Source of the DNA: an uncultured Spirochaetota bacterium
Lineage (GTDB): Bacteria; Spirochaetota; Brevinematia; Brevinematales; JAOACQ01
Assembly (NCBI GenBank): GCA_963768055.1
Contig: CAVYGN010000002.1
Coordinates: 1,632,001 to 1,696,000, forward strand
Reading direction: 5' to 3'
Length of the DNA stretch: 64,000 bases
Numbering within the stretch: the first letter of the stretch is position 1; every line of letters begins with the position of its first letter. Below are positions 1 through 64,000 of the stretch, in pieces. The translations under genes were made by a program, and so were the position numbers. The notes beneath the pieces were generated by a model. The model saw only the letters and a list, made by a program, of their open reading frames with translations. It did not search any database and had not been told where the DNA came from.

Positions 1-751
1 TACTGATTGGAATTTTTTTGTTTTTCTTTGTTTTGTTTTGGTAAATATGTATGCTTCTATTTTGAAAATCAATATCATTAATTTTGATATCAATTATTTC
101 ACTAGGCCTGGAAAAAGTGTAATACAGAAGCTTTAAGTACAATGCAAAGTCGTAATCTTTTTTCTCGTTTTCAATGACAAAAAAAATTTTCTTTAAATCC
201 TCACTAGAAATAATTATATCTCTTACTTTTGTTTTGATCCTGGGAAACCTTATTTTGTCGTAATCTACTCTCATATAATCACTCCTCCTTATTGAGTCAT
301 TAAGAAATGCTTTGGTTTCACTAATGAATTTTTTTACGCTATCGTTTTGATAATTTTCATTTAGAAAATTATGGTAACGGTTAATTCCATCCTGGTCAAA
401 ATCACTATAATCTTTAATACCACATTTCAATAATAGCTCAAGATTTTTCTTTTTAATGTTGATAGTTGTTTTTGTGATATTATCATTTTTACATGTTTCG
501 ATATAATTTTTGTAATCTGCGGAAAATATCTTATTATTTCTTTTCTGGGATGAATTACAAGATATAACATCGATAACAGGTAAATCAACCATTTTACTTT
601 TCCATTTTGTTAATACTACATCTTTCACAATCTCTCTATAGATTGATTCTGCTACTTGAATGTCATCAGTCTTGAGAGACATTACGTGCACTTTTTTGTT
701 ACACTGAATCTTCACTATAAATTTTCCATTTTTTGCTTTAATTAATCCCAT
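1..751 (-). CDS. Tyrosine recombinase/phage-type integrase, truncated by the window edge (not in ORF track)
   Basis: Manual translation from ATG at 751 stays open to base 1: MGLIKAKNGKFIVKIQCNKKVHVMSLKTDD (arm-binding-like N-terminus) ... LYYTFSRPSEIIDIKINDIDF...QNKTKK (integrase box I Arg and catalytic Lys region). Confidence 0.85.
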   Translation of the reverse strand, partial: MGLIKAKNGKFIVKIQCNKKVHVMSLKTDDIQVAESIYREIVKDVVLTKWKSKMVDLPVIDVISCNSSQKRNNKIFSADYKNYIETCKNDNITKTTINIKKKNLELLLKCGIKDYSDFDQDGINRYHNFLNENYQNDSVKKFISETKAFLNDSIRRSDYMRVDYDKIRFPRIKTKVRDIIISSEDLKKIFFVIENEKKDYDFALYLKLLYYTFSRPSEIIDIKINDIDFQNRSIHIYQNKTKKNKKIPIS

Positions 752-1031
752 GATAATATTATCCTTAAATTAATGTAACCAACTGAATAAAAGATATTTC
801 ACATTTAATATGAAATTAATAAATATTTGATTTTAACTCGATAATCATAAACAGGTTCGAAATTTGTTTCTTATAAAATAATAGCAAAAATAATTATCTT
901 TTTACGATAACTTGTCCGGTGGTCCGGCCGGAACAAGAAAAAATAATCATTTTTTACAAAAATTCTCTATTAAGAGTGAAATATCCATCTTTAACCAGTG
1001 TTATTTAAGAGCATATATTACCTCCAAAATG

Positions 1032-1826
1032 CTAATAATTTTCAGGCCAAAAACATTTTTTTATAGGTACTGAAATGTTTTTATGAGATTTCTTGTCCAT
1101 AAATGTTAATAAATTCTCTGAGAAATCAATTTTCTGAATATTATAAAATTTTTCTTCAAAAACTATATATTGAGATCTATTGAAACTATCGTTAATAGAA
1201 ATAGGCTTTAATTTAAGTGCTTGAGGAATCGTATCTTTCCCGTCAGCAAAATACGAATCAATCATTTGAGATATTTTTATTTTATCTCCGTCTTTCGATA
1301 TTTCATTAAAAACTTCAATCTTCTTATCTTTTGGGAGTTTTGCCAACTTGATCACATCCTCGTCATTTATTTCCACCTTTTCCGACATTATTTTTTCTTT
1401 TGTAATTGGATCTATTAATCCAATATCATTAATCGCTTTCATAAATTTGTTGGATGCACGAACGGCATCAGGGCTCATTTTTTCTTTTTTACCAATTATT
1501 TCAGCAGTCGTCAACTTCTGGTATTTTTTACCAAAAGTTAAATCTTTTCTTTCCCCTTGTTTTTTTTCATCTTAGATTGATTTTCCATCTTTATCCCATA
1601 CGGTTAGAGGATCACGTATACCTTCTGCTAGAATATTTTCTTCTAACTGGAATAATTCGTCTTTGGACAAAGGAGCTATAAGATTCTTAAACTCGTCATC
1701 AAGTATGATCCCTTCTGTGTTTTTTGGGTTTTTATAAATCATAGCAGAAAGATCTGTGTGTTCTTCCGGTTCCCCGACAATTTCAATATCATCTAAAGTC
1801 TTAAATTTTTCTTCTCCCATATTCAA
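1032..1826 (-). pseudogene. ParB/Srx-like protein split by an in-frame stop, apparently with an internal deletion
   Basis: EFKNLIAPLSKDELFQLEENILAEGIRDPLTVW is a ParB N-terminal pattern. TAA at 1572-1574 is in frame with the downstream QGERKDL...TAEIIGK HTH-type part. The DGHxR segment is missing. Confidence 0.65.
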
Positions 1827-3037
1827 CCTCTTATTTCCTCATATTCTGCTTCAGCAAACATAAAATTTATATATTTACGGACATCAATAAAAATGTTAAA
1901 AATACTCTGCATTATGGAGGGCCAATTTCTTTTATCAGTATTAACACTTTTATCATAGTTTGATTTTGCGATTTCAAACTGTTCCAAAAGGTATTCTTTT
2001 GAATAATTGGCGATATCCGGGACTCCATCTTTATCTGATAATGTGATGATTTTAGTTTCATTATTAAGAGTTATAGATGCTAAATATCCCCTTATAATAT
2101 AACCTCTTGAGGGAGAAATACCTGTATCATTACAGATATCTCTGTTTTCCCGTATTAAATATTCATCTTTCCTTACAACCGGTAAAGGAGCCTTGTTTTC
2201 TTTATTTGTTATATCTTGAACTATTTGGGCTGTTTTAAGCGATTCATTAATATTATTCGACTCTGATTTAGGAGAACTCTTACTGATAAACATCATCGCA
2301 AGCAATCCGGATTGTAACATGATATATATAAACTGCCACATTCCAAACAACATATCATCCACGCTAGATTCACCAAATCTTTTAAGAGAAGGCTTAAGCA
2401 CATCCTCTTTTACATTAATGTCATGGGTTTTTAATTTATTATAATCCAAAGTATATTTTTCACGGTCTGCTATTAATAATGTAATTTTATTTTCTGCCTC
2501 AGTTTTTTTAAAATCATAGTATGTTACACTTTTTGCGGCGTCATCTTTTATTTGCTTGTTAGTTGAGTATAATGAAAGCCATTGGTAAGTTTTTAAATAA
2601 GAGCTATAATTGCTTATATCTAACATATAGGATGATATTTGCTGATTATCTTGATTTATTGAAAGATTGATGTTTGAAATATTTTTAGAAAGAACCAAAT
2701 TATCTTCAATAACCTTTTTTTCTTGGCGTTCCGTATTTGCTGTATGAAAAATAATCGATGATCGCATTCCAATGTAAGCAAGGCCAAGATAAAGACATGC
2801 AAATATTATAACGGGTACAATATGGAATGAATTTGTTTTTATCAAATAAAAATGTTTAGTCATATTGTCGGCAAAGAGCCATATAAGAAATGCGAACAAT
2901 GACCCCAGGAATAAGAAAATAGGGATAAGATACCAGTCGCTGCCGCCAATAGTAATAAGACAGAACATGAATAAAATTGCCTCAATAACGATAACAAACC
3001 TGATAAGCCATTTGATTAATATGTTGTTTTCAAGCAT
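1823..3037 (-). CDS. Hypothetical membrane protein with coiled-coil region
   Basis: 404-aa ORF with three N-terminal hydrophobic segments, a helical middle and a further hydrophobic segment. Confidence 0.6.
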   Translation of the reverse strand: MLENNILIKWLIRFVIVIEAILFMFCLITIGGSDWYLIPIFLFLGSLFAFLIWLFADNMTKHFYLIKTNSFHIVPVIIFACLYLGLAYIGMRSSIIFHTANTERQEKKVIEDNLVLSKNISNINLSINQDNQQISSYMLDISNYSSYLKTYQWLSLYSTNKQIKDDAAKSVTYYDFKKTEAENKITLLIADREKYTLDYNKLKTHDINVKEDVLKPSLKRFGESSVDDMLFGMWQFIYIMLQSGLLAMMFISKSSPKSESNNINESLKTAQIVQDITNKENKAPLPVVRKDEYLIRENRDICNDTGISPSRGYIIRGYLASITLNNETKIITLSDKDGVPDIANYSKEYLLEQFEIAKSNYDKSVNTDKRNWPSIMQSIFNIFIDVRKYINFMFAEAEYEEIRG

Positions 3038-3497
3038 CCAGATCCTCCGTTAACGGAATAAATATCTCTAAATTCATTAAAATAATCCTCCATCGATCTA
3101 TTTTATCATACTTTAGAGAAGGTCTGCTGATCTGTCAATAGGTTTTTAAAGCAAAAATGAAAAATATTTTTCAAATTCATGTTTTTATGTAGAGGACTGG
3201 GATTTTTAATATGGCCGGATTTCAAAAGTACATAAAACGATTGCCAAGGAATCATGCGGGGGCTTAAAAAGTTCCTGGGCCGTCTGTGAAAGAAGTTTCT
3301 TGAACCAAAAACTTACTATCAACGGCGAATTCTGCCGGAACCAGCCTAGAAACTCTCCCACCGAGTTATTATATTCCCTATAATAAACCTGCGGAGCTGT
3401 ACTGTCATAAATTAAAATAGTATTATCGATAAATTCACAGAATTTATAAATTGGTTTGAAATGCTTGGTAATTCTTTAATATATATAGAAATATATC

Positions 3498-3993
3498 TTT
3501 GAGGCATGATTGATCGTGTTTATAATTCCATACATTACAATAAGATAAAAGGATATATAGGATCTATATTATAAAACATGCCTTATTTCGTTGATAAAAA
3601 GCTTTGAGGCATGATTACAGTTCGGTCTAAACCAATAAATATAATATATCGAAGTTCCAATCAGAAATATAATACTCCCGGGATACTATGAATAAAGGCT
3701 AAATGCCTTGAGGCATGATTAATAATCAAAGGAATGTAATGGGGACAATATATTGCTAAATTAGTAAAAAATACCCTGAATTGGAACTGTTGTAAGTAGA
3801 GGCTTACAGTTTTGAGGCATGATTGCAGTAGGGGGAGTATTTAGGATTTTTGAGGCATGATTTTGATCTTTTAATGCAAAATGGCTGATTTGTAATTATA
3901 TAAAATACAATTATTTAAGCTTTGAGGCATGATTTACAAATATACCGGTACTTTTCCACATCTATATATATCCGGTTACCGTGAGGCATGATT
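3498..3993 (+). repeat. Seven direct copies of TGAGGCATGATT (iteron/parS-like)
   Basis: Core starts at 3500, 3605, 3709, 3813, 3851, 3923, 3982; same orientation; non-coding. Confidence 0.85.
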
Positions 3994-4033
3994 GCAGTTC
4001 TTTTACAAAATTATTGAATAATTATTTTCTTTT

Positions 4034-4290
4034 TACGTAGAGTTTTTACGAAGGATTTATACGTAAGAAGAATTTACGAAGAGTTTTACGAAATAAATAT
4101 AAGAAAAGAGTTTGAACGCAAAAACCTTAAAGAAAAATATTGTAAAAGAGAAAACCATAAAAACTGACCTTGATATTTACGAAAAGTATTTACGAGAGGG
4201 TTTGTACGAAAGAGGTTATACGAAGGAAGTTTACGAGAGGGATTTTACGTAAGGGGTATACGTTCAGGACTTACGAACAAGGGATGTACG
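4034..4290 (+). repeat. Periodic degenerate TTTACGAAG-type array (12-15 nt period)
   Basis: TACG at 4034, 4047, 4060, 4075, 4087, then 4178, 4191, 4205, 4219, 4232, 4246, 4259, 4272, 4287. Confidence 0.75.
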
Positions 4291-4388
4291 AGCAGGCTTC
4301 ATATGATGAAGGATTATACAAAAAAGAAGGTTATACCAAAACAAAAAATTTCCGTCAATTCATTGCGGATAAAATCCCATATGCAATC

Positions 4389-4685
4389 GATCAATCCCAT
4401 CGGTCCAGATCATATCGGATCTGATCAGATCAATCCGTCAGGATGGATCAATCTGTTCGTCCGGAATCGGCACAATGATGGAGCGTTCCGATCTTCCGGT
4501 GAATCCTGTCAGTCCGGCAAAATTAAACAATCAGATCGCCCAGGGGAATACAATCACCCGATAGAATGATTAATTCCACTTTTGGGGAAAACAAATCAAT
4601 CAATCTGATCGGGTAAGTTTATAACAGGGGGATAGATCGATAAAGAAGGTAAGGCCGGGTGAATAGTGGAAGAACCGGGCCGATC
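4389..4685. repeat. GATC cluster
   Basis: 11 GATC sites in ~300 bp: 4389, 4408, 4418, 4423, 4428, 4446, 4490, 4534, 4607, 4635, 4682. Confidence 0.6.
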
Positions 4686-5233
4686 CCAACCAGGAATAGC
4701 AGGGAATGAGGGTTCCCTACGGCCCATTTTTACCTTCCCCCGGTTAGAGATTCTGAAAAGATAAAATGATTTCACCTGAAAGGAAATATACGAAGTGGAT
4801 ATCTACTCAAGGTTATGAAGAACTGAGACAAAGTATGCCATTGAATCGAGGTATACATTCTCTACCCAGTAAACATTATATATCACGGGGGATTTCAAGG
4901 GATAACGATATGCGTAATAAACATCCTTAGGATAACATGCCTATAAAGGAAGGTTATATACCGTTATTGAATAAAGGAAAAATTAGACATCATTTGTAGC
5001 AACATCATGATAAAAACAATAAACAAAAAGGATAATAATAATTTTAATAATATAAATATCTCCCATATATGATAAAAAAGAACTGTTACTTATAATAATA
5101 CCATTATGATTGATAAGGAGGATATTGTGATACTATTTAAACAAAAGTGCCGTCCGGCAGGTTTAGTGACCCAGGGTCGGCGTTTTTAGTGACCCGCCCC
5201 CCTGTCTACCTTCAGTATAGCCTTTTCAGATTT

Positions 5234-5995
5234 TCAGGTCAAAGATTTTAACTTATTTTTCTTGATGAAATTATTCAACCTGAAACTTTTACCATCAATA
5301 ACTATTTTAACCGAACCGTCTATCAAGCGGTCCATAATCGCACTTCCAATTAAGGGATTAGAAAAAACCGCAGACCATTCAGATATATCTCGGTTGCTCG
5401 TAATAATGGTCGAGGCTTTGGTATACCGTCCATTAATAACTTCATATAGATCATCCTGCTGCTGCTGATTTAAATCCTGAAGCCCAAAGTCATCAAGAAT
5501 GAGAAGTTCGATTTTGAAGATGTTTTTCAGCTTTAAATTATAACTTCCATTGCCTCTTGCGGCGTTCAAGGAGCGCAGGAGCAAAACAGTGTTCTTAAAC
5601 ACTACCTCATGGCCTCTCCGGATAGCCTCATGTCCGATCGATTGAGCCAGGTGCGACTTTCCGACCCCGGAATGGCCTAAAAAAAAGATGTTTTCTTTGT
5701 TTTTAAGGAAATAACAGGTTGCCAGTTCCTTTATAACAGCTTCATTAATCTGAGGATTAAAACTAAAGTTGAAACTTTCCAGTGTTTTGTCATATTCAAG
5801 ACCGCTCTTTTTTAACCTGATTTTCATAGCTCGCTGTTCCCTTCTTTCTGATTCTTCAAGCAGTAGACCGAGCAGGAAATCAGTATATGATGTCTTTTCA
5901 TTCTGGGCCTTCTGGATATGATAATCAAGATTTTCCAATACCCCCGAGAGTTTCAAATGTTTAAGCCGGGGTATTAATTGTGCCCTGTCGTCCAT
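5234..5995 (-). CDS. istB: IS21 helper ATPase
   Basis: Walker A GHSGVGKS, Walker B LLILDDFG, TIITSN, AIMDRL. Confidence 0.95.
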   Translation of the reverse strand: MDDRAQLIPRLKHLKLSGVLENLDYHIQKAQNEKTSYTDFLLGLLLEESERREQRAMKIRLKKSGLEYDKTLESFNFSFNPQINEAVIKELATCYFLKNKENIFFLGHSGVGKSHLAQSIGHEAIRRGHEVVFKNTVLLLRSLNAARGNGSYNLKLKNIFKIELLILDDFGLQDLNQQQQDDLYEVINGRYTKASTIITSNRDISEWSAVFSNPLIGSAIMDRLIDGSVKIVIDGKSFRLNNFIKKNKLKSLT

Positions 5996-6010
5996 AATAT
6001 TTTCCTCCTC

Positions 6011-7561
6011 CTATAATTTGAAGTAACTGCTATCCCTGGCATACTTGAACGGTAGGTAAGTTTTAGGTGGATGATTCTCGTCATAAGGCTCTTTCAGATC
6101 AAGCTCTTTAACCAGGATGCTCTTTACACTTGTATAGTTCGGAGTATCATAGAAAATTGCCCTCCTGCAGGCCGCTTCTAAGCGCTCTTTCGGATATTTC
6201 TTAGAAAGGAACAAAATACCTCTCGCAGAACGGAACCCGTCTATCTGTCTATTTGAAAGTATCCTTTCAACAACTTCCAGTGTCGTTTTTCCTATGTTTC
6301 CAGCCCAGGTAAGCAGGGATTGTGATGTTTCTGCCATATATTCTTCTTTGTAGGGCGGCGCGTGAAGGGGATTATGTGTATATTTCCATTTTATTCCGGA
6401 TTTCTCATGAAGCGCTATCAATTCGTACCCGGAATATACTTTTACAGACTTTGAATCTGCGCAGACCATTACTTCCTGGCCGATATACTTGTAAGGGACG
6501 CTATAGTATGAGCTGTCGTACTGAATCAGCCATTCGGGCCTTACAACGCAGGTTTTCCAGTTTATCATATCCCAATCTGTTAAAGGGAGCTTTGAGAGGG
6601 TCTTTGATTCTTCAATAAACATTTCGCAGGGGGATCTTCCTACACCATGAATAATTCTGATATCTGCCGTGTCTTCATCCCATTTTTTAAGCGACTCTTC
6701 AAGATCAATTGATATGGGTATTTTGTGGCCTTTCTGTTCCTGTTTCTCGATGAAATACGGCCAGAAGTTTCTTTTAATATATTTGATATCATTCTCTACG
6801 CCGCCCTTGTGTTCCGGTTTCCCGGGAAGACATGGACTGATCATGAAATCGTAATACTTGGCCATTTCAAGAAAACTTCGATTAAAGATAGGGTCATAAA
6901 ATGCGGCTTTTACAACGGCCGATTTCAGGTTGTCCGGCACGATCTTCTTCGGTATTCCTCCAAAGTGATGAAAAGAATGTATGATGCATAGAAAAAATGT
7001 CTCTTTTTTCTGGTTATAGACCACCTCGCGATATGCCTTACGGCTCTTTCTAAGCCTGCCGGAGAATACCCAGGCTTTTCTGTTCCTGCATTCCAGCGGA
7101 TCATAGACTATGCCGAGATATCCGAAATCCACTTCCATAACCCCGTCTTCAAGGGGTCTGATCATCACGCTTGGTTTCAAAGCAGGAAATTTTCTCTGTA
7201 TATACCGCCGGACGGTTGTTTCGGATATATTTGCACAATCAGAAAATTCACTGATCAGCTTGTGAATAACCACATAACTTTTTTCATCTTCCCTGTATTT
7301 TTTTAGTTTCTCAATATGATTATCCAGGATGTGAGGTTTTCCTTTGATATTTTCCGGCTCATTATATGCCAGGTCCATTTCTTTTTCTGTGGGCACGTCT
7401 GATGACGATGAAAGCCATCCCTTTTTATCGCCTATATCCTTTATTTTTCTTATGACTTCCCGGTGTGTCCCGGTTTCTTTGTGGATATTTCTGATAGATT
7501 CGCCTTTCTTTAGCCGGGTCAATATTTCGATGAGTTGTGCCATGGTTTTTACCCTCGCCAT
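6011..7561 (-). CDS. istA: IS21 DDE transposase
   Basis: N-terminal HTH, EVDFG, VPDNLKSAV, PEHKGGVE, YYSVPY. Confidence 0.95.
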   Translation of the reverse strand: MARVKTMAQLIEILTRLKKGESIRNIHKETGTHREVIRKIKDIGDKKGWLSSSSDVPTEKEMDLAYNEPENIKGKPHILDNHIEKLKKYREDEKSYVVIHKLISEFSDCANISETTVRRYIQRKFPALKPSVMIRPLEDGVMEVDFGYLGIVYDPLECRNRKAWVFSGRLRKSRKAYREVVYNQKKETFFLCIIHSFHHFGGIPKKIVPDNLKSAVVKAAFYDPIFNRSFLEMAKYYDFMISPCLPGKPEHKGGVENDIKYIKRNFWPYFIEKQEQKGHKIPISIDLEESLKKWDEDTADIRIIHGVGRSPCEMFIEESKTLSKLPLTDWDMINWKTCVVRPEWLIQYDSSYYSVPYKYIGQEVMVCADSKSVKVYSGYELIALHEKSGIKWKYTHNPLHAPPYKEEYMAETSQSLLTWAGNIGKTTLEVVERILSNRQIDGFRSARGILFLSKKYPKERLEAACRRAIFYDTPNYTSVKSILVKELDLKEPYDENHPPKTYLPFKYARDSSYFKL

Positions 7562-8250
7562 TCATTCCCCTCCTGTGTGATTTCAAAAATTATATCACAT
7601 CAGGTGGGTCACTAAATACGCCGGGGGGTGGGTCACTTAAAGTGCCGATAGGTGGGTCGTTATTTTTGCCGACCCTGGGTCACTTGTGGTGCCGGATTGC
7701 AAAAGATATGGATAAAAAGAATATGGATAAAAGTGAAAATTATATGGGTTATATGGATTGAGTATTTATATATCTTATATATCTCTGTTGTTTGGATGTT
7801 TTTGTTTCTTATGGCGATGCCCTCGAAAGTGCAATGAAAGGGTGAGAATCGTGCCGGCGAGCTCCGGACTCCGCTTTCGCTACGGTACGCTTCGGGCGGG
7901 CCGGGGAAATAACACGGGGTAAACCCGCCCTCGCGCACTCGCGGCCCCAGAGGCTTAAATGGAAGCAGTATGGGCCGCAATCCTACGCATGCCTATCGCA
8001 TCACGTAGAGAAAGTATTAATTTTCATATAGTTGTGGAATTTAAAGAAGGTTTAGATTCGTCTAAAAGCCCTTGCCCCAGGCCAGAATTTTTCTGGGATT
8101 CTAAGACCTGTTTTGGGGAATTGGGGTTTCTTTATTGTTTGTAAGGGCTTTCGCATTCGCTCAAACCCTTGAGTTTTAATGTACGTGGGGTAGGGGGATT
8201 AAATCACTGGCTCTGATTTATCTATATGGATTAATGGAATTATTTTCATT

Positions 8251-9021
8251 TTACTCAAGTCTGTAAATCTTACCATCATATTCAAGTTCCTTAAAAACTA
8301 TATCCTTCCCAGTTTCATTATATTCCTGTTTAAGAAATCCCTTATCCATTGGGAGCCAATCATGATCCTGTAACATCATTCCCATTAAAACTTTCTGTGG
8401 GACATATTCTAAAAAACCTTCCTTTGTTTTAATTAAAACATTTGGTTTTGCTTCCCATCGGACTTGAATAAGCCCGGATTCTGAAAGCATCTTAGAAGCA
8501 ATATTTTTGAATAAAAGCAGACTCTGGGGCGCTGTCCCGAACATTCCCCTATTATCGACTTCAAAGACCAGTACTTTATCATACTTTTCGTTTTTACAAA
8601 ACACTGAACATTTCACTATTTTATTCCTGCCCTGGATGTCCCTAATAACTGAAACTACTTCTTCAACCTTCTCCTTATGTTGTCCATAATCCTCCGGCAG
8701 GTCATTAATGACTGTCTGCCAGATTTCTTCTTTAACTAATCGTCCGGCATGACTTGCAATATGGGTATTAAATTTAATGTTATAAAAGCCATCGTTAGCA
8801 GAATCCAGTTTGAGCACTCCAACTCCGAATTCTTCCAGTTCCCGCCAAAGTTTCTGTTCAGCAGGGGTTTTAAGATTTATATACGCCTCAATTAATACCT
8901 GGGGAATTTCCACGTCTGGATTGTCATGTTTATGGGCTAACAGTTTTTCATATTGTGATATAACAAATTCTTCCCCGATTTTGGTATAATCATGAATATA
9001 TTTGAGCTTTATATTATTCAA
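8251..9021 (-). CDS. Hypothetical protein
   Basis: 256-aa ORF with GGAGG RBS upstream of TTG; no motif recognised. Confidence 0.6.
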   Translation of the reverse strand: MNNIKLKYIHDYTKIGEEFVISQYEKLLAHKHDNPDVEIPQVLIEAYINLKTPAEQKLWRELEEFGVGVLKLDSANDGFYNIKFNTHIASHAGRLVKEEIWQTVINDLPEDYGQHKEKVEEVVSVIRDIQGRNKIVKCSVFCKNEKYDKVLVFEVDNRGMFGTAPQSLLLFKNIASKMLSESGLIQVRWEAKPNVLIKTKEGFLEYVPQKVLMGMMLQDHDWLPMDKGFLKQEYNETGKDIVFKELEYDGKIYRLE

Positions 9022-9140
9022 TTTAATGCCTCCAATCTATGGGATAAAAGAGATTATTTTTTAATATCTATCCAATATTTTATTTCTTATTTCAATAAGA
9101 TAATTTTGTTCCTAATAATTATATCACTATCTGGGAAGGC

Positions 9141-11483
9141 TTAAAATTCAATCCTAAAACCTCCAAGAGGCATAATAGAAAAATCTTGTAATTCAGCCTG
9201 AGTTAGTTGCCCATTATTTATGGTGTAATAATATGATATGACATTGTTATAATTTAAAGCATTTAAAACTTCAACATAAAAATACATTTGAGCATATGGA
9301 CCAAAAAATCCTTTTAATAAACCACCTCCTAATGGGATTGTCAATTTTAAATCGAGCCTACAATACCACGGAGTATAAGTACTGTCATAAGCTCCGTAAT
9401 AAATTTCATACTGTGTAGAATTTGTGGCAGGAGTATAAGGTAATCCACTCATAGCTGTTAATTGGACTGTAAATTTCCATTCGTTTAGAAAATCGAAAAA
9501 TAAGGATTGGTCAGGGTTTTTATAATAAGTCATTTCAACAAGGATTGAGATTGTATGTGACCTCAAGTAATCCGGTACAAACCACTGGTCCAGTTGTTGA
9601 GAATAGGGTATATTAGGGTTATCAGGTGAACGATTCGTTATTTCCTCAAGGCCGTATACATAAGTATAAGAAATCCACCCAGAAAGCCAATCACCCTTCT
9701 TTGGCTTTTTTTGAAGGTAAATATCACCCCCGTAAACATTTCTTAGCCCATCATTATTATAATTTAATAAAGAATCTGTTTCATCAAGATCGTAATAATA
9801 CTTGTAGAAGCCTTCAATCCTTAACATATAATCATTATCCGAATAATCCACACCGGTAATAGCATGATAAACCTTCTCGCTTTGAAGATTTGGGTTGCCA
9901 ATATTACTGATCAAATAATTAAACTGGGGAAAATCATGATAAAAGCCTCCTCTTAAATACAAATCAAGTTCTTTTGTGCATTCCAGCTTAATCCCTCCCT
10001 GAGGGTCAAAGGCCGATTCTTTATTCAGGCTGAAATACTCCTCCCTGCCTCCGAGTTCTAGAATAATTGATGGAAAAATTTCCCAGTTATCCATTAGGTA
10101 AACTCCATAATAAGAGGATTGTGATGGGCCATATGAGTAATTAAAATTCTGGTAATTGGATAGGAACCAACCTTGTTGGTTATTGTAAAAATAGTTGTTA
10201 TACTGGTTGGTTTCACAATAAAATCCAGGGTTATCATAAATAATAATTCCGCCAATCTGGATTTTGTGACCCTCGATAGAATTCAAATAATAATCAGAAC
10301 TAAGCTGATACCAGGTATTGTTAAAATTAACGTTTCCAAATAAATACGGTTCTTGACTATAAGTATTGCTTCCGTTCTCAGAAGAATCACCAGCAACAAT
10401 ATCAAAAAAGTCCCCCGAATCGAAACGATGGCTATATTTCAAGCTCCCAATAAAGTTAAGTATCTGATATTGATAGCTTCCTTTAAATCCAGAAAGTACT
10501 TGAGGGTTATCATTGCCGTTCCCAAGGTCCCATTTTTCTCCTTCTAGTGAGAAATAAGCAACAATAGAAAGATTGTCGTAATGTGTAATATCCCAGCAGA
10601 ATTTTGATATACCATCCCATAGATAAGGCCATTCTTGGACCAAAGACCTCTGATTTGTCGGGAGGAAAAGTGGATAATACAGATCATAATAGGTTCTGCG
10701 CATATCAAAAGAGATAGTTAGATTTGATGTTATAGGGCCCTCCAAAAGCACTTCGGATTCTATCGGAGAAATATCGATGAAACCTTTCCATCTTTCTTTA
10801 CTCCCATTAATAGTATCAACAACTATTACACCGGAAAGACCCTGTCCAAACATGGAAGGGTAAGCAGCCGTGTAAAGATTTATGCTGTCAACAAAACTTG
10901 GATTGAACATGGATATTGTGTATATACCGCCACTCCACCTCGTTGGGTTCATGATATAAATCCCATCCATGTAAGCAATCCATTCAGTACTGTTACCACC
11001 TTGAATAAACATACTGCTGTCCATTGCACTACCCCCCGATGAAACACCCGGCATAAGCTGAAGGGTTTTAAAAGAATCATTTATAATACCCTGGGAATTG
11101 GCTTCAATTTCCTCTTTATTTACAGTATTTTCAGTATCTACCCTTCCACTATTTCTTTTTGATTCGATGTTAATCTCTCCTAAAGAATATACTGATGGTT
11201 TAAGGCATATTTCTATATTTAAATCCATGCCATTTATTTCTATAGTATTGGAGTATTTTTCATACCCGGCAAGCATTGCATAAATAGTGTATTTCCCAGT
11301 AGGTATATTTTTGAATATACAGATACCTTTTTCGTCAGTCAAGAGATTTGCATTGTTTTCAAGGATAGAAAGACTGGCGTCTTCAAGAGGGATCCTTCCG
11401 TTGTTAACTTGTACAGTCAGTTCCGCTGAAAAAGAGAGAACATAAATAAAGACTATTAATATTGTGGTCTTCAATCTTTGCAT
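9141..11483 (-). CDS. TonB-dependent receptor with N-terminal carboxypeptidase-regulatory-like domain
   Basis: Signal peptide, LTDEKG..F.NIPTGKY domain, plug LQLMPGV...IQGG...DGI, aromatic beta strands, C-terminal Phe (GFRIEF). Confidence 0.88.
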   Translation of the reverse strand: MQRLKTTILIVFIYVLSFSAELTVQVNNGRIPLEDASLSILENNANLLTDEKGICIFKNIPTGKYTIYAMLAGYEKYSNTIEINGMDLNIEICLKPSVYSLGEINIESKRNSGRVDTENTVNKEEIEANSQGIINDSFKTLQLMPGVSSGGSAMDSSMFIQGGNSTEWIAYMDGIYIMNPTRWSGGIYTISMFNPSFVDSINLYTAAYPSMFGQGLSGVIVVDTINGSKERWKGFIDISPIESEVLLEGPITSNLTISFDMRRTYYDLYYPLFLPTNQRSLVQEWPYLWDGISKFCWDITHYDNLSIVAYFSLEGEKWDLGNGNDNPQVLSGFKGSYQYQILNFIGSLKYSHRFDSGDFFDIVAGDSSENGSNTYSQEPYLFGNVNFNNTWYQLSSDYYLNSIEGHKIQIGGIIIYDNPGFYCETNQYNNYFYNNQQGWFLSNYQNFNYSYGPSQSSYYGVYLMDNWEIFPSIILELGGREEYFSLNKESAFDPQGGIKLECTKELDLYLRGGFYHDFPQFNYLISNIGNPNLQSEKVYHAITGVDYSDNDYMLRIEGFYKYYYDLDETDSLLNYNNDGLRNVYGGDIYLQKKPKKGDWLSGWISYTYVYGLEEITNRSPDNPNIPYSQQLDQWFVPDYLRSHTISILVEMTYYKNPDQSLFFDFLNEWKFTVQLTAMSGLPYTPATNSTQYEIYYGAYDSTYTPWYCRLDLKLTIPLGGGLLKGFFGPYAQMYFYVEVLNALNYNNVISYYYTINNGQLTQAELQDFSIMPLGGFRIEF

Positions 11484-11608
11484 GTTGAAACTCCGAAGTG
11501 AACAATATATATTTCTATTCAGATAAAGAAGTTATTATTGACAATTAAAGGATAATTTCAAGGTTTACATCTCCGATATTGATAAATTGACAGGACAAGC
11601 GAACCAAG

Positions 11609-12220
11609 TCATAAATCAAATGTTTTTTTTGGCTTCAATTCGTATCCAAGTAAATAATCTGTTGTAACATTAAATAATTCGGCGAGTTTATAAATAATAT
11701 CGGAGGGTGGAGTTTTATCACCTACCTCATAGGATGTTATTGTAGTTCTGTTCAAATTAAGACGTTTTGCAACATCGTCTTGACTAAGATTGTAAAGTTT
11801 TCTTAAATATCTGATTCTGCTACCTGTTGAGATTTTTTTATTTTGACAAAATTCTACGCTTTTTATAGCCGATTCAATTGTGATAATTATATTATCAATG
11901 TTACCACCTTTTTCACAGTAACTTTGTATATCTAATGTATCTAGGGTTTTTAAACCAGGAGCTTCATTACCGTAACCTGTAAGTAATAAAATATAGATAT
12001 CTTTATTGAACTTTCTTATTTCGTTTACTACCCATATGCCATCATGTTCGTCTATACGGTGATCGAGAATTAATATATCATAAAATTCATTTTTAATTTT
12101 CTCTATACCTTCCAGCGAACTCATAACACCATCAATATAGTATTTATCAGATAAAAAAGCTTTTATAGTATTTATAATAGCCGGGTCATCATCAATTACA
12201 AGTATGCGTATACCGTTCAT
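11609..12220 (-). CDS. Response regulator, REC plus XRE-family HTH
   Basis: ILVIDDD...ILILD...LLTGY...K receiver; RIRYLRK..LSQDDVA...TITSYEVG..LAELFNVTTDYLLG XRE domain. Confidence 0.9.
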   Translation of the reverse strand: MNGIRILVIDDDPAIINTIKAFLSDKYYIDGVMSSLEGIEKIKNEFYDILILDHRIDEHDGIWVVNEIRKFNKDIYILLLTGYGNEAPGLKTLDTLDIQSYCEKGGNIDNIIITIESAIKSVEFCQNKKISTGSRIRYLRKLYNLSQDDVAKRLNLNRTTITSYEVGDKTPPSDIIYKLAELFNVTTDYLLGYELKPKKTFDL

Positions 12221-13446
12221 ATGCTTGCCACTCCTTTTGGTATTTTTATATAAAAACTTGTATGGTTATCATATGAATCATACGAAATTACCCCATTAAA
12301 CCGCCCGCGTATAATAGTTTGTGCTATATAAAGACCAATTCCAGTGCCTTTATTTCCTTTCGAGGTGCACATATTCACAAATAATTTTTTCCTAATATCT
12401 TCTGGTATTGGATTCCCTTTATTAGTAATTGCAATTATCAATTCATTTTTATTTGCTGTGACAGTCAAATCTATTATTTTGTCATTAGAAGCTTCCATTC
12501 CGTTCGTCAGAATTGTGTTGCAAACTTGAACTAGAGAATCGATATCGCCATTTATTATATAGTTTTTGCATTCAATATTTGTTTTTAAAATAATTTCATG
12601 AACCTTCAGTTCATAGTCCATAAGTAGAAGTATACGCTCTATCAAATCATTTATATTAAAACTGTTAATCTCCTTTTCTTTTACCTCTACGGTTATTGCT
12701 TGACCTTTGACCGCATTTATCACATTAGTCATATAAATGTTGTTGTTATTTATGAGTACTTTCCAATATTCCATCTGTCTCATGAGTAAATCCATAACCT
12801 TAGGGTCAAATGAATTCTCTTTATACAATTGATTAATTTTAGAAATACACTCGTTAATTACCCGTATTCCAGCACTTGAAGTCATTAGAGGAGTTTTTAG
12901 ATTATGAGCCACCCCACCAATAATCTGACTTAAAAATATGAGACGTTCGTTTTCGATTATCTGCTTCTGCCTTTCCTCAATTGCTATTATATCCTGCATA
13001 AGAATATCTTGAGATTCTACAACACGCGAGAATTTCTTATCACTGCTCTGATTGCCATTTATTATTTCTTCCTCATTCAGCCATTTTAAGGCTTTATCAA
13101 CAGAATCAAAAATTTTAATGTCATATCTTTTGGCTACAGCAAATATATTTTGGGCAATGATACGTTGTTCAGGACTATTTACCACTGTAGCACTGCGGTA
13201 TATAATTTTTGCGTTTGGATTTTGCAATGATAGTGCGATTTTTATAGTTACATCCCGACCAAAATCCCATCCAAAATCCTGTACATCAGTTAAAACTTTA
13301 ACTTTACCATTTTGAGCACCAACTCGGCCTATTAGCTCATATAATTCTCTGTAGGCATCGTTCAGTTGGCCGAGTGACATGGTTGTTCGATATTTGAAAT
13401 ATATTATCCCATCATCCCTTAGATGGCAAAGTTTTAACTTTCCCAT
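12217..13446 (-). CDS. Soluble sensor histidine kinase with SpoIIAA/STAS-like N-terminal domain
   Basis: H box VAHNLKTPL, N box, GTGIGL G2 box; no TM segment; N-domain ends IFDSVDKALKWL. Confidence 0.85.
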   Translation of the reverse strand: MGKLKLCHLRDDGIIYFKYRTTMSLGQLNDAYRELYELIGRVGAQNGKVKVLTDVQDFGWDFGRDVTIKIALSLQNPNAKIIYRSATVVNSPEQRIIAQNIFAVAKRYDIKIFDSVDKALKWLNEEEIINGNQSSDKKFSRVVESQDILMQDIIAIEERQKQIIENERLIFLSQIIGGVAHNLKTPLMTSSAGIRVINECISKINQLYKENSFDPKVMDLLMRQMEYWKVLINNNNIYMTNVINAVKGQAITVEVKEKEINSFNINDLIERILLLMDYELKVHEIILKTNIECKNYIINGDIDSLVQVCNTILTNGMEASNDKIIDLTVTANKNELIIAITNKGNPIPEDIRKKLFVNMCTSKGNKGTGIGLYIAQTIIRGRFNGVISYDSYDNHTSFYIKIPKGVASI

Positions 13447-13967
13447 TATAACTTTCCTTTTTTAACAAAACTTTCAGGGATTTTTGTTTTCAATAACTCG
13501 TATAGATCGGGGGCTTCTTTTTCTATTCTGACTGGTCGTTTAACAGAATTAAGCCATACATGTGAACTTATGGCGGTGACGACAAGTTCTGAACTTTTTG
13601 CTTTTTCTAAATCTTCGGGTTTTAGAGTATTTGCTCCTTGAATTATATCAAAATTAACTCGTCTAACCTCATACTCAAAAGAGAATCGAAGGCTCTGCAT
13701 GTCTTTTATTTGTGTAAATATAACTATGTTATCATCAAAAAAAGCAGGCTTTTTATACTGGATGGAAAGATCGGTCACGATTATGAATATTCCACGTTTT
13801 TCCATCTCTGCATACGAGAACCCGTACTGTTTAATTATACTTGATCTAGCCAGTTCCAACCATGGCAAATAACTACCGTGATAAACAATGTTCTGTGGGT
13901 CGCATTCGGGATAGCGGACATTTAAACAATAAGTAAACATTTTCACAACCTCACGATTTTTAAACAC
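13446..13967 (-). CDS. Hot-dog fold acyl-CoA/ACP thioesterase (YbgC/4HBT family)
   Basis: VRYPECDPQNIVYHGSYLPWLELAR, YKKPAFFDD. Confidence 0.9.
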   Translation of the reverse strand: MFKNREVVKMFTYCLNVRYPECDPQNIVYHGSYLPWLELARSSIIKQYGFSYAEMEKRGIFIIVTDLSIQYKKPAFFDDNIVIFTQIKDMQSLRFSFEYEVRRVNFDIIQGANTLKPEDLEKAKSSELVVTAISSHVWLNSVKRPVRIEKEAPDLYELLKTKIPESFVKKGKL

Positions 13968-14131
13968 TTAATTATAACTTTTTTAATGAATATGTCTAAA
14001 AATTTCAACAAATTTGAAAAAATATTTTCAAATATTATTGACATTTAAAATAATGCAACATATTATATAATAATGTCTGTATTCATGGCATTTTTGCGAT
14101 AATTGTTATAATAATTTGCACAATTTAATTC

Positions 14132-14199
14132 AAAAAAGTACTTTAATACAAAAAAAGTACTTGAGTACTATTGACACTACACGATTTTATTTTTAAGAT
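14132..14199 (+). promoter_or_regulatory. Sigma70-like promoter TTGACA-N17-TAAGAT preceded by three AGTACT boxes
   Basis: TTGACA 14171-14176, TAAGAT 14194-14199; AAAAAAGTACTT at 14132 and 14151; AGTACT at 14137, 14156, 14164. A second TTGACA-N17-TATTAT lies at 14038-14066. Confidence 0.5.
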
Positions 14200-14534
14200 G
14201 ATGACACTAAAAATTCTAAGCAGTTTATTTAAGAGTAAATTTATGAGAAAGTCCAGGCGATTGATTCAATTAAAGTGTTTTGATATTGAGATAATATTTA
14301 GGTTTAAAAAAATATAAGGAAAGATTTAAAAGTTTGTACAGCTAAACAAAAAGAAGTCAGGAAATATTTAATTTATTTAAACGTAAATTGAGTTTACTTG
14401 AGTTTGTTAAAAATGTAAAAAATCATTTGTATTGAAATGAGTTTGAATAATAGAATGTCAAGATCTTGGAAATGCAGATTCGATTTGACTAATTTTCCAT
14501 TATTTAAAGGTTAAAATATTTTGTGTGAGAAAAA

Positions 14535-15233
14535 ATGAAAAATAATCGTATTATTATTGGAATCATTGATAGTGGTGTCGACAGAAGGTTTATTATTGAA
14601 AATGGTGCTAAAATTAAAAAAGCGTCCGCATTTAATATAATACAAGAAAGCCGACTTGTAGAGTGTATTGAATATAGTAAAAAAGATATAAAAAAATGGC
14701 TAGCTGGAAAAATCGATCATATATCGGATGAACATGGCCATGGGACTTCTGTTCTTTCTATAATTTGGGGAATTTTACCCAATGCTGAATTCGTGGTTTC
14801 AAAGGTTCTTGACCATGAAAAAAAAGGATATTCGATATGCCTTGTAGAAGCGCTTCGTTGGATGATAGAAAAAACTGATGTCCTTATAATAAATATAAGC
14901 ATTACGACAAATGATACAAATATTAAGGATGATATGTTAAAACTTGTCAAAGAAGCAAAAAAGAAAGGTATAGTTATATATTCAGCGAAAGATAATGAAT
15001 ATAGTATACCTGCTTCTGTTGATGGTGTTGTTTCAGTAACTGATTTTTTAACAATAAATAAAGTCGGGCAATATTCTCTACTAAAATCGGACGTTGTAAT
15101 TGAAAAAAAGGAAGAATTAATTTGGTGGGAAGGCGAATGGATTCAAGATCCTATTAAACCAAGTTGGGCTTGTGCAGTAGCTGTTTCTAAAAAGTTTGAA
15201 ACTGGACATAATTTTAAAAAGAGATTTGTATGA
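14535..15233 (+). CDS. Minimal cytoplasmic S8 (subtilisin-like) peptidase, candidate leader peptidase
   Basis: IIDSG (Asp), DEHGHGT (His), IINIS, PSWACA (Ser, deviant from GTSxA); no signal peptide. Confidence 0.78.
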   Translation: MKNNRIIIGIIDSGVDRRFIIENGAKIKKASAFNIIQESRLVECIEYSKKDIKKWLAGKIDHISDEHGHGTSVLSIIWGILPNAEFVVSKVLDHEKKGYSICLVEALRWMIEKTDVLIINISITTNDTNIKDDMLKLVKEAKKKGIVIYSAKDNEYSIPASVDGVVSVTDFLTINKVGQYSLLKSDVVIEKKEELIWWEGEWIQDPIKPSWACAVAVSKKFETGHNFKKRFV

Positions 15234-17134
15234 AAAATAAAAATTTAAATTTACCATCTACATTCGTTTTAAAAAATTATACTTCTAAATATTATTTTGA
15301 TATTAATGCATTATTTTGGAACAGTTTATTCTCAGAAAAATATTTAACTAAAATTTTTCAAGAAATCAAACTTAGAAACAAAATAACAGATTTTGAGGAA
15401 ATTTATTTTGATTATCTTATTGTTAATATTTCAGCTATAAAAAGTATGATGTCTGATTGTTATGTCTATAAATATCTTGAAAAAAATGTCTATTTATGTT
15501 TTAAAGTATTCTATTTGATAGTAAACATATTTAACCTAATTAGTTCAGATCATAGAATTTCCTTGTCCTATGGAATATCTTACTTAAAAGATATCAGTAA
15601 TATTTCTTTAAGTATAAATAATATTTTTATAAATCAATTTTTTGATGATATACTGAATAACAGCTTTTTTGAAGATAATATTCAATATAATATAAATATT
15701 CATTGGGAAAATGAATTATATAGTTTAATTCTTTTATCTATTAAATTACGTGAAAAATTTAAAAATGTTAGAGTTATAGTGGATTTCAGTCAAGTAAATG
15801 AACAGGTAGATTTTACTCAATGGATTTCTAATAATAATATCAGACAATATATAGATAACTTTAATAATATATATCATGAAGATAATCATAAAATTATTAA
15901 TGCTAATTATCATATTGGTGACGTGTTTAAAACAAAAAATATAGGGACTAGATTATTCAATACAAAGTGTTATTGGAATAAATGTTCTTTTTGTACAATA
16001 AATTCAAGGCACAAATCTGATCATACTTTTAATTCATTAACAAAAGAAGCAAAAGAGATTGTTGATAGCTTTATTAAAAGTATTTTAAATTATAATGAAT
16101 TAATTTATATAACTTTTTCTGATGAAGCTATTGAAAGTTCAATATTATTATATTTTGCGGAGCAAATTATAAACCAAAACATTAATATAAAATGGATTGC
16201 AAGGACAAGATTTTCTAATATTTTTACTTATGAAAACTGTAAAACATTATCTCAATCTGGATTGAAAATGATTGGTTTGGGTCTAGAGTCTGTTAATCCG
16301 AGAATATTGAGTCTTATGAATAAAAGAGAAAAATTCTATGATACTCAAGAATTGAATCGTATTATTGGTAATTTCGACCAAAATAATGTAAGTGTACATA
16401 CATACTTTATTATTGGTTTCCCATCTGAAACGAAAAAAGAAACCAAGCAAACACTAAATTTCATTGATTATAATCTCAAAAAAAGAAAGTACTTTACATA
16501 TTCAGCTAATAGGTTTTATCTAATGAAAGGGTCGAAAATTTATAGTAATCCGAAGGAATTTGGAATTGAAATAATCGATAAAGGTGAAGATGTTAAAATA
16601 GGTAATATCAATTATATTGATCAAAATAAAGGTCATAAATACAGCAGAGAAGAAATATTATTTTTGTCTAAGAAAGCTTATTCGAAAATGTTTTTTAAAA
16701 AAGTTAATAACAATTATTTAATTATATTAGGATGTAATTTCTGGGATTTTATTGATAGAACAGCATTATTTTATATTCATAAATATTACAATGAATTGAA
16801 TCCTTATTTTAGAAGAAATAAAAAAAGGATAAAACTTCATGATGAAGATCTTGATTCATTTTATAAAATTATCAGCATTCCTATTTATAAATTAAATCCT
16901 TTGATATATTTTGATATTATTAATGATAGATATATTAGGATTAAAGAAATATTAAAAAATCTTTTTTATAAGTTTATTAATTCTTATAACACAAAATTAA
17001 CACTCAGACAGAATATTTATGAAATATTACAAAAATTAGATTATAAATGTTCTAATAAGCAAATTAATTTATTTAATAAAATGATAATTCAATTAATTGA
17101 TGATGCATACTTGTATAGGATTGAAAAATTGTAA
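15230..17134 (+). CDS. Radical SAM enzyme of class B (B12-dependent)-like architecture, probable C-terminal RRE
   Basis: CYWNKCSFC, FSDEA, GLESVNPRILSLMNK, FIIGFPSET. The long N-terminal region has no clear cobalamin motif by eye; the C-terminus has a beta-then-three-helix pattern. Confidence 0.8.
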   Translation: MKNKNLNLPSTFVLKNYTSKYYFDINALFWNSLFSEKYLTKIFQEIKLRNKITDFEEIYFDYLIVNISAIKSMMSDCYVYKYLEKNVYLCFKVFYLIVNIFNLISSDHRISLSYGISYLKDISNISLSINNIFINQFFDDILNNSFFEDNIQYNINIHWENELYSLILLSIKLREKFKNVRVIVDFSQVNEQVDFTQWISNNNIRQYIDNFNNIYHEDNHKIINANYHIGDVFKTKNIGTRLFNTKCYWNKCSFCTINSRHKSDHTFNSLTKEAKEIVDSFIKSILNYNELIYITFSDEAIESSILLYFAEQIINQNINIKWIARTRFSNIFTYENCKTLSQSGLKMIGLGLESVNPRILSLMNKREKFYDTQELNRIIGNFDQNNVSVHTYFIIGFPSETKKETKQTLNFIDYNLKKRKYFTYSANRFYLMKGSKIYSNPKEFGIEIIDKGEDVKIGNINYIDQNKGHKYSREEILFLSKKAYSKMFFKKVNNNYLIILGCNFWDFIDRTALFYIHKYYNELNPYFRRNKKRIKLHDEDLDSFYKIISIPIYKLNPLIYFDIINDRYIRIKEILKNLFYKFINSYNTKLTLRQNIYEILQKLDYKCSNKQINLFNKMIIQLIDDAYLYRIEKL

Positions 17135-17238
17135 CTTATATAATAATAAATAATAAAATTAAACGTAAAAACATATTAATTGACATTATGATTGAAAATT
17201 TTACAAACCTTATAAAGTTAAGATTTTTATTAATGAAA

Positions 17239-17560
17239 TTCCCGGTTGGAGATAAAATAGGTAAAAAGGAGTATTTATGAAGAAAAACCCTGTCAGGTTT
17301 TATGACATTCCTGAGTCATTAAAGGAAATTTATGCTCTTGGTTCTGGTAGCGGTAATAGTGGTTCTGTAGCAGGAGATTGTTGTTCTGTTACTAATACAA
17401 CTTCTACTTGTGGTTGTGTTGGCTGGATGGCAAGTGCTAATACAACTTGCCAGACTAATACTTTTTCCTCTGCATCATTCTTTAAGAAACCACCCGCAAA
17501 AAGAATAATTAAGTAATATCTTAAAACAATAATTTCAAGTTAATTATCTCCAGCTGGGAA
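17239..17560 (+). other. 17-bp long-range RNA helix enclosing the precursor gene
   Basis: UUCCCGGUUGGAGAUAA (17239-17255) pairs fully with UUAUCUCCAGCUGGGAA (17544-17560) using two G-U wobbles. Confidence 0.7.
17277..17516 (+). CDS. RiPP precursor peptide (Cys/Ser/Thr/Asn-rich)
   Basis: 79 aa, AAGGAG RBS, charged leader, Gly/Ser linker, 5 Cys in core; lies among three radical SAM genes. Confidence 0.85.
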   Translation: MKKNPVRFYDIPESLKEIYALGSGSGNSGSVAGDCCSVTNTTSTCGCVGWMASANTTCQTNTFSSASFFKKPPAKRIIK

Positions 17561-17585
17561 AATTATATTAAAGAGAGAAAAGAAT

Positions 17586-18695
17586 ATGAAATATACAATA
17601 ATATTAACTCAAAAGTGCAATCTAGCATGTAAATACTGTTTTGAACATAATAAAGAGAATAATTATCTTAAAGAAAATATGATACCTTCAATCTTAGGAT
17701 TTATTAATTATTATCAAAATCAAGAATTTGTTTTAGATAAAAATATATCGATAGTTTTTAATGGCGGAGAACCACTTCTTAATTTTACAGTATTAAAAAA
17801 ATTACATATTGCTTTGGAAAAAATTGGTGTTAACGATTTTTCGATTTCTACAAATTTAACATTATTAACAGATGAAATTATTACTTATTTATATAATAAC
17901 AAGTTTATTTTACATATTAGCCTTGATGGAACTAAAGATATTCATAATAAAAACAGAATCTTCAAAGATGGAAAAGGAACATTTGATATTGTTTATAATA
18001 ATGTTGTGAAAATTAGGAAAAAATATCCTGATTGGAATAATTCATATAATATTACAATTTCTCCAGGCACTGTACATGATTTATATAATAGTTTTAGATT
18101 ATTAACAGATTTGGGTATAAGGAGAATTACAGCTGCATATTGTGCGGATTATGAAATGAATGAAAATAATATAGAAATATTCAAAAATGAAATGAGAAAA
18201 ATTAGTAAGGATTATATTGCTTTCTATGAAAATAATGAAAATATCTATTTTAAATTTTTAACCGATGGTATTTTATACACAATAAATAATAAAAAAGCAG
18301 CATGTGGAGTATGTAAGAGCGAAATTGCTATATTACCTTCAGGTGAAATATTGCCATGTGTGGTTTTTGTTGGACAAAATAATTATAGAGATTACATTTT
18401 AGGTACTTTGAATAGTTCATTGAATTATAATAAAATTAATATGCTTTTAGATAAGAAATTATTTAATTTGTCTGAATGTAATAATTGTAGTTTACTTCAA
18501 AGATGTTTTGTTGAATGTTATGCGGTAAACTTAAGAGTTATGGGGAATTTATTTGATATACCAGATTGCTATTGCCATATCAATCAGATTTGTTTACAAG
18601 AAGCTGAATATGTTATTAATGATTTATATAATAAAAAGAATAAACTATTTATTAATCAATATAATCTTAGCAAATTAAATAAAGAATCAATTTAA
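17586..18695 (+). CDS. Radical SAM/SPASM peptide maturase 1
   Basis: CNLACKYC, GGEPLL, SLDG, SPASM CGV...GEILPC...CNNCSLLQRCFVEC...C. Confidence 0.92.
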   Translation: MKYTIILTQKCNLACKYCFEHNKENNYLKENMIPSILGFINYYQNQEFVLDKNISIVFNGGEPLLNFTVLKKLHIALEKIGVNDFSISTNLTLLTDEIITYLYNNKFILHISLDGTKDIHNKNRIFKDGKGTFDIVYNNVVKIRKKYPDWNNSYNITISPGTVHDLYNSFRLLTDLGIRRITAAYCADYEMNENNIEIFKNEMRKISKDYIAFYENNENIYFKFLTDGILYTINNKKAACGVCKSEIAILPSGEILPCVVFVGQNNYRDYILGTLNSSLNYNKINMLLDKKLFNLSECNNCSLLQRCFVECYAVNLRVMGNLFDIPDCYCHINQICLQEAEYVINDLYNKKNKLFINQYNLSKLNKESI

Positions 18696-18714
18696 AATTA
18701 ATTGGGGAAATAAT

Positions 18715-19836
18715 ATGTATGGATTAATATTAACTGAGAGTTGTAATATGTCATGTAAATATTGTTTTGAAAAACATAAAAATTATGGTCGACAAATGAA
18801 TGATGAAATAATTATTAGTGCTGCTGATTATATTGTTAAAGACTATATAAATAAAGGTAAAGAAGATTATTTTGTAGTTAATATTACAGGTGGAGAACCT
18901 TTCCTTAAATTTGATCTTTTGAAAAAATTATTACTAGAAATAAAAGAGAAAATGAGTATTAATAAAATTAAGCAATATTCGTTTGAAATATCAACAAATG
19001 GTACAATAATAAACGAAGGTATAATAAAATTTATTATAAAAAATAATATTAGATTATTTGTTGGATTCGATGGTATTAAAAAAAGTTATAATGAAGGGCG
19101 TTTTTTTAAAGACCAACCAGGTGTTTATAATATTGTTTATAAAAATATTTTAATATTAAAAGAAAAGGTGAATAAAAATAATATTGTTTTGAATCTGGTT
19201 ATTACTCCAGAGAATGTACAATATTTAAATCAAAATATTAATTTTATGTATATTCTTGACTTACAAATGTCAATTACATTTGCTTATGAACAAGAGTGGA
19301 GTGAGAAATCTATTGTAATATTGAGAAAAGAGTTTCTAATATTTCTTAATTTTTATAAAGATATTGTTAAAACAAATCATGATTTTAGTATTGGATTAAT
19401 TGATAAAACTATAAAACAATGTTTATTTCCTCGTAATTATTATCCTGGTATATGTAGTGCTGCAGAACCCCAACTTGTTATTTTGACTGACGGCAACATT
19501 GTACCTTGTGGCAGTTTTTGTTATATACAGGATAATAATACTGATTTTATTATTGGAAATGTATTTCAAGGAATAGATGAGAATAAACGTTTAAAATTCA
19601 GAAAGTCATTAGAAAATATAGATTTTGAGGAATGTAAAGGTTGTTTATTTATAAATAAATGTACTAATTACTGTACTGCCATAAACTATCTTGTAACAAA
19701 TAATACTCAAGAAATACCAAGTTCTGTTTGTGAAATTAATAAAATATTGATTACCGGATGTGAATTATTAATTGATAATTTGACTAAAGAAAATAGTAAC
19801 TATATAAAAGAGAAATATTTAAAAGAGGTTGATTAA
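18715..19836 (+). CDS. Radical SAM/SPASM peptide maturase 2
   Basis: CNMSCKYC, GGEPFL, GFDG, SPASM CSAA...GNIVPC...CKGCLFINKCTNYC...C. Confidence 0.92.
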   Translation: MYGLILTESCNMSCKYCFEKHKNYGRQMNDEIIISAADYIVKDYINKGKEDYFVVNITGGEPFLKFDLLKKLLLEIKEKMSINKIKQYSFEISTNGTIINEGIIKFIIKNNIRLFVGFDGIKKSYNEGRFFKDQPGVYNIVYKNILILKEKVNKNNIVLNLVITPENVQYLNQNINFMYILDLQMSITFAYEQEWSEKSIVILRKEFLIFLNFYKDIVKTNHDFSIGLIDKTIKQCLFPRNYYPGICSAAEPQLVILTDGNIVPCGSFCYIQDNNTDFIIGNVFQGIDENKRLKFRKSLENIDFEECKGCLFINKCTNYCTAINYLVTNNTQEIPSSVCEINKILITGCELLIDNLTKENSNYIKEKYLKEVD

Positions 19837-22179
<2,343 letters not shown>

Positions 22180-22257
22180 TAAAATACAATGATATCTTAA
22201 TGGTAAAATTATTTAATTTGTTGATTTGGAATAAATATTTAAGGAATTGGAGGCTAT

Positions 22258-22761
22258 ATGTTGGATTTGGCTTATTTAAATATTGGAACTTTGAAACAAT
22301 TGTATATGCAGTACATCAAAAAAAATGAAAATAAGTATTATTTGATTGACTTCTTTAGTAACTACGATATTCAAATCGATCCAAATGATTGGAATCGAAT
22401 TCAATATGTTAGTAAAGATTTTAACGGTAATATCATTGCTTATTTTGAAGCAAGAATAAATCGAGGATTTAATATTATTAATGATTTAGAAATATTAAAA
22501 TTTATTGAATATCCCAATATAATATGGATTCATGATTTTATCAGATTTCTCAAAGTGTTATTGCTTGAAAAAAACTTCAGAAAAGTGGTTTTTTATGCTA
22601 TCATAGACAACCCATCTTTTACAAAATGTGAACTATATTTATTGAAGTATAAATTGGTTAAAGAAGTTGGTGTAATGAAAAACCATTGTATTCTTAATGA
22701 TGGAAAAATTTATGATATGAAAATTTTTGAGATTGAAAGAGATAATTTAGGAAAATGGTAG
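22258..22761 (+). CDS. GNAT-fold (RimJ/RimL-like) acyltransferase, copy 1
   Basis: NFRKVVFYAIIDNP...EVGVMKNH.ILNDGKIYDMKIFEI; clear paralogue of 26310..26843. Confidence 0.72.
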   Translation: MLDLAYLNIGTLKQLYMQYIKKNENKYYLIDFFSNYDIQIDPNDWNRIQYVSKDFNGNIIAYFEARINRGFNIINDLEILKFIEYPNIIWIHDFIRFLKVLLLEKNFRKVVFYAIIDNPSFTKCELYLLKYKLVKEVGVMKNHCILNDGKIYDMKIFEIERDNLGKW

Positions 22762-22767
22762 AAAATA

Positions 22768-23541
22768 ATGATTTTTAATATTTTATTAAAACTATCAATA
22801 AGAAATCTTTTTCGTCATAAAACAAAGAATCTGCTCGTTGTCCTTATGATCATGACGGGCTGTTCCCTGTTTTTTATAGCTTCCTCGCTTGAATGGAATA
22901 TCAGGGATAACTGGAGGCATTACCTTTCAGATACGGTCTTGGGAGATTACTATATAACTTCGATAACGGGGATCGGCGACGATTACCGTTTTTTTAACAC
23001 TGTCCCGCCGCTGAAATTTATCAATAAGGAAATTATTGATTTTCTCGACAGGAATAAAATTCAATATTCATGCAGGATAAGGACCGGGGCAAAGTATTAT
23101 GATGAGAAGCTCGGGTTTCGGGATTTCAACAAATTCCTCGGTATAGATTTTTTAAAGGAGGAAAAGATCCTCTCCAATATATTGATTTATGACGGCACAT
23201 TCGAACCTGCCTCAGATAACGGCATGGATTTTTTCTGGAATCCTTCCTGGAATTATCAGCCGCCGGTCGGGACAAACCTTGTGGTATTAATTCTTGCACT
23301 TGCCGGATATCTGATTGGTGTATTCATCGGTGCTTTGTCAGGCAGTATAATTGAAAATATGCGGATATACCTGGTGTTCCAGGATTATATGAACGGACCT
23401 GTAATGTTCATTCATTCCTTTTGGGATTTTCTCTACATACTGCTGTTCATATTATTACTGACAGCGGTTTGGAGCATTCCGGTAATTAACCGGATCGTCT
23501 CGAAAGCCCCCGCGAGGGTATTCAGGGAACAATCGTATTAA
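22768..23541 (+). CDS. FtsX/LolE-like ABC permease, short and probably internally deleted
   Basis: LSIRNLFRHKTKNLL N-terminus and C-terminal TM helices, but only 257 aa. Confidence 0.6.
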   Translation: MIFNILLKLSIRNLFRHKTKNLLVVLMIMTGCSLFFIASSLEWNIRDNWRHYLSDTVLGDYYITSITGIGDDYRFFNTVPPLKFINKEIIDFLDRNKIQYSCRIRTGAKYYDEKLGFRDFNKFLGIDFLKEEKILSNILIYDGTFEPASDNGMDFFWNPSWNYQPPVGTNLVVLILALAGYLIGVFIGALSGSIIENMRIYLVFQDYMNGPVMFIHSFWDFLYILLFILLLTAVWSIPVINRIVSKAPARVFREQSY

Positions 23542-23552
23542 TTGGAGTATTT

Positions 23553-24326
23553 ATGAAGAATTGGATTTTACTTATTACAGCGGCAGTATTAACGGCGGTC
23601 TATTCATTATCTTATTGTATCGATCCGGGCGATGTTATTTCTAAATCCGATAAGCGATTTATACCGGATATATTCACTTATAACATGACCCTCCGGACTA
23701 CTTCGGCAAACGGCAAGATTGATGTAGTGGATTATAAGGGGAAAAAGAAACACGAAAATAATATAATGATCACAATAAATCCGGTCAGTGCAAGGGGGCA
23801 GGTCAACCTGAAAAACAGGAACGTGATATGGAGTTACTTTCCTACCTCGGATACAAGTATAAAGTATAGCTACCAGGCAATAATCCTGGGGACGTCGGTA
23901 AGTTACGGCGACATCCTGGCGCTTGAGCTTTCCCGCGATTATGACGTCCGGTCGATGATCGAAACCTCGAGCCTCGAAACCAATGGCCTCGAGGATCCGG
24001 CCTCGACGAATAAGTTTTATCTGCTGACGCTTGGGCCTAAAAAAGATGTCGACGGATATGCGAAAATATTTTTGTGGATAAATACGGCGAACTTTCTGCC
24101 TGTTAAGAGGCAGTACTACGCTTTATCCGGGCTCCTGGTGAAATCCTGCGAGATACAGGGTATTTCCTTCGATGATAAAGGCGTTGTAAGCGAGTGTAAA
24201 GAACTGTTTTATGAACCCCTGAAACAAAAGCAAACCCTGGTAACCTTTTCCAATGTTATTATTATGAGTGATATTCGCGATAAGACATTCAATCCGAAAG
24301 CTATGAAATTTTTCAGCGGAGAGTGA
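23553..24326 (+). CDS. Outer membrane lipoprotein-sorting (LolA-like) protein
   Basis: Signal peptide; ILGTSVSYGDI...YAKIFLWI...YYALSGLLVK...FNP pattern; next to permease and ATPase. Confidence 0.75.
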   Translation: MKNWILLITAAVLTAVYSLSYCIDPGDVISKSDKRFIPDIFTYNMTLRTTSANGKIDVVDYKGKKKHENNIMITINPVSARGQVNLKNRNVIWSYFPTSDTSIKYSYQAIILGTSVSYGDILALELSRDYDVRSMIETSSLETNGLEDPASTNKFYLLTLGPKKDVDGYAKIFLWINTANFLPVKRQYYALSGLLVKSCEIQGISFDDKGVVSECKELFYEPLKQKQTLVTFSNVIIMSDIRDKTFNPKAMKFFSGE

Positions 24327-25579
24327 ATTTGATTAAAATTTCAATCTTTATCCTTCTGCTTTTTCTTCCCATGGAGCTATTTTCATTGGATATAAGCTCA
24401 GTCATAAACACCGGTTTCGATGTTCAATCGGTTAACAGCAATTCGCTGCTTTACCCGCTGAATTTGCTTCAGAGCGGGGGTTACACGAACGAGGGCTTCG
24501 ATTACTATGTCAATGCCGATGTAATAATGAAAAGCGCGATGGGCGAGATCGGGAAGGGTTATCTGGATGTCAGATTCAGTTATTATCCGAAAACATTTCT
24601 TACAAATACCCCCTGGCAGTATTTTAATATTGTTGAGGGTTATGCTGACCTGGCGACCGAGGACTTTTTGCTGCGCATAGGGAAGCATTTCATGCACTGG
24701 GGCGATGGGGTCGCTTTTAATCCCGTCGATATAGTGGATTTGAGAAAAGATCCCCTGTCATATACCGGATATGACCAGGGGAAGCCGGGGGCTGATATAA
24801 CGGTTCCCATAGGTGATTTCAGTTCTTTTTCAGCTTTAAGCGTTGTCGACAGCACATTAACTACGAACATTGACAATCTGCCTGCCATATTGCAATATTT
24901 CTTATCGATAGATATGTTCGACGGGTTTATATTCGCCGATTTTCAGAAGAATTACAAGCCCGAATATGGCGGCAACATCGATTATGTCATGTCTGTAAAA
25001 AATAATATAAATTTAAAACTATATTCCCAATTAACCTACAGAGAGGACAGCTACCGTGAGTTCGCCGCCGAAACGAATGGAGTTCCGTACCTTGAAAATA
25101 TGACCAACAATTACTACGCTGCCTGGGCTGTAGGCGGTAATCTTACCTTTTCTTTTACAGAGACGCCGTTGATCGACGGTATAATAATTTCCGCCGAATA
25201 TTATTACGATGACGAGAACTGGAGCAAAAACGCTTATCAGAATTTCCTGTCGTATATAGATGCGCAGACGAATAATAATAATGTTCCCGCATATATGAAC
25301 GCTATGCTGCAGGAGCAATACCTCAGGAATTCTAAAAGCTATTTTTTTTCAGCGCTTACTTTCCAGGGGCTGTTTGATAAAGATTTCAGCCTGACCGGTT
25401 CTGTGGTCCTTAACATTGACGATCTGAGTTTTGTAATTTATCCCTCGATGTCGTATCAGATCAACCTGGATACCAGGATATCGATAGGAGCCCAGTTTTT
25501 TTGCGGCGGCCAGGACAGCGAATTCGGCAGTATGTCGCAGCTTTTTTCCGTAAACGCCAATTTAACGGTTTCATTTTGA
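24323..25579 (+). CDS. Putative outer-membrane beta-barrel protein
   Basis: Signal peptide, LRIGKHFMHWGDGVAFNPVD, C-terminal Phe. Confidence 0.65.
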   Translation: MNLIKISIFILLLFLPMELFSLDISSVINTGFDVQSVNSNSLLYPLNLLQSGGYTNEGFDYYVNADVIMKSAMGEIGKGYLDVRFSYYPKTFLTNTPWQYFNIVEGYADLATEDFLLRIGKHFMHWGDGVAFNPVDIVDLRKDPLSYTGYDQGKPGADITVPIGDFSSFSALSVVDSTLTTNIDNLPAILQYFLSIDMFDGFIFADFQKNYKPEYGGNIDYVMSVKNNINLKLYSQLTYREDSYREFAAETNGVPYLENMTNNYYAAWAVGGNLTFSFTETPLIDGIIISAEYYYDDENWSKNAYQNFLSYIDAQTNNNNVPAYMNAMLQEQYLRNSKSYFFSALTFQGLFDKDFSLTGSVVLNIDDLSFVIYPSMSYQINLDTRISIGAQFFCGGQDSEFGSMSQLFSVNANLTVSF

Positions 25580-25595
25580 AACAAAGGAGCATCTC

Positions 25596-26266
25596 ATGAT
25601 TAAAATCAGTGGTGTAGAAAAGACCTATTATCTTGGAAAATCTACGATCGAGGCGTTGAAGGGAATAAATGCAGCTTTTAATAAAGGCGAATTTACATCC
25701 GTGGTCGGGCCGTCGGGCAGCGGAAAATCCACGCTGCTTAACATTATAGGCTGCCTTGACAGGCCTGATCGGGGAGAGGTAGTAATAAGCGGTGAAAATA
25801 TTACCTCTTTAAAAAGCAACAGGCTTGCCGATATCAGGGCCGAAAAGATAGGCTTTATATTTCAGTCCTTTAACCTTATACCTGTCCTAATGTATATGAA
25901 AATATCGAGCTGCCTTTGAATAATATTAATAAATACAAATCGAAAAAGGAAAAGAGGGACAGGATCATAGAACTCATAGAGCATGTAGAGCTTGGCTGTT
26001 ATTTAAAGCACAGGCCTGAGGAGCTTTCAGGAAGCCAGAGGCAGCGCGTGGCTATCGCCAGGGCCCTGGTTACGAATCCTGAAATAGTCCTTGCCGACGA
26101 ACCGACGGCAAACCTCGATTCTGAAACAGGCAGGATGATAATAGAACTCATGAGAAAGATCAACAGGGACTACGGCACTACATTTATATTTTCAACCCAT
26201 GACTTGAATATAATGAAATATGCCGAAAGAGTGTTAAATCTAAAGGATGGAAGAATTTTTAACTGA
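25596..26266 (+). pseudogene. LolD/MacB-type ABC ATPase with 1-nt frameshift
   Basis: GPSGSGKS in ORF 1; LSGSQRQR and LADEPT in ORF 2. CTAATGTA near 25889 lacks one A of the expected LNVYENIELPL. Confidence 0.85.
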
Positions 26267-26309
26267 TATTTAATATGGTTTCATAACATAATTAAAAAGA
26301 GGTATTTCT

Positions 26310-26843
26310 ATGCTAGAACTAGCATACTTAAATCAAGAAAAGTTACAAGATATTTATTCAAAAAGGATTACTTCTAAATTTAATAAGTATTATTTTTTTG
26401 AAAGTTATTATGATTATATTTTACCAATTGACCAAAATGATGAAAAAAAAATACAATACGTTGGAAAAGATAATGAAGGCAATATAATCGGCTATGCAGG
26501 TGCATGGATTAATCGTACTCATAATATTATTGAAAGGATGGAAATAATAAATTTTACAGAAAAGCCAAAATTAGAAGGATCAAGGAATTTATTTGATTTT
26601 CTAGAAATTATTCTTATCAAAAAGAATTTTAGAAAAATTGTTTTTTATGTGGCTGTAGAAAATCCAGCTATTAAATTGTATGAGAAATTCATGAATTTTG
26701 GAGAAGGAATAGGGAAAAAAGTTGGTATTTTAAAAGAACATTATACTCTAAATGATGGAAAGAATCATGATGTTGCTATATTTGAAATTTACAGGGAAGG
26801 TTTTACAGAATGGTTTAGAAAAAAAATAAAAAAAGACTTTTAA
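26310..26843 (+). CDS. GNAT-fold (RimJ/RimL-like) acyltransferase, copy 2
   Basis: VAVENPAIKLYEKF...VGILKEHYTLNDGKNHDVAIFEI. Confidence 0.75.
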   Translation: MLELAYLNQEKLQDIYSKRITSKFNKYYFFESYYDYILPIDQNDEKKIQYVGKDNEGNIIGYAGAWINRTHNIIERMEIINFTEKPKLEGSRNLFDFLEIILIKKNFRKIVFYVAVENPAIKLYEKFMNFGEGIGKKVGILKEHYTLNDGKNHDVAIFEIYREGFTEWFRKKIKKDF

Positions 26844-26911
26844 TTAAAAAGATTGAAAAATAGAGAATAAAATATTTTGGATTTTTTTAGATAAAAAAGA
26901 GGAGGATTTTT

Positions 26912-27172
26912 ATGATAAAAGAAGATTTCAAAAACATTAATGAATTAATATTTGAACTAAAGAAAATGATTTCAAGTCAAATCAAATTACAAGGAGAAGA
27001 TTTCGATGAAAATAAGGATTTTGTCTCCGACTATGGAGTAGATTCTCTTGATTTGCTTTTATTGATTTCGGAAATAGAAGATATTATGAAAGTGAGAATC
27101 GAAACAGAAGATGCTGAAAAGATGAGGACTTTTGCAGATGTAAGAAAATATGTTGAGAGTAAATATTTATAA
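26912..27172 (+). CDS. Acyl carrier protein
   Basis: Acidic 86 aa with DYGVDSLDLL phosphopantetheine Ser motif. Confidence 0.92.
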   Translation: MIKEDFKNINELIFELKKMISSQIKLQGEDFDENKDFVSDYGVDSLDLLLLISEIEDIMKVRIETEDAEKMRTFADVRKYVESKYL

Positions 27173-27236
27173 ATATATCGAATAGTATATAAAGAATGTA
27201 TTATCAAAATATAAAAAATAAAGAGTAAATAATATT

Positions 27237-28448
27237 ATGAGAGTTTATGTTGGTAGTCTGGGTATAATTGTTTCAAATGGGAAAAATATTCTTGATTTCA
27301 GCAATAATATATTTGCCGGGAAATCTGGGATTAAAAAGTTGTCCAATGATGATTACTCTGATATTCCTGTTAGGATTGGAGGTGAAATTATAAATGATTG
27401 GCTTAAAGATTCCGATCTTTCTGAAGAAAGATCTTGGACATTATTGGAAATTGCTGCAGATGAGGCTATAAAGATACAAAAAAATAAAATCTTTAAGTTA
27501 GAATCAGACAGGATAGGTGTTTTTGTTGGGACATCATATGCTGGATCAAATACTATACTAGAGAATTATAAGCATTATTTAAATAAAGAAATATACAAAG
27601 TTTCTCCGTTGACAATGATTAAAGCTATGCGATATTATGCTGCCAGTAATTTAGCCAGAAAATATAAAATCGAAGGTCCCTTACTGGCTTATGATACAGC
27701 TTGTTCTTCTTCACTTCATGCTTTAGGCAATGCTTATAAAATGATTCATTCAAATTTGTTGGATTTAGCTATAGTTGGAGGGGTAGAAACACCACTAACA
27801 CCAACAAGTATCATATGCTGGGACCGTTTACGGATTTTGGCTAATAATGAAGATAATCCGGATAAAGCCTCCTCTCCTTTTGATAAAAAAAGTCCTGGTA
27901 TTGTGTTGGGTGAAGGAGCGGGTGTTATAATCCTTCTAAGTGAGGATGTTATGAATAAAATGGATATTCCACCTTTGGCTGAAATTGCAGGATATGGCTA
28001 TTCTAATGATCCAACGCACATTACTAAATCTAATTTTAAATATATGATAAAATCTATGCAAAAAGCATTATCAGATTATCCCGGACTCAAAGATACAATT
28101 AATTATATTCAAGCTCATGGTACGGGAACTAAGATAAATGATATGGAAGAAGCAAGAGCGATAAATACATTATTTGGTAATCAATCTAATAATATTAAGG
28201 TTAATTCAATAAAATCAATGGTTGGCCATTTGCTTGGCGGCAGCGGAATAATTTCGGCAATAACTACTATTATACAGATTAAGGAAAAGAAATTACACCC
28301 TAATCTAAATCTTGAAGATCCATATAATGATTACCAAATTAACTATGTTGGGGCAAATAAGGAAAGTTGGAATATATGTGTGGGCATTGTAAATGCATTT
28401 GCATTTGGTGGAAGCTTTGCTTCGATATTGATTAAGTATGTGAACTGA
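27237..28448 (+). CDS. Beta-ketoacyl-ACP synthase (FabF/FabB type)
   Basis: Intact triad TACSSS, AHGTGT, KSMVGHLLG; LGEGAG; NAFAFGG. Confidence 0.93.
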   Translation: MRVYVGSLGIIVSNGKNILDFSNNIFAGKSGIKKLSNDDYSDIPVRIGGEIINDWLKDSDLSEERSWTLLEIAADEAIKIQKNKIFKLESDRIGVFVGTSYAGSNTILENYKHYLNKEIYKVSPLTMIKAMRYYAASNLARKYKIEGPLLAYDTACSSSLHALGNAYKMIHSNLLDLAIVGGVETPLTPTSIICWDRLRILANNEDNPDKASSPFDKKSPGIVLGEGAGVIILLSEDVMNKMDIPPLAEIAGYGYSNDPTHITKSNFKYMIKSMQKALSDYPGLKDTINYIQAHGTGTKINDMEEARAINTLFGNQSNNIKVNSIKSMVGHLLGGSGIISAITTIIQIKEKKLHPNLNLEDPYNDYQINYVGANKESWNICVGIVNAFAFGGSFASILIKYVN

Positions 28449-28472
28449 ACCAAAATGAAATTAGAATAATAT

Positions 28473-30269
28473 ATGAAATTAATAGCGATAAATAAAAAAG
28501 ATTGGCCCCTGATAAAAAGAGCATTTAACTATGTTAAACCGAATAAATTCAAATTTGCATTTTCTTTTTTCCTTCTACTTGTAGGAATTAGTTTTAATTT
28601 AATTCTCCCTTACTTATGGGCAAAAATTATTGCCTGTATTTTTAATAAAGATTATAATACTTTAATATTTATTGTAATCTCTATTACTATTGTACTAATA
28701 ATACAATCTATATATGGGCTTTTACAAAATTATGTTTCAACTTCATTATATCAAGAAATAGTTTACAATGTCAAAAAAGACATGTACAAAAAAATTTTAG
28801 ATTTACCTATGAAAGCATTTGATCAACTACGTGCAGGTGATTTTATTTCAAGGTTACAAGGTGATGCAAACACAATTTCTCAGGTTATTACAGGACAATT
28901 CTTAAACTCGGTTGTTGACGTATTAAAAATAATAACATTTGGAATAGCTGTTTTCTGCATTAACCTGCCCATGGCGATAATGCTTTTAATAACTTTTCCT
29001 TTGTCATTAATTGTATTTATTAAATTTGGCAAGCTTATGCGAGAGAAAAACAAGGAAATGGCAGAAATGAATGATAATTATTTTAGCAATGTACATCAGT
29101 CAATAACTGGTATAAGGGAAATAAAGGGATTGGGAATTAAAAATCAAAATTACTTGACTTTTATATCATTATTAAAATTGATGAAAGAAAAAGTTATTAA
29201 CATAAACATCTTTGGAGGAATATCCCAGCTTATTACACAGACTTTCAACTACATTTCAGAAATTGGGGTGATAATTGTTGGAGCATATCAAATATACAAA
29301 GGTTTTTTAAAAATAGAGTTCTTCATAACTTTTACATCATATTCTATTCAATTTTCTGAATCAATAATGAATATTAGTAATTTAAATAATAATATTCAAC
29401 AAGCAATGACTTCTTTAGAAAGAATATTTGGTATTATGGATAATTTGAATTATCAGGAATATAATTATGGAAATTTGAATTTAAAAAACATTGAAGGAAA
29501 TATAAAATTTGATGGTATTACATTTGGGTATAATGAAAACTCGAATATTTTGAATAATGTTTCTTTTGAGATCCAGAAAAATAAAAAAATAGCTATTATA
29601 GGAAAAAGTGGTAGTGGAAAATCAACAATATTTAACCTTATACAAAATTTTTATAAACCTCAATTGGGAAAAATTCTAATTGATGACATAGAACTCAATA
29701 AATTAAGTGAAGATTGCTTAAGGGAACATATTTCAATAGTCAGGCAAGAACCTTTCCTTTTTAATTTATCAATTAAAGATAATTTGTTACTTGTTAATCC
29801 AACTGCTAAAGATGATGATGTAATTAACGCTTGTAAATTAGCTTTTATTCATGAATATATTTCAAATTTACCTGAAGGCTATAATACTTTAGTACAAGAT
29901 GGTGGAGCAAATTTCTCGGTAGGGCAAAAGCAAAGGATAGCTATTGCTAGAGTTTTATTGAAAAATACAAAAATAATATTATTTGATGAAGCAACTTCTT
30001 CATTAGATAATGAATCTCAATATTATATTAAAAAGGCCATTGACAATCTTTCATTAAATCATACGGTAATAATTATTGCCCATAGATTACTAACTTTTAT
30101 TGAAAGTGATGAAATAATTTTACTTGATAAAGGAATTATTGCCGGTATTGGCAATCATTCAACTTTGATTAAAAATAATGAAATCTATAATTTGTTATAT
30201 CATATGGAATTGGATACTTATAATAAAAGTCAAAATCTTTCTTTGTTAAAAGATGTCAACACTTTTTAA
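28473..30269 (+). CDS. ABC exporter, fused TMD-NBD (no C39 domain)
   Basis: Six-TM N-half; GKSGSGKS, FSVGQKQR, LFDEATS, IAHRL. Confidence 0.93.
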   Translation: MKLIAINKKDWPLIKRAFNYVKPNKFKFAFSFFLLLVGISFNLILPYLWAKIIACIFNKDYNTLIFIVISITIVLIIQSIYGLLQNYVSTSLYQEIVYNVKKDMYKKILDLPMKAFDQLRAGDFISRLQGDANTISQVITGQFLNSVVDVLKIITFGIAVFCINLPMAIMLLITFPLSLIVFIKFGKLMREKNKEMAEMNDNYFSNVHQSITGIREIKGLGIKNQNYLTFISLLKLMKEKVININIFGGISQLITQTFNYISEIGVIIVGAYQIYKGFLKIEFFITFTSYSIQFSESIMNISNLNNNIQQAMTSLERIFGIMDNLNYQEYNYGNLNLKNIEGNIKFDGITFGYNENSNILNNVSFEIQKNKKIAIIGKSGSGKSTIFNLIQNFYKPQLGKILIDDIELNKLSEDCLREHISIVRQEPFLFNLSIKDNLLLVNPTAKDDDVINACKLAFIHEYISNLPEGYNTLVQDGGANFSVGQKQRIAIARVLLKNTKIILFDEATSSLDNESQYYIKKAIDNLSLNHTVIIIAHRLLTFIESDEIILLDKGIIAGIGNHSTLIKNNEIYNLLYHMELDTYNKSQNLSLLKDVNTF

Positions 30270-30344
30270 CCTCAAATTCAACCCTCTATTGTAAAAACAT
30301 AAATACCTTTTTATTTGGATAGACATATATACATCAGAGAGAAA

Positions 30345-30376
30345 ACATGTGAGATAATTCTCATTATCTCACATGT
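30345..30376. other. dif-like recombination core site
   Basis: Perfect inverted repeat; core ATGTGAGATAA-TTCTCA-TTATCTCACAT (11-6-11) 140 bp upstream of a tyrosine recombinase. Confidence 0.7.
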
Positions 30377-30515
30377 GAGCGAAAGCCCTGTAAATACTGC
30401 ATTTCTACCCTAAATAATTTTACAAATTGATGAAAATTATTACCAAAGAAATATACTGAGAGAAACTTTTCACCTCTTTTTAATATATTTTTCTATATAT
30501 TATCAGAGGTTTATA

Positions 30516-31442
30516 ATGGAAATTAATCCCACAATGCCGACCGTTTTTAAGGGAGTTATCCGGCCAAAACATTATACCAAATTCTGTCGTTTTCTCGGGA
30601 ACAGCAGCCAGACAATCAGATCTTATATGACTTCTTTAAAGGCTTTCAAAATATTTATAAACAAAGATATATACCAGGTAACAAAAAAAGACGTCTTTGA
30701 TTATCATGTTTATCTGGAAGTTCAGACTTCGGAATTCAAATTGGCGGCCTCTACTGCTCGCCTCCGGTGGTATGCCCTTAATAAATTTTTCAAGCTGGCT
30801 ATGGCTGAAAATTGGATAAGGTATAATCCAATGGTTGAAGTTGAAAAGATTTCGTCAAATTTAAAATTGCCCTCAGCTATAAATGATATTGAACTTCCTT
30901 TAGTTGATGGCAAAAGTTTTAATCGGGAAATAATAAATAAGGCAATTGAATTATCTGAAGATCAGCGTCTCACAATAATAATAAAGCTATTATCAAGGAC
31001 CGGTGCCAGAGTTTCGGAAGTACTAGGGTTGAAGTGGGGTCATGTGATCACCTTTGGAAATGATGTGATTTATACATTTCTAGGAAAAGGTAAACGAATC
31101 CGGGATGTAAAAGACTTTGATGGGAAACAGCTATTTGAAGAAATGAAATTAGTATTCAGCCCTGAAAGAACAAATCGGGATGATTTTATCTTTATAAATG
31201 AAAAAGGAAGAGTATTCAAATACAGTGCTCTTTATATGAGAATACGCTGTCTTTTTGAAAAAAACTTTTCTACAGATCGCCCTGTTTCCCCGCACAAGTT
31301 CAGGCACTTTCTTATAACCTATCTTTTAAATGAAGTTAAACTACCCTTAAAAACTGTTCAGAAAATTGTCGGTCACAGATTCTCAATGACGACAATAAGA
31401 TATGACCACCCTCCGGAAATAAAATATAATGTAGGGGTTTAA
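30516..31442 (+). CDS. XerC/D-like tyrosine recombinase (resolvase type)
   Basis: TGARVSE, GKGKR, SPHKFRH, VGH...TTIRY; N-terminal SAM-like domain; no arm-binding domain. Confidence 0.92.
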   Translation: MEINPTMPTVFKGVIRPKHYTKFCRFLGNSSQTIRSYMTSLKAFKIFINKDIYQVTKKDVFDYHVYLEVQTSEFKLAASTARLRWYALNKFFKLAMAENWIRYNPMVEVEKISSNLKLPSAINDIELPLVDGKSFNREIINKAIELSEDQRLTIIIKLLSRTGARVSEVLGLKWGHVITFGNDVIYTFLGKGKRIRDVKDFDGKQLFEEMKLVFSPERTNRDDFIFINEKGRVFKYSALYMRIRCLFEKNFSTDRPVSPHKFRHFLITYLLNEVKLPLKTVQKIVGHRFSMTTIRYDHPPEIKYNVGV

Positions 31443-31522
31443 AAAAAACTGATGAATAAATCAGTTAAAATTTGCTTTAAGATCTTATTCTCTTAATGAG
31501 TACTACTACTACCTTCTTATTT

Positions 31523-31574
31523 TTGAGATCACAATTTGTGATCTCAAGTTTGAGGTGCCAATTTGGCACCTCAA
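31523..31574. repeat. Two tandem 25-bp palindromes
   Basis: TTGAGATCACAA-T-TTGTGATCTCAA and TTGAGGTGCCAA-T-TTGGCACCTCAA, 27-bp period. Confidence 0.8.
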
Positions 31575-31745
31575 ACTCAATTTTTAAAAGGAGTCATTTC
31601 CAGAATCCTTGCCATATTTTCTGCAATTACTTCTATGTCTTTATCTGTTGCTTTATTTGCCATAAATTATTATCTCCTTGCCGTATCTCCGTCCCTCGGG
31701 CGATTCCAAGGTGGCTCCCGGACCTCTCCTAATATTACCAAAATT

Positions 31746-32597
31746 TTATTTGTCTTTGATGTCGAGAACATCAATTTCGGGAATTTCAATATCAATAGAA
31801 CCGAAATGATGATCCCATTTTTTAATATCGGGGTGATTTTTATCATTTGTTGAAAATACAGGTGTTGCTGATTCATCTTGTCCAGGATTAATCCTTAAAA
31901 TAGTTATAAAACTACTTTTCCCATATTTGTTACTTAGTTTGTTCCACTTATTACTTAAATACCAAGCCGATCCTGATGTACCACATTCTCCGATTCCAGT
32001 ACAAAGGAACCATTGTCTATTAGGGAACTGGATTGGGTGTATTTTTATTATTAATCCATAATTATACTTTGAATCATCGCGCATAATATCAATAGTTTCA
32101 CCACTGATTTTTGATTTAATATCATCGCCATCAAAGGTAATTAACTCGCAAGCATCATTCTCTAAAATATCTTCGGATTTAAAATTACCGGCCGGTCCCC
32201 TAAGAGTTATAAATGAGATATCAACTTTTGATTTTATCTCATAATCATTAGTAATTTTAGGCGTTTTTTTTATATGCTTACTAAAACTTTCTACCAGGTA
32301 TTTAGTAGCTCTTAACTCGGCTGCACTTACAGGGGTTATATTAAATCCTATTGAGTTATCTCGATCAATTTTAATAATTGGATAAGGTACAGATTCTCCT
32401 TTCGAATTAAACAAATCATCTCTTAATTTAAATTCTCCATATACTAAGTAATAATCATTAAAAGGTAATTTCACCCCAAAAAAATTTTTATACTTCCTTT
32501 TTACCCAATTATCCTTAATCAGATAAATAAACGCAACACAAGGAATAGTAAGAATACCACCAATAATATTAAATAATATATTTATTATTCCATCCAT
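31746..32597 (-). CDS. Hypothetical protein with N-terminal TM anchor
   Basis: 283-aa ORF with AAGGAG RBS. Confidence 0.65.
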   Translation of the reverse strand: MDGIINILFNIIGGILTIPCVAFIYLIKDNWVKRKYKNFFGVKLPFNDYYLVYGEFKLRDDLFNSKGESVPYPIIKIDRDNSIGFNITPVSAAELRATKYLVESFSKHIKKTPKITNDYEIKSKVDISFITLRGPAGNFKSEDILENDACELITFDGDDIKSKISGETIDIMRDDSKYNYGLIIKIHPIQFPNRQWFLCTGIGECGTSGSAWYLSNKWNKLSNKYGKSSFITILRINPGQDESATPVFSTNDKNHPDIKKWDHHFGSIDIEIPEIDVLDIKDK

Positions 32598-32609
32598 TAC
32601 TGGCTCCTT

Positions 32610-32912
32610 TTATTTTATATACCTTGTCCCGGAGGAAAAAAGCCGGTTATTCCTGGTCCTTACAGTCTGCCGATCGATCCTGTAACCGTGGCGCTCCATA
32701 ACCTCGCGAGCATACTTGCCGATTTGCTGTTTTATAGGATCTTCTTTAACTTCGTTCCCGTATTTTGATAAAAGGGTTTCGGTGAGGCCCTCGACGGCTA
32801 CGAGCCGACTGAGTGTAGAAGATTCCATAAGTTTAAAAGCTTCTGACGAGTTGATAAATTTTGATAATTCATGTAGCAGAGTTTCTCTTTCCATTTCCAA
32901 CCTCATTATCAC
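32610..32912 (-). CDS. Hypothetical protein
   Basis: ~100-aa ORF directly upstream of the previous gene; true start probably the MERE Met. Confidence 0.55.
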   Translation of the reverse strand: MIMRLEMERETLLHELSKFINSSEAFKLMESSTLSRLVAVEGLTETLLSKYGNEVKEDPIKQQIGKYAREVMERHGYRIDRQTVRTRNNRLFSSGTRYIK

Positions 32913-33484
32913 ATGTTTATTATGACATGTATTATGTTACATGTCAATACTTTTAAAATTATATTTATTTTAAATTTAAGCATTTATTTGTCTTTCCTCT
33001 TAATTTGATCCGGATGATGCATCGATTCGCCGATCGCAGCGACCGCCGTAAAATAGCAGTTTATTCGGGGAAACATTTGATTTTTAAGGGTTATTATAAA
33101 ATAGGTCTCAAAATCCTCAACGTGAGGCCTTCCGCTGACCCCCGGTGAGGGGGGGTTATCCATCCGGATAATCCAGAGCCTGGCCGCTGGCTGTAGCCTG
33201 GCAAGAACCAGGTCGGCCAGGCTGAGGAACTGGGGGAAAAACACGTTAGACGAAAGGTTTGCAAATTATTGATTGGATTCATATAATTTTGTTAATTGGA
33301 TTGTATAATACCAATGAGAAAAAGGGAATAGAAAGGCAGAAGCGGTTTTTGAACCTGCCGCCGGATTCCCCCGAGTGCATGGCGGTCAGGGAAGAGGCGG
33401 AGAAGTCACTGAGGGAAGCCAGGGAGAAGATGGAGAAGGGGGAGGAGTTGTTTTAGGTGTATAAAATAATGAAGGAGAGTAATT

Positions 33485-33920
33485 TTGGATAAAATACTAC
33501 AGACAGAAAAAAAAGTTTGGTTTAAAAAGAATTTGCTTGGAATAGTCGGTATAATAGGTACTATACTATTTGGCATTTTGTCTGTAATATTTTATTCAGA
33601 AAGTATTAAAAACAGAGAATTAATATTTGTTTACGATATCGATAAAACCATTTTATTTAATTCAAAAATTATAAGTATGGCACCTATAAAATTAATAAAT
33701 AAAAATGATAATAAAGAAATAAGTAGTGATTTAATTATTGTTAAATTTTATATGTGGAATGGCGGAAAAGAATCTATAAAAACTGAAAATATATTAAAAG
33801 ATGTAACGATAAATATTGATGATAATAAATCTGAGATTTTAGACTTTAATCTATTATCGTTTACACGAGATGAATGTAATATCCAGTTAATTAAAAAAGA
33901 TAAGAACTCTTTATTAATTA
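33485..33920 (+). pseudogene. 5' half of a membrane protein gene interrupted by the IS1595 transposon
   Basis: Removing 33921..38707 rejoins this part in frame with 38708..39156. Confidence 0.8.
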
Positions 33921-33974
33921 TATGCCTATCCCCTTGTTGCATAAATTCCTTTACTCTTGAGTAAGGGTATATTT

Positions 33975-34820
33975 CTAATTTATCCAAATTTTATAATCAA
34001 TCATTGGAAATACCCTTTTGATATTAGCCAGCGCAATTAATCTTCCTACAGATGTTAAATTTAATCCCATATAACCATGTTTGATAAAATTGTTGATTAA
34101 AAAATAGTAAGAAGGTGCTTTATTTTTAATATCTTCTAAAATCACATCATTCGCAATATTATTATAAAATCCATAATTCGATCTTATTATACTGTAAATA
34201 TCTTTTTTAATAATTGATTGAACAATTAATACACCGATATAAGTTAAATGCAAAATATTGACTTCAGATATATCAAAAGATATTTTTGATAATTCAATAA
34301 TATTCTTACTGGCTTCTTCAGTTTGAGAAATATCTTCAATATTCTGCAATACAATATAATTGATATAATGCAAGAATGTAAGAAATGCAATATGTTCTTT
34401 TGTGAGTTTTGATGTAACAATTAAGGCTTCACCGGCCACTGTTTCTAAAATATCCGAAGTTGATTTATTCACTATTGTTATTATTAGTTCTGATAATATT
34501 TCTAAATCTATTTTTTCTCCTTTTCTAGCGGATAGTTTAATAGACTCATTTAATAAAAATTGTATATTTGGATCTTGAAATTTCTTTTCATCTATTTGAT
34601 CAGAAGAACTTTTCATTTTTTCTATTAAAATATTAACATATTTTTCGAGATTAATTTGAGCTTCTTTTGATGCCTCTTGGACAAGCTGAGGAAAATTCAT
34701 CTTAAATAAATCATAAAATATTTCTCTGACCTGAGAATAGTTTAAACCGATATTGACATCTCTCTTTGCTTGAATAACTTCAGAAGAATCACCTACTGTT
34801 AACTTTTGTTCACTCCTCAT
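33975..34820 (-). CDS. LPO_1073/Vpar_1526-like hypothetical protein
   Basis: QAKRDVNIGLNYSQVREIFYDLFKMNFPQL...FQDPNIQF...LTSVGRLIALAN pattern, recognised by eye. Confidence 0.6.
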   Translation of the reverse strand: MRSEQKLTVGDSSEVIQAKRDVNIGLNYSQVREIFYDLFKMNFPQLVQEASKEAQINLEKYVNILIEKMKSSSDQIDEKKFQDPNIQFLLNESIKLSARKGEKIDLEILSELIITIVNKSTSDILETVAGEALIVTSKLTKEHIAFLTFLHYINYIVLQNIEDISQTEEASKNIIELSKISFDISEVNILHLTYIGVLIVQSIIKKDIYSIIRSNYGFYNNIANDVILEDIKNKAPSYYFLINNFIKHGYMGLNLTSVGRLIALANIKRVFPMIDYKIWIN

Positions 34821-34822
34821 AT

Positions 34823-35014
34823 TTATTTGCGCCCTTTATTAATATTAACATTACGTCCAGCCTGGATAGCTGTTGAATTATTTCCAACAGTTTGAATTTG
34901 AGATTTTTTCATTATCTTCTTGTAAAGTAACAAGCCAATAATAAAAACACCTATACCTGAAAAAAACCATTGATAGTTTTGCTTAAGAATTTTAATAATA
35001 ATATCCATATCCAA
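34823..35014 (-). CDS. Small membrane-anchored protein
   Basis: NYQWFFSGIGVFII TM segment, then QTVGNNSTAIQAGRNVNI, which resembles the N-terminus of the next gene. Confidence 0.6.
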   Translation of the reverse strand: MDMDIIIKILKQNYQWFFSGIGVFIIGLLLYKKIMKKSQIQTVGNNSTAIQAGRNVNINKGRK

Positions 35015-35076
35015 ACCCCGTGAATTTATTAATCATTTATAAATTCCTATGAATGAATTTAACTATACAAAAGATT

Positions 35077-37701
35077 TTATTCATCTCCTTGAATATCTTC
35101 ATCGATCTCTGTTCCTGGCCATTCTAGTCCAAAAATCGGTGAATTTAAAATTGGCTTTCTGTCTTTTTCACTTCCTATTTTATTCCAAGCTTTAAGAGAT
35201 TCGACTTGAAAATTAAACCATATTTTTACATTATTAGTTGTTTCAATTGCTTTTATTTGATCAAATGGTAGTAAAACATTAGAGATTTGATCGTCAGTTA
35301 ATTTTCCATAACTTGTGCCACCTGATTCGGTCCAGAATTGTAGGCGAATTGTCTCTGATCTTAGTGTGGCAAATAGCCATTCAGAAGTATATCTTTTGTT
35401 ACTATCTTTCTTAAGCCTAACTATAGTGATACCATCAGGCGACCCTATAAGGTTTTCTGATTCAGAAATAAGTATCCCAACATTCCGGCGTTCAGGTCTT
35501 ACTAGTCCAATAATGATGTCACCAAATACCAATTTATAAACATACCGCCCTTTTCGCTCTTCAATAATCCAACCATGCGCTGCTTCTTGCGCTACCACAA
35601 CACCATCAACAGCACGAATATCTTGTCCTTCAACAAGTTGCCACATATTTGATTTCAATTTTTGGTCCCCAATATCTAAAGTGTCTGTTAGTATATCAGC
35701 AATATCGCCCAGTCTTATGTGATCACCAGCTTTAATAAGATTAATATTAGACAATGCATTTGGGCACAATCTTCGAGGTTTAATATCTAAATTATTATGA
35801 AAAATAACATTAGAAATTCTGCCACCAATCCATCCTTTTTTACAAGCGGCAACTTGATCACTTATATTATTGCCAAATTTAAAATATTTAGCAAATTCAG
35901 AATTTCTTTGTTTAACATTAATGAAATCAGTATCTATTACAATGTTGTTATCATCATCTAGTAAAAATGAACCTGTACTTTTTTCTCTCTTCGGCAGTTT
36001 ACTAAATCCAGCCCCCATTTTGTAACCAACTTTTCGAACAAGCTCAGCATGAATGGGGTAGTCGGCTTTAATTAATTTCTTTATGTCATTGGAAGAATAT
36101 TTTTCAAGGACAAGAATAGCAGAACGCAAATCAGCATCAGATTTTAGAAATATTCTCCTCGGTAGTTCAATTAAAGATATAATACGAACATTTTCTATTA
36201 ACCACTGGCGAACATATCCATACGAAGTTGTACTAAGATACCCTTCTGGTAAAATGATTGCCATACGTCCACCATAGCTTAATAATTTCAAACATCTTTC
36301 TAAAAATAATATACCAAGCTGTTGTTTTTGATGCACTTTATCTGTCTTTTCCCATTTTGATTTTGTATAATTCCAAACATGACCAAGATCATAATGTTGT
36401 AATACTTCAACTCTATTCTCAACACTATTTTCTCCAAAAGGCGGATTACATAATGCAACATCTATTTCTTCATTCCATTTTTCAGACTCTTTAATTGAAT
36501 CTTCACACAATAATCCTGTTTGTCCATCTTTATGGAGTATCATATTTATTATAGCAAGATCATAAGCCATGGGGTCAATATCCATACCGAACAAACGTTT
36601 GTCTATGTCTTGATCACCTTCTGCCAGTCTATAATTTAAGGCGGCCGTAAGAAAGTCAGCAGTTCCCATTCCAGGATCAGCAATCTTATCGTTAGGACCA
36701 ATACGAACCATGCTAATGATACAATCAATAAGACTTTTCGGGGTAAAATATTGATCTAGATTTTTTTTAAAAACTACTGGGACAAAAGACATGAATAATT
36801 GTTGCATCATTTCACTTGTTGCAAGACTAAAATGAATACCTTGAATTTTCTTGATAATATCTCTTAGAGTAAGATCATCAAGTTCGGATATAAAGCCATG
36901 AGAATATAGGGTTTTAGCATTGGAATAACGTTTTGCGGAAATATTATAAATGTTATCAACTCTTTTACGAAAATCTTTATCAGCTCCAGGTCTAACCTGA
37001 AGAGATAATTCTTTCCCTTTCGCAGTTTTAGCTTGCCTTTCATCGCAGTATCTAGCTAAAATTAATTTAACGGTTTCTTTATACCTTATAGTTTCATCAT
37101 TAACACCATGTGAACGCATAATATTTGCAAGGGAGGTTAATACAGCTATAAGATTATCGGGGGATATCAATTGGTCAAATGTTATTGGACGTTCTTTGTA
37201 TGGAGACAAAAACTCAGGAAGATTCGATATATCATCTTCAATAATATCAATATTTCCATTATTTGTCTTTTTTATAAACAAAATTCTATTAACATCGTCC
37301 CAGTAAATACCATATGCAGATAAAGATGGTAATTGATTTAATGCGGGTATCAATTGATGTTCAATACCAGTATATTTCTTACGGGAATCTCTCTTAATTT
37401 CTGCTACTAAAACAGCATATTTCAATCGTTCAGATAGTTCTTTAATACCTTCAATTTCATTTACAGGTTTTGAATAAACAATAAGATCACAGCGCAATTT
37501 ATTACGTTGATTCTCACCCAACTTTTTAATTACAACTGTTTCAACAGCAATATGTTTTTTTAAGTATTTTCTTTTTATCAAATATTTTATTAACTCTATT
37601 CGCCTTGCTTCTTCAGTAAGTGTCAATTCATCTTTTGCTAAAAGTGATTGGTCTAGCTGTCCTCTTATTGGACATTTAAGTTTAATATTTAATGTTTCCA
37701 C
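35077..37701 (-). CDS. Single-chain type IIG-like restriction-modification enzyme (REase + N6-adenine MTase + TRD)
   Basis: N-terminal RCDLIVY...VAEIK nuclease motif, QYFTP, DPGMGTADF, CNPPFG, C-terminal specificity-like domain. Confidence 0.85.
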   Translation of the reverse strand: METLNIKLKCPIRGQLDQSLLAKDELTLTEEARRIELIKYLIKRKYLKKHIAVETVVIKKLGENQRNKLRCDLIVYSKPVNEIEGIKELSERLKYAVLVAEIKRDSRKKYTGIEHQLIPALNQLPSLSAYGIYWDDVNRILFIKKTNNGNIDIIEDDISNLPEFLSPYKERPITFDQLISPDNLIAVLTSLANIMRSHGVNDETIRYKETVKLILARYCDERQAKTAKGKELSLQVRPGADKDFRKRVDNIYNISAKRYSNAKTLYSHGFISELDDLTLRDIIKKIQGIHFSLATSEMMQQLFMSFVPVVFKKNLDQYFTPKSLIDCIISMVRIGPNDKIADPGMGTADFLTAALNYRLAEGDQDIDKRLFGMDIDPMAYDLAIINMILHKDGQTGLLCEDSIKESEKWNEEIDVALCNPPFGENSVENRVEVLQHYDLGHVWNYTKSKWEKTDKVHQKQQLGILFLERCLKLLSYGGRMAIILPEGYLSTTSYGYVRQWLIENVRIISLIELPRRIFLKSDADLRSAILVLEKYSSNDIKKLIKADYPIHAELVRKVGYKMGAGFSKLPKREKSTGSFLLDDDNNIVIDTDFINVKQRNSEFAKYFKFGNNISDQVAACKKGWIGGRISNVIFHNNLDIKPRRLCPNALSNINLIKAGDHIRLGDIADILTDTLDIGDQKLKSNMWQLVEGQDIRAVDGVVVAQEAAHGWIIEERKGRYVYKLVFGDIIIGLVRPERRNVGILISESENLIGSPDGITIVRLKKDSNKRYTSEWLFATLRSETIRLQFWTESGGTSYGKLTDDQISNVLLPFDQIKAIETTNNVKIWFNFQVESLKAWNKIGSEKDRKPILNSPIFGLEWPGTEIDEDIQGDE

Positions 37702-37731
37702 AGACAGACCACCTTAAATTATAAAAATAGC

Positions 37732-38616
37732 TTATTTACATAAATCTTTATAAGTAATGGTATTACAACATGCACAAGCTCCTAAAAGCCTGTTGAATAA
37801 TTGACCTTCCCAAAATCTTCTGTTGAATCTATAACAAAAAGCATCAAGATATCTTTGAAGATGTTCATCACAAGCTCCATGAAAGGTACCTTTAATATAT
37901 GCTTTAGCGTTAGAAATTATTATATGTACCCATTTCATTATGTAATCAACAGTCTCATGATTATAACCTATTGATGACAAATTGTTAAATGAACGATACC
38001 CATCTGTTTTTAAAATTGATTCTAATTTTATGTTTGACAATATTTCCTTTGAAACTGTTTTTTCTTTTACATTATTGATAACATTCATTTTTGCAAATTC
38101 TGGTCTACCATCTTCAGTTGTAGATACTTGAACTAGAACTTTAGCTTTTTGAGACCCTCTACCTCTTTTATTGTCTTCGTCTTTTCCTCCGAAGAAAGCA
38201 TCGTCGATTTCAACGAGCCCGGCAAGCTGATAATTAGCATCCCTAGTTTTCATAGCATTTCTTATTTTATGTAACATTAACCATGCTGTTTTATACGTAA
38301 CTTTAATATGTTTTTTAAGCGGAAGCGCCGCGATTCCGCCTTTATCTCTTGAATCAAGATATATAGCCCAAAACCATTTTACAAGAGATGTTCTACTTTT
38401 ATGTATAATGGTTCCGGCTGTAACCGATGTTCTATGATGGCAAATTTTGCATTCATATTGTTTTCTGTTCTTAATCTCATAATATTCTTTATTTCCACAC
38501 TTTGGACAAATATATCCATCAGGCCACTTTTGTTTAAAGAGGTATTTTCGACATTTCTCTGCTGTATTAAACCTTTGTTGGAAAGTTAATAATGACAATT
38601 CTTCCTTTTGAGCCGT
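37732..38616 (-). CDS. IS1595 (ISXO2-like) transposase; likely native start codon is ACG
   Basis: Zn ribbon CPKC...CKIC, VEIDDAF, TDGY, YLDAFCYRFNRR. AAGGAG-N6-ACG at 38616 is in frame. Confidence 0.9.
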   Translation of the reverse strand, partial: TAQKEELSLLTFQQRFNTAEKCRKYLFKQKWPDGYICPKCGNKEYYEIKNRKQYECKICHHRTSVTAGTIIHKSRTSLVKWFWAIYLDSRDKGGIAALPLKKHIKVTYKTAWLMLHKIRNAMKTRDANYQLAGLVEIDDAFFGGKDEDNKRGRGSQKAKVLVQVSTTEDGRPEFAKMNVINNVKEKTVSKEILSNIKLESILKTDGYRSFNNLSSIGYNHETVDYIMKWVHIIISNAKAYIKGTFHGACDEHLQRYLDAFCYRFNRRFWEGQLFNRLLGACACCNTITYKDLCK

Positions 38617-38707
38617 TTATTACTCCTTATTTCATTCGAATAATTGTATTAAATATATAGAATTATGTCAACAAATTATGCAATATGGGGATAGGCATAA
38701 TTAATTA

Positions 38708-39156
38708 AATTCCGTATACTAGAATTTAATGACGGGGCATCTTTTCAAGTTGTTTATCAAGGGAATCCCAACGCAAATATAAAAATAAATGGTTCAATTG
38801 AAGGACTAAAGAAAATATTAACAAATAATGAATTATTAAAAAGGGCGGCAACTAATGAATTAATTTTAATTATTGTTATATTTTTGGTAATATTTATTGT
38901 TTTCTTATTACTCCTTTTAATAGGTCCAAAAGAGCTCAAAAATCGGTTAACAATAATGATTGTTCCTCATTCTGAGAAAAAAATATTAAACATCCAAATA
39001 TCAAATTTGGTTCTAATCATGTTTTCTTTTACATTACTGATAACTATTGCTTTATCAATATATTCAATTATTGATACAAATAAATTAATACAGATGAGTA
39101 ATAAATACAAAAATACAATTCAAAATGAATTACCAAATATATTTATCTCAAAATAA
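38708..39156 (+). pseudogene. 3' half of the interrupted membrane protein gene
   Basis: FRILEFNDGASFQVVYQG...GSIEG continues in frame into ORF 38884..39156. Confidence 0.8.
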
Positions 39157-39479
39157 GTAAAATAAAGACCTTGATATAAAATCTTGCCATGTTATTAACA
39201 TATTAAAAACGGTAGGGCAAGATTTTATTAAAAACATGCCTTAAAATGGTCAACGTGGGACTGTCTTTTTTCCCTCGTGGGGGGGATTCATTCGTCCGGA
39301 TGCTCCCCGCCGATCTGCCTGAAGCCTGGCGAGTTCCAGGGAGATATCTCCCTGGTTGGTGAACAGTCACACTGGTGCGGCATTTTCAAACCAGGCTGAG
39401 GAGTTGGTCGGGATCTTCCGGGCGGCAGTCGCCGGAATCCGGCGTGCTTGTCCCCGGTTAGTGGGGCTGATCTGCAGAC

Positions 39480-40158
39480 TGTCGGAAAATAGAGCCAGTC
39501 ATGGTTATGCGTCAGTATCCTTTTTTGATCCAGCATACCTAAGTCCGCTGGGCGGAAGCAATGATATGGCACTGCTCGCATCGCCTTATTTTTCAGCAGA
39601 CGGTATGAATGAATACGGTATGATTGCAGCTGCACTTAGTCTTCCCCAGGAAGATTCTCCTTTTGATACAAACAAGATAACAATACATGCGCTTTTTGTT
39701 GTCCGCCTTGTCCTTGATTATGCCAAGACAGTCAACGAAGCGGTCGATTTGCTTAAAAAGTACAATATTTCATTCAATTCATTCAAAGATATATCTGTGG
39801 GAGCACATTATATTTTATCCGACAGGACTGGAAATTCTGTTATTATTGAATTTGTTAATCACGATATGAAAGTCATAAGAAGTAAAAAACCCTGGCAAGC
39901 CGTCACGAATTTCAAAATGTTCGGTTTTACAGATGATTCAAGCATGGATTGGCGGTACAAACAGTTTCTGACAAACTCTCGCCATTGAACGGGATTATTC
40001 CAACGGAAAATGCGATGAGTTTATTACATTCAGTCTCCCAGGGGGATCCTTTATCGAAATATGTTCATACTATGTGGTCCACTGTATATAATCAATCTAC
40101 CGGCGAAGTAAAGGTTGCCATAGATGAAAATTATGCGATATTAATACTTTTTATCTGA
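39480..40158 (+). pseudogene. Linear amide C-N hydrolase (choloylglycine hydrolase/Ntn family) remnant
   Basis: DGMNEYG, RLVLDYAKTVNEAV, HYILSD, VTNF, TMWSTVYN; 5' end missing; frameshift near 39960. Confidence 0.75.
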
Positions 40159-40571
40159 AAATGAAGCCATAAAAAGAGGTTTGCCTGTTAAAATGCGTTA
40201 TAGAATCCTCAGGCAGACCTTCAGGGCCTCAAAAACGCCCTCTATAAGCCTCTCTTTTCCTCTTTCATGGACTAATTTAGCTGACGGGGTATTTTCCGGG
40301 GTTTAGATTGTTTTTCTACTTTGCCCCTGGTGACAGCTTCGCTACCATAGGGCCAAAAAGAATGGATTTTACTGTTTTTCAGTCTGTCTTAAACTGGAAA
40401 GAGACGGAATTTATGTTGACTTGTCCTGATAAAGTTGATAAAATATTGGTAGAATGTATTGGAACTCGGATTTTTGGAGTTTCAATATGCTAAATGGGAA
40501 ATCCCGACTTAACAATTTGATCAAAGAATGGGTAACATACCATTTTGTGTCATTTGTAAAAGAGGTATCAT

Positions 40572-42347
40572 GTGATAGAGTTAAGAGAATGTTGTTTTAA
40601 AACAATTCCAGAAAATGGCAAGAGATTAATTTGGGAAATTACTCATGAATGTAAATTTAATTGTGATTACTGTTTTCAAGAAAAAAAAAGAAAAGATAAT
40701 TTACAAAGAGTTTTAAATATGACTGACTTATTTGCAATCTGTAATAAATTAAAAGAACTAGAAATAAATGATGTATTATTAACTGGCGGTGAAATATTCT
40801 TTAGTAAAGATATTTTAAATGAGTTATGTTCCAATTTAAAGGAGCAAAATATTACTTTATCTTTCTCAACTGCATTTATTTCTAAGAAAGACTTTATCAA
40901 TCAGTTATTTTCTTACAAACCTAAATCATTAAATATTAGCTTTGATCCAGAATATATTGGAGGCACAAAACTTTATAAAAATAATTTAAAAGATGTTGAA
41001 TATATACTTCAAATGGCAGAATTGAATGACATTTCAATAAAGATAACAGGAATAATTAATAAAGGTAATTTTAAAAATTATGATAATTATGTTAAAGATA
41101 TAACTATTCTTATTGATAAGTATAAATATTTATCTTCTGTATATCTTACAAATCCTTATGATATTGGATATTTGAAAATGAGTTTACGTGTTAGTTATGA
41201 TAAACAAAAAAAGATATATGATGATGTTATTAAATTAGAGAATAATAAAATAAAATTAGTTAATTTCCCAAGATTCAATAGTAGATTACAAAAATGTCAA
41301 GCTGCAAAATATTATATTCATATGGAACCTAATGGTAATATTTATCCTTGTCACTTGTTTGCAAACTATAATAAGGATGTTTTTTTTATGGGTAATATAC
41401 TAAATGATTCTATTAAAGATATTGCTACAAATTTAAACATGTTTCAAAATCAAATTGATGATTCAATAAATGATTATAAAAAAGAATTTCCAGAATGTAT
41501 AGAATGTAAATCTAAAGCTGATTGTTATGGAGGATGCCTTGCTGAAGTAATTTCAATTGGACAATTAATAGAACCACAATTTGTGTGTAAGAATATACCT
41601 TACCCTAAAAATGAATACTATAAACCTCCAGAAGAAAATTTCTTAAATTTTCAAGATACTCCTTCTGATTTATTACAAAGTGAGCTTTCTATTATTGATG
41701 AATATATAAGGAGTAATATTAGAAAACAGCAGCATGACCTCGCACATGGCTATGACCATATAAAAAGTGTAGTAAAATTGTCTCGTTTTTTAGCACAAGA
41801 AGAAGGAGCTAATCTTAGAATAGTAACAGCTGCAGCATATTTTCATGATTTTGCTCCAAGACGTAAATTGATTTTTGAAAGTCACACAAAACTATCCGCT
41901 AATTTAGCAGTAGATTTTTTAAAAAGAAAAGGATTTAATGACAATGAATTAAAAGAAATATATTTATGTATTGATACTTCATCTTATGGAGCGTCGGAAC
42001 TTGGATTTTATCCGATGAGCTTAGAAGCAAAAATAGTTAGGGATGCAGATTGGTTAGATGCTATTGGTGCAAGAGGGATTGCCCGTGTTTTTGCATTTGG
42101 AGCAGCACATGGATGTGAAACCTTAGGTGAAGTAGAATGGGATATTGATGAACCAATAAAAAAGCGAATGAGTATGGTAGGTCCAGACCCATCACCCATA
42201 TATCATTTTTTTTCAAAATTATTATGGATTAAAGATAATATTATTACTGAATCAGGTAAAAAAATAGCAGAAATTCGACATAAACGATTGTGTGAATTTT
42301 TAAAAAATTATCAAAATGAGATGGATGAAAATAGTTTTATGATATAA
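40572..42347 (+). CDS. Radical SAM/SPASM-HD phosphohydrolase fusion
   Basis: CKFNCDYC, TGGE, GNIYPC, CIECKSKADCYGGC; then AHGYDH...FHD...RDADWLDAIGARGIAR...HFFSKLL (YedJ-like HD). Confidence 0.88.
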   Translation: MIELRECCFKTIPENGKRLIWEITHECKFNCDYCFQEKKRKDNLQRVLNMTDLFAICNKLKELEINDVLLTGGEIFFSKDILNELCSNLKEQNITLSFSTAFISKKDFINQLFSYKPKSLNISFDPEYIGGTKLYKNNLKDVEYILQMAELNDISIKITGIINKGNFKNYDNYVKDITILIDKYKYLSSVYLTNPYDIGYLKMSLRVSYDKQKKIYDDVIKLENNKIKLVNFPRFNSRLQKCQAAKYYIHMEPNGNIYPCHLFANYNKDVFFMGNILNDSIKDIATNLNMFQNQIDDSINDYKKEFPECIECKSKADCYGGCLAEVISIGQLIEPQFVCKNIPYPKNEYYKPPEENFLNFQDTPSDLLQSELSIIDEYIRSNIRKQQHDLAHGYDHIKSVVKLSRFLAQEEGANLRIVTAAAYFHDFAPRRKLIFESHTKLSANLAVDFLKRKGFNDNELKEIYLCIDTSSYGASELGFYPMSLEAKIVRDADWLDAIGARGIARVFAFGAAHGCETLGEVEWDIDEPIKKRMSMVGPDPSPIYHFFSKLLWIKDNIITESGKKIAEIRHKRLCEFLKNYQNEMDENSFMI

Positions 42348-42397
42348 GTGATTTTAGTTTTTGAAGTTTTCTTTGCATTAAAAGTTATATAAATTTA

Positions 42398-43674
42398 CAT
42401 TGCTGTCCAAATCAAATTCAGGAAAAGTTTAAAAACAATTGCGGATTTATCGGCTTAGAAGATTTTTGATGAAATGGAGCATTCAGCCAATCACACAAAT
42501 TTCTACGGGCAAACAGGTTTGTCGGGAGCACAGAGCAGAGGGTATAAACCGACCATTGGAAGCTTGATTTGAATTTCAAATAACTCAGCATCAAATAAGC
42601 GATCAAAGCGACCCATAATTGGGACAGCAACGCATTCCTAGACGTCCCCACGAAACTCTTAACAATTAACTGCTGCTTGATCGTTTTGAAGAATAATTCT
42701 ATCTGCCACCTGTCTTTATATATTTTGGCGATAGTCAATGCAGACCAATCGAAGTTATTAGTTATGAGTATGATGCTTTTTCCTGTTTCAGAATCGACCG
42801 ACCTTATTCGCCTCAACATGCCTGGATATTTCTTGGTGGAATTAAAGCCAGTCCATTCGATATTCTGATCGGAAGTTATATTCGGATGACTGGAAACGTC
42901 AAAACGTTCTAAAACCCTGTATTGAGAATTAGTTTTTAAACGGGTAACAAAGAATACACCAGCATTATCAAGGGCTTTCAGCCATTCAAATTTATTGTAG
43001 CCTCTGTCAAAAACAACGACATCGTCTTTTTCAAAAGGTATGGAAAGAGCCGCTTTTTGCTCATGAACATTCCCCTCAGTCATAATGACAAAAGAAGGCA
43101 GATACCCCGAATGATTAAGTTTAACATGTAATTTAACCGCTCCTTTTTTCTTTCGAAAAGTCGCCCAATTGTAGAGAGATAGGCACAAGTTAATTGTCGT
43201 AGCATCCAGACTATAGAGAGGATTTTTAAAACGAAAGTTATGGCGGGGTGCAATTTCCTGACATTTGGACAGCATCAGGTTGAATATAGACTGAAACAGT
43301 TCGTGGGTTCTATGCTCATTAGCATATGCAAGGGTTGATCGATGGATTGGCTTAATTCCAAGATGATAAAGGCAGGAAGCCTGAGTCGCCAATCCTGCCT
43401 CGATTCCTCGCAGGCTGTCTTGACCTGCCAATTGGCCGAAAAGCATAGCCGTAAAATGATTCCAAGAAGTGAAGCCTCGGGCATAATACTCGGTGCCTGC
43501 CTCTTGAACGGCATTTTGAAATTAAAATCTCGGGATCATTTGCAATAACTGTCCGATTATGGTAGAATTGTTCATAAAGCCTAATCTCCTTATTATATAA
43601 TGATTTAGGTTTGCCGACCCAAATTATTATAAGGCATGATTAGGCTTTTTCATAATTTAATTTGGACACGTGTG
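42398..43674 (-). mobile_element. IS4-family element
   Basis: IRs CATTGCTGTCCAAATCAAATT / CACACGTGTCCAAATTAAATT; no clear TSD. Confidence 0.8.
42418..43575 (-). pseudogene. IS4 transposase with nonsense codon at codon 18
   Basis: ATG 43575 MNNSTIIGQLLQMIPRF*FQNAV... (TAA 43522-43524) is in frame with LDAT, FDRGY and YKDRWQIELFFKTIKQ (YREK motif). Confidence 0.88.
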
Positions 43675-43901
43675 ATTTTCTCTTTCTGTTTGGTTTATGA
43701 GTAATATATTTGTAGCCCAATTTTTATCAATTCCTGTCCATACCTTTTGATAGCATTCGAAATGTTCCAACAATCGCAATGGGTTTTCACCACCTGTTTT
43801 TAAAGTTTTCCTTAAACTAAAATCAACTTCTATTTCTAATAATATGCCAGATCCGGCATCAGCATGAGCTTTTCTTAAAAAGATACAGCCATTACATTTC
43901 T

Positions 43902-44087
43902 TCATATTAAACCTTTATCTTTCATGAAATTAATAATAAGCTCCCTGACCTTCCCCGATGTCGAGTCGCCGTTTTTTACGCAGTACTCGTCAAGCCGCCG
44001 CTTGTGGATCAGGGGGATGAAGGCCCGGACCATCGCCTCGTTCTTGTTCTTTTTCTCCGGCCTGCCCCGCCCCCGCCGGTATAATTC
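43902..44087 (-). CDS. Possible small ribbon-helix-helix DNA-binding protein (start uncertain, may be a fragment)
   Basis: Manual translation ELYRRGRGRPEKKNKNEAMVRAFIPLIHKRRLDEYCVKNGDSTSGKVRELIINFM; stop overlaps the next ATG. Confidence 0.4.
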   Translation of the reverse strand, partial: ELYRRGRGRPEKKNKNEAMVRAFIPLIHKRRLDEYCVKNGDSTSGKVRELIINFMKDKGLI

Positions 44088-44089
44088 AA

Positions 44090-44464
44090 TTATATCTTTA
44101 TAGCCAAAATTCCAAATATAAATGTCACGTAAACTGATATTGAAAATATCAGTCCATAAACGTTTAATTCATTCCTGGAAATAATATTTATTGCATTCCC
44201 TATTGCTGTAATACAAATAAATACATACATTGTAACCCGGCAGTATATTGGGATGAATACCTTGGCTATATCATATCCTGGTCCAATAAACATGCCATTG
44301 AAGAAAGGCGCTACCAAAATATAACTTATTAAGTTTAATATAATAAGATATACGGCACCGGATACATATAATCCATTAGAATCATCTTGTTCTTTTTTAC
44401 TGGCATCACCTGCAGCATTAATTTTTACCTTATCGAATTCATCACCTGAATTAGTATAATCCAA
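44090..44464 (-). CDS. Hypothetical membrane protein
   Basis: Three hydrophobic segments. Confidence 0.5.
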   Translation of the reverse strand: MDYTNSGDEFDKVKINAAGDASKKEQDDSNGLYVSGAVYLIILNLISYILVAPFFNGMFIGPGYDIAKVFIPIYCRVTMYVFICITAIGNAINIISRNELNVYGLIFSISVYVTFIFGILAIKI

Positions 44465-44466
44465 AT

Positions 44467-44664
44467 TTATCCCCCTGCCGGTATTTTGATTGTTCCGGAC
44501 TCAAGAATTTGTTTTATTTTTTCTCTTTTCTTTTTATCTTCATCAGAAAATCCATAATTATAAAATAACAGACATTCATATAACCAGTTCAATTTGTCTT
44601 CATCCGAAAGTTTACTATATTCTATAATTTCCTTACGTATTTCTTCTTTTTCTTTTAAAGTCAT
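44467..44664 (-). CDS. Small partner of the nucleotidyltransferase
   Basis: LSDEDKLNWL motif; overlaps the upstream stop. Confidence 0.55.
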   Translation of the reverse strand: MTLKEKEEIRKEIIEYSKLSDEDKLNWLYECLLFYNYGFSDEDKKKREKIKQILESGTIKIPAGG

Positions 44665-45188
44665 ATACTAAAACCTTTACCTTTATTAATCCAGCTTTCA
44701 TTTTCCAACAATTTAACCTGTTTGAGTTTTTTTACATCGTCGAGATCCTTAACTCTTCCGCTTAATTTTTTCATTATCGTTAAATCGTCAAGGGAAACAA
44801 CTGAGACATTGATATTATTTATATTTTTAATAACTCGATTTTCATATGCTTTATTAAAATCGAGAGGTTGTTCTATAACGATATCGACAACTTCAAAATT
44901 CCTTTTTTCATTATAAAATGAAAAGATTTTCATGTTTTTATTATCTACCCATTCTTTTACTTTATTTTTATAGGCTAATAGTTCCGGTTTTAAAGGAACC
45001 CTTGGTACATACCCCAAATCTTCCATAGTGTGAACGAATTTTATTACATTTTCTTTATCCATACTAATTATTAAATCAATATCATTTGTTAATCTCTGGA
45101 CATTATAAAGATTTACAGCTAATCCCCCGACCACCAGGTATTTTATTTTATTTTCTTCCATGGAACCTAAAACATCAAAATAATACAT
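44661..45188 (-). CDS. Nucleotidyltransferase (DUF6036/AbiEii-like)
   Basis: VVGGLAV...RLTNDID...MKKLSGRVKDLDD. Confidence 0.8.
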   Translation of the reverse strand: MYYFDVLGSMEENKIKYLVVGGLAVNLYNVQRLTNDIDLIISMDKENVIKFVHTMEDLGYVPRVPLKPELLAYKNKVKEWVDNKNMKIFSFYNEKRNFEVVDIVIEQPLDFNKAYENRVIKNINNINVSVVSLDDLTIMKKLSGRVKDLDDVKKLKQVKLLENESWINKGKGFSI

Positions 45189-45363
45189 TTATAGACTCCT
45201 ATGGATTACATGCTTTGCATTTTTTATTACCAGGTAATTTTTTTATAAATTTTTATTCCTCTCAGTGATAATCCTTATAATTTACATCTGTTGCGTTTTC
45301 ATCCTCAAATTTATTTGAGGTTTTGCCGGCTGAATATTTCGGCCGGCATGATGCCGGCATAAT

Positions 45364-45765
45364 TCAACTTGAAGCAGATGCAGCCGGCCGACGCTGACGG
45401 TGATAATCCCTGCCCCTGTTTGCTTTCGTCTCCAAAAGGACATAATAAGGGGCAGAGTCTTTTACTTTTTTATGGGGCCGGGCGATAATCTCAAGGTCTA
45501 CTCCCAGGACGTTTAAGTATTCAATAAGTGTCGATATTCGCATGTCTTTCCTTTTTTCAATCTTTGATATGCTCACCTGGGAAAATCCCTTCATGTCTTC
45601 CTGCCTGACCCCAAGCGCCTGACGCATATTTTTCAGCCGGTACTGCAAGGACATCGCCTCGCCTTTTCTGTAAGCTTCTTTTACCTTTTCGATTGGCAGC
45701 CGAGCCTCTACCTTATCGAAGAAATTTGTTGCAACTTTCCTACCTTCCTTCCTTTCCTCCGTCAT
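45364..45765 (-). CDS. XRE-HTH antitoxin (HigA-like)
   Basis: LKNMRQALGVRQ...SQVSISKIEKRKDMRISTL; downstream of toxin. Confidence 0.8.
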   Translation of the reverse strand: MTEERKEGRKVATNFFDKVEARLPIEKVKEAYRKGEAMSLQYRLKNMRQALGVRQEDMKGFSQVSISKIEKRKDMRISTLIEYLNVLGVDLEIIARPHKKVKDSAPYYVLLETKANRGRDYHRQRRPAASASS

Positions 45766-45825
45766 ATTTGACTCCTATAATCTTATATAATTTTCATATT
45801 TAAATAAATACAGTCCTGTTTAATA

Positions 45826-46176
45826 TTATTTGTACTTGTCGAAAATATCGTCGGCTACAGGTATCATCTCCTTGTAAAATCGTTTATTACCTCTTTTATC
45901 ACCGCCTATAATAAGTACCCCTTCCTGCCTTGAATTAAAAGCAAAGAAGATTCTGAAGATATGCTTGTCATGCGAAAATCTGAGTTCTTTCATATTACTA
46001 TGCCTGCTCTTTTCAATCTTGCCAACACGCGGACGAACGAGTATTGGCCCATCAATGCTTAATGGTGTAACAAAAGCAATTATAACCAACTGCGTTTCTT
46101 CGTCTAAATTTATAAACCATTCGTCGAACTCGTCAGTACTTGTTATCACCCATTTGCCCGAATTTAATAACATCAT
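45826..46176 (-). CDS. RelE/HigB-like toxin (Gp49/DUF891 type)
   Basis: EFDEWF...GP.L.RP...MKELR...RIFFAF...GGDK...IPVAD. Confidence 0.85.
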   Translation of the reverse strand: MMLLNSGKWVITSTDEFDEWFINLDEETQLVIIAFVTPLSIDGPILVRPRVGKIEKSRHSNMKELRFSHDKHIFRIFFAFNSRQEGVLIIGGDKRGNKRFYKEMIPVADDIFDKYK

Positions 46177-46827
46177 TGACCTCCTGTATATAATATAACA
46201 TATTGTGAATATATCGTCAAGTGAATATGGATTCTATTATTGCATGTTGGTAGCGGACGGGGTAGCCATCCGGATTTACCCCCGGAGGGGGTGCGGCGGG
46301 CACGATTCAAGTAGATTCGCCGTTATCGGCCACGTTCGTCAGAAAAATGGCAGCTTATCCGGTAAATAGCCGATTTTATTGACTATTAAGAATAGAGGCC
46401 CTCAAAACACTCAACATGGGGCCCTCTTTTATACCCCGGTGAGGGGTTCATCCGCCATTTTGTCGGGGTGGGCAAAAATACCCATGTTCCATTCCAAAAA
46501 TTATATTATATTCGGAACTCTACTTTGCTCCTGGTTACACGAATACTCCCATAGGGCCTTTTATATAGAAATATCCTATATTTTAGGGGTGTTTTTGCCA
46601 AAATATGGTCCGTTTTAATGTCAAATGTTGTGATATTGATATGTTTCACAAGCTGTTATTTTGTAGATGACATTTTTAATTAAATAGATTCTGGTTTACA
46701 TCGCCAAAAACAGTATAACAAAATAATTGCAAAAACAGATAAGATGGTTGTATCATAACTAATGATGAGTTGCCATGTTACAAGGTTATTTAAATTTGTT
46801 TTATAATTTGTATAAATAGGAGAGTTT

Positions 46828-46971
46828 ATGAAGAGCGGTTTCTTTGGATATAGTTCTAATCCGCCATCCTCTGGTGACTCAATTGAACTTGATAATAAAG
46901 AAAGGAATAAAATTCTGAAAGAAGCTAAATATGTAACCGACTGGATATATGAAGTGATTAAGAAGATATGA
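46828..46971 (+). pseudogene. Short relic ORF, possibly a collapsed larger gene
   Basis: AGGAG RBS; MKSGFFGYSSNPPSSGDSIE resembles N-termini of some large P-loop proteins; stops after 47 aa. Confidence 0.3.
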
Positions 46972-47063
46972 TCTTGAAATTGAAATAAATAAACTCAAGT
47001 AATAAGCAATGATTGTGATTTTTCCGATATTATGCATCATGAGAGAATTAGTTTAGAAATATT

Positions 47064-49544
47064 TTGGATTTTATAATGTCAGAATTGGAAGATTTAAAGA
47101 ACCAGATTCAAGTCTTGAGACTCGATAATAAAATATTAAATGAAGAAAACAATCGGCTTAAGAATTTGCTAGCAACCAATGGAAAACAAACCCATGTTTC
47201 TTTACCTGTCCCGGTTAATTCTGATAATACAAAGAATAAAAATTTAAGGCCAAATTACAAAACGCAAATTATAAATCAGCATTCTGACAATGCGGCAAAG
47301 ATCATGCTATTTAGAAGTCTTTTTAGGGGACGGGAAGATATTTATGTCGCCCGCTGGGAGTCTCAGAAGGGCAAATCTGGTTATTCGCCGGTTTGTACAA
47401 ATGAATGGAATCGAAAATTCTGTAAAAAACCTATAATAAAATGTGGAGAATGTGATAACAAGAAATATGCTACTCTTACAGACAAAACTATTTCGGATCA
47501 CTTATCCGGAAAAATTACCATCGGTATTTATCCGATGCTTCAGGATGAAAATTGTTACTTTCTGACTTGTGATTTTGATGATAAAGAAGCCCGCCTTAAT
47601 TGGCAGGAAGATGCTCTCACATATTTGAAAATCTGCAAGGATATGAATATTCCCGCTTATCTTGAGCGTTCCCGGTCAGGAAAAGGCGGACATATATGGA
47701 TATTTTTTGAAACAAAAATTCCCGCATTTCAAGCCAGAAAACTGGGGTTTATTATTCTTACTAAATCTATGGATAACCGATACCAGATCGGTTTATCGTC
47801 TTATGACCGTTTTTTCCCAAACCAGGACACGATACCAAAAGGCGGTTTCGGCAACCTGATAGCTTTGCCTCTTCAGCATAAGCCCAGAATTGATGGAAAC
47901 AGTGTTTTCATTAATGAATCGGCGGAACCATTCCCGGATCAATGGTCATTCATGTCCAGCATTGTTAAAATGTCTCAATTAAATGTCAACAAAATAGTAT
48001 CAGACAATTATCGGCAAGCATTTTCTTTCGGTATTCATACACATCTTGAAAATGAAGAGCTTGAACCCTGGAATATAATCCCTTCTCCGGCTTTAAATGA
48101 ACCCTTAAAATGTGATAATCTTCCTGATAAATTGGATATTGTTTTATCCAATATGATTTTTATTGATATCAGAAATCTGCCATCCCTTCTAATAAACAGG
48201 ATACGTAAACTGGCGGCTTTTCAAAATCCGGAGTTTTACAGGGCCCAGGCAATGCGCCTCAATACTTTTGGAAAGCCCAGGATAATAAGCTCGGCCGAAG
48301 AATATCCGAACCACATCGGTATTCCCAGAGGCTGCCTGGACGATTTAAAGGAATTATTAAAAGCCAATCATATTGAATTGAAAATAGAGGATAAAAGATG
48401 TGCCGGTATACCTATTGTAGCAAGTTTTAACGGGAAGCTCCGTCCGATTCAGGAAAAGGCCTTAACATCAGTATTGGAATATGAAATAGGGGTTTTATCC
48501 GCGGGAACAGCTTTTGGTAAAACAGTTGTTGGAGCGGCACTGATTGCAAAGAGAAAAGTAAGTACGCTCATTTTAGTGCATCGTAAACAATTAATGGATC
48601 AATGGAAACAAAGACTATTAATGTTTCTGGAACTTCCTGATAAGGCTATAGGTCAAATTGGAGGCAGTAAAGATAAATCGACAAAAATTATTGATATCGC
48701 TATGCTCCAGACTTTGAATCGTAAGGGTAAAATCAAAGATATCGTTAGTGAATACGGTCTTGTGATAGTTGATGAATGCCATCATATTTCAGCATTCAGC
48801 TTTGAACAGGTTATGAAGACGGCTAAAGCAAAATATGTGCTTGGCCTTACCGCTACGCCTACACGTAAGGACGGGCATCAACCAATATTATTTATGCAAT
48901 GTGGCCCTATTCGATTTAAAATCCAAAACAAGGATATTGCAGACCAGAAGGTTTTAAAACATACTGTCATACCTAAATACACGAATTTTTGTTCCACAAC
49001 AGGGTTTTTTAGCAATACAAATGATAAAAGCATTCAGGATATTTATTCCGAGCTGATTCAGGATAAAAATAGAAACCAAATTATTCTTAATGATGTAATA
49101 ACTGCACTGGAAAATAAAAGAATACCCCTCCTTCTGACCGAAAGAAAAGAGCATGTCGATTTTTTCGAGAAAGAGTTAAGCCCGGTTGTAAAAAATATTA
49201 TTGTAATGCGTGCCGGGATGGGTAAAAAGAAGTTTGAAGAAAAAATGAAAATGCTTTTTAATTTTAGAGACGACGAATCGAGAATTATTATTTCTACAGG
49301 GAAATACATTGGCGAAGGATTTGATGATGCGAGACTTGATACGCTTTTCCTGGCGATGCCGGTGTCATGGAGAGGTACTTTGGAGCAATATGTAGGCAGG
49401 TTGCACCGGAATCATCATTCAAAAAAAGAGCTTATTGTTTATGATTATGTGGATATCAACGAACCTGTGTTGAAAAGGATGTTTGAAAAAAGGCTTAGGG
49501 GCTATAAAGCGATAGGATATGAGGTAAATGGAGATCTACCCTGA
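47064..49544 (+). CDS. AEP-like primase domain fused to SF2 helicase (TOTE-type / type III Res-like)
   Basis: LFRGRED, IGIYP...DFD, ERSRSGKGGHIWIFF, GNLIALPL; then TAFGKT, DECHH, TAT, GRLHR. Confidence 0.88.
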   Translation: MDFIMSELEDLKNQIQVLRLDNKILNEENNRLKNLLATNGKQTHVSLPVPVNSDNTKNKNLRPNYKTQIINQHSDNAAKIMLFRSLFRGREDIYVARWESQKGKSGYSPVCTNEWNRKFCKKPIIKCGECDNKKYATLTDKTISDHLSGKITIGIYPMLQDENCYFLTCDFDDKEARLNWQEDALTYLKICKDMNIPAYLERSRSGKGGHIWIFFETKIPAFQARKLGFIILTKSMDNRYQIGLSSYDRFFPNQDTIPKGGFGNLIALPLQHKPRIDGNSVFINESAEPFPDQWSFMSSIVKMSQLNVNKIVSDNYRQAFSFGIHTHLENEELEPWNIIPSPALNEPLKCDNLPDKLDIVLSNMIFIDIRNLPSLLINRIRKLAAFQNPEFYRAQAMRLNTFGKPRIISSAEEYPNHIGIPRGCLDDLKELLKANHIELKIEDKRCAGIPIVASFNGKLRPIQEKALTSVLEYEIGVLSAGTAFGKTVVGAALIAKRKVSTLILVHRKQLMDQWKQRLLMFLELPDKAIGQIGGSKDKSTKIIDIAMLQTLNRKGKIKDIVSEYGLVIVDECHHISAFSFEQVMKTAKAKYVLGLTATPTRKDGHQPILFMQCGPIRFKIQNKDIADQKVLKHTVIPKYTNFCSTTGFFSNTNDKSIQDIYSELIQDKNRNQIILNDVITALENKRIPLLLTERKEHVDFFEKELSPVVKNIIVMRAGMGKKKFEEKMKMLFNFRDDESRIIISTGKYIGEGFDDARLDTLFLAMPVSWRGTLEQYVGRLHRNHHSKKELIVYDYVDINEPVLKRMFEKRLRGYKAIGYEVNGDLP

Positions 49545-49714
49545 TGGCGCTTCAAGCGGGTTATCCTCCATTAGACTTTAGTCTTATAAAAAAAGAAAAA
49601 AGAGAGGAATATTTTAAAGCGGTAAATTCGGGACTTGATAGAAATTATCTGCCGATGGGATCTATTTTTAGAGAGGTGATTAATTTGACTATCAGTATTC
49701 GGGCAGGCAAATAA
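49544..49714 (+). pseudogene. C-terminal fragment of a Fic-family protein
   Basis: MALQAGYPPLDF...EYFKAVNSGLDRNYLPM..IF; the HPFxxGNGR motif is absent. Confidence 0.55.
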
Positions 49715-49874
49715 CTTTAGGAGAATCCTTTTCTTTTAATTTTTTAATAATATTAGAGCTTACAGTTTCTATTTCAATAGCCGAAGAAGAAATTACGTTA
49801 TTAATAATCAATTTTTCATACTGCTCAATATTTTGAAGGTATGGGTTTGTTTTCGATAAAGGTAACTCTTTCAT
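49692..49874 (-). CDS. Small protein, possible Fic antitoxin
   Basis: SSSAIE resembles the (S/T)xxxE inhibitory motif; convergent with the Fic fragment. Confidence 0.45.
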   Translation of the reverse strand: MKELPLSKTNPYLQNIEQYEKLIINNVISSSAIEIETVSSNIIKKLKEKDSPKVICLPEY

Positions 49875-50168
49875 ATTAATATTTTAATGATTTTAGTTTT
49901 TGAAGTCAATTTTTATCCTTCAATTATTATACAAATGATGATGTTGAAATTCTCGGCGGTTTTCTTCGTTTGAAAAGTTATATAAATTTATTATAAAAAT
50001 TGACATAAAAACTTACTGTTTTTACTATATATTAATGCTATTTCAAAGCTGTTTTGATACCGTATCGATACCGTTTTGATACGATGCAAATTTGGTAAAG
50101 TTTCGAATAGGTGAGCTCGAACTCTATATTTTGCAATGAGTTAGGAAATATCAGAAAAATTCTTCGGC

Positions 50169-50184
50169 TCCCGCTCTCTCCGAT
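50169..50184 (+). repeat. att-like direct repeat, copy 1 (tRNA 3'-end-like)
   Basis: TCCCGCTCTCTCCGAT, identical to 63958-63973; preceded by GATAC repeats at ~50056-50082. Confidence 0.75.
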
Positions 50185-50494
50185 CCTTATCTAAGTCTAT
50201 GCAGTGCAAGTAATTGTGAAATCAGGTATCTCAAAATATTACAGATTATATGAAGTAATAAGTATTTTTGTTATAAACAATTCTTATCTTTCTTCATTGC
50301 CTTCAAAATTTATATGAATTCTTCACCCCATCTCTATTTCGCTTACTAGACTCAACTGAATTTTTGAAAGATTTTTGAGATGGGTTTAGAATATAGAAAC
50401 CGAACAGCATCGTTAATCAAAGGGTGGGATAATAAAATAGGTGTAAATTGGAAATTTCAATAAGGAAAGAGGGACATCTAAGGAGTTATTTAAT

Positions 50495-50937
50495 TCATCT
50501 CCTGACTCTGAGTTTGTCAAGAGCCGGATTGTAAATGCGTCAAGGGACATATTTAAAACATGGACTGACCCGGATCATCTTAAAAATTGGTGGGGACCGA
50601 AAGGTTTTACAAATACATTTAAGCAATTCGATTTCCGACCGGGTGGAAAGTGGATTTTTATTATGCATGGGCCGGACGGAATTGATTATCCCAATGAATG
50701 GGAGTTTATAAAGATTGTTGACCCTCAACTCATAATAATAAATCATAATGTACAACCGGTATTTCAAATTATTTCCGAATTACAAGAACAATCAATAGAT
50801 AAAACAAAAGTTACCTAGAGATCGGTATTTCCCACTCCTGAAGTTGCAACAGAATTAAACCCTTTGCTTTTGAAAAAAACGAAGAAAATCTCGATAGACT
50901 TGAAGATGAACTAAAAAAAATGATAAAAAACTCCTAA
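50495..50937 (+). pseudogene. SRPBCC/AHSA1-family pseudogene
   Basis: WTDPDHLKNWWGPKGFTNT..FDFRPGGKW.FIMHGPDG; no start codon, internal TAG. Confidence 0.8.
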
Positions 50938-50963
50938 AAATAAAATTGAGTTTGGAGGAATAA

Positions 50964-51341
50964 ATGAACGCTACACAGTTACCCTTTCTGGTAGAAGGAA
51001 TTCTAATGTTAACAGCCGGGATCTTCGGAGTTCTTCTAGACAGGGCTGGAAAACCCTATGGTAAAGTAAAGCTTGTAATTCACCTATTTTTCTTTCTCTG
51101 GTTCGCTGTAGGTTTCAGCTTCATATCATACGGGATTCTAACTATGAGTAGTGCTACAAAGGGAATTTGGATCCCTGTTTCCATAATGGGTCTGGCGATA
51201 TTAGTTCAGCTGTTTACGGGAATAAAGATTCTGTTTTCCAAAAAATCAGGAAAGGTGTTGCCTAAAATCCACCTGATTTCAGCAATTATAATGCTTTTAT
51301 CCGATATCTTTGCTTTTATTATAACCGGGTTTCGTGCTTGA
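50964..51341 (+). CDS. Four-TM hypothetical membrane protein
   Basis: GGAGG RBS; four hydrophobic segments. Confidence 0.65.
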   Translation: MNATQLPFLVEGILMLTAGIFGVLLDRAGKPYGKVKLVIHLFFFLWFAVGFSFISYGILTMSSATKGIWIPVSIMGLAILVQLFTGIKILFSKKSGKVLPKIHLISAIIMLLSDIFAFIITGFRA

Positions 51342-51481
51342 AGGAACCTTATGAGAAAGATTATTGTTCTATTATTTATAACTCAAAAACCGGATCGTTT
51401 GTGTCAGCAGTAGACAGGTGTGCCAAAAATGATTAGTGTTGTTATAAAGATAGCAAACTATAGTGGTTCAAGGGGGATTTT

Positions 51482-51931
51482 ATGAAAATATCCAATCCTA
51501 AAATAACTCCATTTCTGTGGTTTGATAACAATGCTCGGGAAGCAGTAAAATTTTATACCTCGATCTTCAAAAATTCAAAGATAATCAGTCTTGATGACAT
51601 GGTTTCAACCTTCGAAATTGAAAGGCAGACCTTTATGGCGTTAAACGGAGGCCCTGCTTTTAAATTTACAGAGGCTATATCATTCTACATATCCTGCGAA
51701 ACTCAGGAAGAAGTGGATTATTACTGGAAAGAGCTGCAGCGTGACGGCGGCAGTCCGGTGCAATGCGGCTGGTTAAAAGACAGGTTCGGCCTGTCCTGGC
51801 AGATTGTACCGGATATTTTAAGAGAAATGATGAATAGCCCTGATAAGCAAAAAAGAGAAAAGGTCCTGCAGGCAATTTTGAAAATGATAAAAATTGATTT
51901 TGATGCACTGAAAAAAGCTTTTGAAGAATAG
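51482..51931 (+). CDS. VOC family protein (PhnB/3-dmu-9 MTase-like)
   Basis: KITPFLWFD, ALNGGP, QCGWLKDRFGLSWQIVP. Confidence 0.9.
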   Translation: MKISNPKITPFLWFDNNAREAVKFYTSIFKNSKIISLDDMVSTFEIERQTFMALNGGPAFKFTEAISFYISCETQEEVDYYWKELQRDGGSPVQCGWLKDRFGLSWQIVPDILREMMNSPDKQKREKVLQAILKMIKIDFDALKKAFEE

Positions 51932-52021
51932 CAATGGTATTATTAAATTGAATTTTATCTAATAACTATTTGCCCTTATTAAAGTTAAAAGGAGCAAAGC
52001 TGATGGCCATCAAAGCTGAAT

Positions 52022-52383
52022 TGTATTCGTCAAGTTAAAATACCCAAAAAAATCGCGTAAAATTACCCATGTGGTGATGGGTAAATTTATCAGCTTTTTT
52101 GCCTCATCAAAGCATGTTTCATTCGGTAACTTTCTCCTTCAAATATAATCAAATGGCCATGATGTATTAGCCTGTCGATCATGGCTGCCGCCATCTGGTC
52201 ATCGGTAAATAAAGCCCCCCATTTCGAGAACTCCAGGTTTGTTGTAATTATCAGGCTCCTCCTCTCATAACTATCCGATATGATCCTGAATAATAATTGA
52301 GCACCCTGTTTGTCTATTGGAACATAGCCCCATTCATCAATGATCAAAAGCTCGGCTCTTAGTATATTTTTAAGCACAAACAT
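52022..52383 (-). pseudogene. istB: IS21 remnant: IstB C-terminus plus one terminal repeat region
   Basis: LLIIDEWGY, ITTNL, AMIDRL, GESYR; TG-start end with repeated AAA(A/T)TACCCA. Confidence 0.8.
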
Positions 52384-52638
52384 TCATGGATGATAAAATC
52401 ATTAATCTTTTAAGAGAGGCTGGAGCAAAATAGAGGGGGTATAGAAAAAACTGTGTAAATGGTCATTTTGTTTTAAAAAGAGCATTTTTCTTTAGAGGAC
52501 AATATAAAAAACACTTTGGATTATGATTTAACACTTATTGCAAGGCATATTGCACAAAATGAAAATATGCCTCCAAAGTTCACGTTTTTTAATGAACGAA
52601 ATAACCAACAGGCAAGAACACGCCATTCTTTCGCCAAA

Positions 52639-53778
52639 CTATGGCTTTCCAAAATTCCTAAATGCAGATTCCAGTGCCGCTTGTTTTCGCGGATTTTCCT
52701 GAATACTTTTGTCTGAAACAATAGATTTGAGAATGAATAATTCAGTTAAAGCTAAAGGTTGTCCCATACTTACTACTGAAAGATCCGACATAAAAACTAC
52801 CACCATATCTCTTTCAGGTATGACCATTATATATTGACCTCCATAGCCGCATGCTGAAAAACCGCCAAATGGAAGCCCCCACCATAGGAACCCATATCCT
52901 TTATTATTAGAAATTGCAAAATTGCACATTGTTGAATCAATACGGTTGGACAAAGATGCTTCAACCCAATCGGCGGGTATTATCTGGATTCCTTTCCAAT
53001 TGCCTTTTTTTAAATAGAGATATCCGAACCTTGCCATTTCCATTGGAGTCATGGATATTCCATGTCCGCCTGCATTAATACCTTGCGGATCCGTCTGCCA
53101 GGTATAATTTGTAATACCAATCGGTTTTAAGAGAAACTTGTCGGCAAAATCCGATGTTTTCATACCTGTAGTTTTACTCAGTATAACCGATAAAAGATGA
53201 GTCCCCCCGGTATTATAATTAAAAACCGTACCGGGCTTTTCTTTTAAAGGCCTGGTCATAATAAATTCCGTCCAATTCTGTGAAGAAACAAATTGCATAT
53301 ACATATTATACGGGGCATAAAACTCCGGCCAATCAAAACCTGATGTCATAGTAAGCAGGTTTTTTATTGATATTTCTTCTTTGGCTTTATCATTAATTTT
53401 TGATTTTATTTCCGGCAAAAAATCCAGCGCCTTTTGATCTGTATTTTTTATATAACCTTCTCTGATTGCAATTCCGATAAGAGCGGAAGTAAAGCTTTTT
53501 GTAACTGAATGAATTTCACCAATTATTTCTTTTCCGAAACCGCTTTTATAAGCCTCCAATACCAAATAACCATGCCTGATAATTACCACACTGTGTATTT
53601 CAAGTTTATTCGATTGTATATTATTCAGCATATCGGCAAGATAGCCCGAATCCATTCCCTGCGCTTCCGGGGTGGAAGTACGCCAGGTATCGCCGGGATA
53701 ATAGTCATTGCTGTAACAGGTTTCGATTGAAACAAACAAAATAAACACAATACTGGAAAAATAAAAGTCCTTTTTCAT
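52639..53778 (-). CDS. Exported serine hydrolase, beta-lactamase class C-like family
   Basis: SVTK, LLTMTSG, FNYNT, GYGGQ; signal peptide begins at MKKDF (53778). Confidence 0.88.
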   Translation of the reverse strand: MKKDFYFSSIVFILFVSIETCYSNDYYPGDTWRTSTPEAQGMDSGYLADMLNNIQSNKLEIHSVVIIRHGYLVLEAYKSGFGKEIIGEIHSVTKSFTSALIGIAIREGYIKNTDQKALDFLPEIKSKINDKAKEEISIKNLLTMTSGFDWPEFYAPYNMYMQFVSSQNWTEFIMTRPLKEKPGTVFNYNTGGTHLLSVILSKTTGMKTSDFADKFLLKPIGITNYTWQTDPQGINAGGHGISMTPMEMARFGYLYLKKGNWKGIQIIPADWVEASLSNRIDSTMCNFAISNNKGYGFLWWGLPFGGFSACGYGGQYIMVIPERDMVVVFMSDLSVVSMGQPLALTELFILKSIVSDKSIQENPRKQAALESAFRNFGKP

Positions 53779-53978
53779 GACACCCCGCCCCCGTGTGTTA
53801 GGATAGTTGTCGCCTAAAATATTAGGGGATAAAAAATGAATAGTCAAATTCATTCGGAGGAATTGGCCTCTCCCCATTCTTTGGGCCAAATGTTAAGTTA
53901 GTCTTATCCCTCTTTAAGCCAAGAGCAGCTTGAGGAGCAGGGTGGCCTATAACTCAACGAACTGTGAGGTCTTAAATG

Positions 53979-54008
53979 ATTATACTCCCTTCTCCATCTC
54001 TAAGTCAA
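53979..54008 (-). promoter_or_regulatory. Sigma70-like promoter TTGACT-N18-TATAAT
   Basis: Near-consensus boxes ~200 nt upstream of the serine hydrolase start. Confidence 0.5.
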
Positions 54009-54017
54009 TTTATCTCT

Positions 54018-54269
54018 TTATTTCCCTTCCTTAAGCCTATCTTCAAATTCCTTCATAAATTTTATCGGGGATATCCTGATCACAAGGCAAACATTTCTAA
54101 ATTCTATAAAATCAATTCGGCGCTCATTTGATTCATATTTTGAGACATAACTATGGTTCGCCCATTCTAGCTTATCGGCAAGCTGGCTTTGGGTGAGTTT
54201 CTTTTTGACCCGGTACTCTTTTAGCATATCAATAAATAGCTTGTATTCTTTATTATATATGGATTTCAT
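54018..54269 (-). CDS. XRE-family HTH regulator
   Basis: LTQSQLADKL...SYVSKYESNERRIDFIE. Confidence 0.85.
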   Translation of the reverse strand: MKSIYNKEYKLFIDMLKEYRVKKKLTQSQLADKLEWANHSYVSKYESNERRIDFIEFRNVCLVIRISPIKFMKEFEDRLKEGK

Positions 54270-54513
54270 AAAATCATCCTTGTTCGATATTAGAACATTA
54301 TTATATAAAATGTTGACAAATGATCGAACATCCAGACATACTGCAGCAACAAATTTTTATGAACTTACTAAAGATACAGCGACAATGGTAATGTTATTCA
54401 TCTCCACATTACTATAGTTGTAACTCTAATCCAATTAAAGAATTAGAGAACTCTCTTTTTAGCGGTTATTGATTCGTTACAGATTGGTTATACCGGATAT
54501 AACCACCTGAAAT

Positions 54514-56007
54514 CTATCTTTTGCTTTTTTTTGAGATAAGATGAGTGAGTTCCAGCCTGTTGCTCGTACCGGTTTTCGTATAAATGCTGTTGACATGCTT
54601 TTTCAGCGTCGACATCGATATGAATAATCTATCGGAGATTTTAATATACTGCTGTCCCCTTATCAGCAGCATCATAACCTCTTTCTCTCTCGGGGATATC
54701 GAATAGAATTCGCAGAAGGATTCGATCCGGGGATCATCGGACTGCATGGACAGGATGGGATTCTTGTGAAATTCGGCGACCCTCATTGAAAGCATGATGT
54801 CGTAAATTAGAATATATACGAGCATTCCGAGGGGAATGATCATCCCTGAATTGACAATCAGGTTGCTGTAAAGGATGTCGTTCATGACAACGGCAGCCAA
54901 GATCATAACGCCAGTAAAGGTGAGCACGGATCCTTCCCTTTTTCTGAACAATGAGAGGAGGATAATATAAAAGCCATAAATAACAACCAATATAAGGACA
55001 ATTTGGGCGACCGTCAGAGAGTAAGTGTTGATTTTTACAGGTGTCAGGAGGGCGAAAATGGATAACGCAGTCCCAATCGCTGTAAATCCTGAAATGATAT
55101 GGATGCTTGTCTCCCTTTTGAAAAGCGATCTGAGGAAAAATAAAAAGCATGGGGGAGCCAGATCGATTATCGAGCAATTCATCTTGTAAAAGTATTCAAA
55201 GCTCAGGTTTTCGAAAAATATTTTATAGATAAAATTGCTGGTTAATGCGGTGCGGAGCCCGATAAGGAGGCAGAAGATCCCGAAATAGAGAAAAGACCTG
55301 TCCCACCTATTGAAAGAGAAAAGGATAAGCTGATAAATTCCTGTGATCAGCAGAATTCCGGTTAAAATTACCTCCATAGTGGAATTTTGCTGGTCCCTGA
55401 GATAAATACCCTCTTCCGAACCTAAATAAATACTGTTCCAGACTCCGCCGTGCCTGTCCTTGAAATTCGATATCTGGATGACAATTTCAATCTGTTTGTG
55501 AATGGGTTTAAAGTAGAGGGGTCTATAAGAAATTTTTTCAAGCATCTGCCCTTCGGATGGACCGACTACTCCGCTTTGAAACGTCCTGCGTCCGTTGATC
55601 CAGAGATAATAAGCAGTTCCTATCTCACCTGTTTCGAAACCAAGGGTCGAGTTAGTGTCAGGAAGGCATACTTTGAGCCGTATGGTGCAGCACCCCCGTC
55701 CCGGGTAATTTATACCGCCGCTTGTAAACCTGTCCCAGGTTCCCGGGACATTCAAATAATTCGTGCATATTATCCCTTTATTAGTTGCAAAATCCTCGGG
55801 AGTAAGCAGTCTCTGCCAGTAAAACTCCCAATCGCCGTCAAGCTTCACAATTCCGTCTTTGTAAAAATCCCAGGATGTTAGATCCATAATACCATTTTTT
55901 ACGAATGGCCGTCTCTCCGGAACAGACAGGCAGCCCGATAACCCGGAAAATAACATGAAAGCAAAGAATAAAAGGAGAATGTTTTGGGACAATCCCTCGG
56001 TTTTCAT
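54514..56007 (-). CDS. Membrane one-component regulator: 7TM-DISM sensor plus LuxR HTH
   Basis: LDGDWEFYW jelly-roll domain, 7 TM helices, ISPREKEV...ISDRLFISMSTLKKHVNSIYTK. Confidence 0.85.
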   Translation of the reverse strand: MKTEGLSQNILLLFFAFMLFSGLSGCLSVPERRPFVKNGIMDLTSWDFYKDGIVKLDGDWEFYWQRLLTPEDFATNKGIICTNYLNVPGTWDRFTSGGINYPGRGCCTIRLKVCLPDTNSTLGFETGEIGTAYYLWINGRRTFQSGVVGPSEGQMLEKISYRPLYFKPIHKQIEIVIQISNFKDRHGGVWNSIYLGSEEGIYLRDQQNSTMEVILTGILLITGIYQLILFSFNRWDRSFLYFGIFCLLIGLRTALTSNFIYKIFFENLSFEYFYKMNCSIIDLAPPCFLFFLRSLFKRETSIHIISGFTAIGTALSIFALLTPVKINTYSLTVAQIVLILVVIYGFYIILLSLFRKREGSVLTFTGVMILAAVVMNDILYSNLIVNSGMIIPLGMLVYILIYDIMLSMRVAEFHKNPILSMQSDDPRIESFCEFYSISPREKEVMMLLIRGQQYIKISDRLFISMSTLKKHVNSIYTKTGTSNRLELTHLISKKSKR

Positions 56008-56385
56008 TATTACTATACACCACTTCAATATTAATAAAATGTAATAACGGGAAAAATTTTTCAAAACAGACAGACTATCAGTATAAATCCGGGAGATGTA
56101 AATTGAAAATTCCTGTTGTAAATTTATCGAGGAATGTTGTTCCAAGTCAAGACCGGACATGTTTCACTGGAAAATTCACAAGCCTCTGTGTTCCCTGCTT
56201 TTGGTCCTGGCCTTCATGGCCTTCACGGAACGGGAAAAATGCCGATCGCTGATTCGAAAACAACACCTTTTAAAAAATGGAACAAAAGTTCTATTGAATT
56301 GGGAATTATTTTATTCAATAATTAATAATTGGAAGTATTTTAAAAATAGAAGTTGAGTCTTCAATTACAAAAGGAGATCGCTAAA

Positions 56386-57636
56386 TTGAGAAAAACACCG
56401 GATTTCATTACTCTGGTAATTTTTGCCGCAGCTCTGCTTTCATCCTGCTCGAATTCCCCCGGAGGCGGCGGGAGCAGCAGTTCTAACGGCAGCAGCTGGC
56501 CATACGTTCCCGTAGTAAAGTATTCGCCGAGCCAGGCCTCATGCCCCTCGATTTCGACGGACGGAAAGGGCGGATTTTATATTGTTTTCATCGATATGAG
56601 AAAAGGGAATAAAGTCACCGTAATGTGCAATTCGGGGGCTGGATGGTCGCCCATCGGAAGCCCCGGGTTTTCGGCAGGGCAGGCCGCCTGGGTATCGCTC
56701 GCTCTGGATCCCGCCGGAACGCCCTTTGTGGCCTTCGAGGACTACAGTATCCCGAGCGGCGACGGCGGAAAAGTTTCCGTAATGAAATATAACGGTTCCG
56801 GATGGGTTCTTGTGGGTAATGCCGGCTTCTCGGCCGGAAGGGCGGTCAATGTAACCATCAGGATGAACGGAACGGCGCCCTATGTGGCATACAGCGACGC
56901 GGCCCTGGGAAGCAAAGCGGCTGTCATGACATTCGACGGCTCTTCCTGGAGATATGCCGGAAGCGCCGGGATAACCCCGGGAGCCGCCGGGGACATCAAC
57001 CTTGCAGTCGACGGATCGGGAAATATCTATCTGGGTTATACGGACTGGAAAACGCCGAACTCATGCTCGCCTCGCGTTCAGAAATACGATTCCACATCCT
57101 GGACTGATTTCTATAATACATATATTCTCGTATCCGGAGTTCAATATACTTCGATGGCTATAGACGGAATCGGCACTCCCTATATTGCATTCTTTATTGA
57201 AAATGTAAGTGAAGAAATAGGCGCAATATCCAATGACGACGATGAATGGCATGTCTGGGCACAAATAGGCGGCAATAATTGGGGTAATAATTGCCTTTCG
57301 CCGGCATATTCTGGCTTTACTGCGGCAGGCCTCTCCCTTGCAGTAGACAGCCCCAGTGGTACGCCGTATATCGCATATGTAGATGAAGCCTTTTATAACG
57401 GTTCGTTCTACCAGTCTACAAACAGCCTCGTAGTCATCAACTATAATTATGCACAGCATGCCTGGCAGGCGGTCGGAAATTTCGATTTCACTCCAGGCAC
57501 CGCTTCGGGAGTTTCGCTTGTTGTAACGAACGGGACTCCCTACGTGGCGTTTATCGACGGCAATTCCGGGGGACGCATTTCAGTCATGAGATACGACGGG
57601 TCCTCCTGGTCCTACTACGGCAATCCGGGGCTCTGA
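56386..57636 (+). CDS. Lipoprotein with repeated beta-propeller-like blades
   Basis: Lipobox LSSC; repeats of SLAxD..GTPYVAY.D....V.VM.YxGxxWxxVGxxGF. Confidence 0.75.
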   Translation: MRKTPDFITLVIFAAALLSSCSNSPGGGGSSSSNGSSWPYVPVVKYSPSQASCPSISTDGKGGFYIVFIDMRKGNKVTVMCNSGAGWSPIGSPGFSAGQAAWVSLALDPAGTPFVAFEDYSIPSGDGGKVSVMKYNGSGWVLVGNAGFSAGRAVNVTIRMNGTAPYVAYSDAALGSKAAVMTFDGSSWRYAGSAGITPGAAGDINLAVDGSGNIYLGYTDWKTPNSCSPRVQKYDSTSWTDFYNTYILVSGVQYTSMAIDGIGTPYIAFFIENVSEEIGAISNDDDEWHVWAQIGGNNWGNNCLSPAYSGFTAAGLSLAVDSPSGTPYIAYVDEAFYNGSFYQSTNSLVVINYNYAQHAWQAVGNFDFTPGTASGVSLVVTNGTPYVAFIDGNSGGRISVMRYDGSSWSYYGNPGL

Positions 57637-57665
57637 ATAAAATCCGATGACGGAGAAACGTATAT

Positions 57666-58598
57666 ATGTATTTTAAAAAAATATTTATTTTTCTTACCGC
57701 TTTAATGATAGCGATTACCCTCGCGAACTGCTCCATTGATCCGGCCGGCGAGCCGCATGCACAGCCGGGGGGGAGCAGGCTTCATCCGCTTGGCGCAAAA
57801 TTCGACTCTCCCTCGAAAATTTCCGAAAGCATTTCCGTATTTCCATCCAAGCTCAAGGCATCCCAGCTTCCTTTGTCCTACGACCTTTCCCCCGATATGC
57901 CCCCGGTTGGCGATCAGGGATTCGAGTCTTCATGTGTCGGATGGTCCACTACTTATTACATGAAGACATTTCTCGAGACGGAAAGGGCTCAGGGAGGCTG
58001 GAACCCCCTTCTGGCAACCGGACAGTTCTCCCCGGCCTGGACCTACAACCAGATAAACGGAGGCTCCGACAACGGTGCTTATCCCTCCGATGCCATGAAC
58101 CTTATTTTGTACAAGGGGGCAGACACTCTTTCGGACTTTCCATGGGACCAGAATGACTTCACAACCCTGCCGGACGCCTCGCAGGTTGCGAATGCCTCCA
58201 AGTATGTGGAATCGGCCTGGCAGTTCATTTCCCTCGATGTTAATTCGATCAAGTCCGCCCTTGCCTCCGGAAGGCCGGTCGTAATTTCCATCCTGGTATT
58301 CACCCCCGATTTCGATCTTATCGGAACCTCTTACTCGAAAACAGGGGACTGCTATTCGACCACAAATTTATACAAAAGTTTCTTTTGGCCTGATTATGGC
58401 CCTATCACGAGCTTCTTCAGGGGAGGCCATGCAATCTGCCTTGTAGGATACGACGATAATAAGCCGGACGGCATCAACGGACAGGGGGCCTTCAAGTTCG
58501 TCAATTCATGGGGTGTCTCTTACGGTGTTAACGGCTACGGATGGATATCCTACGGCCTCGTCAACATCGTAATCGAGGAAGCTGTTACATTCGACTGA
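57666..58598 (+). CDS. Papain-like C1A cysteine peptidase, lipoprotein
   Basis: LANC lipobox; DQG..SSCVGW, GGHA, NSWG. Confidence 0.9.
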   Translation: MYFKKIFIFLTALMIAITLANCSIDPAGEPHAQPGGSRLHPLGAKFDSPSKISESISVFPSKLKASQLPLSYDLSPDMPPVGDQGFESSCVGWSTTYYMKTFLETERAQGGWNPLLATGQFSPAWTYNQINGGSDNGAYPSDAMNLILYKGADTLSDFPWDQNDFTTLPDASQVANASKYVESAWQFISLDVNSIKSALASGRPVVISILVFTPDFDLIGTSYSKTGDCYSTTNLYKSFFWPDYGPITSFFRGGHAICLVGYDDNKPDGINGQGAFKFVNSWGVSYGVNGYGWISYGLVNIVIEEAVTFD

Positions 58599-58640
58599 AT
58601 GGGTTTTTATATAGAAAATCTGCGGGTCAATAACCGGAGG

Positions 58641-59117
58641 CTAAAAGGAGTGTAAAATGCGAATGATTGAACTCATCTTATTCCAGGCGATAATCGCCGC
58701 AGTTTGCTCATGCTCTTTTGTTGGGCCCGGCGGCTCCCTCATTTTGCCATTCCAGTCACCGTATAGAGTATAACCGATTTGTTTTGTTTTATCTATCAAG
58801 GCACCTTCCCATAAGCCTGTAAATGGCCAAAACGCCTGGGAACAATCTGCTACGGCAAATACAAATATTGCATTTTGAGCCGGCCTATCCATACCGTTAT
58901 AATAATCCTGCAACTCTTTTTTAAGGGCATTATTTTTATCAGATGTGTCTTTGGTTTCATAAAAACATAGAATCAAATTTGTCTTTAAATCCGATAATGA
59001 AATTGTCTTATGGTCCCCTGAAGATAATTTAAAATCAGGAGCTTTAATTTGATCTTCCGGGAAAACACAATTTGTTATTAATAGCCCAAAAATATAAATG
59101 TAAATAATTTTAAGCAT
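58641..59117 (-). CDS. Thioredoxin-like fold (YtfJ-like) protein, C-terminus probably truncated
   Basis: KAPDFKL...ISLSDLK...FYET...LYGDWNGKM, then an unrelated-looking tail. Confidence 0.5.
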   Translation of the reverse strand: MLKIIYIYIFGLLITNCVFPEDQIKAPDFKLSSGDHKTISLSDLKTNLILCFYETKDTSDKNNALKKELQDYYNGMDRPAQNAIFVFAVADCSQAFWPFTGLWEGALIDKTKQIGYTLYGDWNGKMREPPGPTKEHEQTAAIIAWNKMSSIIRILHSF

Positions 59118-59286
59118 TTATTATTCCTCCTATTTGTTTAAGAAGAATATCATGTTATCAATATGTTTTCAACCGAGTAAGAATTTCCCCCTGATATTCC
59201 CGATCCGGACCTGCCTGGTAAGAAAATTGACACAATCATACGCCGGAAATAGAATAATCCTGATGAGTTCAATTCAGGGAGGGTGT

Positions 59287-61179
59287 ATGGTCCGGAATAT
59301 TCTTGGAAATATTCTTGTTTGTATTAAATATTTTTTTCTTCTTTCAGCCGTCGCTACGCCCGCTTTTATTTCAGGGCAGGATACCGGCATCGTCCGCTAT
59401 AAGCCTTCGGCGGTTTTGATTCCGCTTGGAAGTACAAATAATACCGGATCTTATTCGAATGTTTATTCCAGGGTAACCGGAAGGTTCAGGTCGTATGAAG
59501 GAATTAATCTGATCACCAACGGGCCTGTCCTGGACAGGCTCCTGGGAATGATGCCTGAAGATAAGGGTTCGGATAATTTTTATGAAATTTGCGACAAGGT
59601 TAAGAAATTCGCATATGAACATTTCATAGATGAGATATTTTTAATAAAAAGCGGGGTAACCCCGGACGATTTAATCGATTTCTGCGATATACATATCGAC
59701 GACGACATGTCATTTAACCAGATGAACGAACGGACAGAACAGGAAAAATTTACCGAATACTTCGTGCAAACCGAATTGACAAATTTTTTTGCATACGGGG
59801 ATTCCGGCCTCCGTTATAATAATCCGGATTTCCTGAATTTCAAGGGGAAATTCCATATTAAGGATTTGAAAACGGGAAAGAAGCTGGATCTTGAGAAATA
59901 CCTCGGCAGGCTCGTCGTTTTGGCCCAATTTCCGGCTTCAGGATTCGACTTTTCTAAATATAACCGGATGAAGGATATCTTTTTCAAGCTGAATTATAAA
60001 TTTCCGGATATAGTCACAATTTTCGGTTTATACGATTCTTCCGCAAACGGTAAAAATTTTAAAGGCGGGGATGTTTTGAAGGAGATGGGCGTCCTGGCCG
60101 ATCCCGGGCTCGCATTTCCCGTCGCCGACGTCACTTCCCTGCCCAGGGACGGGCATGATGAGGAATTCTTCGGGGCCTGCTATTACGGATATTTGACTCC
60201 GGGCGGGATGACCAACAGGCAATTTGACGCGTTTGCCCATAACAGGCTGATTTTCAGGAGACTCGAAGATATTATTCCGCCGGAAAAGCGGGACGGCATC
60301 AGGACGACACTGGTCGAGGCGGCAAGGGATGATGATCTCTCCCGGGTAAACAGGCTTATTAAAGAAGGCGCCGACCCTCTCTTCGTCGAAGACAGCCGTT
60401 ATGCCCTGGATTGGGCTGTTTATTATAATAACAGCGTTATGATTGAAGCGTTAACCGGCACGAACACTGAGTCCGACGATATTTATCATGCGGCGTATAT
60501 GGCGATCGTCAACGGGAAGAAAGAAATTTTCGCCGGTCTTGCCGAAAAAATCGGCAGGTCGGGGAAACCGGTTGTCTGGAAGCTGAGGTATCTTTACTCC
60601 CTGGCGGAAAAGGCATCGGATAAGGACTGCATGACAGTTTTAGATAAATCGTTTCCTGCAATCGCGTTTTTTCTCAGGAGCGATTTCACTTTCGAAAGCC
60701 TCATCGCTTCGGGAATTAAACCCGGCATCGATCCCGATTATCCCTTTCCTGTTTCGCCTCAGCCTTTTAAATCCCATGAATGCGAGCTTTACGCCATGAA
60801 GCATTTATTGAAATATAAATATAACTTCAATCTGGATATACCCAAATGGGAAAAGAAGATGAAAAAGGGCCCGCGCGATTATTGGTTTTTCTCCCAGGAT
60901 GCCGACGTCGCTTACGGGGAAGGGTTCGATTTCGAATTTTACACGATAAATAAGGCCGATCCCGGTATTTTTTTCTATTATCTCTCTAAAGGCGAACCCG
61001 TGATCACGGAAAGGATTTTCGGGCAGGACAGGCACTCGGTCGTCGCCTATTCCTGGGATGCGAACGGGGTATGGCTCTCGGATTCGGGTAACGGCAAGAG
61101 GTGGGTCATTCCCGCTGAAAAGCTTTTAACCAACAATATATTTACCATGAGGATTATAAAAAAGGCCGGTCCGAAATAA
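59287..61179 (+). CDS. Exported protein with ankyrin-like repeat and C39-like peptidase C-terminus
   Basis: LVEAARDDD..V.RLIKEGADP...ALDWAV; Q..SHEC, DRHSVV, LSDSG (Cys-His-Asp). Confidence 0.6.
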   Translation: MVRNILGNILVCIKYFFLLSAVATPAFISGQDTGIVRYKPSAVLIPLGSTNNTGSYSNVYSRVTGRFRSYEGINLITNGPVLDRLLGMMPEDKGSDNFYEICDKVKKFAYEHFIDEIFLIKSGVTPDDLIDFCDIHIDDDMSFNQMNERTEQEKFTEYFVQTELTNFFAYGDSGLRYNNPDFLNFKGKFHIKDLKTGKKLDLEKYLGRLVVLAQFPASGFDFSKYNRMKDIFFKLNYKFPDIVTIFGLYDSSANGKNFKGGDVLKEMGVLADPGLAFPVADVTSLPRDGHDEEFFGACYYGYLTPGGMTNRQFDAFAHNRLIFRRLEDIIPPEKRDGIRTTLVEAARDDDLSRVNRLIKEGADPLFVEDSRYALDWAVYYNNSVMIEALTGTNTESDDIYHAAYMAIVNGKKEIFAGLAEKIGRSGKPVVWKLRYLYSLAEKASDKDCMTVLDKSFPAIAFFLRSDFTFESLIASGIKPGIDPDYPFPVSPQPFKSHECELYAMKHLLKYKYNFNLDIPKWEKKMKKGPRDYWFFSQDADVAYGEGFDFEFYTINKADPGIFFYYLSKGEPVITERIFGQDRHSVVAYSWDANGVWLSDSGNGKRWVIPAEKLLTNNIFTMRIIKKAGPK

Positions 61180-61194
61180 AGTCTGGAGGGAATC

Positions 61195-63056
61195 ATGGAT
61201 AAGAAGTGTTTTTTTCTGCCGATCTGTTTCATGTTTTTGTTATTTACGTTTTCTCATGGCATGACCCGTTATAAACCATCGGTTGTATTAATACCGCTTG
61301 GAAGCACCAACAGTCCCGAGGCCTATGCTAAGGCGTATTCAATATTGTTCGGAAGGATAAGGTCTTTCGGAGGGATAAACCTGATAACGAACGGGCCCGC
61401 ACTTCAGGGGCTCCTTGAAAGGATGCCCGAAGGGGCCGAAACAAACAGCTTTATAACGATCCATGAAAAAATAATCGGCTTTGCTTACGAACATTTCATC
61501 GACGAGGTTTTTTTGATAAAAAACGGAAAAACATCAAGCGAGTTTGTCGATGTCATCGGCAGACATGTCGATAACGGGCACTGGTCATGGAATTACAACG
61601 AAACAGTGTTCACTGAAGAAAATCTTAACCTTCAGATAGACGGCTTGATAACAAATATGCTGACCGGAGTTGCCGCGGAGAGCTGGTCGGATCCGAATTT
61701 TTTGAATTTCGACGGGAATCTCTCTCTTAAGGATTTAAAATCAGGAAAAATGTTTGATCTTAAAAAATGCAGGGGGAAACTGGTGGTATTGTCCCAGTGC
61801 CCGGCCTCCGCTTTCAAACAAGAAGAATACGTGAGGATGAAGGCCATCTTCGGCAAACTGCATTATAAATTTCCGGATATTGAAACCATTTTCGGTGTGC
61901 ATGACTCGGCAATGAACGGGGAAAATATCAAAGGAAAAGACGTGCTCAGGGAAAATGGAGTGCTTACCGATCAGGACTTCGACTACCCGGTTGTTGACAT
62001 ATCCCCCCTTCCGTTGAAAGGAAAGCAGATATCTATCTTTTCACCATTATTAACATTTAACTATGGATATCTGACCGATAAAGGAATGACCAATAAAAAA
62101 TTCGAGGTTTATACTCATGAAAGGTTTATTTTCGGGAACCTCGAGGAAATTTTACCGCCGGAAAAAAGGGCCGAAGTCAGGACGACCCTTGTAGAGGCGG
62201 CCAGGGACGATGACCTTCCGATGGTTAAAAAGCTTATTGAAGAAGGAGCGAGCCCTCTTGTAGACGAGGACTATGTTACGCTCTCGATTGGGCCGTCTTC
62301 CATGAAAACAACGCAATGATAAATGAAATAACGGGGTTAAGGACCGGCGGTTTCGATTTCTACCATGCCCTTTATACCGCGCTGACAACCGGGAAGAAGG
62401 AGATTTTCAAAAACCTTGCCGTGAAAATCGGGAAATCTGCCAAAAAGGACTACCCGACGCTCAGGAATATATTTATTCATGCCGCAGAATCGGAGGACAA
62501 GGACTATCTGGCCGCTCTTGATCAAGCCTTCCCCGAGGTTTCTTTTTTCTTCAGCCCCTCTTTCACTTTCGAAGGCCTTGCCGTTTCGGGTATAAAACCG
62601 GGCATAAACCCGGAATATCAATTTCCTGTTTCGCCCCAGCCCTTTAAGTCACATGAATGCGAGCTTTATGCCTTGAAGCATTTATTGAAATACAAGTATA
62701 ATTTCAGCCTGGATATACCCAAGTGGGAAAAGAAGATGAAAAAAGGCCCTCGTGACTATTGGTTTTTCTCCGAATGCGCCGGCGTCGTCTTCAGCGAGGG
62801 TTTCGATTACGAGTATTATACAGACAATAAAACAGATGCGGGGCTGTTTTTCTTTTATCTCTCCAGGGGCGAACCGGTTATCACCGAAAGGATGTTCGGA
62901 AAAGACCGGCACTCGGTCGTCGCTTATTCCTGGGATGCTAACGGTGTCTGGCTTTCAGATTCGGGTAACGGCAAGAGGTGGGTGATACCGGCCCAAAAGC
63001 TTATTACCAATGATATTTTCACGATGAGAGTTATTAAAAAGGCGGATTCTAAATAA
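61195..63056 (+). pseudogene. Tandem paralogue of the previous gene, frameshifted near 62275
   Basis: One base is missing in GAC TAT GT TAC GCT CTC GAT TGG relative to the paralogue's DSRYALDW. Confidence 0.8.
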
Positions 63057-63123
63057 AACCTTTCAGGGCAAATATTTGTATAAACAACAGGGTTAGTATT
63101 TTCTCCTGTTTCCATTTTATATT

Positions 63124-63474
63124 TTATTTCTCATTATTAATAAAGACTTTAAAATCTTCTATGCCTGAAGTATTACTAACTGCCAAGTCTGTTCCATTGA
63201 CAACCTTATTCAATTGATACATTATGCGTTCGGGCGGAGTTTCGAACCCGATTAATGATTCTTGCTCATCAGAGCTATTACTTAACTCTAAATATACTTT
63301 TACTAATATTGCATCTGTTGCTTTTTTGAATTCTAACTTTTCATAAGTTAAAGCTATTTTTGAATTTTGTAATGGAAATAAATTGTCCCCGCTGGCAAAA
63401 TAAAAACTATCATCAGAAAATAAATAAGGGCTTATAAAAAGAAGAAAAGGAGCAATAAATAAAAATATTTTCAT
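63124..63474 (-). pseudogene. N-terminal fragment of an exported DUF4424/YARHG-type protein
   Basis: Signal peptide, DDSFYFASGDNLFP...EKLEF...IGFETP...DFKVFIN, then early stop. Confidence 0.45.
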
Positions 63475-63957
63475 TTCATAATCCCCAAATAAGTTAATAA
63501 CTCGTTCTGAATTTTATAAGGTATATCTAATAATTAAATGTAAATAATTATATCACCCCTCCTGTTCCCTATCCATCTCTTTTTCGTATCCATCCTTTCA
63601 ACTTTGGGATAATCTGAAATATTAAAATCAGGAGGAATCCCATGTTCTATCATATCAACAGCATACCCAACAACAAGAAGTAGCTTGACCAGTTCTGCAC
63701 TGAAAACTTTGTGCTAATGAAACAGAAGGGCATTGTTGAAACCGCACCCTACGGGCATAAACCCTATGGGCCCAACCTTGCCGCCCTTGTGCCGACTTGC
63801 TCGGCGTGAAAAGGCGGTTATTAGAAGGGCCCATAAAATAGAGTGGGTATAAATTGGTACCAATTTGGGTACACTAAATTTGAAACTTTTTGAAAATGAG
63901 ACAAACTTAATTGTTGCTCATTAAAAGAAATAGGAAAATTAAAGACTTATTGTTTTA

Positions 63958-63973
63958 TCCCGCTCTCTCCGAT
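63958..63973 (+). repeat. att-like direct repeat, copy 2
   Basis: Identical to 50169-50184; preceded by TGG(G)TA repeats at ~63845-63872. Confidence 0.75.
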
Positions 63974-64000
63974 ATTTCTCTAAACTCATTCACCTAAATT

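Follow-up and report, generated by a model that had tools for sequence, protein, structure and literature searches.

A described parallel for the locus reported here is the QhpD/QhpE/QhpF pathway, which PMC7876137, in its treatment of this system, describes as the formation of thioethers in the cytoplasm followed by leader removal by a subtilisin-like protease and passage through an ABC exporter. Tiki/TraB peptidases have been proposed in PMC8939145 as leader peptidases of RiPPs, while an altered or missing P-loop is reported in PMC11685415 as typical of GNATs that depend on a carrier protein. In a 64,000-nt stretch of DNA from an uncultured Spirochaetota bacterium (the window), the QhpD/QhpE/QhpF logic is paralleled at the level of gene content by SPASM enzymes, an S8 protease and an ABC exporter.

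With about even confidence, we interpret the run from 14535 to 30269 as a single biosynthetic operon whose product is a ribosomal peptide, lipidated and cross-linked by radical SAM enzymes. The product is most likely a thioether-cross-linked, fatty-acylated peptide, its chemistry being inferred. No RiPP that combines radical-SAM chemistry with lipidation came to light in literature searches, in agreement with the original prediction, which had not recognized the combination as described. Its wording of a new class was too strong; the present evidence points to a new form within the lipo-RiPPs. The cluster product is probably a lipid-tagged ribosomal peptide of a hitherto undescribed kind.

Gene content and order

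Window proteins were profiled against Pfam (n=26) and NCBIfam (n=25), with positions taken from the ORF list (Table 1). The run comprises 16 co-oriented ORFs with intergenic gaps of -4 to 142 nt. By ORFs, Pfam and NCBIfam, every element that the original prediction had named was found where it had been placed, including the divergent thioesterase, two-component system and TonB receptor, which are possible members of the cluster. Six genes in the middle of the run had been overlooked, among them those for the 780-aa TIKI/PDZ hydrolase, the FtsX permease, the LolA-like protein, p418 and the LolD-like ATPase. The stated absence of lanthionine and YcaO enzymes was borne out, none of the 54 proteins scanned matching a LanB/C/M/KC or YcaO family.

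Table 1. Features of the run and of the divergent arm, in window coordinates
Feature	Position	Strand	Basis or remark
TonB-dependent receptor	9141..11483	-	PF00593, Plug, CarbopepD_reg_2
REC-HTH_3 response regulator	11609..12220	-	Pfam, NCBIfam
Histidine kinase	12217..13446	-	Pfam, NCBIfam
YbgC/FadM-type 4HBT thioesterase	13446..13967	-	TIGR00051 85.9 bits, cut-off 68.7
S8 protease (short, cytoplasmic, subtilisin-like)	14535..15233	+	PF00082; QhpE-like
Radical SAM enzyme, 634 aa	15230..17134	+	PF04055
Candidate precursor peptide, 79 aa	17277..17516	+	5 Cys; AAGGAG upstream
SPASM1, rSAM/SPASM maturase 1	17586..18695	+	PapB-like
SPASM2, rSAM/SPASM maturase 2	18715..19836	+	PapB-like
Exported TIKI-fold/PDZ protein, 780 aa	19837..22179	+	AF2 model, Foldseek
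GNAT1, paralog of GNAT2	22258..22761	+	43-44% identity to GNAT2
Remnant FtsX-type permease, fusion	22768..23541	+	match to L001 FtsX-A/FtsX-B
LolA-like periplasmic carrier	23553..24326	+	PF17131
Secreted protein p418, 418 aa	24323..25579	+	N-terminal signal-like segment
MacB/LolD-type ABC ATPase, split by frameshift	25596..26266	+	two ORFs
GNAT2, candidate acyl-ACP-dependent N-acyltransferase	26310..26843	+	PF00583
Acyl carrier protein (ACP), dedicated	26912..27172	+	PF00550
FabF-like elongating ketosynthase (KS)	27237..28448	+	PF00109, PF02801
Fused TMD-NBD ABC exporter, MsbA/HlyB-like	28473..30269	+	PF00664, PF00005

Whether this synteny recurs elsewhere, a question raised by the original prediction, was answered positively in the sole other genome examined, the Brevinematales MAG L001. 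Since L001 begins inside SPASM1, the comparison covers SPASM1 to the final ABC exporter. Matches were found for 13 of the 26 window proteins queried, colinear over that span, with SPASM1, SPASM2, the 780-aa protein, GNAT1, the exporter genes, GNAT2, ACP, KS and the ABC exporter in a shared order.

The candidate precursor and its predicted modifying enzymes

All five cysteines of the candidate precursor (35, 36, 45, 47 and 58) fall within residues 35-58, in a Thr/Ser/Asn-rich core that contains NTTC, and a Lys-rich tail (K70, 71, 75 and 79) forms the C-terminus. The AAGGAG motif lies 7 nt 5' of the start, and SPASM1 follows 69 nt downstream. The peptide has no detectable relative, its sole match (1/1) being itself.

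The two PapB-like SPASM enzymes would cross-link this precursor in the cytoplasm. Their PapB family scores of 177.6 (SPASM1) and 177.4 bits (SPASM2) lie under the NCBIfam cut-off of 340. SPASM1 also scores 134.4 bits with the QhpD family (NCBIfam) and matches PDB 5wgg at E 2.1e-24, while SPASM2 scores 23.4 bits with Pfam SPASM and retains its CX3CX2C and SPASM cysteines across a 6-sequence alignment. Neither enzyme contains an RRE, and none is present at the N-terminus of SPASM1. Because the core holds only one acidic residue, the Cys-to-side-chain thioethers are probably made onto Thr or Asn.

The 634-aa radical SAM enzyme may modify the peptide further. It matches PF04055 at 41.2 bits (residues 250-412) and carries a CX4CX2C cluster motif (C247/C252/C255). 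The earlier label of class-B-like is a lead only: the top NCBIfam matches are B12-type, far under cut-off (PhpK, 65.5 bits vs 600), and the nearest Atlas clusters are annotated as 'B12-binding domain-containing radical SAM protein' (score 0.97), but the B12-binding Pfam domain (PF02310) was not detected. A B12-rSAM-like layout and a role in methylation are possible on this evidence.

Leader removal could fall to the S8 protease, a candidate leader peptidase that matches PF00082 at 38.6 bits (cut-off 21.8; E 9.9e-10) and has QhpE as its best NCBIfam match (58.8 bits, under the cut-off of 165). The Asp and His motifs can be recognized as IIDSGVD and HGHGTS; for Ser, a degenerate motif (PSWA) lies outside the Pfam alignment. 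The sequence has no TM segment or signal peptide.

A second hydrolase, the exported 780-aa protein, may trim the lipopeptide in the envelope. Its AF2 model (pLDDT 88.1, pTM 0.85) consists of a TM anchor, two beta-sandwich domains, a hydrolase of TIKI/erythromycin-esterase fold, helical repeats and a PDZ domain. Foldseek matched it to 3b55 and 2rad (E 8e-6 to 5e-5, TMt 0.43-0.47, 412-419 columns). There are 104 relatives at E<=1e-3, full length in 6, and a set of 44 sequences shows no variation at H261, R284, E289, E343, R366, G392 and H395.

The acyl machinery

The ACP has the DSL serine and matches PF00550 at 40.2 bits; its best ACP model reaches 52.8 bits, under the housekeeping cut-off of 71. 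The KS retains an intact Cys-His-His triad (DTACSSS, AHGTGT, GHLLG) and scores 308.3 bits with FabF TIGR03150, under the housekeeping cut-off of 493.75. The cluster encodes no KR, DH, ER, malonyl transferase or PPTase, and KS and ACP alone are insufficient to make a fatty acid. In the proposed scheme, the two would lengthen an acyl chain taken over from primary fatty-acid synthesis.

One or both GNATs would then move the acyl group from ACP to a peptide amine, either the new N-terminus or a lysine of the KKPPAKRIIK tail. GNAT2 matches PF00583 at 22.6 bits (cut-off 20.7), while GNAT1 has no Pfam match even at E<=10. The AF2 model of GNAT2 (pLDDT 75.9) adopts a GNAT fold, and its top Foldseek matches, and closest structural relatives, are SpeG proteins (TM about 0.7), which are CoA-dependent polyamine acetyltransferases; no LuxI- or FeeM-like structures are among the top matches listed.

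These fold matches bring in another account, in which a RiPP cluster uses short-chain GNATs for N-acetylation, as tailoring or self-immunity, leaving the peptide acylated and unlipidated. KS and ACP would then either give only a small unit, such as an acetoacetyl-type starter, or take part in making a different product, as a single KS with no reductive enzymes might suggest. We regard this account as quite improbable. The CoA-binding P-loop [QR]xxGx[GA] expected for acetyl-CoA is found in 0 of 6 GNAT family sequences (5 distinct), including GNAT1 and GNAT2. The dedicated ACP and the elongating-type KS are conserved in L001 (62% and 71% identity), and genes for the LolA-like protein and Lol-type exporter sit between the two GNATs.

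Conservation and the question of two systems

For the favored reading of one lipidated-peptide operon, the main competitor in terms of gene content is a pair of adjoining but separate systems. A ranthipeptide-type RiPP operon (S8 protease, radical SAM enzymes, precursor and TIKI/PDZ protein) would abut a self-contained envelope-lipid cassette (GNAT, Lol-like exporter, GNAT, ACP, KS and MsbA-like ABC) that makes and exports an N-acyl amine or amino-acid lipid and no acylated peptide. Protein identities to L001 do form two groups. In the RiPP half they are 30-42% (SPASM1 42% over its C-terminal 191 residues, SPASM2 37%, the 780-aa protein 30%) vs 62-86% in the lipid/export half (GNAT1 69%, LolA-like protein 68%, p418 64%, GNAT2 76%, final ABC 74%). 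GC3 also shifts inside the operon, from 0.13-0.24 to 0.45-0.51, and together with the uneven identity this mosaic composition would also fit separable modules. In addition, N-acyl amino-acid synthases such as FeeM likewise pair a GNAT with ACP, as presented in PMC11685415; lipid handling is typical of LolA-like and MsbA-like proteins, and the structural neighbors of GNAT2 acylate small polyamines.

Other observations make the separate-systems account unlikely. The halves meet with no gap or terminator: GNAT1 starts 78 nt after the TIKI gene, and FtsX lies 6 nt beyond GNAT1. In support of a single operon, each member of the paralog pairs SPASM1/2 and GNAT1/2 has its own 1:1 ortholog in L001, and blastn similarity is continuous over 8 kb at 69%. 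Third-position identity is saturated (0.36-0.47) in 9/9 gene pairs, while first and second positions of GNAT1, the LolA-like gene, p418, GNAT2, ACP, KS and the ABC exporter remain 0.71-0.89 identical. At the level of sequence, these values establish that both halves diverged long ago and that the lipid half has been under long-term purifying selection. Since third positions are saturated and the GNAT, ACP, KS and export genes still show 62-76% protein identity, the gene adjacency is old and selected; order and adjacency have outlasted synonymous saturation in two genomic contexts. The right flanks differ, with an integrase after the final ABC gene here and Lyase_1/HydF in L001, and 0/5 L001 flank proteins match the window. 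Finally, the cluster is rare. Word-indexed searches of 5.8 billion protein clusters returned only 3 relatives of SPASM2 (34-42% identity) and 2 of the GNAT2 type, and such extreme rarity of both fits a shared niche, within the limits that the word index sets on these searches.

Export genes and the state of this copy

If the run is one lipidated-peptide operon, the MsbA-like ABC exporter and a private Lol-like route could carry the lipopeptide through the envelope. By sequence features, that route probably consisted of two FtsX permeases, a LolD-like ATPase, a LolA-like carrier and p418, a probable outer-membrane component. The LolA-like protein matches PF17131 at 78.1 bits (cut-off 30) and has an N-terminal hydrophobic segment. 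p418 has no Pfam or PDB match; its signal-like N-terminus, C-terminal ...LTVSF and 16% aromatic residues suggest that it is possibly an outer-membrane barrel.

Two of these genes are damaged in the window. A 1.7-kb deletion, at which the blastn alignment skips from 5255 to 6967 of L001, joins the two permease genes in frame, such that the N-terminus derives from permease A and the C-terminus from permease B. Residues 1-180 of the fusion correspond to residues 1-180 of L001 FtsX-A and residues 173-257 to residues 320-404 of FtsX-B, leaving 3 hydrophobic/TM segments vs 4. A 1-nt frameshift near 25889 divides the ATPase gene into ORFs of 107 and 116 aa, whose frames rejoin against the intact 223-aa L001 protein (best family LolD, 235.1 bits, cut-off 307.75; DarD, 228.7 bits).

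With the Lol-like route inactivated by deletion and frameshift, this copy may be in decay or may depend on the remaining ABC exporter. These lesions and the IS21 elements, integrases and other transposases that flank the cluster would suit a degenerating copy on a mobile island that no longer makes or exports a product, a possibility we consider real if rather doubtful. It concerns activity in this host and is compatible with the operon encoding a lipidated peptide. The frameshift could, however, be an assembly error, and the remaining 13 ORFs are full length relative to L001 with intact catalytic motifs. The second exporter, the MsbA-like ABC protein (375.9 bits with MsbA, under the NCBIfam cut-off of 602), is likewise intact.

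Gene Content of the Cluster

The plus-strand run at 14535..30269 contains 16 ORFs separated by intergenic gaps of -4 to 142 nt (see the table below). Originally predicted from the sequence alone, its gene list was confirmed by family annotation of window proteins (Pfam for 26 and NCBIfam for 25, with 54 proteins in the complete Pfam scan) and then extended by further genes, since the 780-aa protein and a Lol-like export set had been overlooked. The predicted content of the divergent arm, consisting of a thioesterase, a histidine kinase, a response regulator and a TonB receptor, was likewise recovered. Although it has no Pfam match, the 167-aa protein is 43-44% identical to GNAT2, and the count of two GNATs therefore stands. 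The reported absence of lanthionine and YcaO enzymes also holds, as none of the 54 window proteins scanned with Pfam matched a lanthipeptide (LanKC, LanD, LanM, LanB/C) or YcaO family. Scans of the window with Rfam and for tRNAs returned no matches in either case. Promoter-like sites number 145 in the window against 117 expected and terminator-like sites 9 against 5.8 expected; neither type separates the RiPP half of the run from the lipid half.

Features of the cluster and its surroundings, with protein identity to L001, the matching locus of a second genome
Feature	Position	Strand	Annotation	Identity to L001
TonB receptor	9141-11483	-
Histidine kinase/response regulator	11609-13446	-
Thioesterase	13446-13967	-
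S8 protease, 232 aa	14535-15233	+	Best family QhpE, 58.8 bits (cut-off 165); without signal peptide
634-aa radical SAM protein	15230-17134	+	B12-type families best, radical SAM core only; PhpK 65.5 bits (cut-off 600)
79-aa ORF, candidate precursor	17277-17516	+	5 Cys; AAGGAG 7 nt 5' of ATG
Radical SAM/SPASM enzyme 1 (SPASM1)	17586-18695	+	PapB model full length, 177.6 bits (cut-off 340)	42%, C-terminal part only (L001 begins inside SPASM1)
Radical SAM/SPASM enzyme 2 (SPASM2)	18715-19836	+	PapB model full length, 177.4 bits (cut-off 340)	37%
780-aa protein	19837-22179	+	CarboxypepD_reg and PDZ, weak matches	30%
167-aa protein (GNAT1)	22258-22761	+	No Pfam match even at E<=10	69%
257-aa FtsX-like ORF	22768-23541	+	Permease A/permease B fusion	67-71% (FtsX permeases)
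LolA_like protein	23553-24326	+	PF17131, 78.1 bits (cut-off 30)	68%
418-aa protein	24323-25579	+	No family match	about 65%
ABC ATPase in two halves	25596-25919 and 25916-26266	+		85-86%
GNAT2	26310-26843	+	PF00583, 22.6 bits (cut-off 20.7)	76%
ACP	26912-27172	+	DSL serine present	62%
FabF-like KS	27237-28448	+	Cys-His-His motifs present	71%
Fused ABC exporter	28473-30269	+		74%
Mobile elements: IS21 pair (IstB and a Mu-transposase-C/rve protein), two tyrosine recombinases, IS1595 and DDE_Tnp_1 transposases	5234-7561; 2-751; 30516-31442; 37732-38598; 42418-43446	-; -; +; -; -
Defence-type genes: TOTE conflict-system AEP primase-helicase fusion, N6-methylase/Eco57I-type protein, Gp49/HigB-like toxin-family protein	47064-49544; 35077-37701; 45826-46176	+; -; -
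210-aa fragment	39356-39988	+	C45/choloylglycine-hydrolase family, middle of family models only
591-aa radical SAM/SPASM enzyme	40572-42347	+	Fused to C-terminal HD phosphohydrolase (Pfam, NCBIfam)

Recurrence in a Second Genome

Database searches returned three relatives of SPASM2 with 34-42% identity, among nine matches at E<=1e-3 (5,940 candidates), two relatives of GNAT2, and for the candidate precursor the query itself as the sole match at E<=10. Because these searches are limited by their word index, all three counts are lower bounds. A scan of genome_contigs with a four-sequence GNAT profile found 60 stretches that fit the pattern, one of which encoded a relative. This locus, L001, is located on contig JAGVOW010000088.1 of a Brevinematales MAG, and 13 of the 26 queried window proteins match it colinearly by tblastn. 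The synteny check proposed with the original prediction has accordingly been answered by one other genome, in which the SPASM, GNAT, ACP and KS order recurs. The 13 proteins without a match are either upstream genes beyond the end of L001 or mobile-element and flanking genes. For the S8 protease, the 634-aa radical SAM protein, the precursor and the divergent arm, whose expected position is outside L001, a missing match is uninformative because L001 ends before those genes.

Downstream of the ABC exporter, L001 continues with Lyase_1, HydF, YjeF and U32 genes, and none of its five flank proteins has a match in the window, where the exporter is followed by an integrase. The different flanks therefore define the ABC exporter as the right boundary of a block that sits in two contexts. 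Within the block, the SPASM1/2 and GNAT1/2 paralog pairs are each 1:1 orthologous between the window and L001. Since P0018 and P0011, two of the relatives retrieved from the databases, turned out to be L001's own proteins, the independent relatives are limited to P0015, P0016, P0017, P0019 and P0020 for the 780-aa protein, P0002-4 for SPASM2, and P0012, from a Bacteroidales MAG, for GNAT2.

Linkage of the Peptide and Lipid Genes

Protein identity to L001 is bimodal, with values of 30-42% and 62-86%. One explanation for this pattern would be a more recent transfer of the lipid half than of the RiPP half. This was rejected as saturation at third codon positions is equal in the two halves, with an identity of 0.36-0.47 in all nine gene pairs. 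Identity at first and second positions is 0.71-0.89 for the lipid and export genes and 0.48-0.65 for SPASM2 and the 780-aa gene. Given the uniform third positions, both halves diverged long ago and differ in constraint rather than age. The fast-evolving half may be the one that meets a variable peptide, with the slow half handling a constant lipid. On the one comparison of the window with L001, the peptide and lipid genes appear to be functionally linked, because their adjacency has outlasted synonymous saturation in different contexts and without an internal gap. From the original reading of the locus as a new lipo-RiPP class, we retain the linkage as real and old and do not adopt the new class. 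The best reading is that the peptide is lipidated, and we would give this an even chance of being right.

Radical SAM Enzymes and the Candidate Precursor

The cluster-binding motif of the 634-aa radical SAM protein is CX4CX2C (C247, C252, C255) as opposed to the usual CX3CX2C. No family covers its first 230 or last 190 residues, and Pfam gives no match to the cobalamin-binding domain PF02310. Its Atlas neighbours are B12-binding radical SAM clusters (score 0.97) in which 23-40% of members carry PF02310, and a sequence search of the PDB found nothing significant (best E 0.56).

In the 79-aa candidate precursor, which matched no Pfam or NCBIfam family, all five cysteines fall within residues 35-58. 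Thr, Ser and Asn are abundant in the core, which includes an NTTC motif, contains one Asp and no Glu, and is followed by a tail with four lysines.

The two SPASM enzymes carry the CX3CX2C motif as CNLACKYC in SPASM1 and CNMSCKYC in SPASM2. It is kept in the five full-length sequences of a six-sequence alignment, the sixth, the SPASM2 relative P0002, being without that N-terminal stretch. SPASM2 matches the Pfam SPASM domain (23.4 bits, cut-off 21.5) and SPASM1 has no such match at E<=0.01; the C-terminal half has seven cysteine columns without variation across the six sequences, SPASM1 included. Both enzymes reach about half of the PapB equivalog cut-off, and the next-best NCBIfam families are the QhpD, Nif11, CcpM and SCIFF maturases. 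The best PDB match of a SPASM enzyme is 5wgg, a structure of CteB. Both proteins start at the radical SAM core, and alignments to the SCIFF, CcpM and Nif11 models begin at model positions 81-103. The N-terminal leader-binding (RRE) region is therefore absent from both maturases, and no separate PqqD-like protein was seen beside them.

CteB joins Cys to Thr, and NxxcB joins Cys to Asn in NxxC motifs. Cys-Asp/Glu links are described for PapB substrates in PMC9413430 and Cys-Thr links for CteB/Tte1186 in PMC10352776, and NxxcB is counted as a known family in PMC11851443. Because the core holds a single Asp and no Glu, PapB-type links would be less likely here, and Thr or Asn is the likelier thioether partner.

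GNATs, ACP and Ketosynthase

The AlphaFold model of GNAT2 (pLDDT 75.9) has a GNAT fold, and Foldseek returned 341 matches at E<=0.001, headed by SpeG polyamine N-acetyltransferases (E 2.8e-10, TM ~0.7). These matches establish the fold and an amine-acylating neighbourhood and not the acyl donor. A LuxI/FeeM-type acyl-ACP enzyme was considered for the GNATs and set aside, the top Foldseek matches listed being SpeG-type acetyltransferases instead. Searched with the GNAT profile, the PDB sequences yielded no significant match (best E 0.076), and GNAT2 had no tblastn match in a plasmid collection.

The canonical CoA-binding P-loop, [QR]xxGx[GA], is present in none of the six GNAT family sequences (five distinct), and the beta4-alpha3 junction is without any glycine in two of four aligned sequences, GNAT1 and P0012. 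According to PMC11685415, a replaced P-loop is characteristic of the carrier-protein-dependent GNATs SbzI and FeeM, and acyl-carrier proteins are used by GdvG/AprG, FeeM and GNAT-like decarboxylases. Acyl-ACP is favoured as the putative donor here because the P-loop is missing and the cluster has its own ACP and KS. These two proteins score under the housekeeping cut-offs (KS 308.3 against 493.75 bits for FabF; ACP 52.8 against 71 bits for AcpP) and are dedicated copies. Reductive FAS enzymes, a malonyl transferase and a PPTase are all missing from the cluster, so primary metabolism must supply most of the acyl chain, which the KS and ACP would extend or finish.

The 780-aa TIKI/PDZ Protein

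At E<=1e-3, relatives of the 780-aa protein number 104 in an exhaustive HMMER search. Six of these are full length, at 29-35% identity, and the remainder are mostly ~500 aa and span residues 235-690. Seven residues never vary in a 44-sequence alignment (H261, R284, E289, E343, R366, G392, H395), and E259 is kept in at least 90% of the sequences. Its AlphaFold model (pLDDT 88.1, pTM 0.85) comprises a TM helix, two beta-sandwiches, an alpha/beta domain, helical repeats and a PDZ domain. In Foldseek, the alpha/beta domain aligns with 3b55 and 2rad over 412-419 columns (probability 1.00, E 8e-6 to 5e-5, TMt 0.43-0.47). According to PMC6254334, 3B55 is Bcr135, which belongs to the erythromycin-esterase family within the TIKI superfamily; the 2His/2Glu catalytic set of RRSP is given there as E3900, H3902, E3930 and H4030. 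The same spacing is seen in E259, H261, E289 and H395, which may be the equivalent catalytic residues.

The fold of the central domain is thus common to the TIKI/erythromycin-esterase superfamily (Bcr135, RRSP, Tiki, TraB/PrgY, ChaN), whereas the order of TM anchor, two beta-sandwiches, TIKI domain, helical repeats and PDZ is new. No Pfam family covers the catalytic part; tblastn against the plasmid collection gave no match and the Atlas no usable one. PMC8939145 regards the Tiki/TraB peptidases of graspetide loci as likely to act in leader removal or maturation. The conserved TIKI/PDZ protein may represent a new type of RiPP-processing hydrolase.

The Export Set and Its Damage in the Window

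Genes 22768-26266 form a MacB/Lol-type export set. In L001 the set is intact and consists of two FtsX permeases, a LolA_like protein (78.7 bits to PF17131), a 416-aa secreted protein and a 223-aa ATPase with LolD (235.1 bits, cut-off 307.75) and DarD (228.7 bits) as best families. The L001 permeases have only weak FtsX/ADOP/MacB matches, and no LolC, LolE or LolD equivalog cut-off is reached. Comparison with the 418-aa protein against PDB sequences gave no matches at E<=10. With its FtsX permeases, LolD/DarD-like ATPase and LolA_like protein, L001 resembles LolCDE-LolA and MacB-type (type VII) exporters such as DarBCD. In contrast to these, the set is flanked by two GNATs inside a biosynthetic operon and includes the extra 418-aa secreted protein.

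The window aligns to L001 by blastn without a break, at 69% identity, except for a jump from L001 position 5255 to 6967. The 257-aa ORF consists of permease A residues 1-180 fused in frame to the last 85 of permease B, leaving three hydrophobic segments versus four. A one-base shift interrupts the ATPase reading frame near 25889; L001 reads through at this point. The exporter of the window copy is broken.

GC3 is 0.45-0.51 in 22768-26266, exactly the segment with the deletion and frameshift, and 0.13-0.24 in all other cluster genes. The identity of this segment to L001 is no higher than elsewhere. A higher-GC relative may have donated the segment by recombination.

A Proposed Route

One tentative and, in our estimate, rather improbable proposal is that a ribosomal peptide becomes a lipoprotein-like envelope molecule through a private route of cross-linking, acylation, Lol transport and TIKI/PDZ processing that bypasses Lgt, Lsp and Lnt. 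The radical SAM enzymes would cross-link the peptide in the cytoplasm, and carrier-protein-dependent GNATs would acylate it with a chain finished by the cluster's own KS and ACP. An MsbA-like ABC protein would then flip the acylated peptide, a dedicated LolCDE-like transporter would extract it, and a dedicated LolA-like carrier and an outer-membrane protein would receive it. In the periplasm, the TIKI-fold/PDZ hydrolase would process the product. If true, radical-SAM lipo-RiPPs and natural-product clusters with a Lol route of their own would both have their first example here.

Comparison with Known Systems

The goadvionins and lipolanthines are RiPP clusters with their own acyl carrier, condensing enzymes and GNAT. 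The cluster here is alike: the candidate precursor, GNAT, ACP and KS share one cluster, and the GNAT-ACP-KS arrangement is conserved in L001. A GNAT would here move the acyl group from the ACP to the peptide. GdvG is described as accepting ACP-bound acyl units only (preprint 10.1101/2023.10.25.564083; PMC8784127; PMC11685415). Compared by description, those systems use avionin/lanthionine chemistry and PKS-type chains in actinomycetes, whereas this one has radical SAM/SPASM cross-linkers, one KS, one ACP, two GNAT paralogs and a Lol-like export set. Lipoavitides, as described in preprint 10.1101/2023.10.25.564083, undergo GNAT fatty acylation at the peptide N-terminus, with FabH and acyl-CoA, no ACP, and AviMeCys, in contrast to the ACP and FabF-type KS here. 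In selidamides the GNAT acylates a Lys or Orn side chain (PMC13647313; PMC8784127) and thioethers are made by LanM (PMC13647313), a family type absent from the 54 window proteins. By analogy, the Lys-rich precursor tail could serve in a selidamide-like acylation role. Selidamides carry nitrile-hydratase-like leaders.

As in ranthipeptide systems with PapB-, CteB- or QhpD-type maturases, a Cys-bearing precursor lies directly upstream of SPASM enzymes. Unlike CteB/SCIFF-type enzymes, SPASM1 and SPASM2 have no N-terminal RRE region, and the two maturases would act with a third radical SAM enzyme. Searches of the open-access literature turned up no ranthipeptide cluster that also encodes ACP, KS and GNAT. 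The order of radical SAM/SPASM thioether enzyme, short cytoplasmic subtilisin-like leader protease and ABC exporter is the one described for maturation of the QHNDH gamma subunit by QhpC/D/E/F (PMC7876137). In the course of events considered most likely, the cytoplasmic steps of the pathway would follow this QhpD/QhpE/QhpF logic. QhpE is the best family of the S8 protease and QhpD the second-best of SPASM1 (134.4 against 453 bits); QhpA/B and QhpG are absent from the window proteins scanned.

Described lipo-RiPPs comprise lipolanthines, goadvionins and selidamides (PMC8784127; PMC13647313), lipoavitides (10.1101/2023.10.25.564083) and lipolassos (preprint 10.1101/2024.12.31.630886). As described in these sources, their scaffolds are lanthionine/avionin-type, AviMeCys or lasso, none with radical SAM cross-linking. 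Neither "radical SAM" nor "rSAM" occurs in PMC8784127 or PMC13647313, and the terms acyl, GNAT, acetyltransferase, lipid and ketosynth are absent from the main text of the radical SAM RiPP compendium PMC10288494. Neither a lipidated ranthi- or sactipeptide nor a RiPP cluster that exports through LolA-like proteins came to light in the open-access PMC and bioRxiv literature. The cluster would thus fall among GNAT-acylated RiPP/fatty-acid hybrids, where no named family fits.

Interest in ribosomal lipopeptides stems from the search for engineerable, gene-encoded substitutes for non-ribosomal lipopeptide drugs. If the lipidation reading is true, a radical SAM thioether scaffold and an ACP-dependent GNAT would make a new pairing of chemistries, and the toolbox would gain new, very small (~170-aa) acyltransferases. 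The embedded Lol-like set would offer a testable model for the transit of lipidated peptides across the diderm envelope. The system is rare and occurs in poorly studied lineages, namely a Brevinematales MAG and, for a related GNAT, a Bacteroidales MAG.

Surroundings of the Cluster

Mobile elements are dense around the cluster, which lies on a mobile-element-rich island. Defence-type genes are also found in the window, and the radical SAM/SPASM enzyme with an HD phosphohydrolase domain is located away from the cluster. The choloylglycine-hydrolase-family fragment is probably a truncated gene beside IS elements.

Follow-up and report, generated by a model that had tools for sequence, protein, structure and literature searches.

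A spirochaete operon joins radical-SAM peptide maturases to a dedicated acyl carrier protein and ketosynthase and may direct synthesis of an acylated, cross-linked peptide

Analysis of a 64,000-nucleotide stretch of DNA from an uncultured Spirochaetota bacterium (the window; genome G000) identified an operon of 16 genes that is a genuine unit and, judged by gene order, moves as a single inserted block, present in two genera. Sequence comparison indicates that genes for a precursor peptide, two radical SAM (rSAM)/SPASM enzymes, a class-B-like rSAM, an S8 protease, two GNAT-fold proteins, an acyl carrier protein (ACP) and an intact ketosynthase (KS) travel together (Table 1). The best explanation, to which we give an even chance, is a hybrid RiPP/fatty-acyl cluster making an acylated rSAM-cross-linked peptide. 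The hybrid cluster itself is genuine and undescribed in the literature searched.

Operon structure and boundaries

The operon occupies positions 14535-30269 of the plus strand, with intergenic gaps of -4 to 142 bp. All the co-oriented genes claimed in an earlier note on this DNA (S8 protease, class-B-like rSAM, precursor, SPASM enzymes, GNATs, ACP, KS and exporter) were found at the place and on the strand given there, and the search that it proposed for precursor, SPASM, GNAT, ACP and KS together elsewhere returned the full set in a second Brevinematales genome, G043. The same 16 genes occur there in conserved order between hydE and aspA/hydF. This insertion between hydrogenase-maturation genes fixes the cluster boundaries and excludes the divergent arm of thioesterase, two-component and TonB genes that the note had included. 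The arm exists, but no such arm lies beside the G043 cluster: the best G043 matches of the thioesterase (30% identity) and histidine kinase (32%) are both on other contigs, and the TonB receptor has 57-62% paralogues at other G000 sites. The view of the locus as a RiPP-type cluster is supported, as is the presence of an ACP and KS beyond the housekeeping fatty acid synthase (FAS).

The precursor (34% identity to its G043 counterpart) and the SPASM enzymes (45% and 37%) form the variable part of the operon. ACP (62%), KS (71%) and GNAT-fold protein 2 (GNAT2; 76%, the best-kept gene) are among the best conserved, and the S8 protease shows 64% identity. The hairpin downstream of the exporter is weak evidence, since the window holds 9 sites of this kind and shuffled sequences already yield 5.4 +/- 2.6. 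Rfam and tRNA searches of the window gave no match.

Table 1. Features of the operon and its flanks
Feature	Position	Strand	Remarks
Thioesterase/histidine kinase/regulator/TonB receptor arm	9141..13967	-	Present, divergent
Short S8 protease, candidate leader peptidase, without signal peptide	14535..15233	+	Pfam Peptidase_S8, E 1e-9
Class-B-like rSAM, CX4CX2C	15230..17134	+	N-terminal Rossmann-like domain; C-terminal beta3-alpha3 domain, RRE-like
Precursor peptide, 79 aa	17277..17516	+	5 Cys; AAGGAG ribosome site
rSAM/SPASM maturase 1, without RRE	17586..18695	+	Seven-Cys SPASM pattern matched
rSAM/SPASM maturase 2, without RRE	18715..19836	+	Seven-Cys SPASM pattern matched; 31% identical to maturase 1
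Secreted ChaN/EreA-like hydrolase (putative), 780 aa	19837..22179	+	Hydrophobic N-terminus
GNAT-fold protein 1	22258..22761	+	43% identical to GNAT2; 68% to G043 orthologue
FtsX/LolA-like/outer-membrane/ABC-ATPase cassette	22768..26266	+	Broken in this copy
GNAT-fold protein 2, candidate acyltransferase	26310..26843	+	Directly upstream of ACP
Dedicated ACP	26912..27172	+	Ser45, DSL serine kept; NCBIfam ACP, E 2.5e-14
FabF-like ketosynthase	27237..28448	+	C156/H294/H331 kept; Cys-His-His intact
ABC exporter without peptidase domain	28473..30269	+	73% identical in G043
Terminator-like hairpin, 14 pairs	30345..30376	.	3' of exporter

A simpler core recurs without the acyl genes

A simpler core locus, made up of a precursor, one or more RRE-less SPASM enzymes, a ChaN-like hydrolase, usually a GNAT-fold protein, and an exporter, recurs at six Treponema-like loci, all devoid of ACP, KS, S8 protease and class-B-like rSAM (G131 and L021 with full flanks; the other four end early). 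ACP and KS are therefore an add-on, found in two of eight homologous loci, both of one family. The earlier note would have abandoned its proposal if homologous loci consistently lacked ACP, KS and GNAT; the first two are missing from six of the eight loci and present in two, and the GNAT is usually kept.

This distribution lends some credit to the idea that two modules were co-inserted, one for a non-lipidated rSAM RiPP (at most acetylated), the other, consisting of ACP, KS, class-B-like rSAM and transporter, for a small lipid or an N-acyl metabolite in its own right. The Treponema-type core works without ACP and KS; core and add-on genes diverge to different extents between G000 and G043 (32-45% versus 59-76% identity); and TIGR04072, a model from lipid biosynthesis, ranks second among the NCBIfam matches of the class-B-like rSAM, with a score far under its cut-off. 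Moreover, contig C57 of G043 carries a class-B rSAM, an SDR, the transport cassette, ACP and KS and no visible precursor, although the contig end truncates this locus. We nevertheless consider two modules rather unlikely, given that add-on genes stand both before and after the core within a single operon, in two genera, that a related KS locus (G066) has an independent SPASM/Cys-peptide set and that the class-B-like rSAM bears an RRE-like domain, itself a weak assignment. Under the acylated-peptide reading, the Treponema-type loci would be a simpler form lacking the acyl add-on.

More distant SPASM matches were rejected as cluster members. No ACP, KS, GNAT, S8 or class-B match accompanies 36 of 44 such loci, in a tally that leaves out matches in G032, G119, G154 and G289; eight loci from six order-level genomes, with SPASM enzymes 22-26% identical, were judged unrelated.

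Precursor and SPASM maturases

Described earlier as Cys-rich, the precursor does have five Cys, only a modest richness in a peptide of its length. Its layout comprises a basic leader with a PVxxY-like motif, a Gly/Ser linker, the five Cys and a Lys-rich tail. All eight informative loci have a peptide gene at the equivalent place. In the alignment of the eight precursors one Cys is the sole invariant residue; Cys are kept in the family and aromatic residues are not. Searches of Pfam and NCBIfam (E<=1) matched the precursor to no family.

As in ranthipeptide and sactipeptide loci, an rSAM-SPASM enzyme adjoins a Cys-containing precursor. The SPASM scores lie below every NCBIfam cut-off for the characterised maturase families (PapB, CteB/SCIFF, QhpD, RumMC), the best being PapB with 177.6 bits for maturase 1 (cut-off 340), next to 113 bits for SCIFF (cut-off 425) and 134 for QhpD (cut-off 453). 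Among solved structures, the nearest relative of maturase 1 is CteB (E 4e-55), ahead of the next match by 25 orders of magnitude. Going by these relationships, the SPASM pair probably forms thioethers between Cys thiols and unactivated carbons of the Gly-rich core.

A less likely but substantial alternative, independent of the acylation question, is that the pair makes a non-thioether product (C-C, C-O, epimerisation or other) or that one enzyme is a scaffold. The sub-threshold NCBIfam scores would fit, as would the catalytic site, where maturase 1 has F,N,S,S,V,V and CteB F,F,T,S,H,Q (two of six identical, one similar) and where the Asn at position 2 is invariant in 17/17 aligned rows. The RRE-less enzymes are comparable in length to ChlB and DynA, and loci L021 and L029 do without a second SPASM. 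The pre-eminence of CteB among solved matches and the conservation of Cys rather than aromatics speak for thioethers. The limited agreement with CteB at the catalytic site also counts against the best explanation as a whole.

Leader protease and class-B-like rSAM

The S8 protease, whose catalytic residues by eye are Asp12, His69 and Ser210 with an atypical serine motif (PSWA), finds its best NCBIfam match in QhpE (58.8 bits, cut-off 165). It would cut off the leader in the cytoplasm.

The structure model of the class-B-like rSAM (pLDDT 86) matches the folds of AprD4 (top, Z 14.4), MgmA, TsrM and OxsB. Pfam B12-binding (PF02310) gave no match in 24 family members. A profile test of the C-terminal domain as an RRE was weak (P 16%, E 0.0016); the domain profile found no clear match outside its own family, and none in PDB. 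Full-length relatives show 42-44% identity, one cluster of them including Gammaproteobacteria and Coxiellaceae records, and others in Margulisbacteria 36-37%; none occur in viral contigs, and plasmids gave partial matches only. The enzyme may bind the precursor through its RRE-like domain and modify it once more by radical chemistry, for example by methylation.

ACP, ketosynthase and GNAT-fold proteins

The host keeps its own housekeeping FabF and ACP, and the cluster ACP and KS are extra to the housekeeping FAS; the host genome has five further PP-binding matches and a PPTase. The KS, rightly called intact in view of its catalytic residues, falls apart from housekeeping FabF in a separate clade of four. 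At all four places it directly follows an ACP gene, with a radical SAM gene at a distance of 2.5-9 kb. One of these places, in G066, encodes a 33-aa Cys peptide along with a SPASM enzyme unrelated to those of the cluster, and lacks a GNAT of the cluster family. No plasmid match to the KS was found at E<=1e-60. This clustering, together with the host's own FabF and ACP, favours lipidation, as does the conservation of ACP, KS and GNAT2 while precursor and SPASMs vary. The KS would prime or extend an acyl chain held by the dedicated ACP, and the remaining steps would fall to the PPTase and FAS reductases of the host.

The GNAT2 model (pLDDT 95) matches SpeG, PseH and lasso-peptide acetyltransferase folds (Z 15-17), with the lasso-peptide enzyme 9iy3 among the top hits (Z 15.5). 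Canonical GNATs have a pyrophosphate loop, Q/R-x-x-G-x-G/A. GNAT2 has the fold of an acetyl-CoA GNAT of the SpeG/RimJ type but not this CoA-binding loop, which is present in 0/131 family members and is seen in SpeG at the aligned place. The missing loop and the precedent of the goadvionin enzyme GdvG favour acyl transfer by GNAT2, which is predicted to move the chain from ACP to a peptide amine: the new N-terminus by analogy with goadvionin, or possibly a Lys side chain. Absence of the loop family-wide, including at loci without ACP, may also mean lost catalysis. The family (1144 representatives) occurs at seven spirochaete loci, only two of them with ACP and KS; three are of peptidase-ABC/HlyD type and one has no visible peptide. 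Most of the Atlas clusters closest to it are viral; GNAT2 had no match in plasmids, and one GNAT match was in phage.

One could suppose instead that the KS acts as a transacylase, acylating the peptide from the cluster ACP, and that the GNAT-fold proteins have no catalytic role and serve in binding, immunity or regulation. The universal lack of the CoA loop, the occurrence of the family with or without ACP and its absence from the G066 locus are compatible with this. We find it very improbable: the KS retains both His needed for condensation, and the best-kept gene, GNAT2, immediately precedes ACP. A different gene adjoins ACP-KS in other KS loci (a 251-aa protein in G043:C57, a 433-aa protein in G066; no family match found), which would fit a separate transferase at each locus.

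Several observations count against acylation: the restriction of ACP and KS to two of eight loci and the presence of the GNAT family at ACP-less peptide-export loci; ACP, KS and SPASM without this GNAT in G066, and ACP, KS and class-B rSAM without visible precursor on the truncated contig G043:C57; the absence from the cluster of genes for a reductase, a dehydratase or acyl loading; and a transport cassette broken in this copy. A wider proposal, which we put forward as doubtful, is a spirochaete family of fatty-acylated rSAM-cross-linked RiPPs, founded on a mobile ACP-KS pair that joins SPASM clusters of unrelated kinds, every one of which contributes a transferase. In the present cluster the loop-less GNAT-fold family would take acyl-ACP and the two RRE-less SPASMs would borrow the class-B rSAM RRE in trans.

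Relation to known systems

Ribosomal lipopeptides whose clusters bring dedicated fatty-acid genes have so far been reported on lanthionine/AviCys scaffolds in Actinobacteria. In goadvionin biosynthesis, once the leader is off, GdvG loads the RiPP N-terminus with an acyl chain carried by ACP. Goadvionins and lipolanthines (microvionin, nocavionin) share with the spirochaete cluster dedicated FAS/PKS genes and a GNAT in a RiPP cluster; they rely on lanthipeptide/avionin chemistry, whereas the spirochaete cluster has no Lan enzyme and one KS plus ACP only. No class III lanthipeptide synthetase, LanD, LanB/C/M/KC or YcaO was found among the 20 ORFs scanned, in agreement with the earlier note. Lipoavitides likewise combine non-modular FAS genes with a GNAT (LpvE) that acylates the RiPP N-terminus, but have an AviMeCys ring, FabH-type initiation and an acyl-CoA donor in place of FabF-type KS, ACP and SPASMs; no decarboxylase or dehydratase family match was obtained here. 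Selidamides and lipolassos are similar in GNAT acylation of RiPP amines and differ in side-chain acylation from primary lipid pools, a lanthionine or lasso scaffold and no dedicated ACP/KS. Ranthipeptide systems (thermocellin/CteB, freyrasin/PapB, QhpD with QhpE) provide the nearest families of the SPASMs and short S8 protease; the spirochaete enzymes fall below every cut-off, lack an RRE and have other catalytic-site residues, and the precursor is not of SCIFF or CX3D type.

The designation "new class" was an overstatement, novelty being narrowed by two precedents that the earlier note had overlooked. CcpM/CLI_3235/SacP23 clusters (TIGR04065, 04066, 04068, 04069) have a SPASM maturase, a Cys-rich precursor, an ACP-related protein, a subtilase and an ABC exporter, components shared in kind by the spirochaete cluster; the accessible parts of the sources list no KS, GNAT or class-B rSAM and report no lipidation (PMC10731318 Table 3, PMC4573289). 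CcpM clusters have one SPASM, against two RRE-less ones here; the cluster ACP is not among the two weak G000 matches to TIGR04069, the maturases score 116 and 108 bits on TIGR04068 (cut-off 500), and the precursor does not match TIGR04065. Aphotorhaptin is cited in PMC13647313 as an rSAM cross-linked daropeptide that a GNAT N-acylates once the leader is gone. The title of its primary paper specifies acetyl, and its cross-links are ether/C-C aromatic. A cluster of KS, ACP, GNAT and SPASM was not found in the literature searched, a scope that excludes subscription journals and supplements. If correct, the acylated-peptide reading would extend dedicated-lipidation logic to a new scaffold, with thioether or other rSAM cross-links, and to a new phylum (a free-living spirochaete). 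It would also give a large GNAT-fold family that has no name a function, and open a route to lipidating macrocyclic peptides. Since nature provides loci both with and without ACP/KS, and G043 an intact copy, the claim can be put to a direct test.

Hydrolase and transport genes

The 780-aa ChaN/EreA-like protein and the FtsX/LolA-like cassette were omitted from the earlier listing. The former has an N-terminal carboxypeptidase-regulatory-like domain and a C-terminal PDZ domain; Pfam gave no match for a hydrolase family, and the ChaN assignment is an Atlas lead only (0.81-0.85, under 0.9). A motif, GExH..E..RD..G.xHG, is conserved in six aligned homologues. The protein is present at seven of eight loci, L032 ending before its place.

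It might serve temporary self-protection, the GNAT acylating the peptide in the cell and the secreted hydrolase stripping off the acyl group, or else the leader, once the peptide is outside. We hold this, which is compatible with the best explanation, to be improbable. GNAT and hydrolase are both core and occur together in 6/7 loci where both are visible, and the hydrolase, which begins with a signal peptide or a lipoprotein signal, keeps catalytic-type residues; the family assignment, however, is sub-threshold, and L021 has the hydrolase without the GNAT.

Export of the lipopeptide would proceed through the ABC exporter and the cassette. In the window an in-frame deletion of ~1.7 kb fuses two permeases at 23282/23283, and a 1-base frameshift lies near 25888; contigs from two low-depth DNA runs cover the operon piecewise, the deletion not being bridged. 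The cassette was suspected of being a foreign insertion from its GC content (0.40-0.43 versus 0.21-0.33), a reading rejected because G043 carries it intact at the same position. A second, intact copy at G000:C2:422151-427618, with 96-98% nucleotide identity, would substitute here.

Conservation and limits of the operon

Every gene that the earlier note had assigned to the co-oriented run, from the S8 protease to the ABC exporter, is present there. The ACP retains its DSL serine, the ketosynthase (KS) retains C156/H294/H331, and the precursor (79 aa, five Cys, with a ribosome site) matched no family. Two parts had been overlooked: a cassette of FtsX, LolA-like, outer-membrane and ATPase genes, and a 780-aa secreted protein whose middle portion is a candidate ChaN/EreA-like domain, a lead only; its motif residues are retained in 6 homologues.

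A GNAT2 search of 401 genomes from the phylum matched six, the host genome (G000) counted. Recurrence of precursor, SPASM, GNAT, ACP and KS together, a check proposed in the earlier note, was found in G043, a Brevinematales genome of the same family but a different genus. The complete set lies there in unchanged order: S8, class-B-like radical SAM (rSAM) enzyme, precursor, SPASM1, SPASM2, hydrolase, GNAT1, two FtsX, LolA-like, outer-membrane protein, ATPase, GNAT2, ACP, KS and exporter. Location of the G043 cluster between hydE and aspA/hydF fixes both cluster ends. The thioesterase, kinase, regulator and TonB receptor of the divergent arm, which had been counted in, do not adjoin it. Since, in addition, the best G043 matches of thioesterase (30%) and kinase (32%) are on other contigs, and the receptor has paralogues of 57-62% elsewhere in G000, the arm was left out. 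Its two-component pair has unusual domains (receiver plus XRE-type HTH; kinase with SpoIIAA-like sensor), and no orthologue was found in five family members.

Between the two genomes, identity is lowest for the precursor (34%), the SPASM enzymes (45 and 37%) and the hydrolase (32%), these most diverged parts being the substrate-touching ones, and highest for the add-on genes (59-76%). The operon is a real, conserved and rare RiPP operon.

Coordinates of the features discussed
Feature	Sequence	Position	Strand
IS21-like element	window	5148-7701	
Divergent arm	window	9141..13967	-
Two-component pair	window	11609-13446	
Operon	window	14535-30269	+
Cassette	window	22768-26266	
Segment matched by intact cassette copy	window	22792-26241	
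Tyrosine integrase, N6-methyltransferase	window	30516-37701	
Intact cassette copy	G000 C2	422151-427618	
Second Brevinematales rSAM cluster (L104, L105)	G066 C2	73000-89300	
Second G043 KS locus (L103)	G043 C57	22858-35664	
CXXX-repeat-like system	L081 (G132 C23)	13190-14812	

A wider family of core loci

A SPASM1-clade profile matched 12 of the 401 genomes at E<=1e-45, and only G000, G043 and a third genome, G131, at E<=1e-138; in the family of G131, one genome out of 401 matched. Eight weaker loci proved on inspection to be unrelated systems. Collection scans returned 9 and 35 loci, 8 of these in the SPASM1 clade. With L020 being G043, L033 and L034 a single locus, and L030 (2.1 kb) excluded as uninformative, eight informative loci were retained.

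The precursor occupies the identical place in all eight, with a common leader pattern (PVxxY..P..L.E) and a Gly-rich core containing Cys-x-Cys/Cys-Gly; a single Cys is conserved throughout the alignment, and a Phe/Pro/Lys-rich tail past the last Cys is confined to the two extended precursors. Seven loci have a GNAT and seven the hydrolase, the eighth contig stopping upstream of the latter. Wherever a Treponema-type locus extends far enough (three loci), HlyD and an exporter are present. ACP, KS, S8 and class-B rSAM genes are found in 2/8; G131 and L021 lack all four with flanks complete, and the other four loci are on incomplete contigs. On this distribution, the acyl genes were added to an older core.

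Radical SAM enzymes and protease

SPASM1 and SPASM2 (369 and 373 aa) begin almost at the CxxxCxxC motif and thus carry no RRE. Both match the seven-Cys SPASM pattern; their best family, PapB, scored half of its cut-off, and the closest solved relative is CteB (E 4e-55), followed by anSME (E 5e-30). At the six catalytic-site positions defined in PMC10288494, SPASM1 reads F,N,S,S,V,V and CteB F,F,T,S,H,Q. The precursor is very probably the SPASM substrate. Because the precursors keep Cys and no aromatic residue, a thioether is the best guess for the product, if not a safe one.

The class-B-like rSAM (634 aa, CX4CX2C, Rossmann-like N-terminal domain) has a model resembling AprD4 (Z 14.4), MgmA, TsrM and OxsB. 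None of 24 members matched a B12-binding Pfam, making methylation just one option. The model arranges its last 100 residues as beta3-alpha3, the RRE order. Against 32 N-terminal segments from longer SPASM homologues, a profile comparison yielded P 16% and E 0.0016, the best of 13 non-overlapping controls being poorer (E 0.039); these values hint that this domain might be an RRE. The S8 protease is short and has no signal peptide; its nearest family is QhpE, under the cut-off.

Relatives of the class-B-like enzyme occur in pairs (P0282/P0284 and P0289/P0290) whose two members lie on contigs of equal length (14058 and 39319 bases, respectively), a hint of tandem duplication in other phyla. In a separate system (L074, L075 and L076, in G221, G153 and G111), 4-7 paralogous ORFs of ~180 aa, sharing an N-terminal motif, form an array immediately 5' of an RRE-less SPASM enzyme. 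The CXXX-repeat-like system, in a genome of the same genus, comprises a SPASM enzyme and partner with a repeat-rich small ORF upstream.

The ACP-KS module

G000 also encodes a housekeeping FabF, other ACPs and a PPTase. Among 48 KS matches in 35 genomes of the order, four (45-100% identity) are set apart as a fully supported clade separate from FabF. A profile of these four, whose own scores are circular, found no fifth member in the 401 genomes. Each lies directly 3' of an ACP gene and near an FtsX/LolA-like cassette, with a radical SAM gene 2.5-9 kb away; the FabF controls, with flanks of only 1.5 kb, give no fair background rate for an rSAM gene within 10 kb. The ACP and KS are likely to work for the peptide pathway.

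The G066 KS neighbours an unrelated SPASM enzyme, a 33-aa Cys peptide and an M50 peptidase; this second Brevinematales rSAM cluster further holds a SPASM-like partner, ACP, a 433-aa protein, three paralogous secreted proteins and the cassette. The second G043 locus encodes an exporter, a CHASE2 protein, a class-B-like rSAM, an SDR, a transport cassette, a 251-aa protein, ACP and KS, its contig stopping upstream before any precursor.

GNAT-fold proteins and known systems

GNAT2 belongs to an unnamed family of 1144 representatives. Its predicted structure (pLDDT 95) matches SpeG, PseH (Z 17.0, rmsd 2.4, 162 aligned) and, at Z 15.5, a lasso-peptide acetyltransferase; most of the nearest Atlas clusters are viral. 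At the place of SpeG's Gly-rich CoA loop, the loop motif occurs in 0/131 aligned family members. Its absence would fit an acyl-ACP donor, but also loss of catalysis; the loop is missing also in members without a nearby ACP.

The family has seven spirochaete loci (a weak 52-residue match in G247 was excluded), two with ACP/KS. Three are of the cluster's SPASM type, three have peptidase-ABC exporters, one of them with another SPASM enzyme, and the seventh has a class-B rSAM, an arginase and a kinase. The family may have a wider role in peptide export. In L015, L016 and L137 (Treponema-like genomes) it adjoins peptidase-ABC exporters and double-glycine-type small ORFs. Chances are about even that a GNAT places the acyl group of the cluster's ACP on the peptide.

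GdvG accepts ACP-bound acyl units only and LpvE uses acyl-CoAs (bioRxiv 2023.10.25.564083). Lipolanthine clusters include FAS/PKS genes and GNATs (PMC9811515), their acylation mechanism being termed uncharacterised in 2022 (PMC8784127); the earlier note's transfer by a GNAT from ACP thus holds, in these sources, for goadvionin only. Aphotorhaptins, N-acetylated daropeptides, are counted among GNAT-modified RiPPs (PMC13647313). A TIGR04068/04069 cluster in print joins a SPASM enzyme, Cys-rich peptide, ACP-related protein, subtilase and exporter (PMC10731318, PMC4573289), but the window's genes fail its models. Searches of the open literature returned no cluster joining SPASM, precursor, GNAT, ACP and KS; papers behind subscription and supplementary data such as the rSAM compendium dataset may list one. 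By analogy, the cluster would work most like goadvionin-type acyl transfer on a ranthipeptide-like core, and it belongs to neither family.

Genomic setting

The cluster region is a low-GC island (0.23-0.33 vs 0.415 genome-wide) bordered by the IS21-like element, which has two further near-identical genome copies (99.9%), and by an integrase. The tyrosine integrase lies 3' of the cluster within the island, with an N6-methyltransferase of restriction-modification type. All biosynthetic genes of the window copy are open. In its cassette, an in-frame deletion of ~1.7 kb joins both permeases, and the ATPase has a one-base frameshift outside any homopolymer. The intact G000 copy, between murB-like and flagellar genes, is 96-98% identical, differences being mostly silent (11 silent and 2 changed sites in the LolA-like gene). 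Both copies have host-like GC, unlike the remaining cluster; recent duplication or gene conversion may account for the pair.
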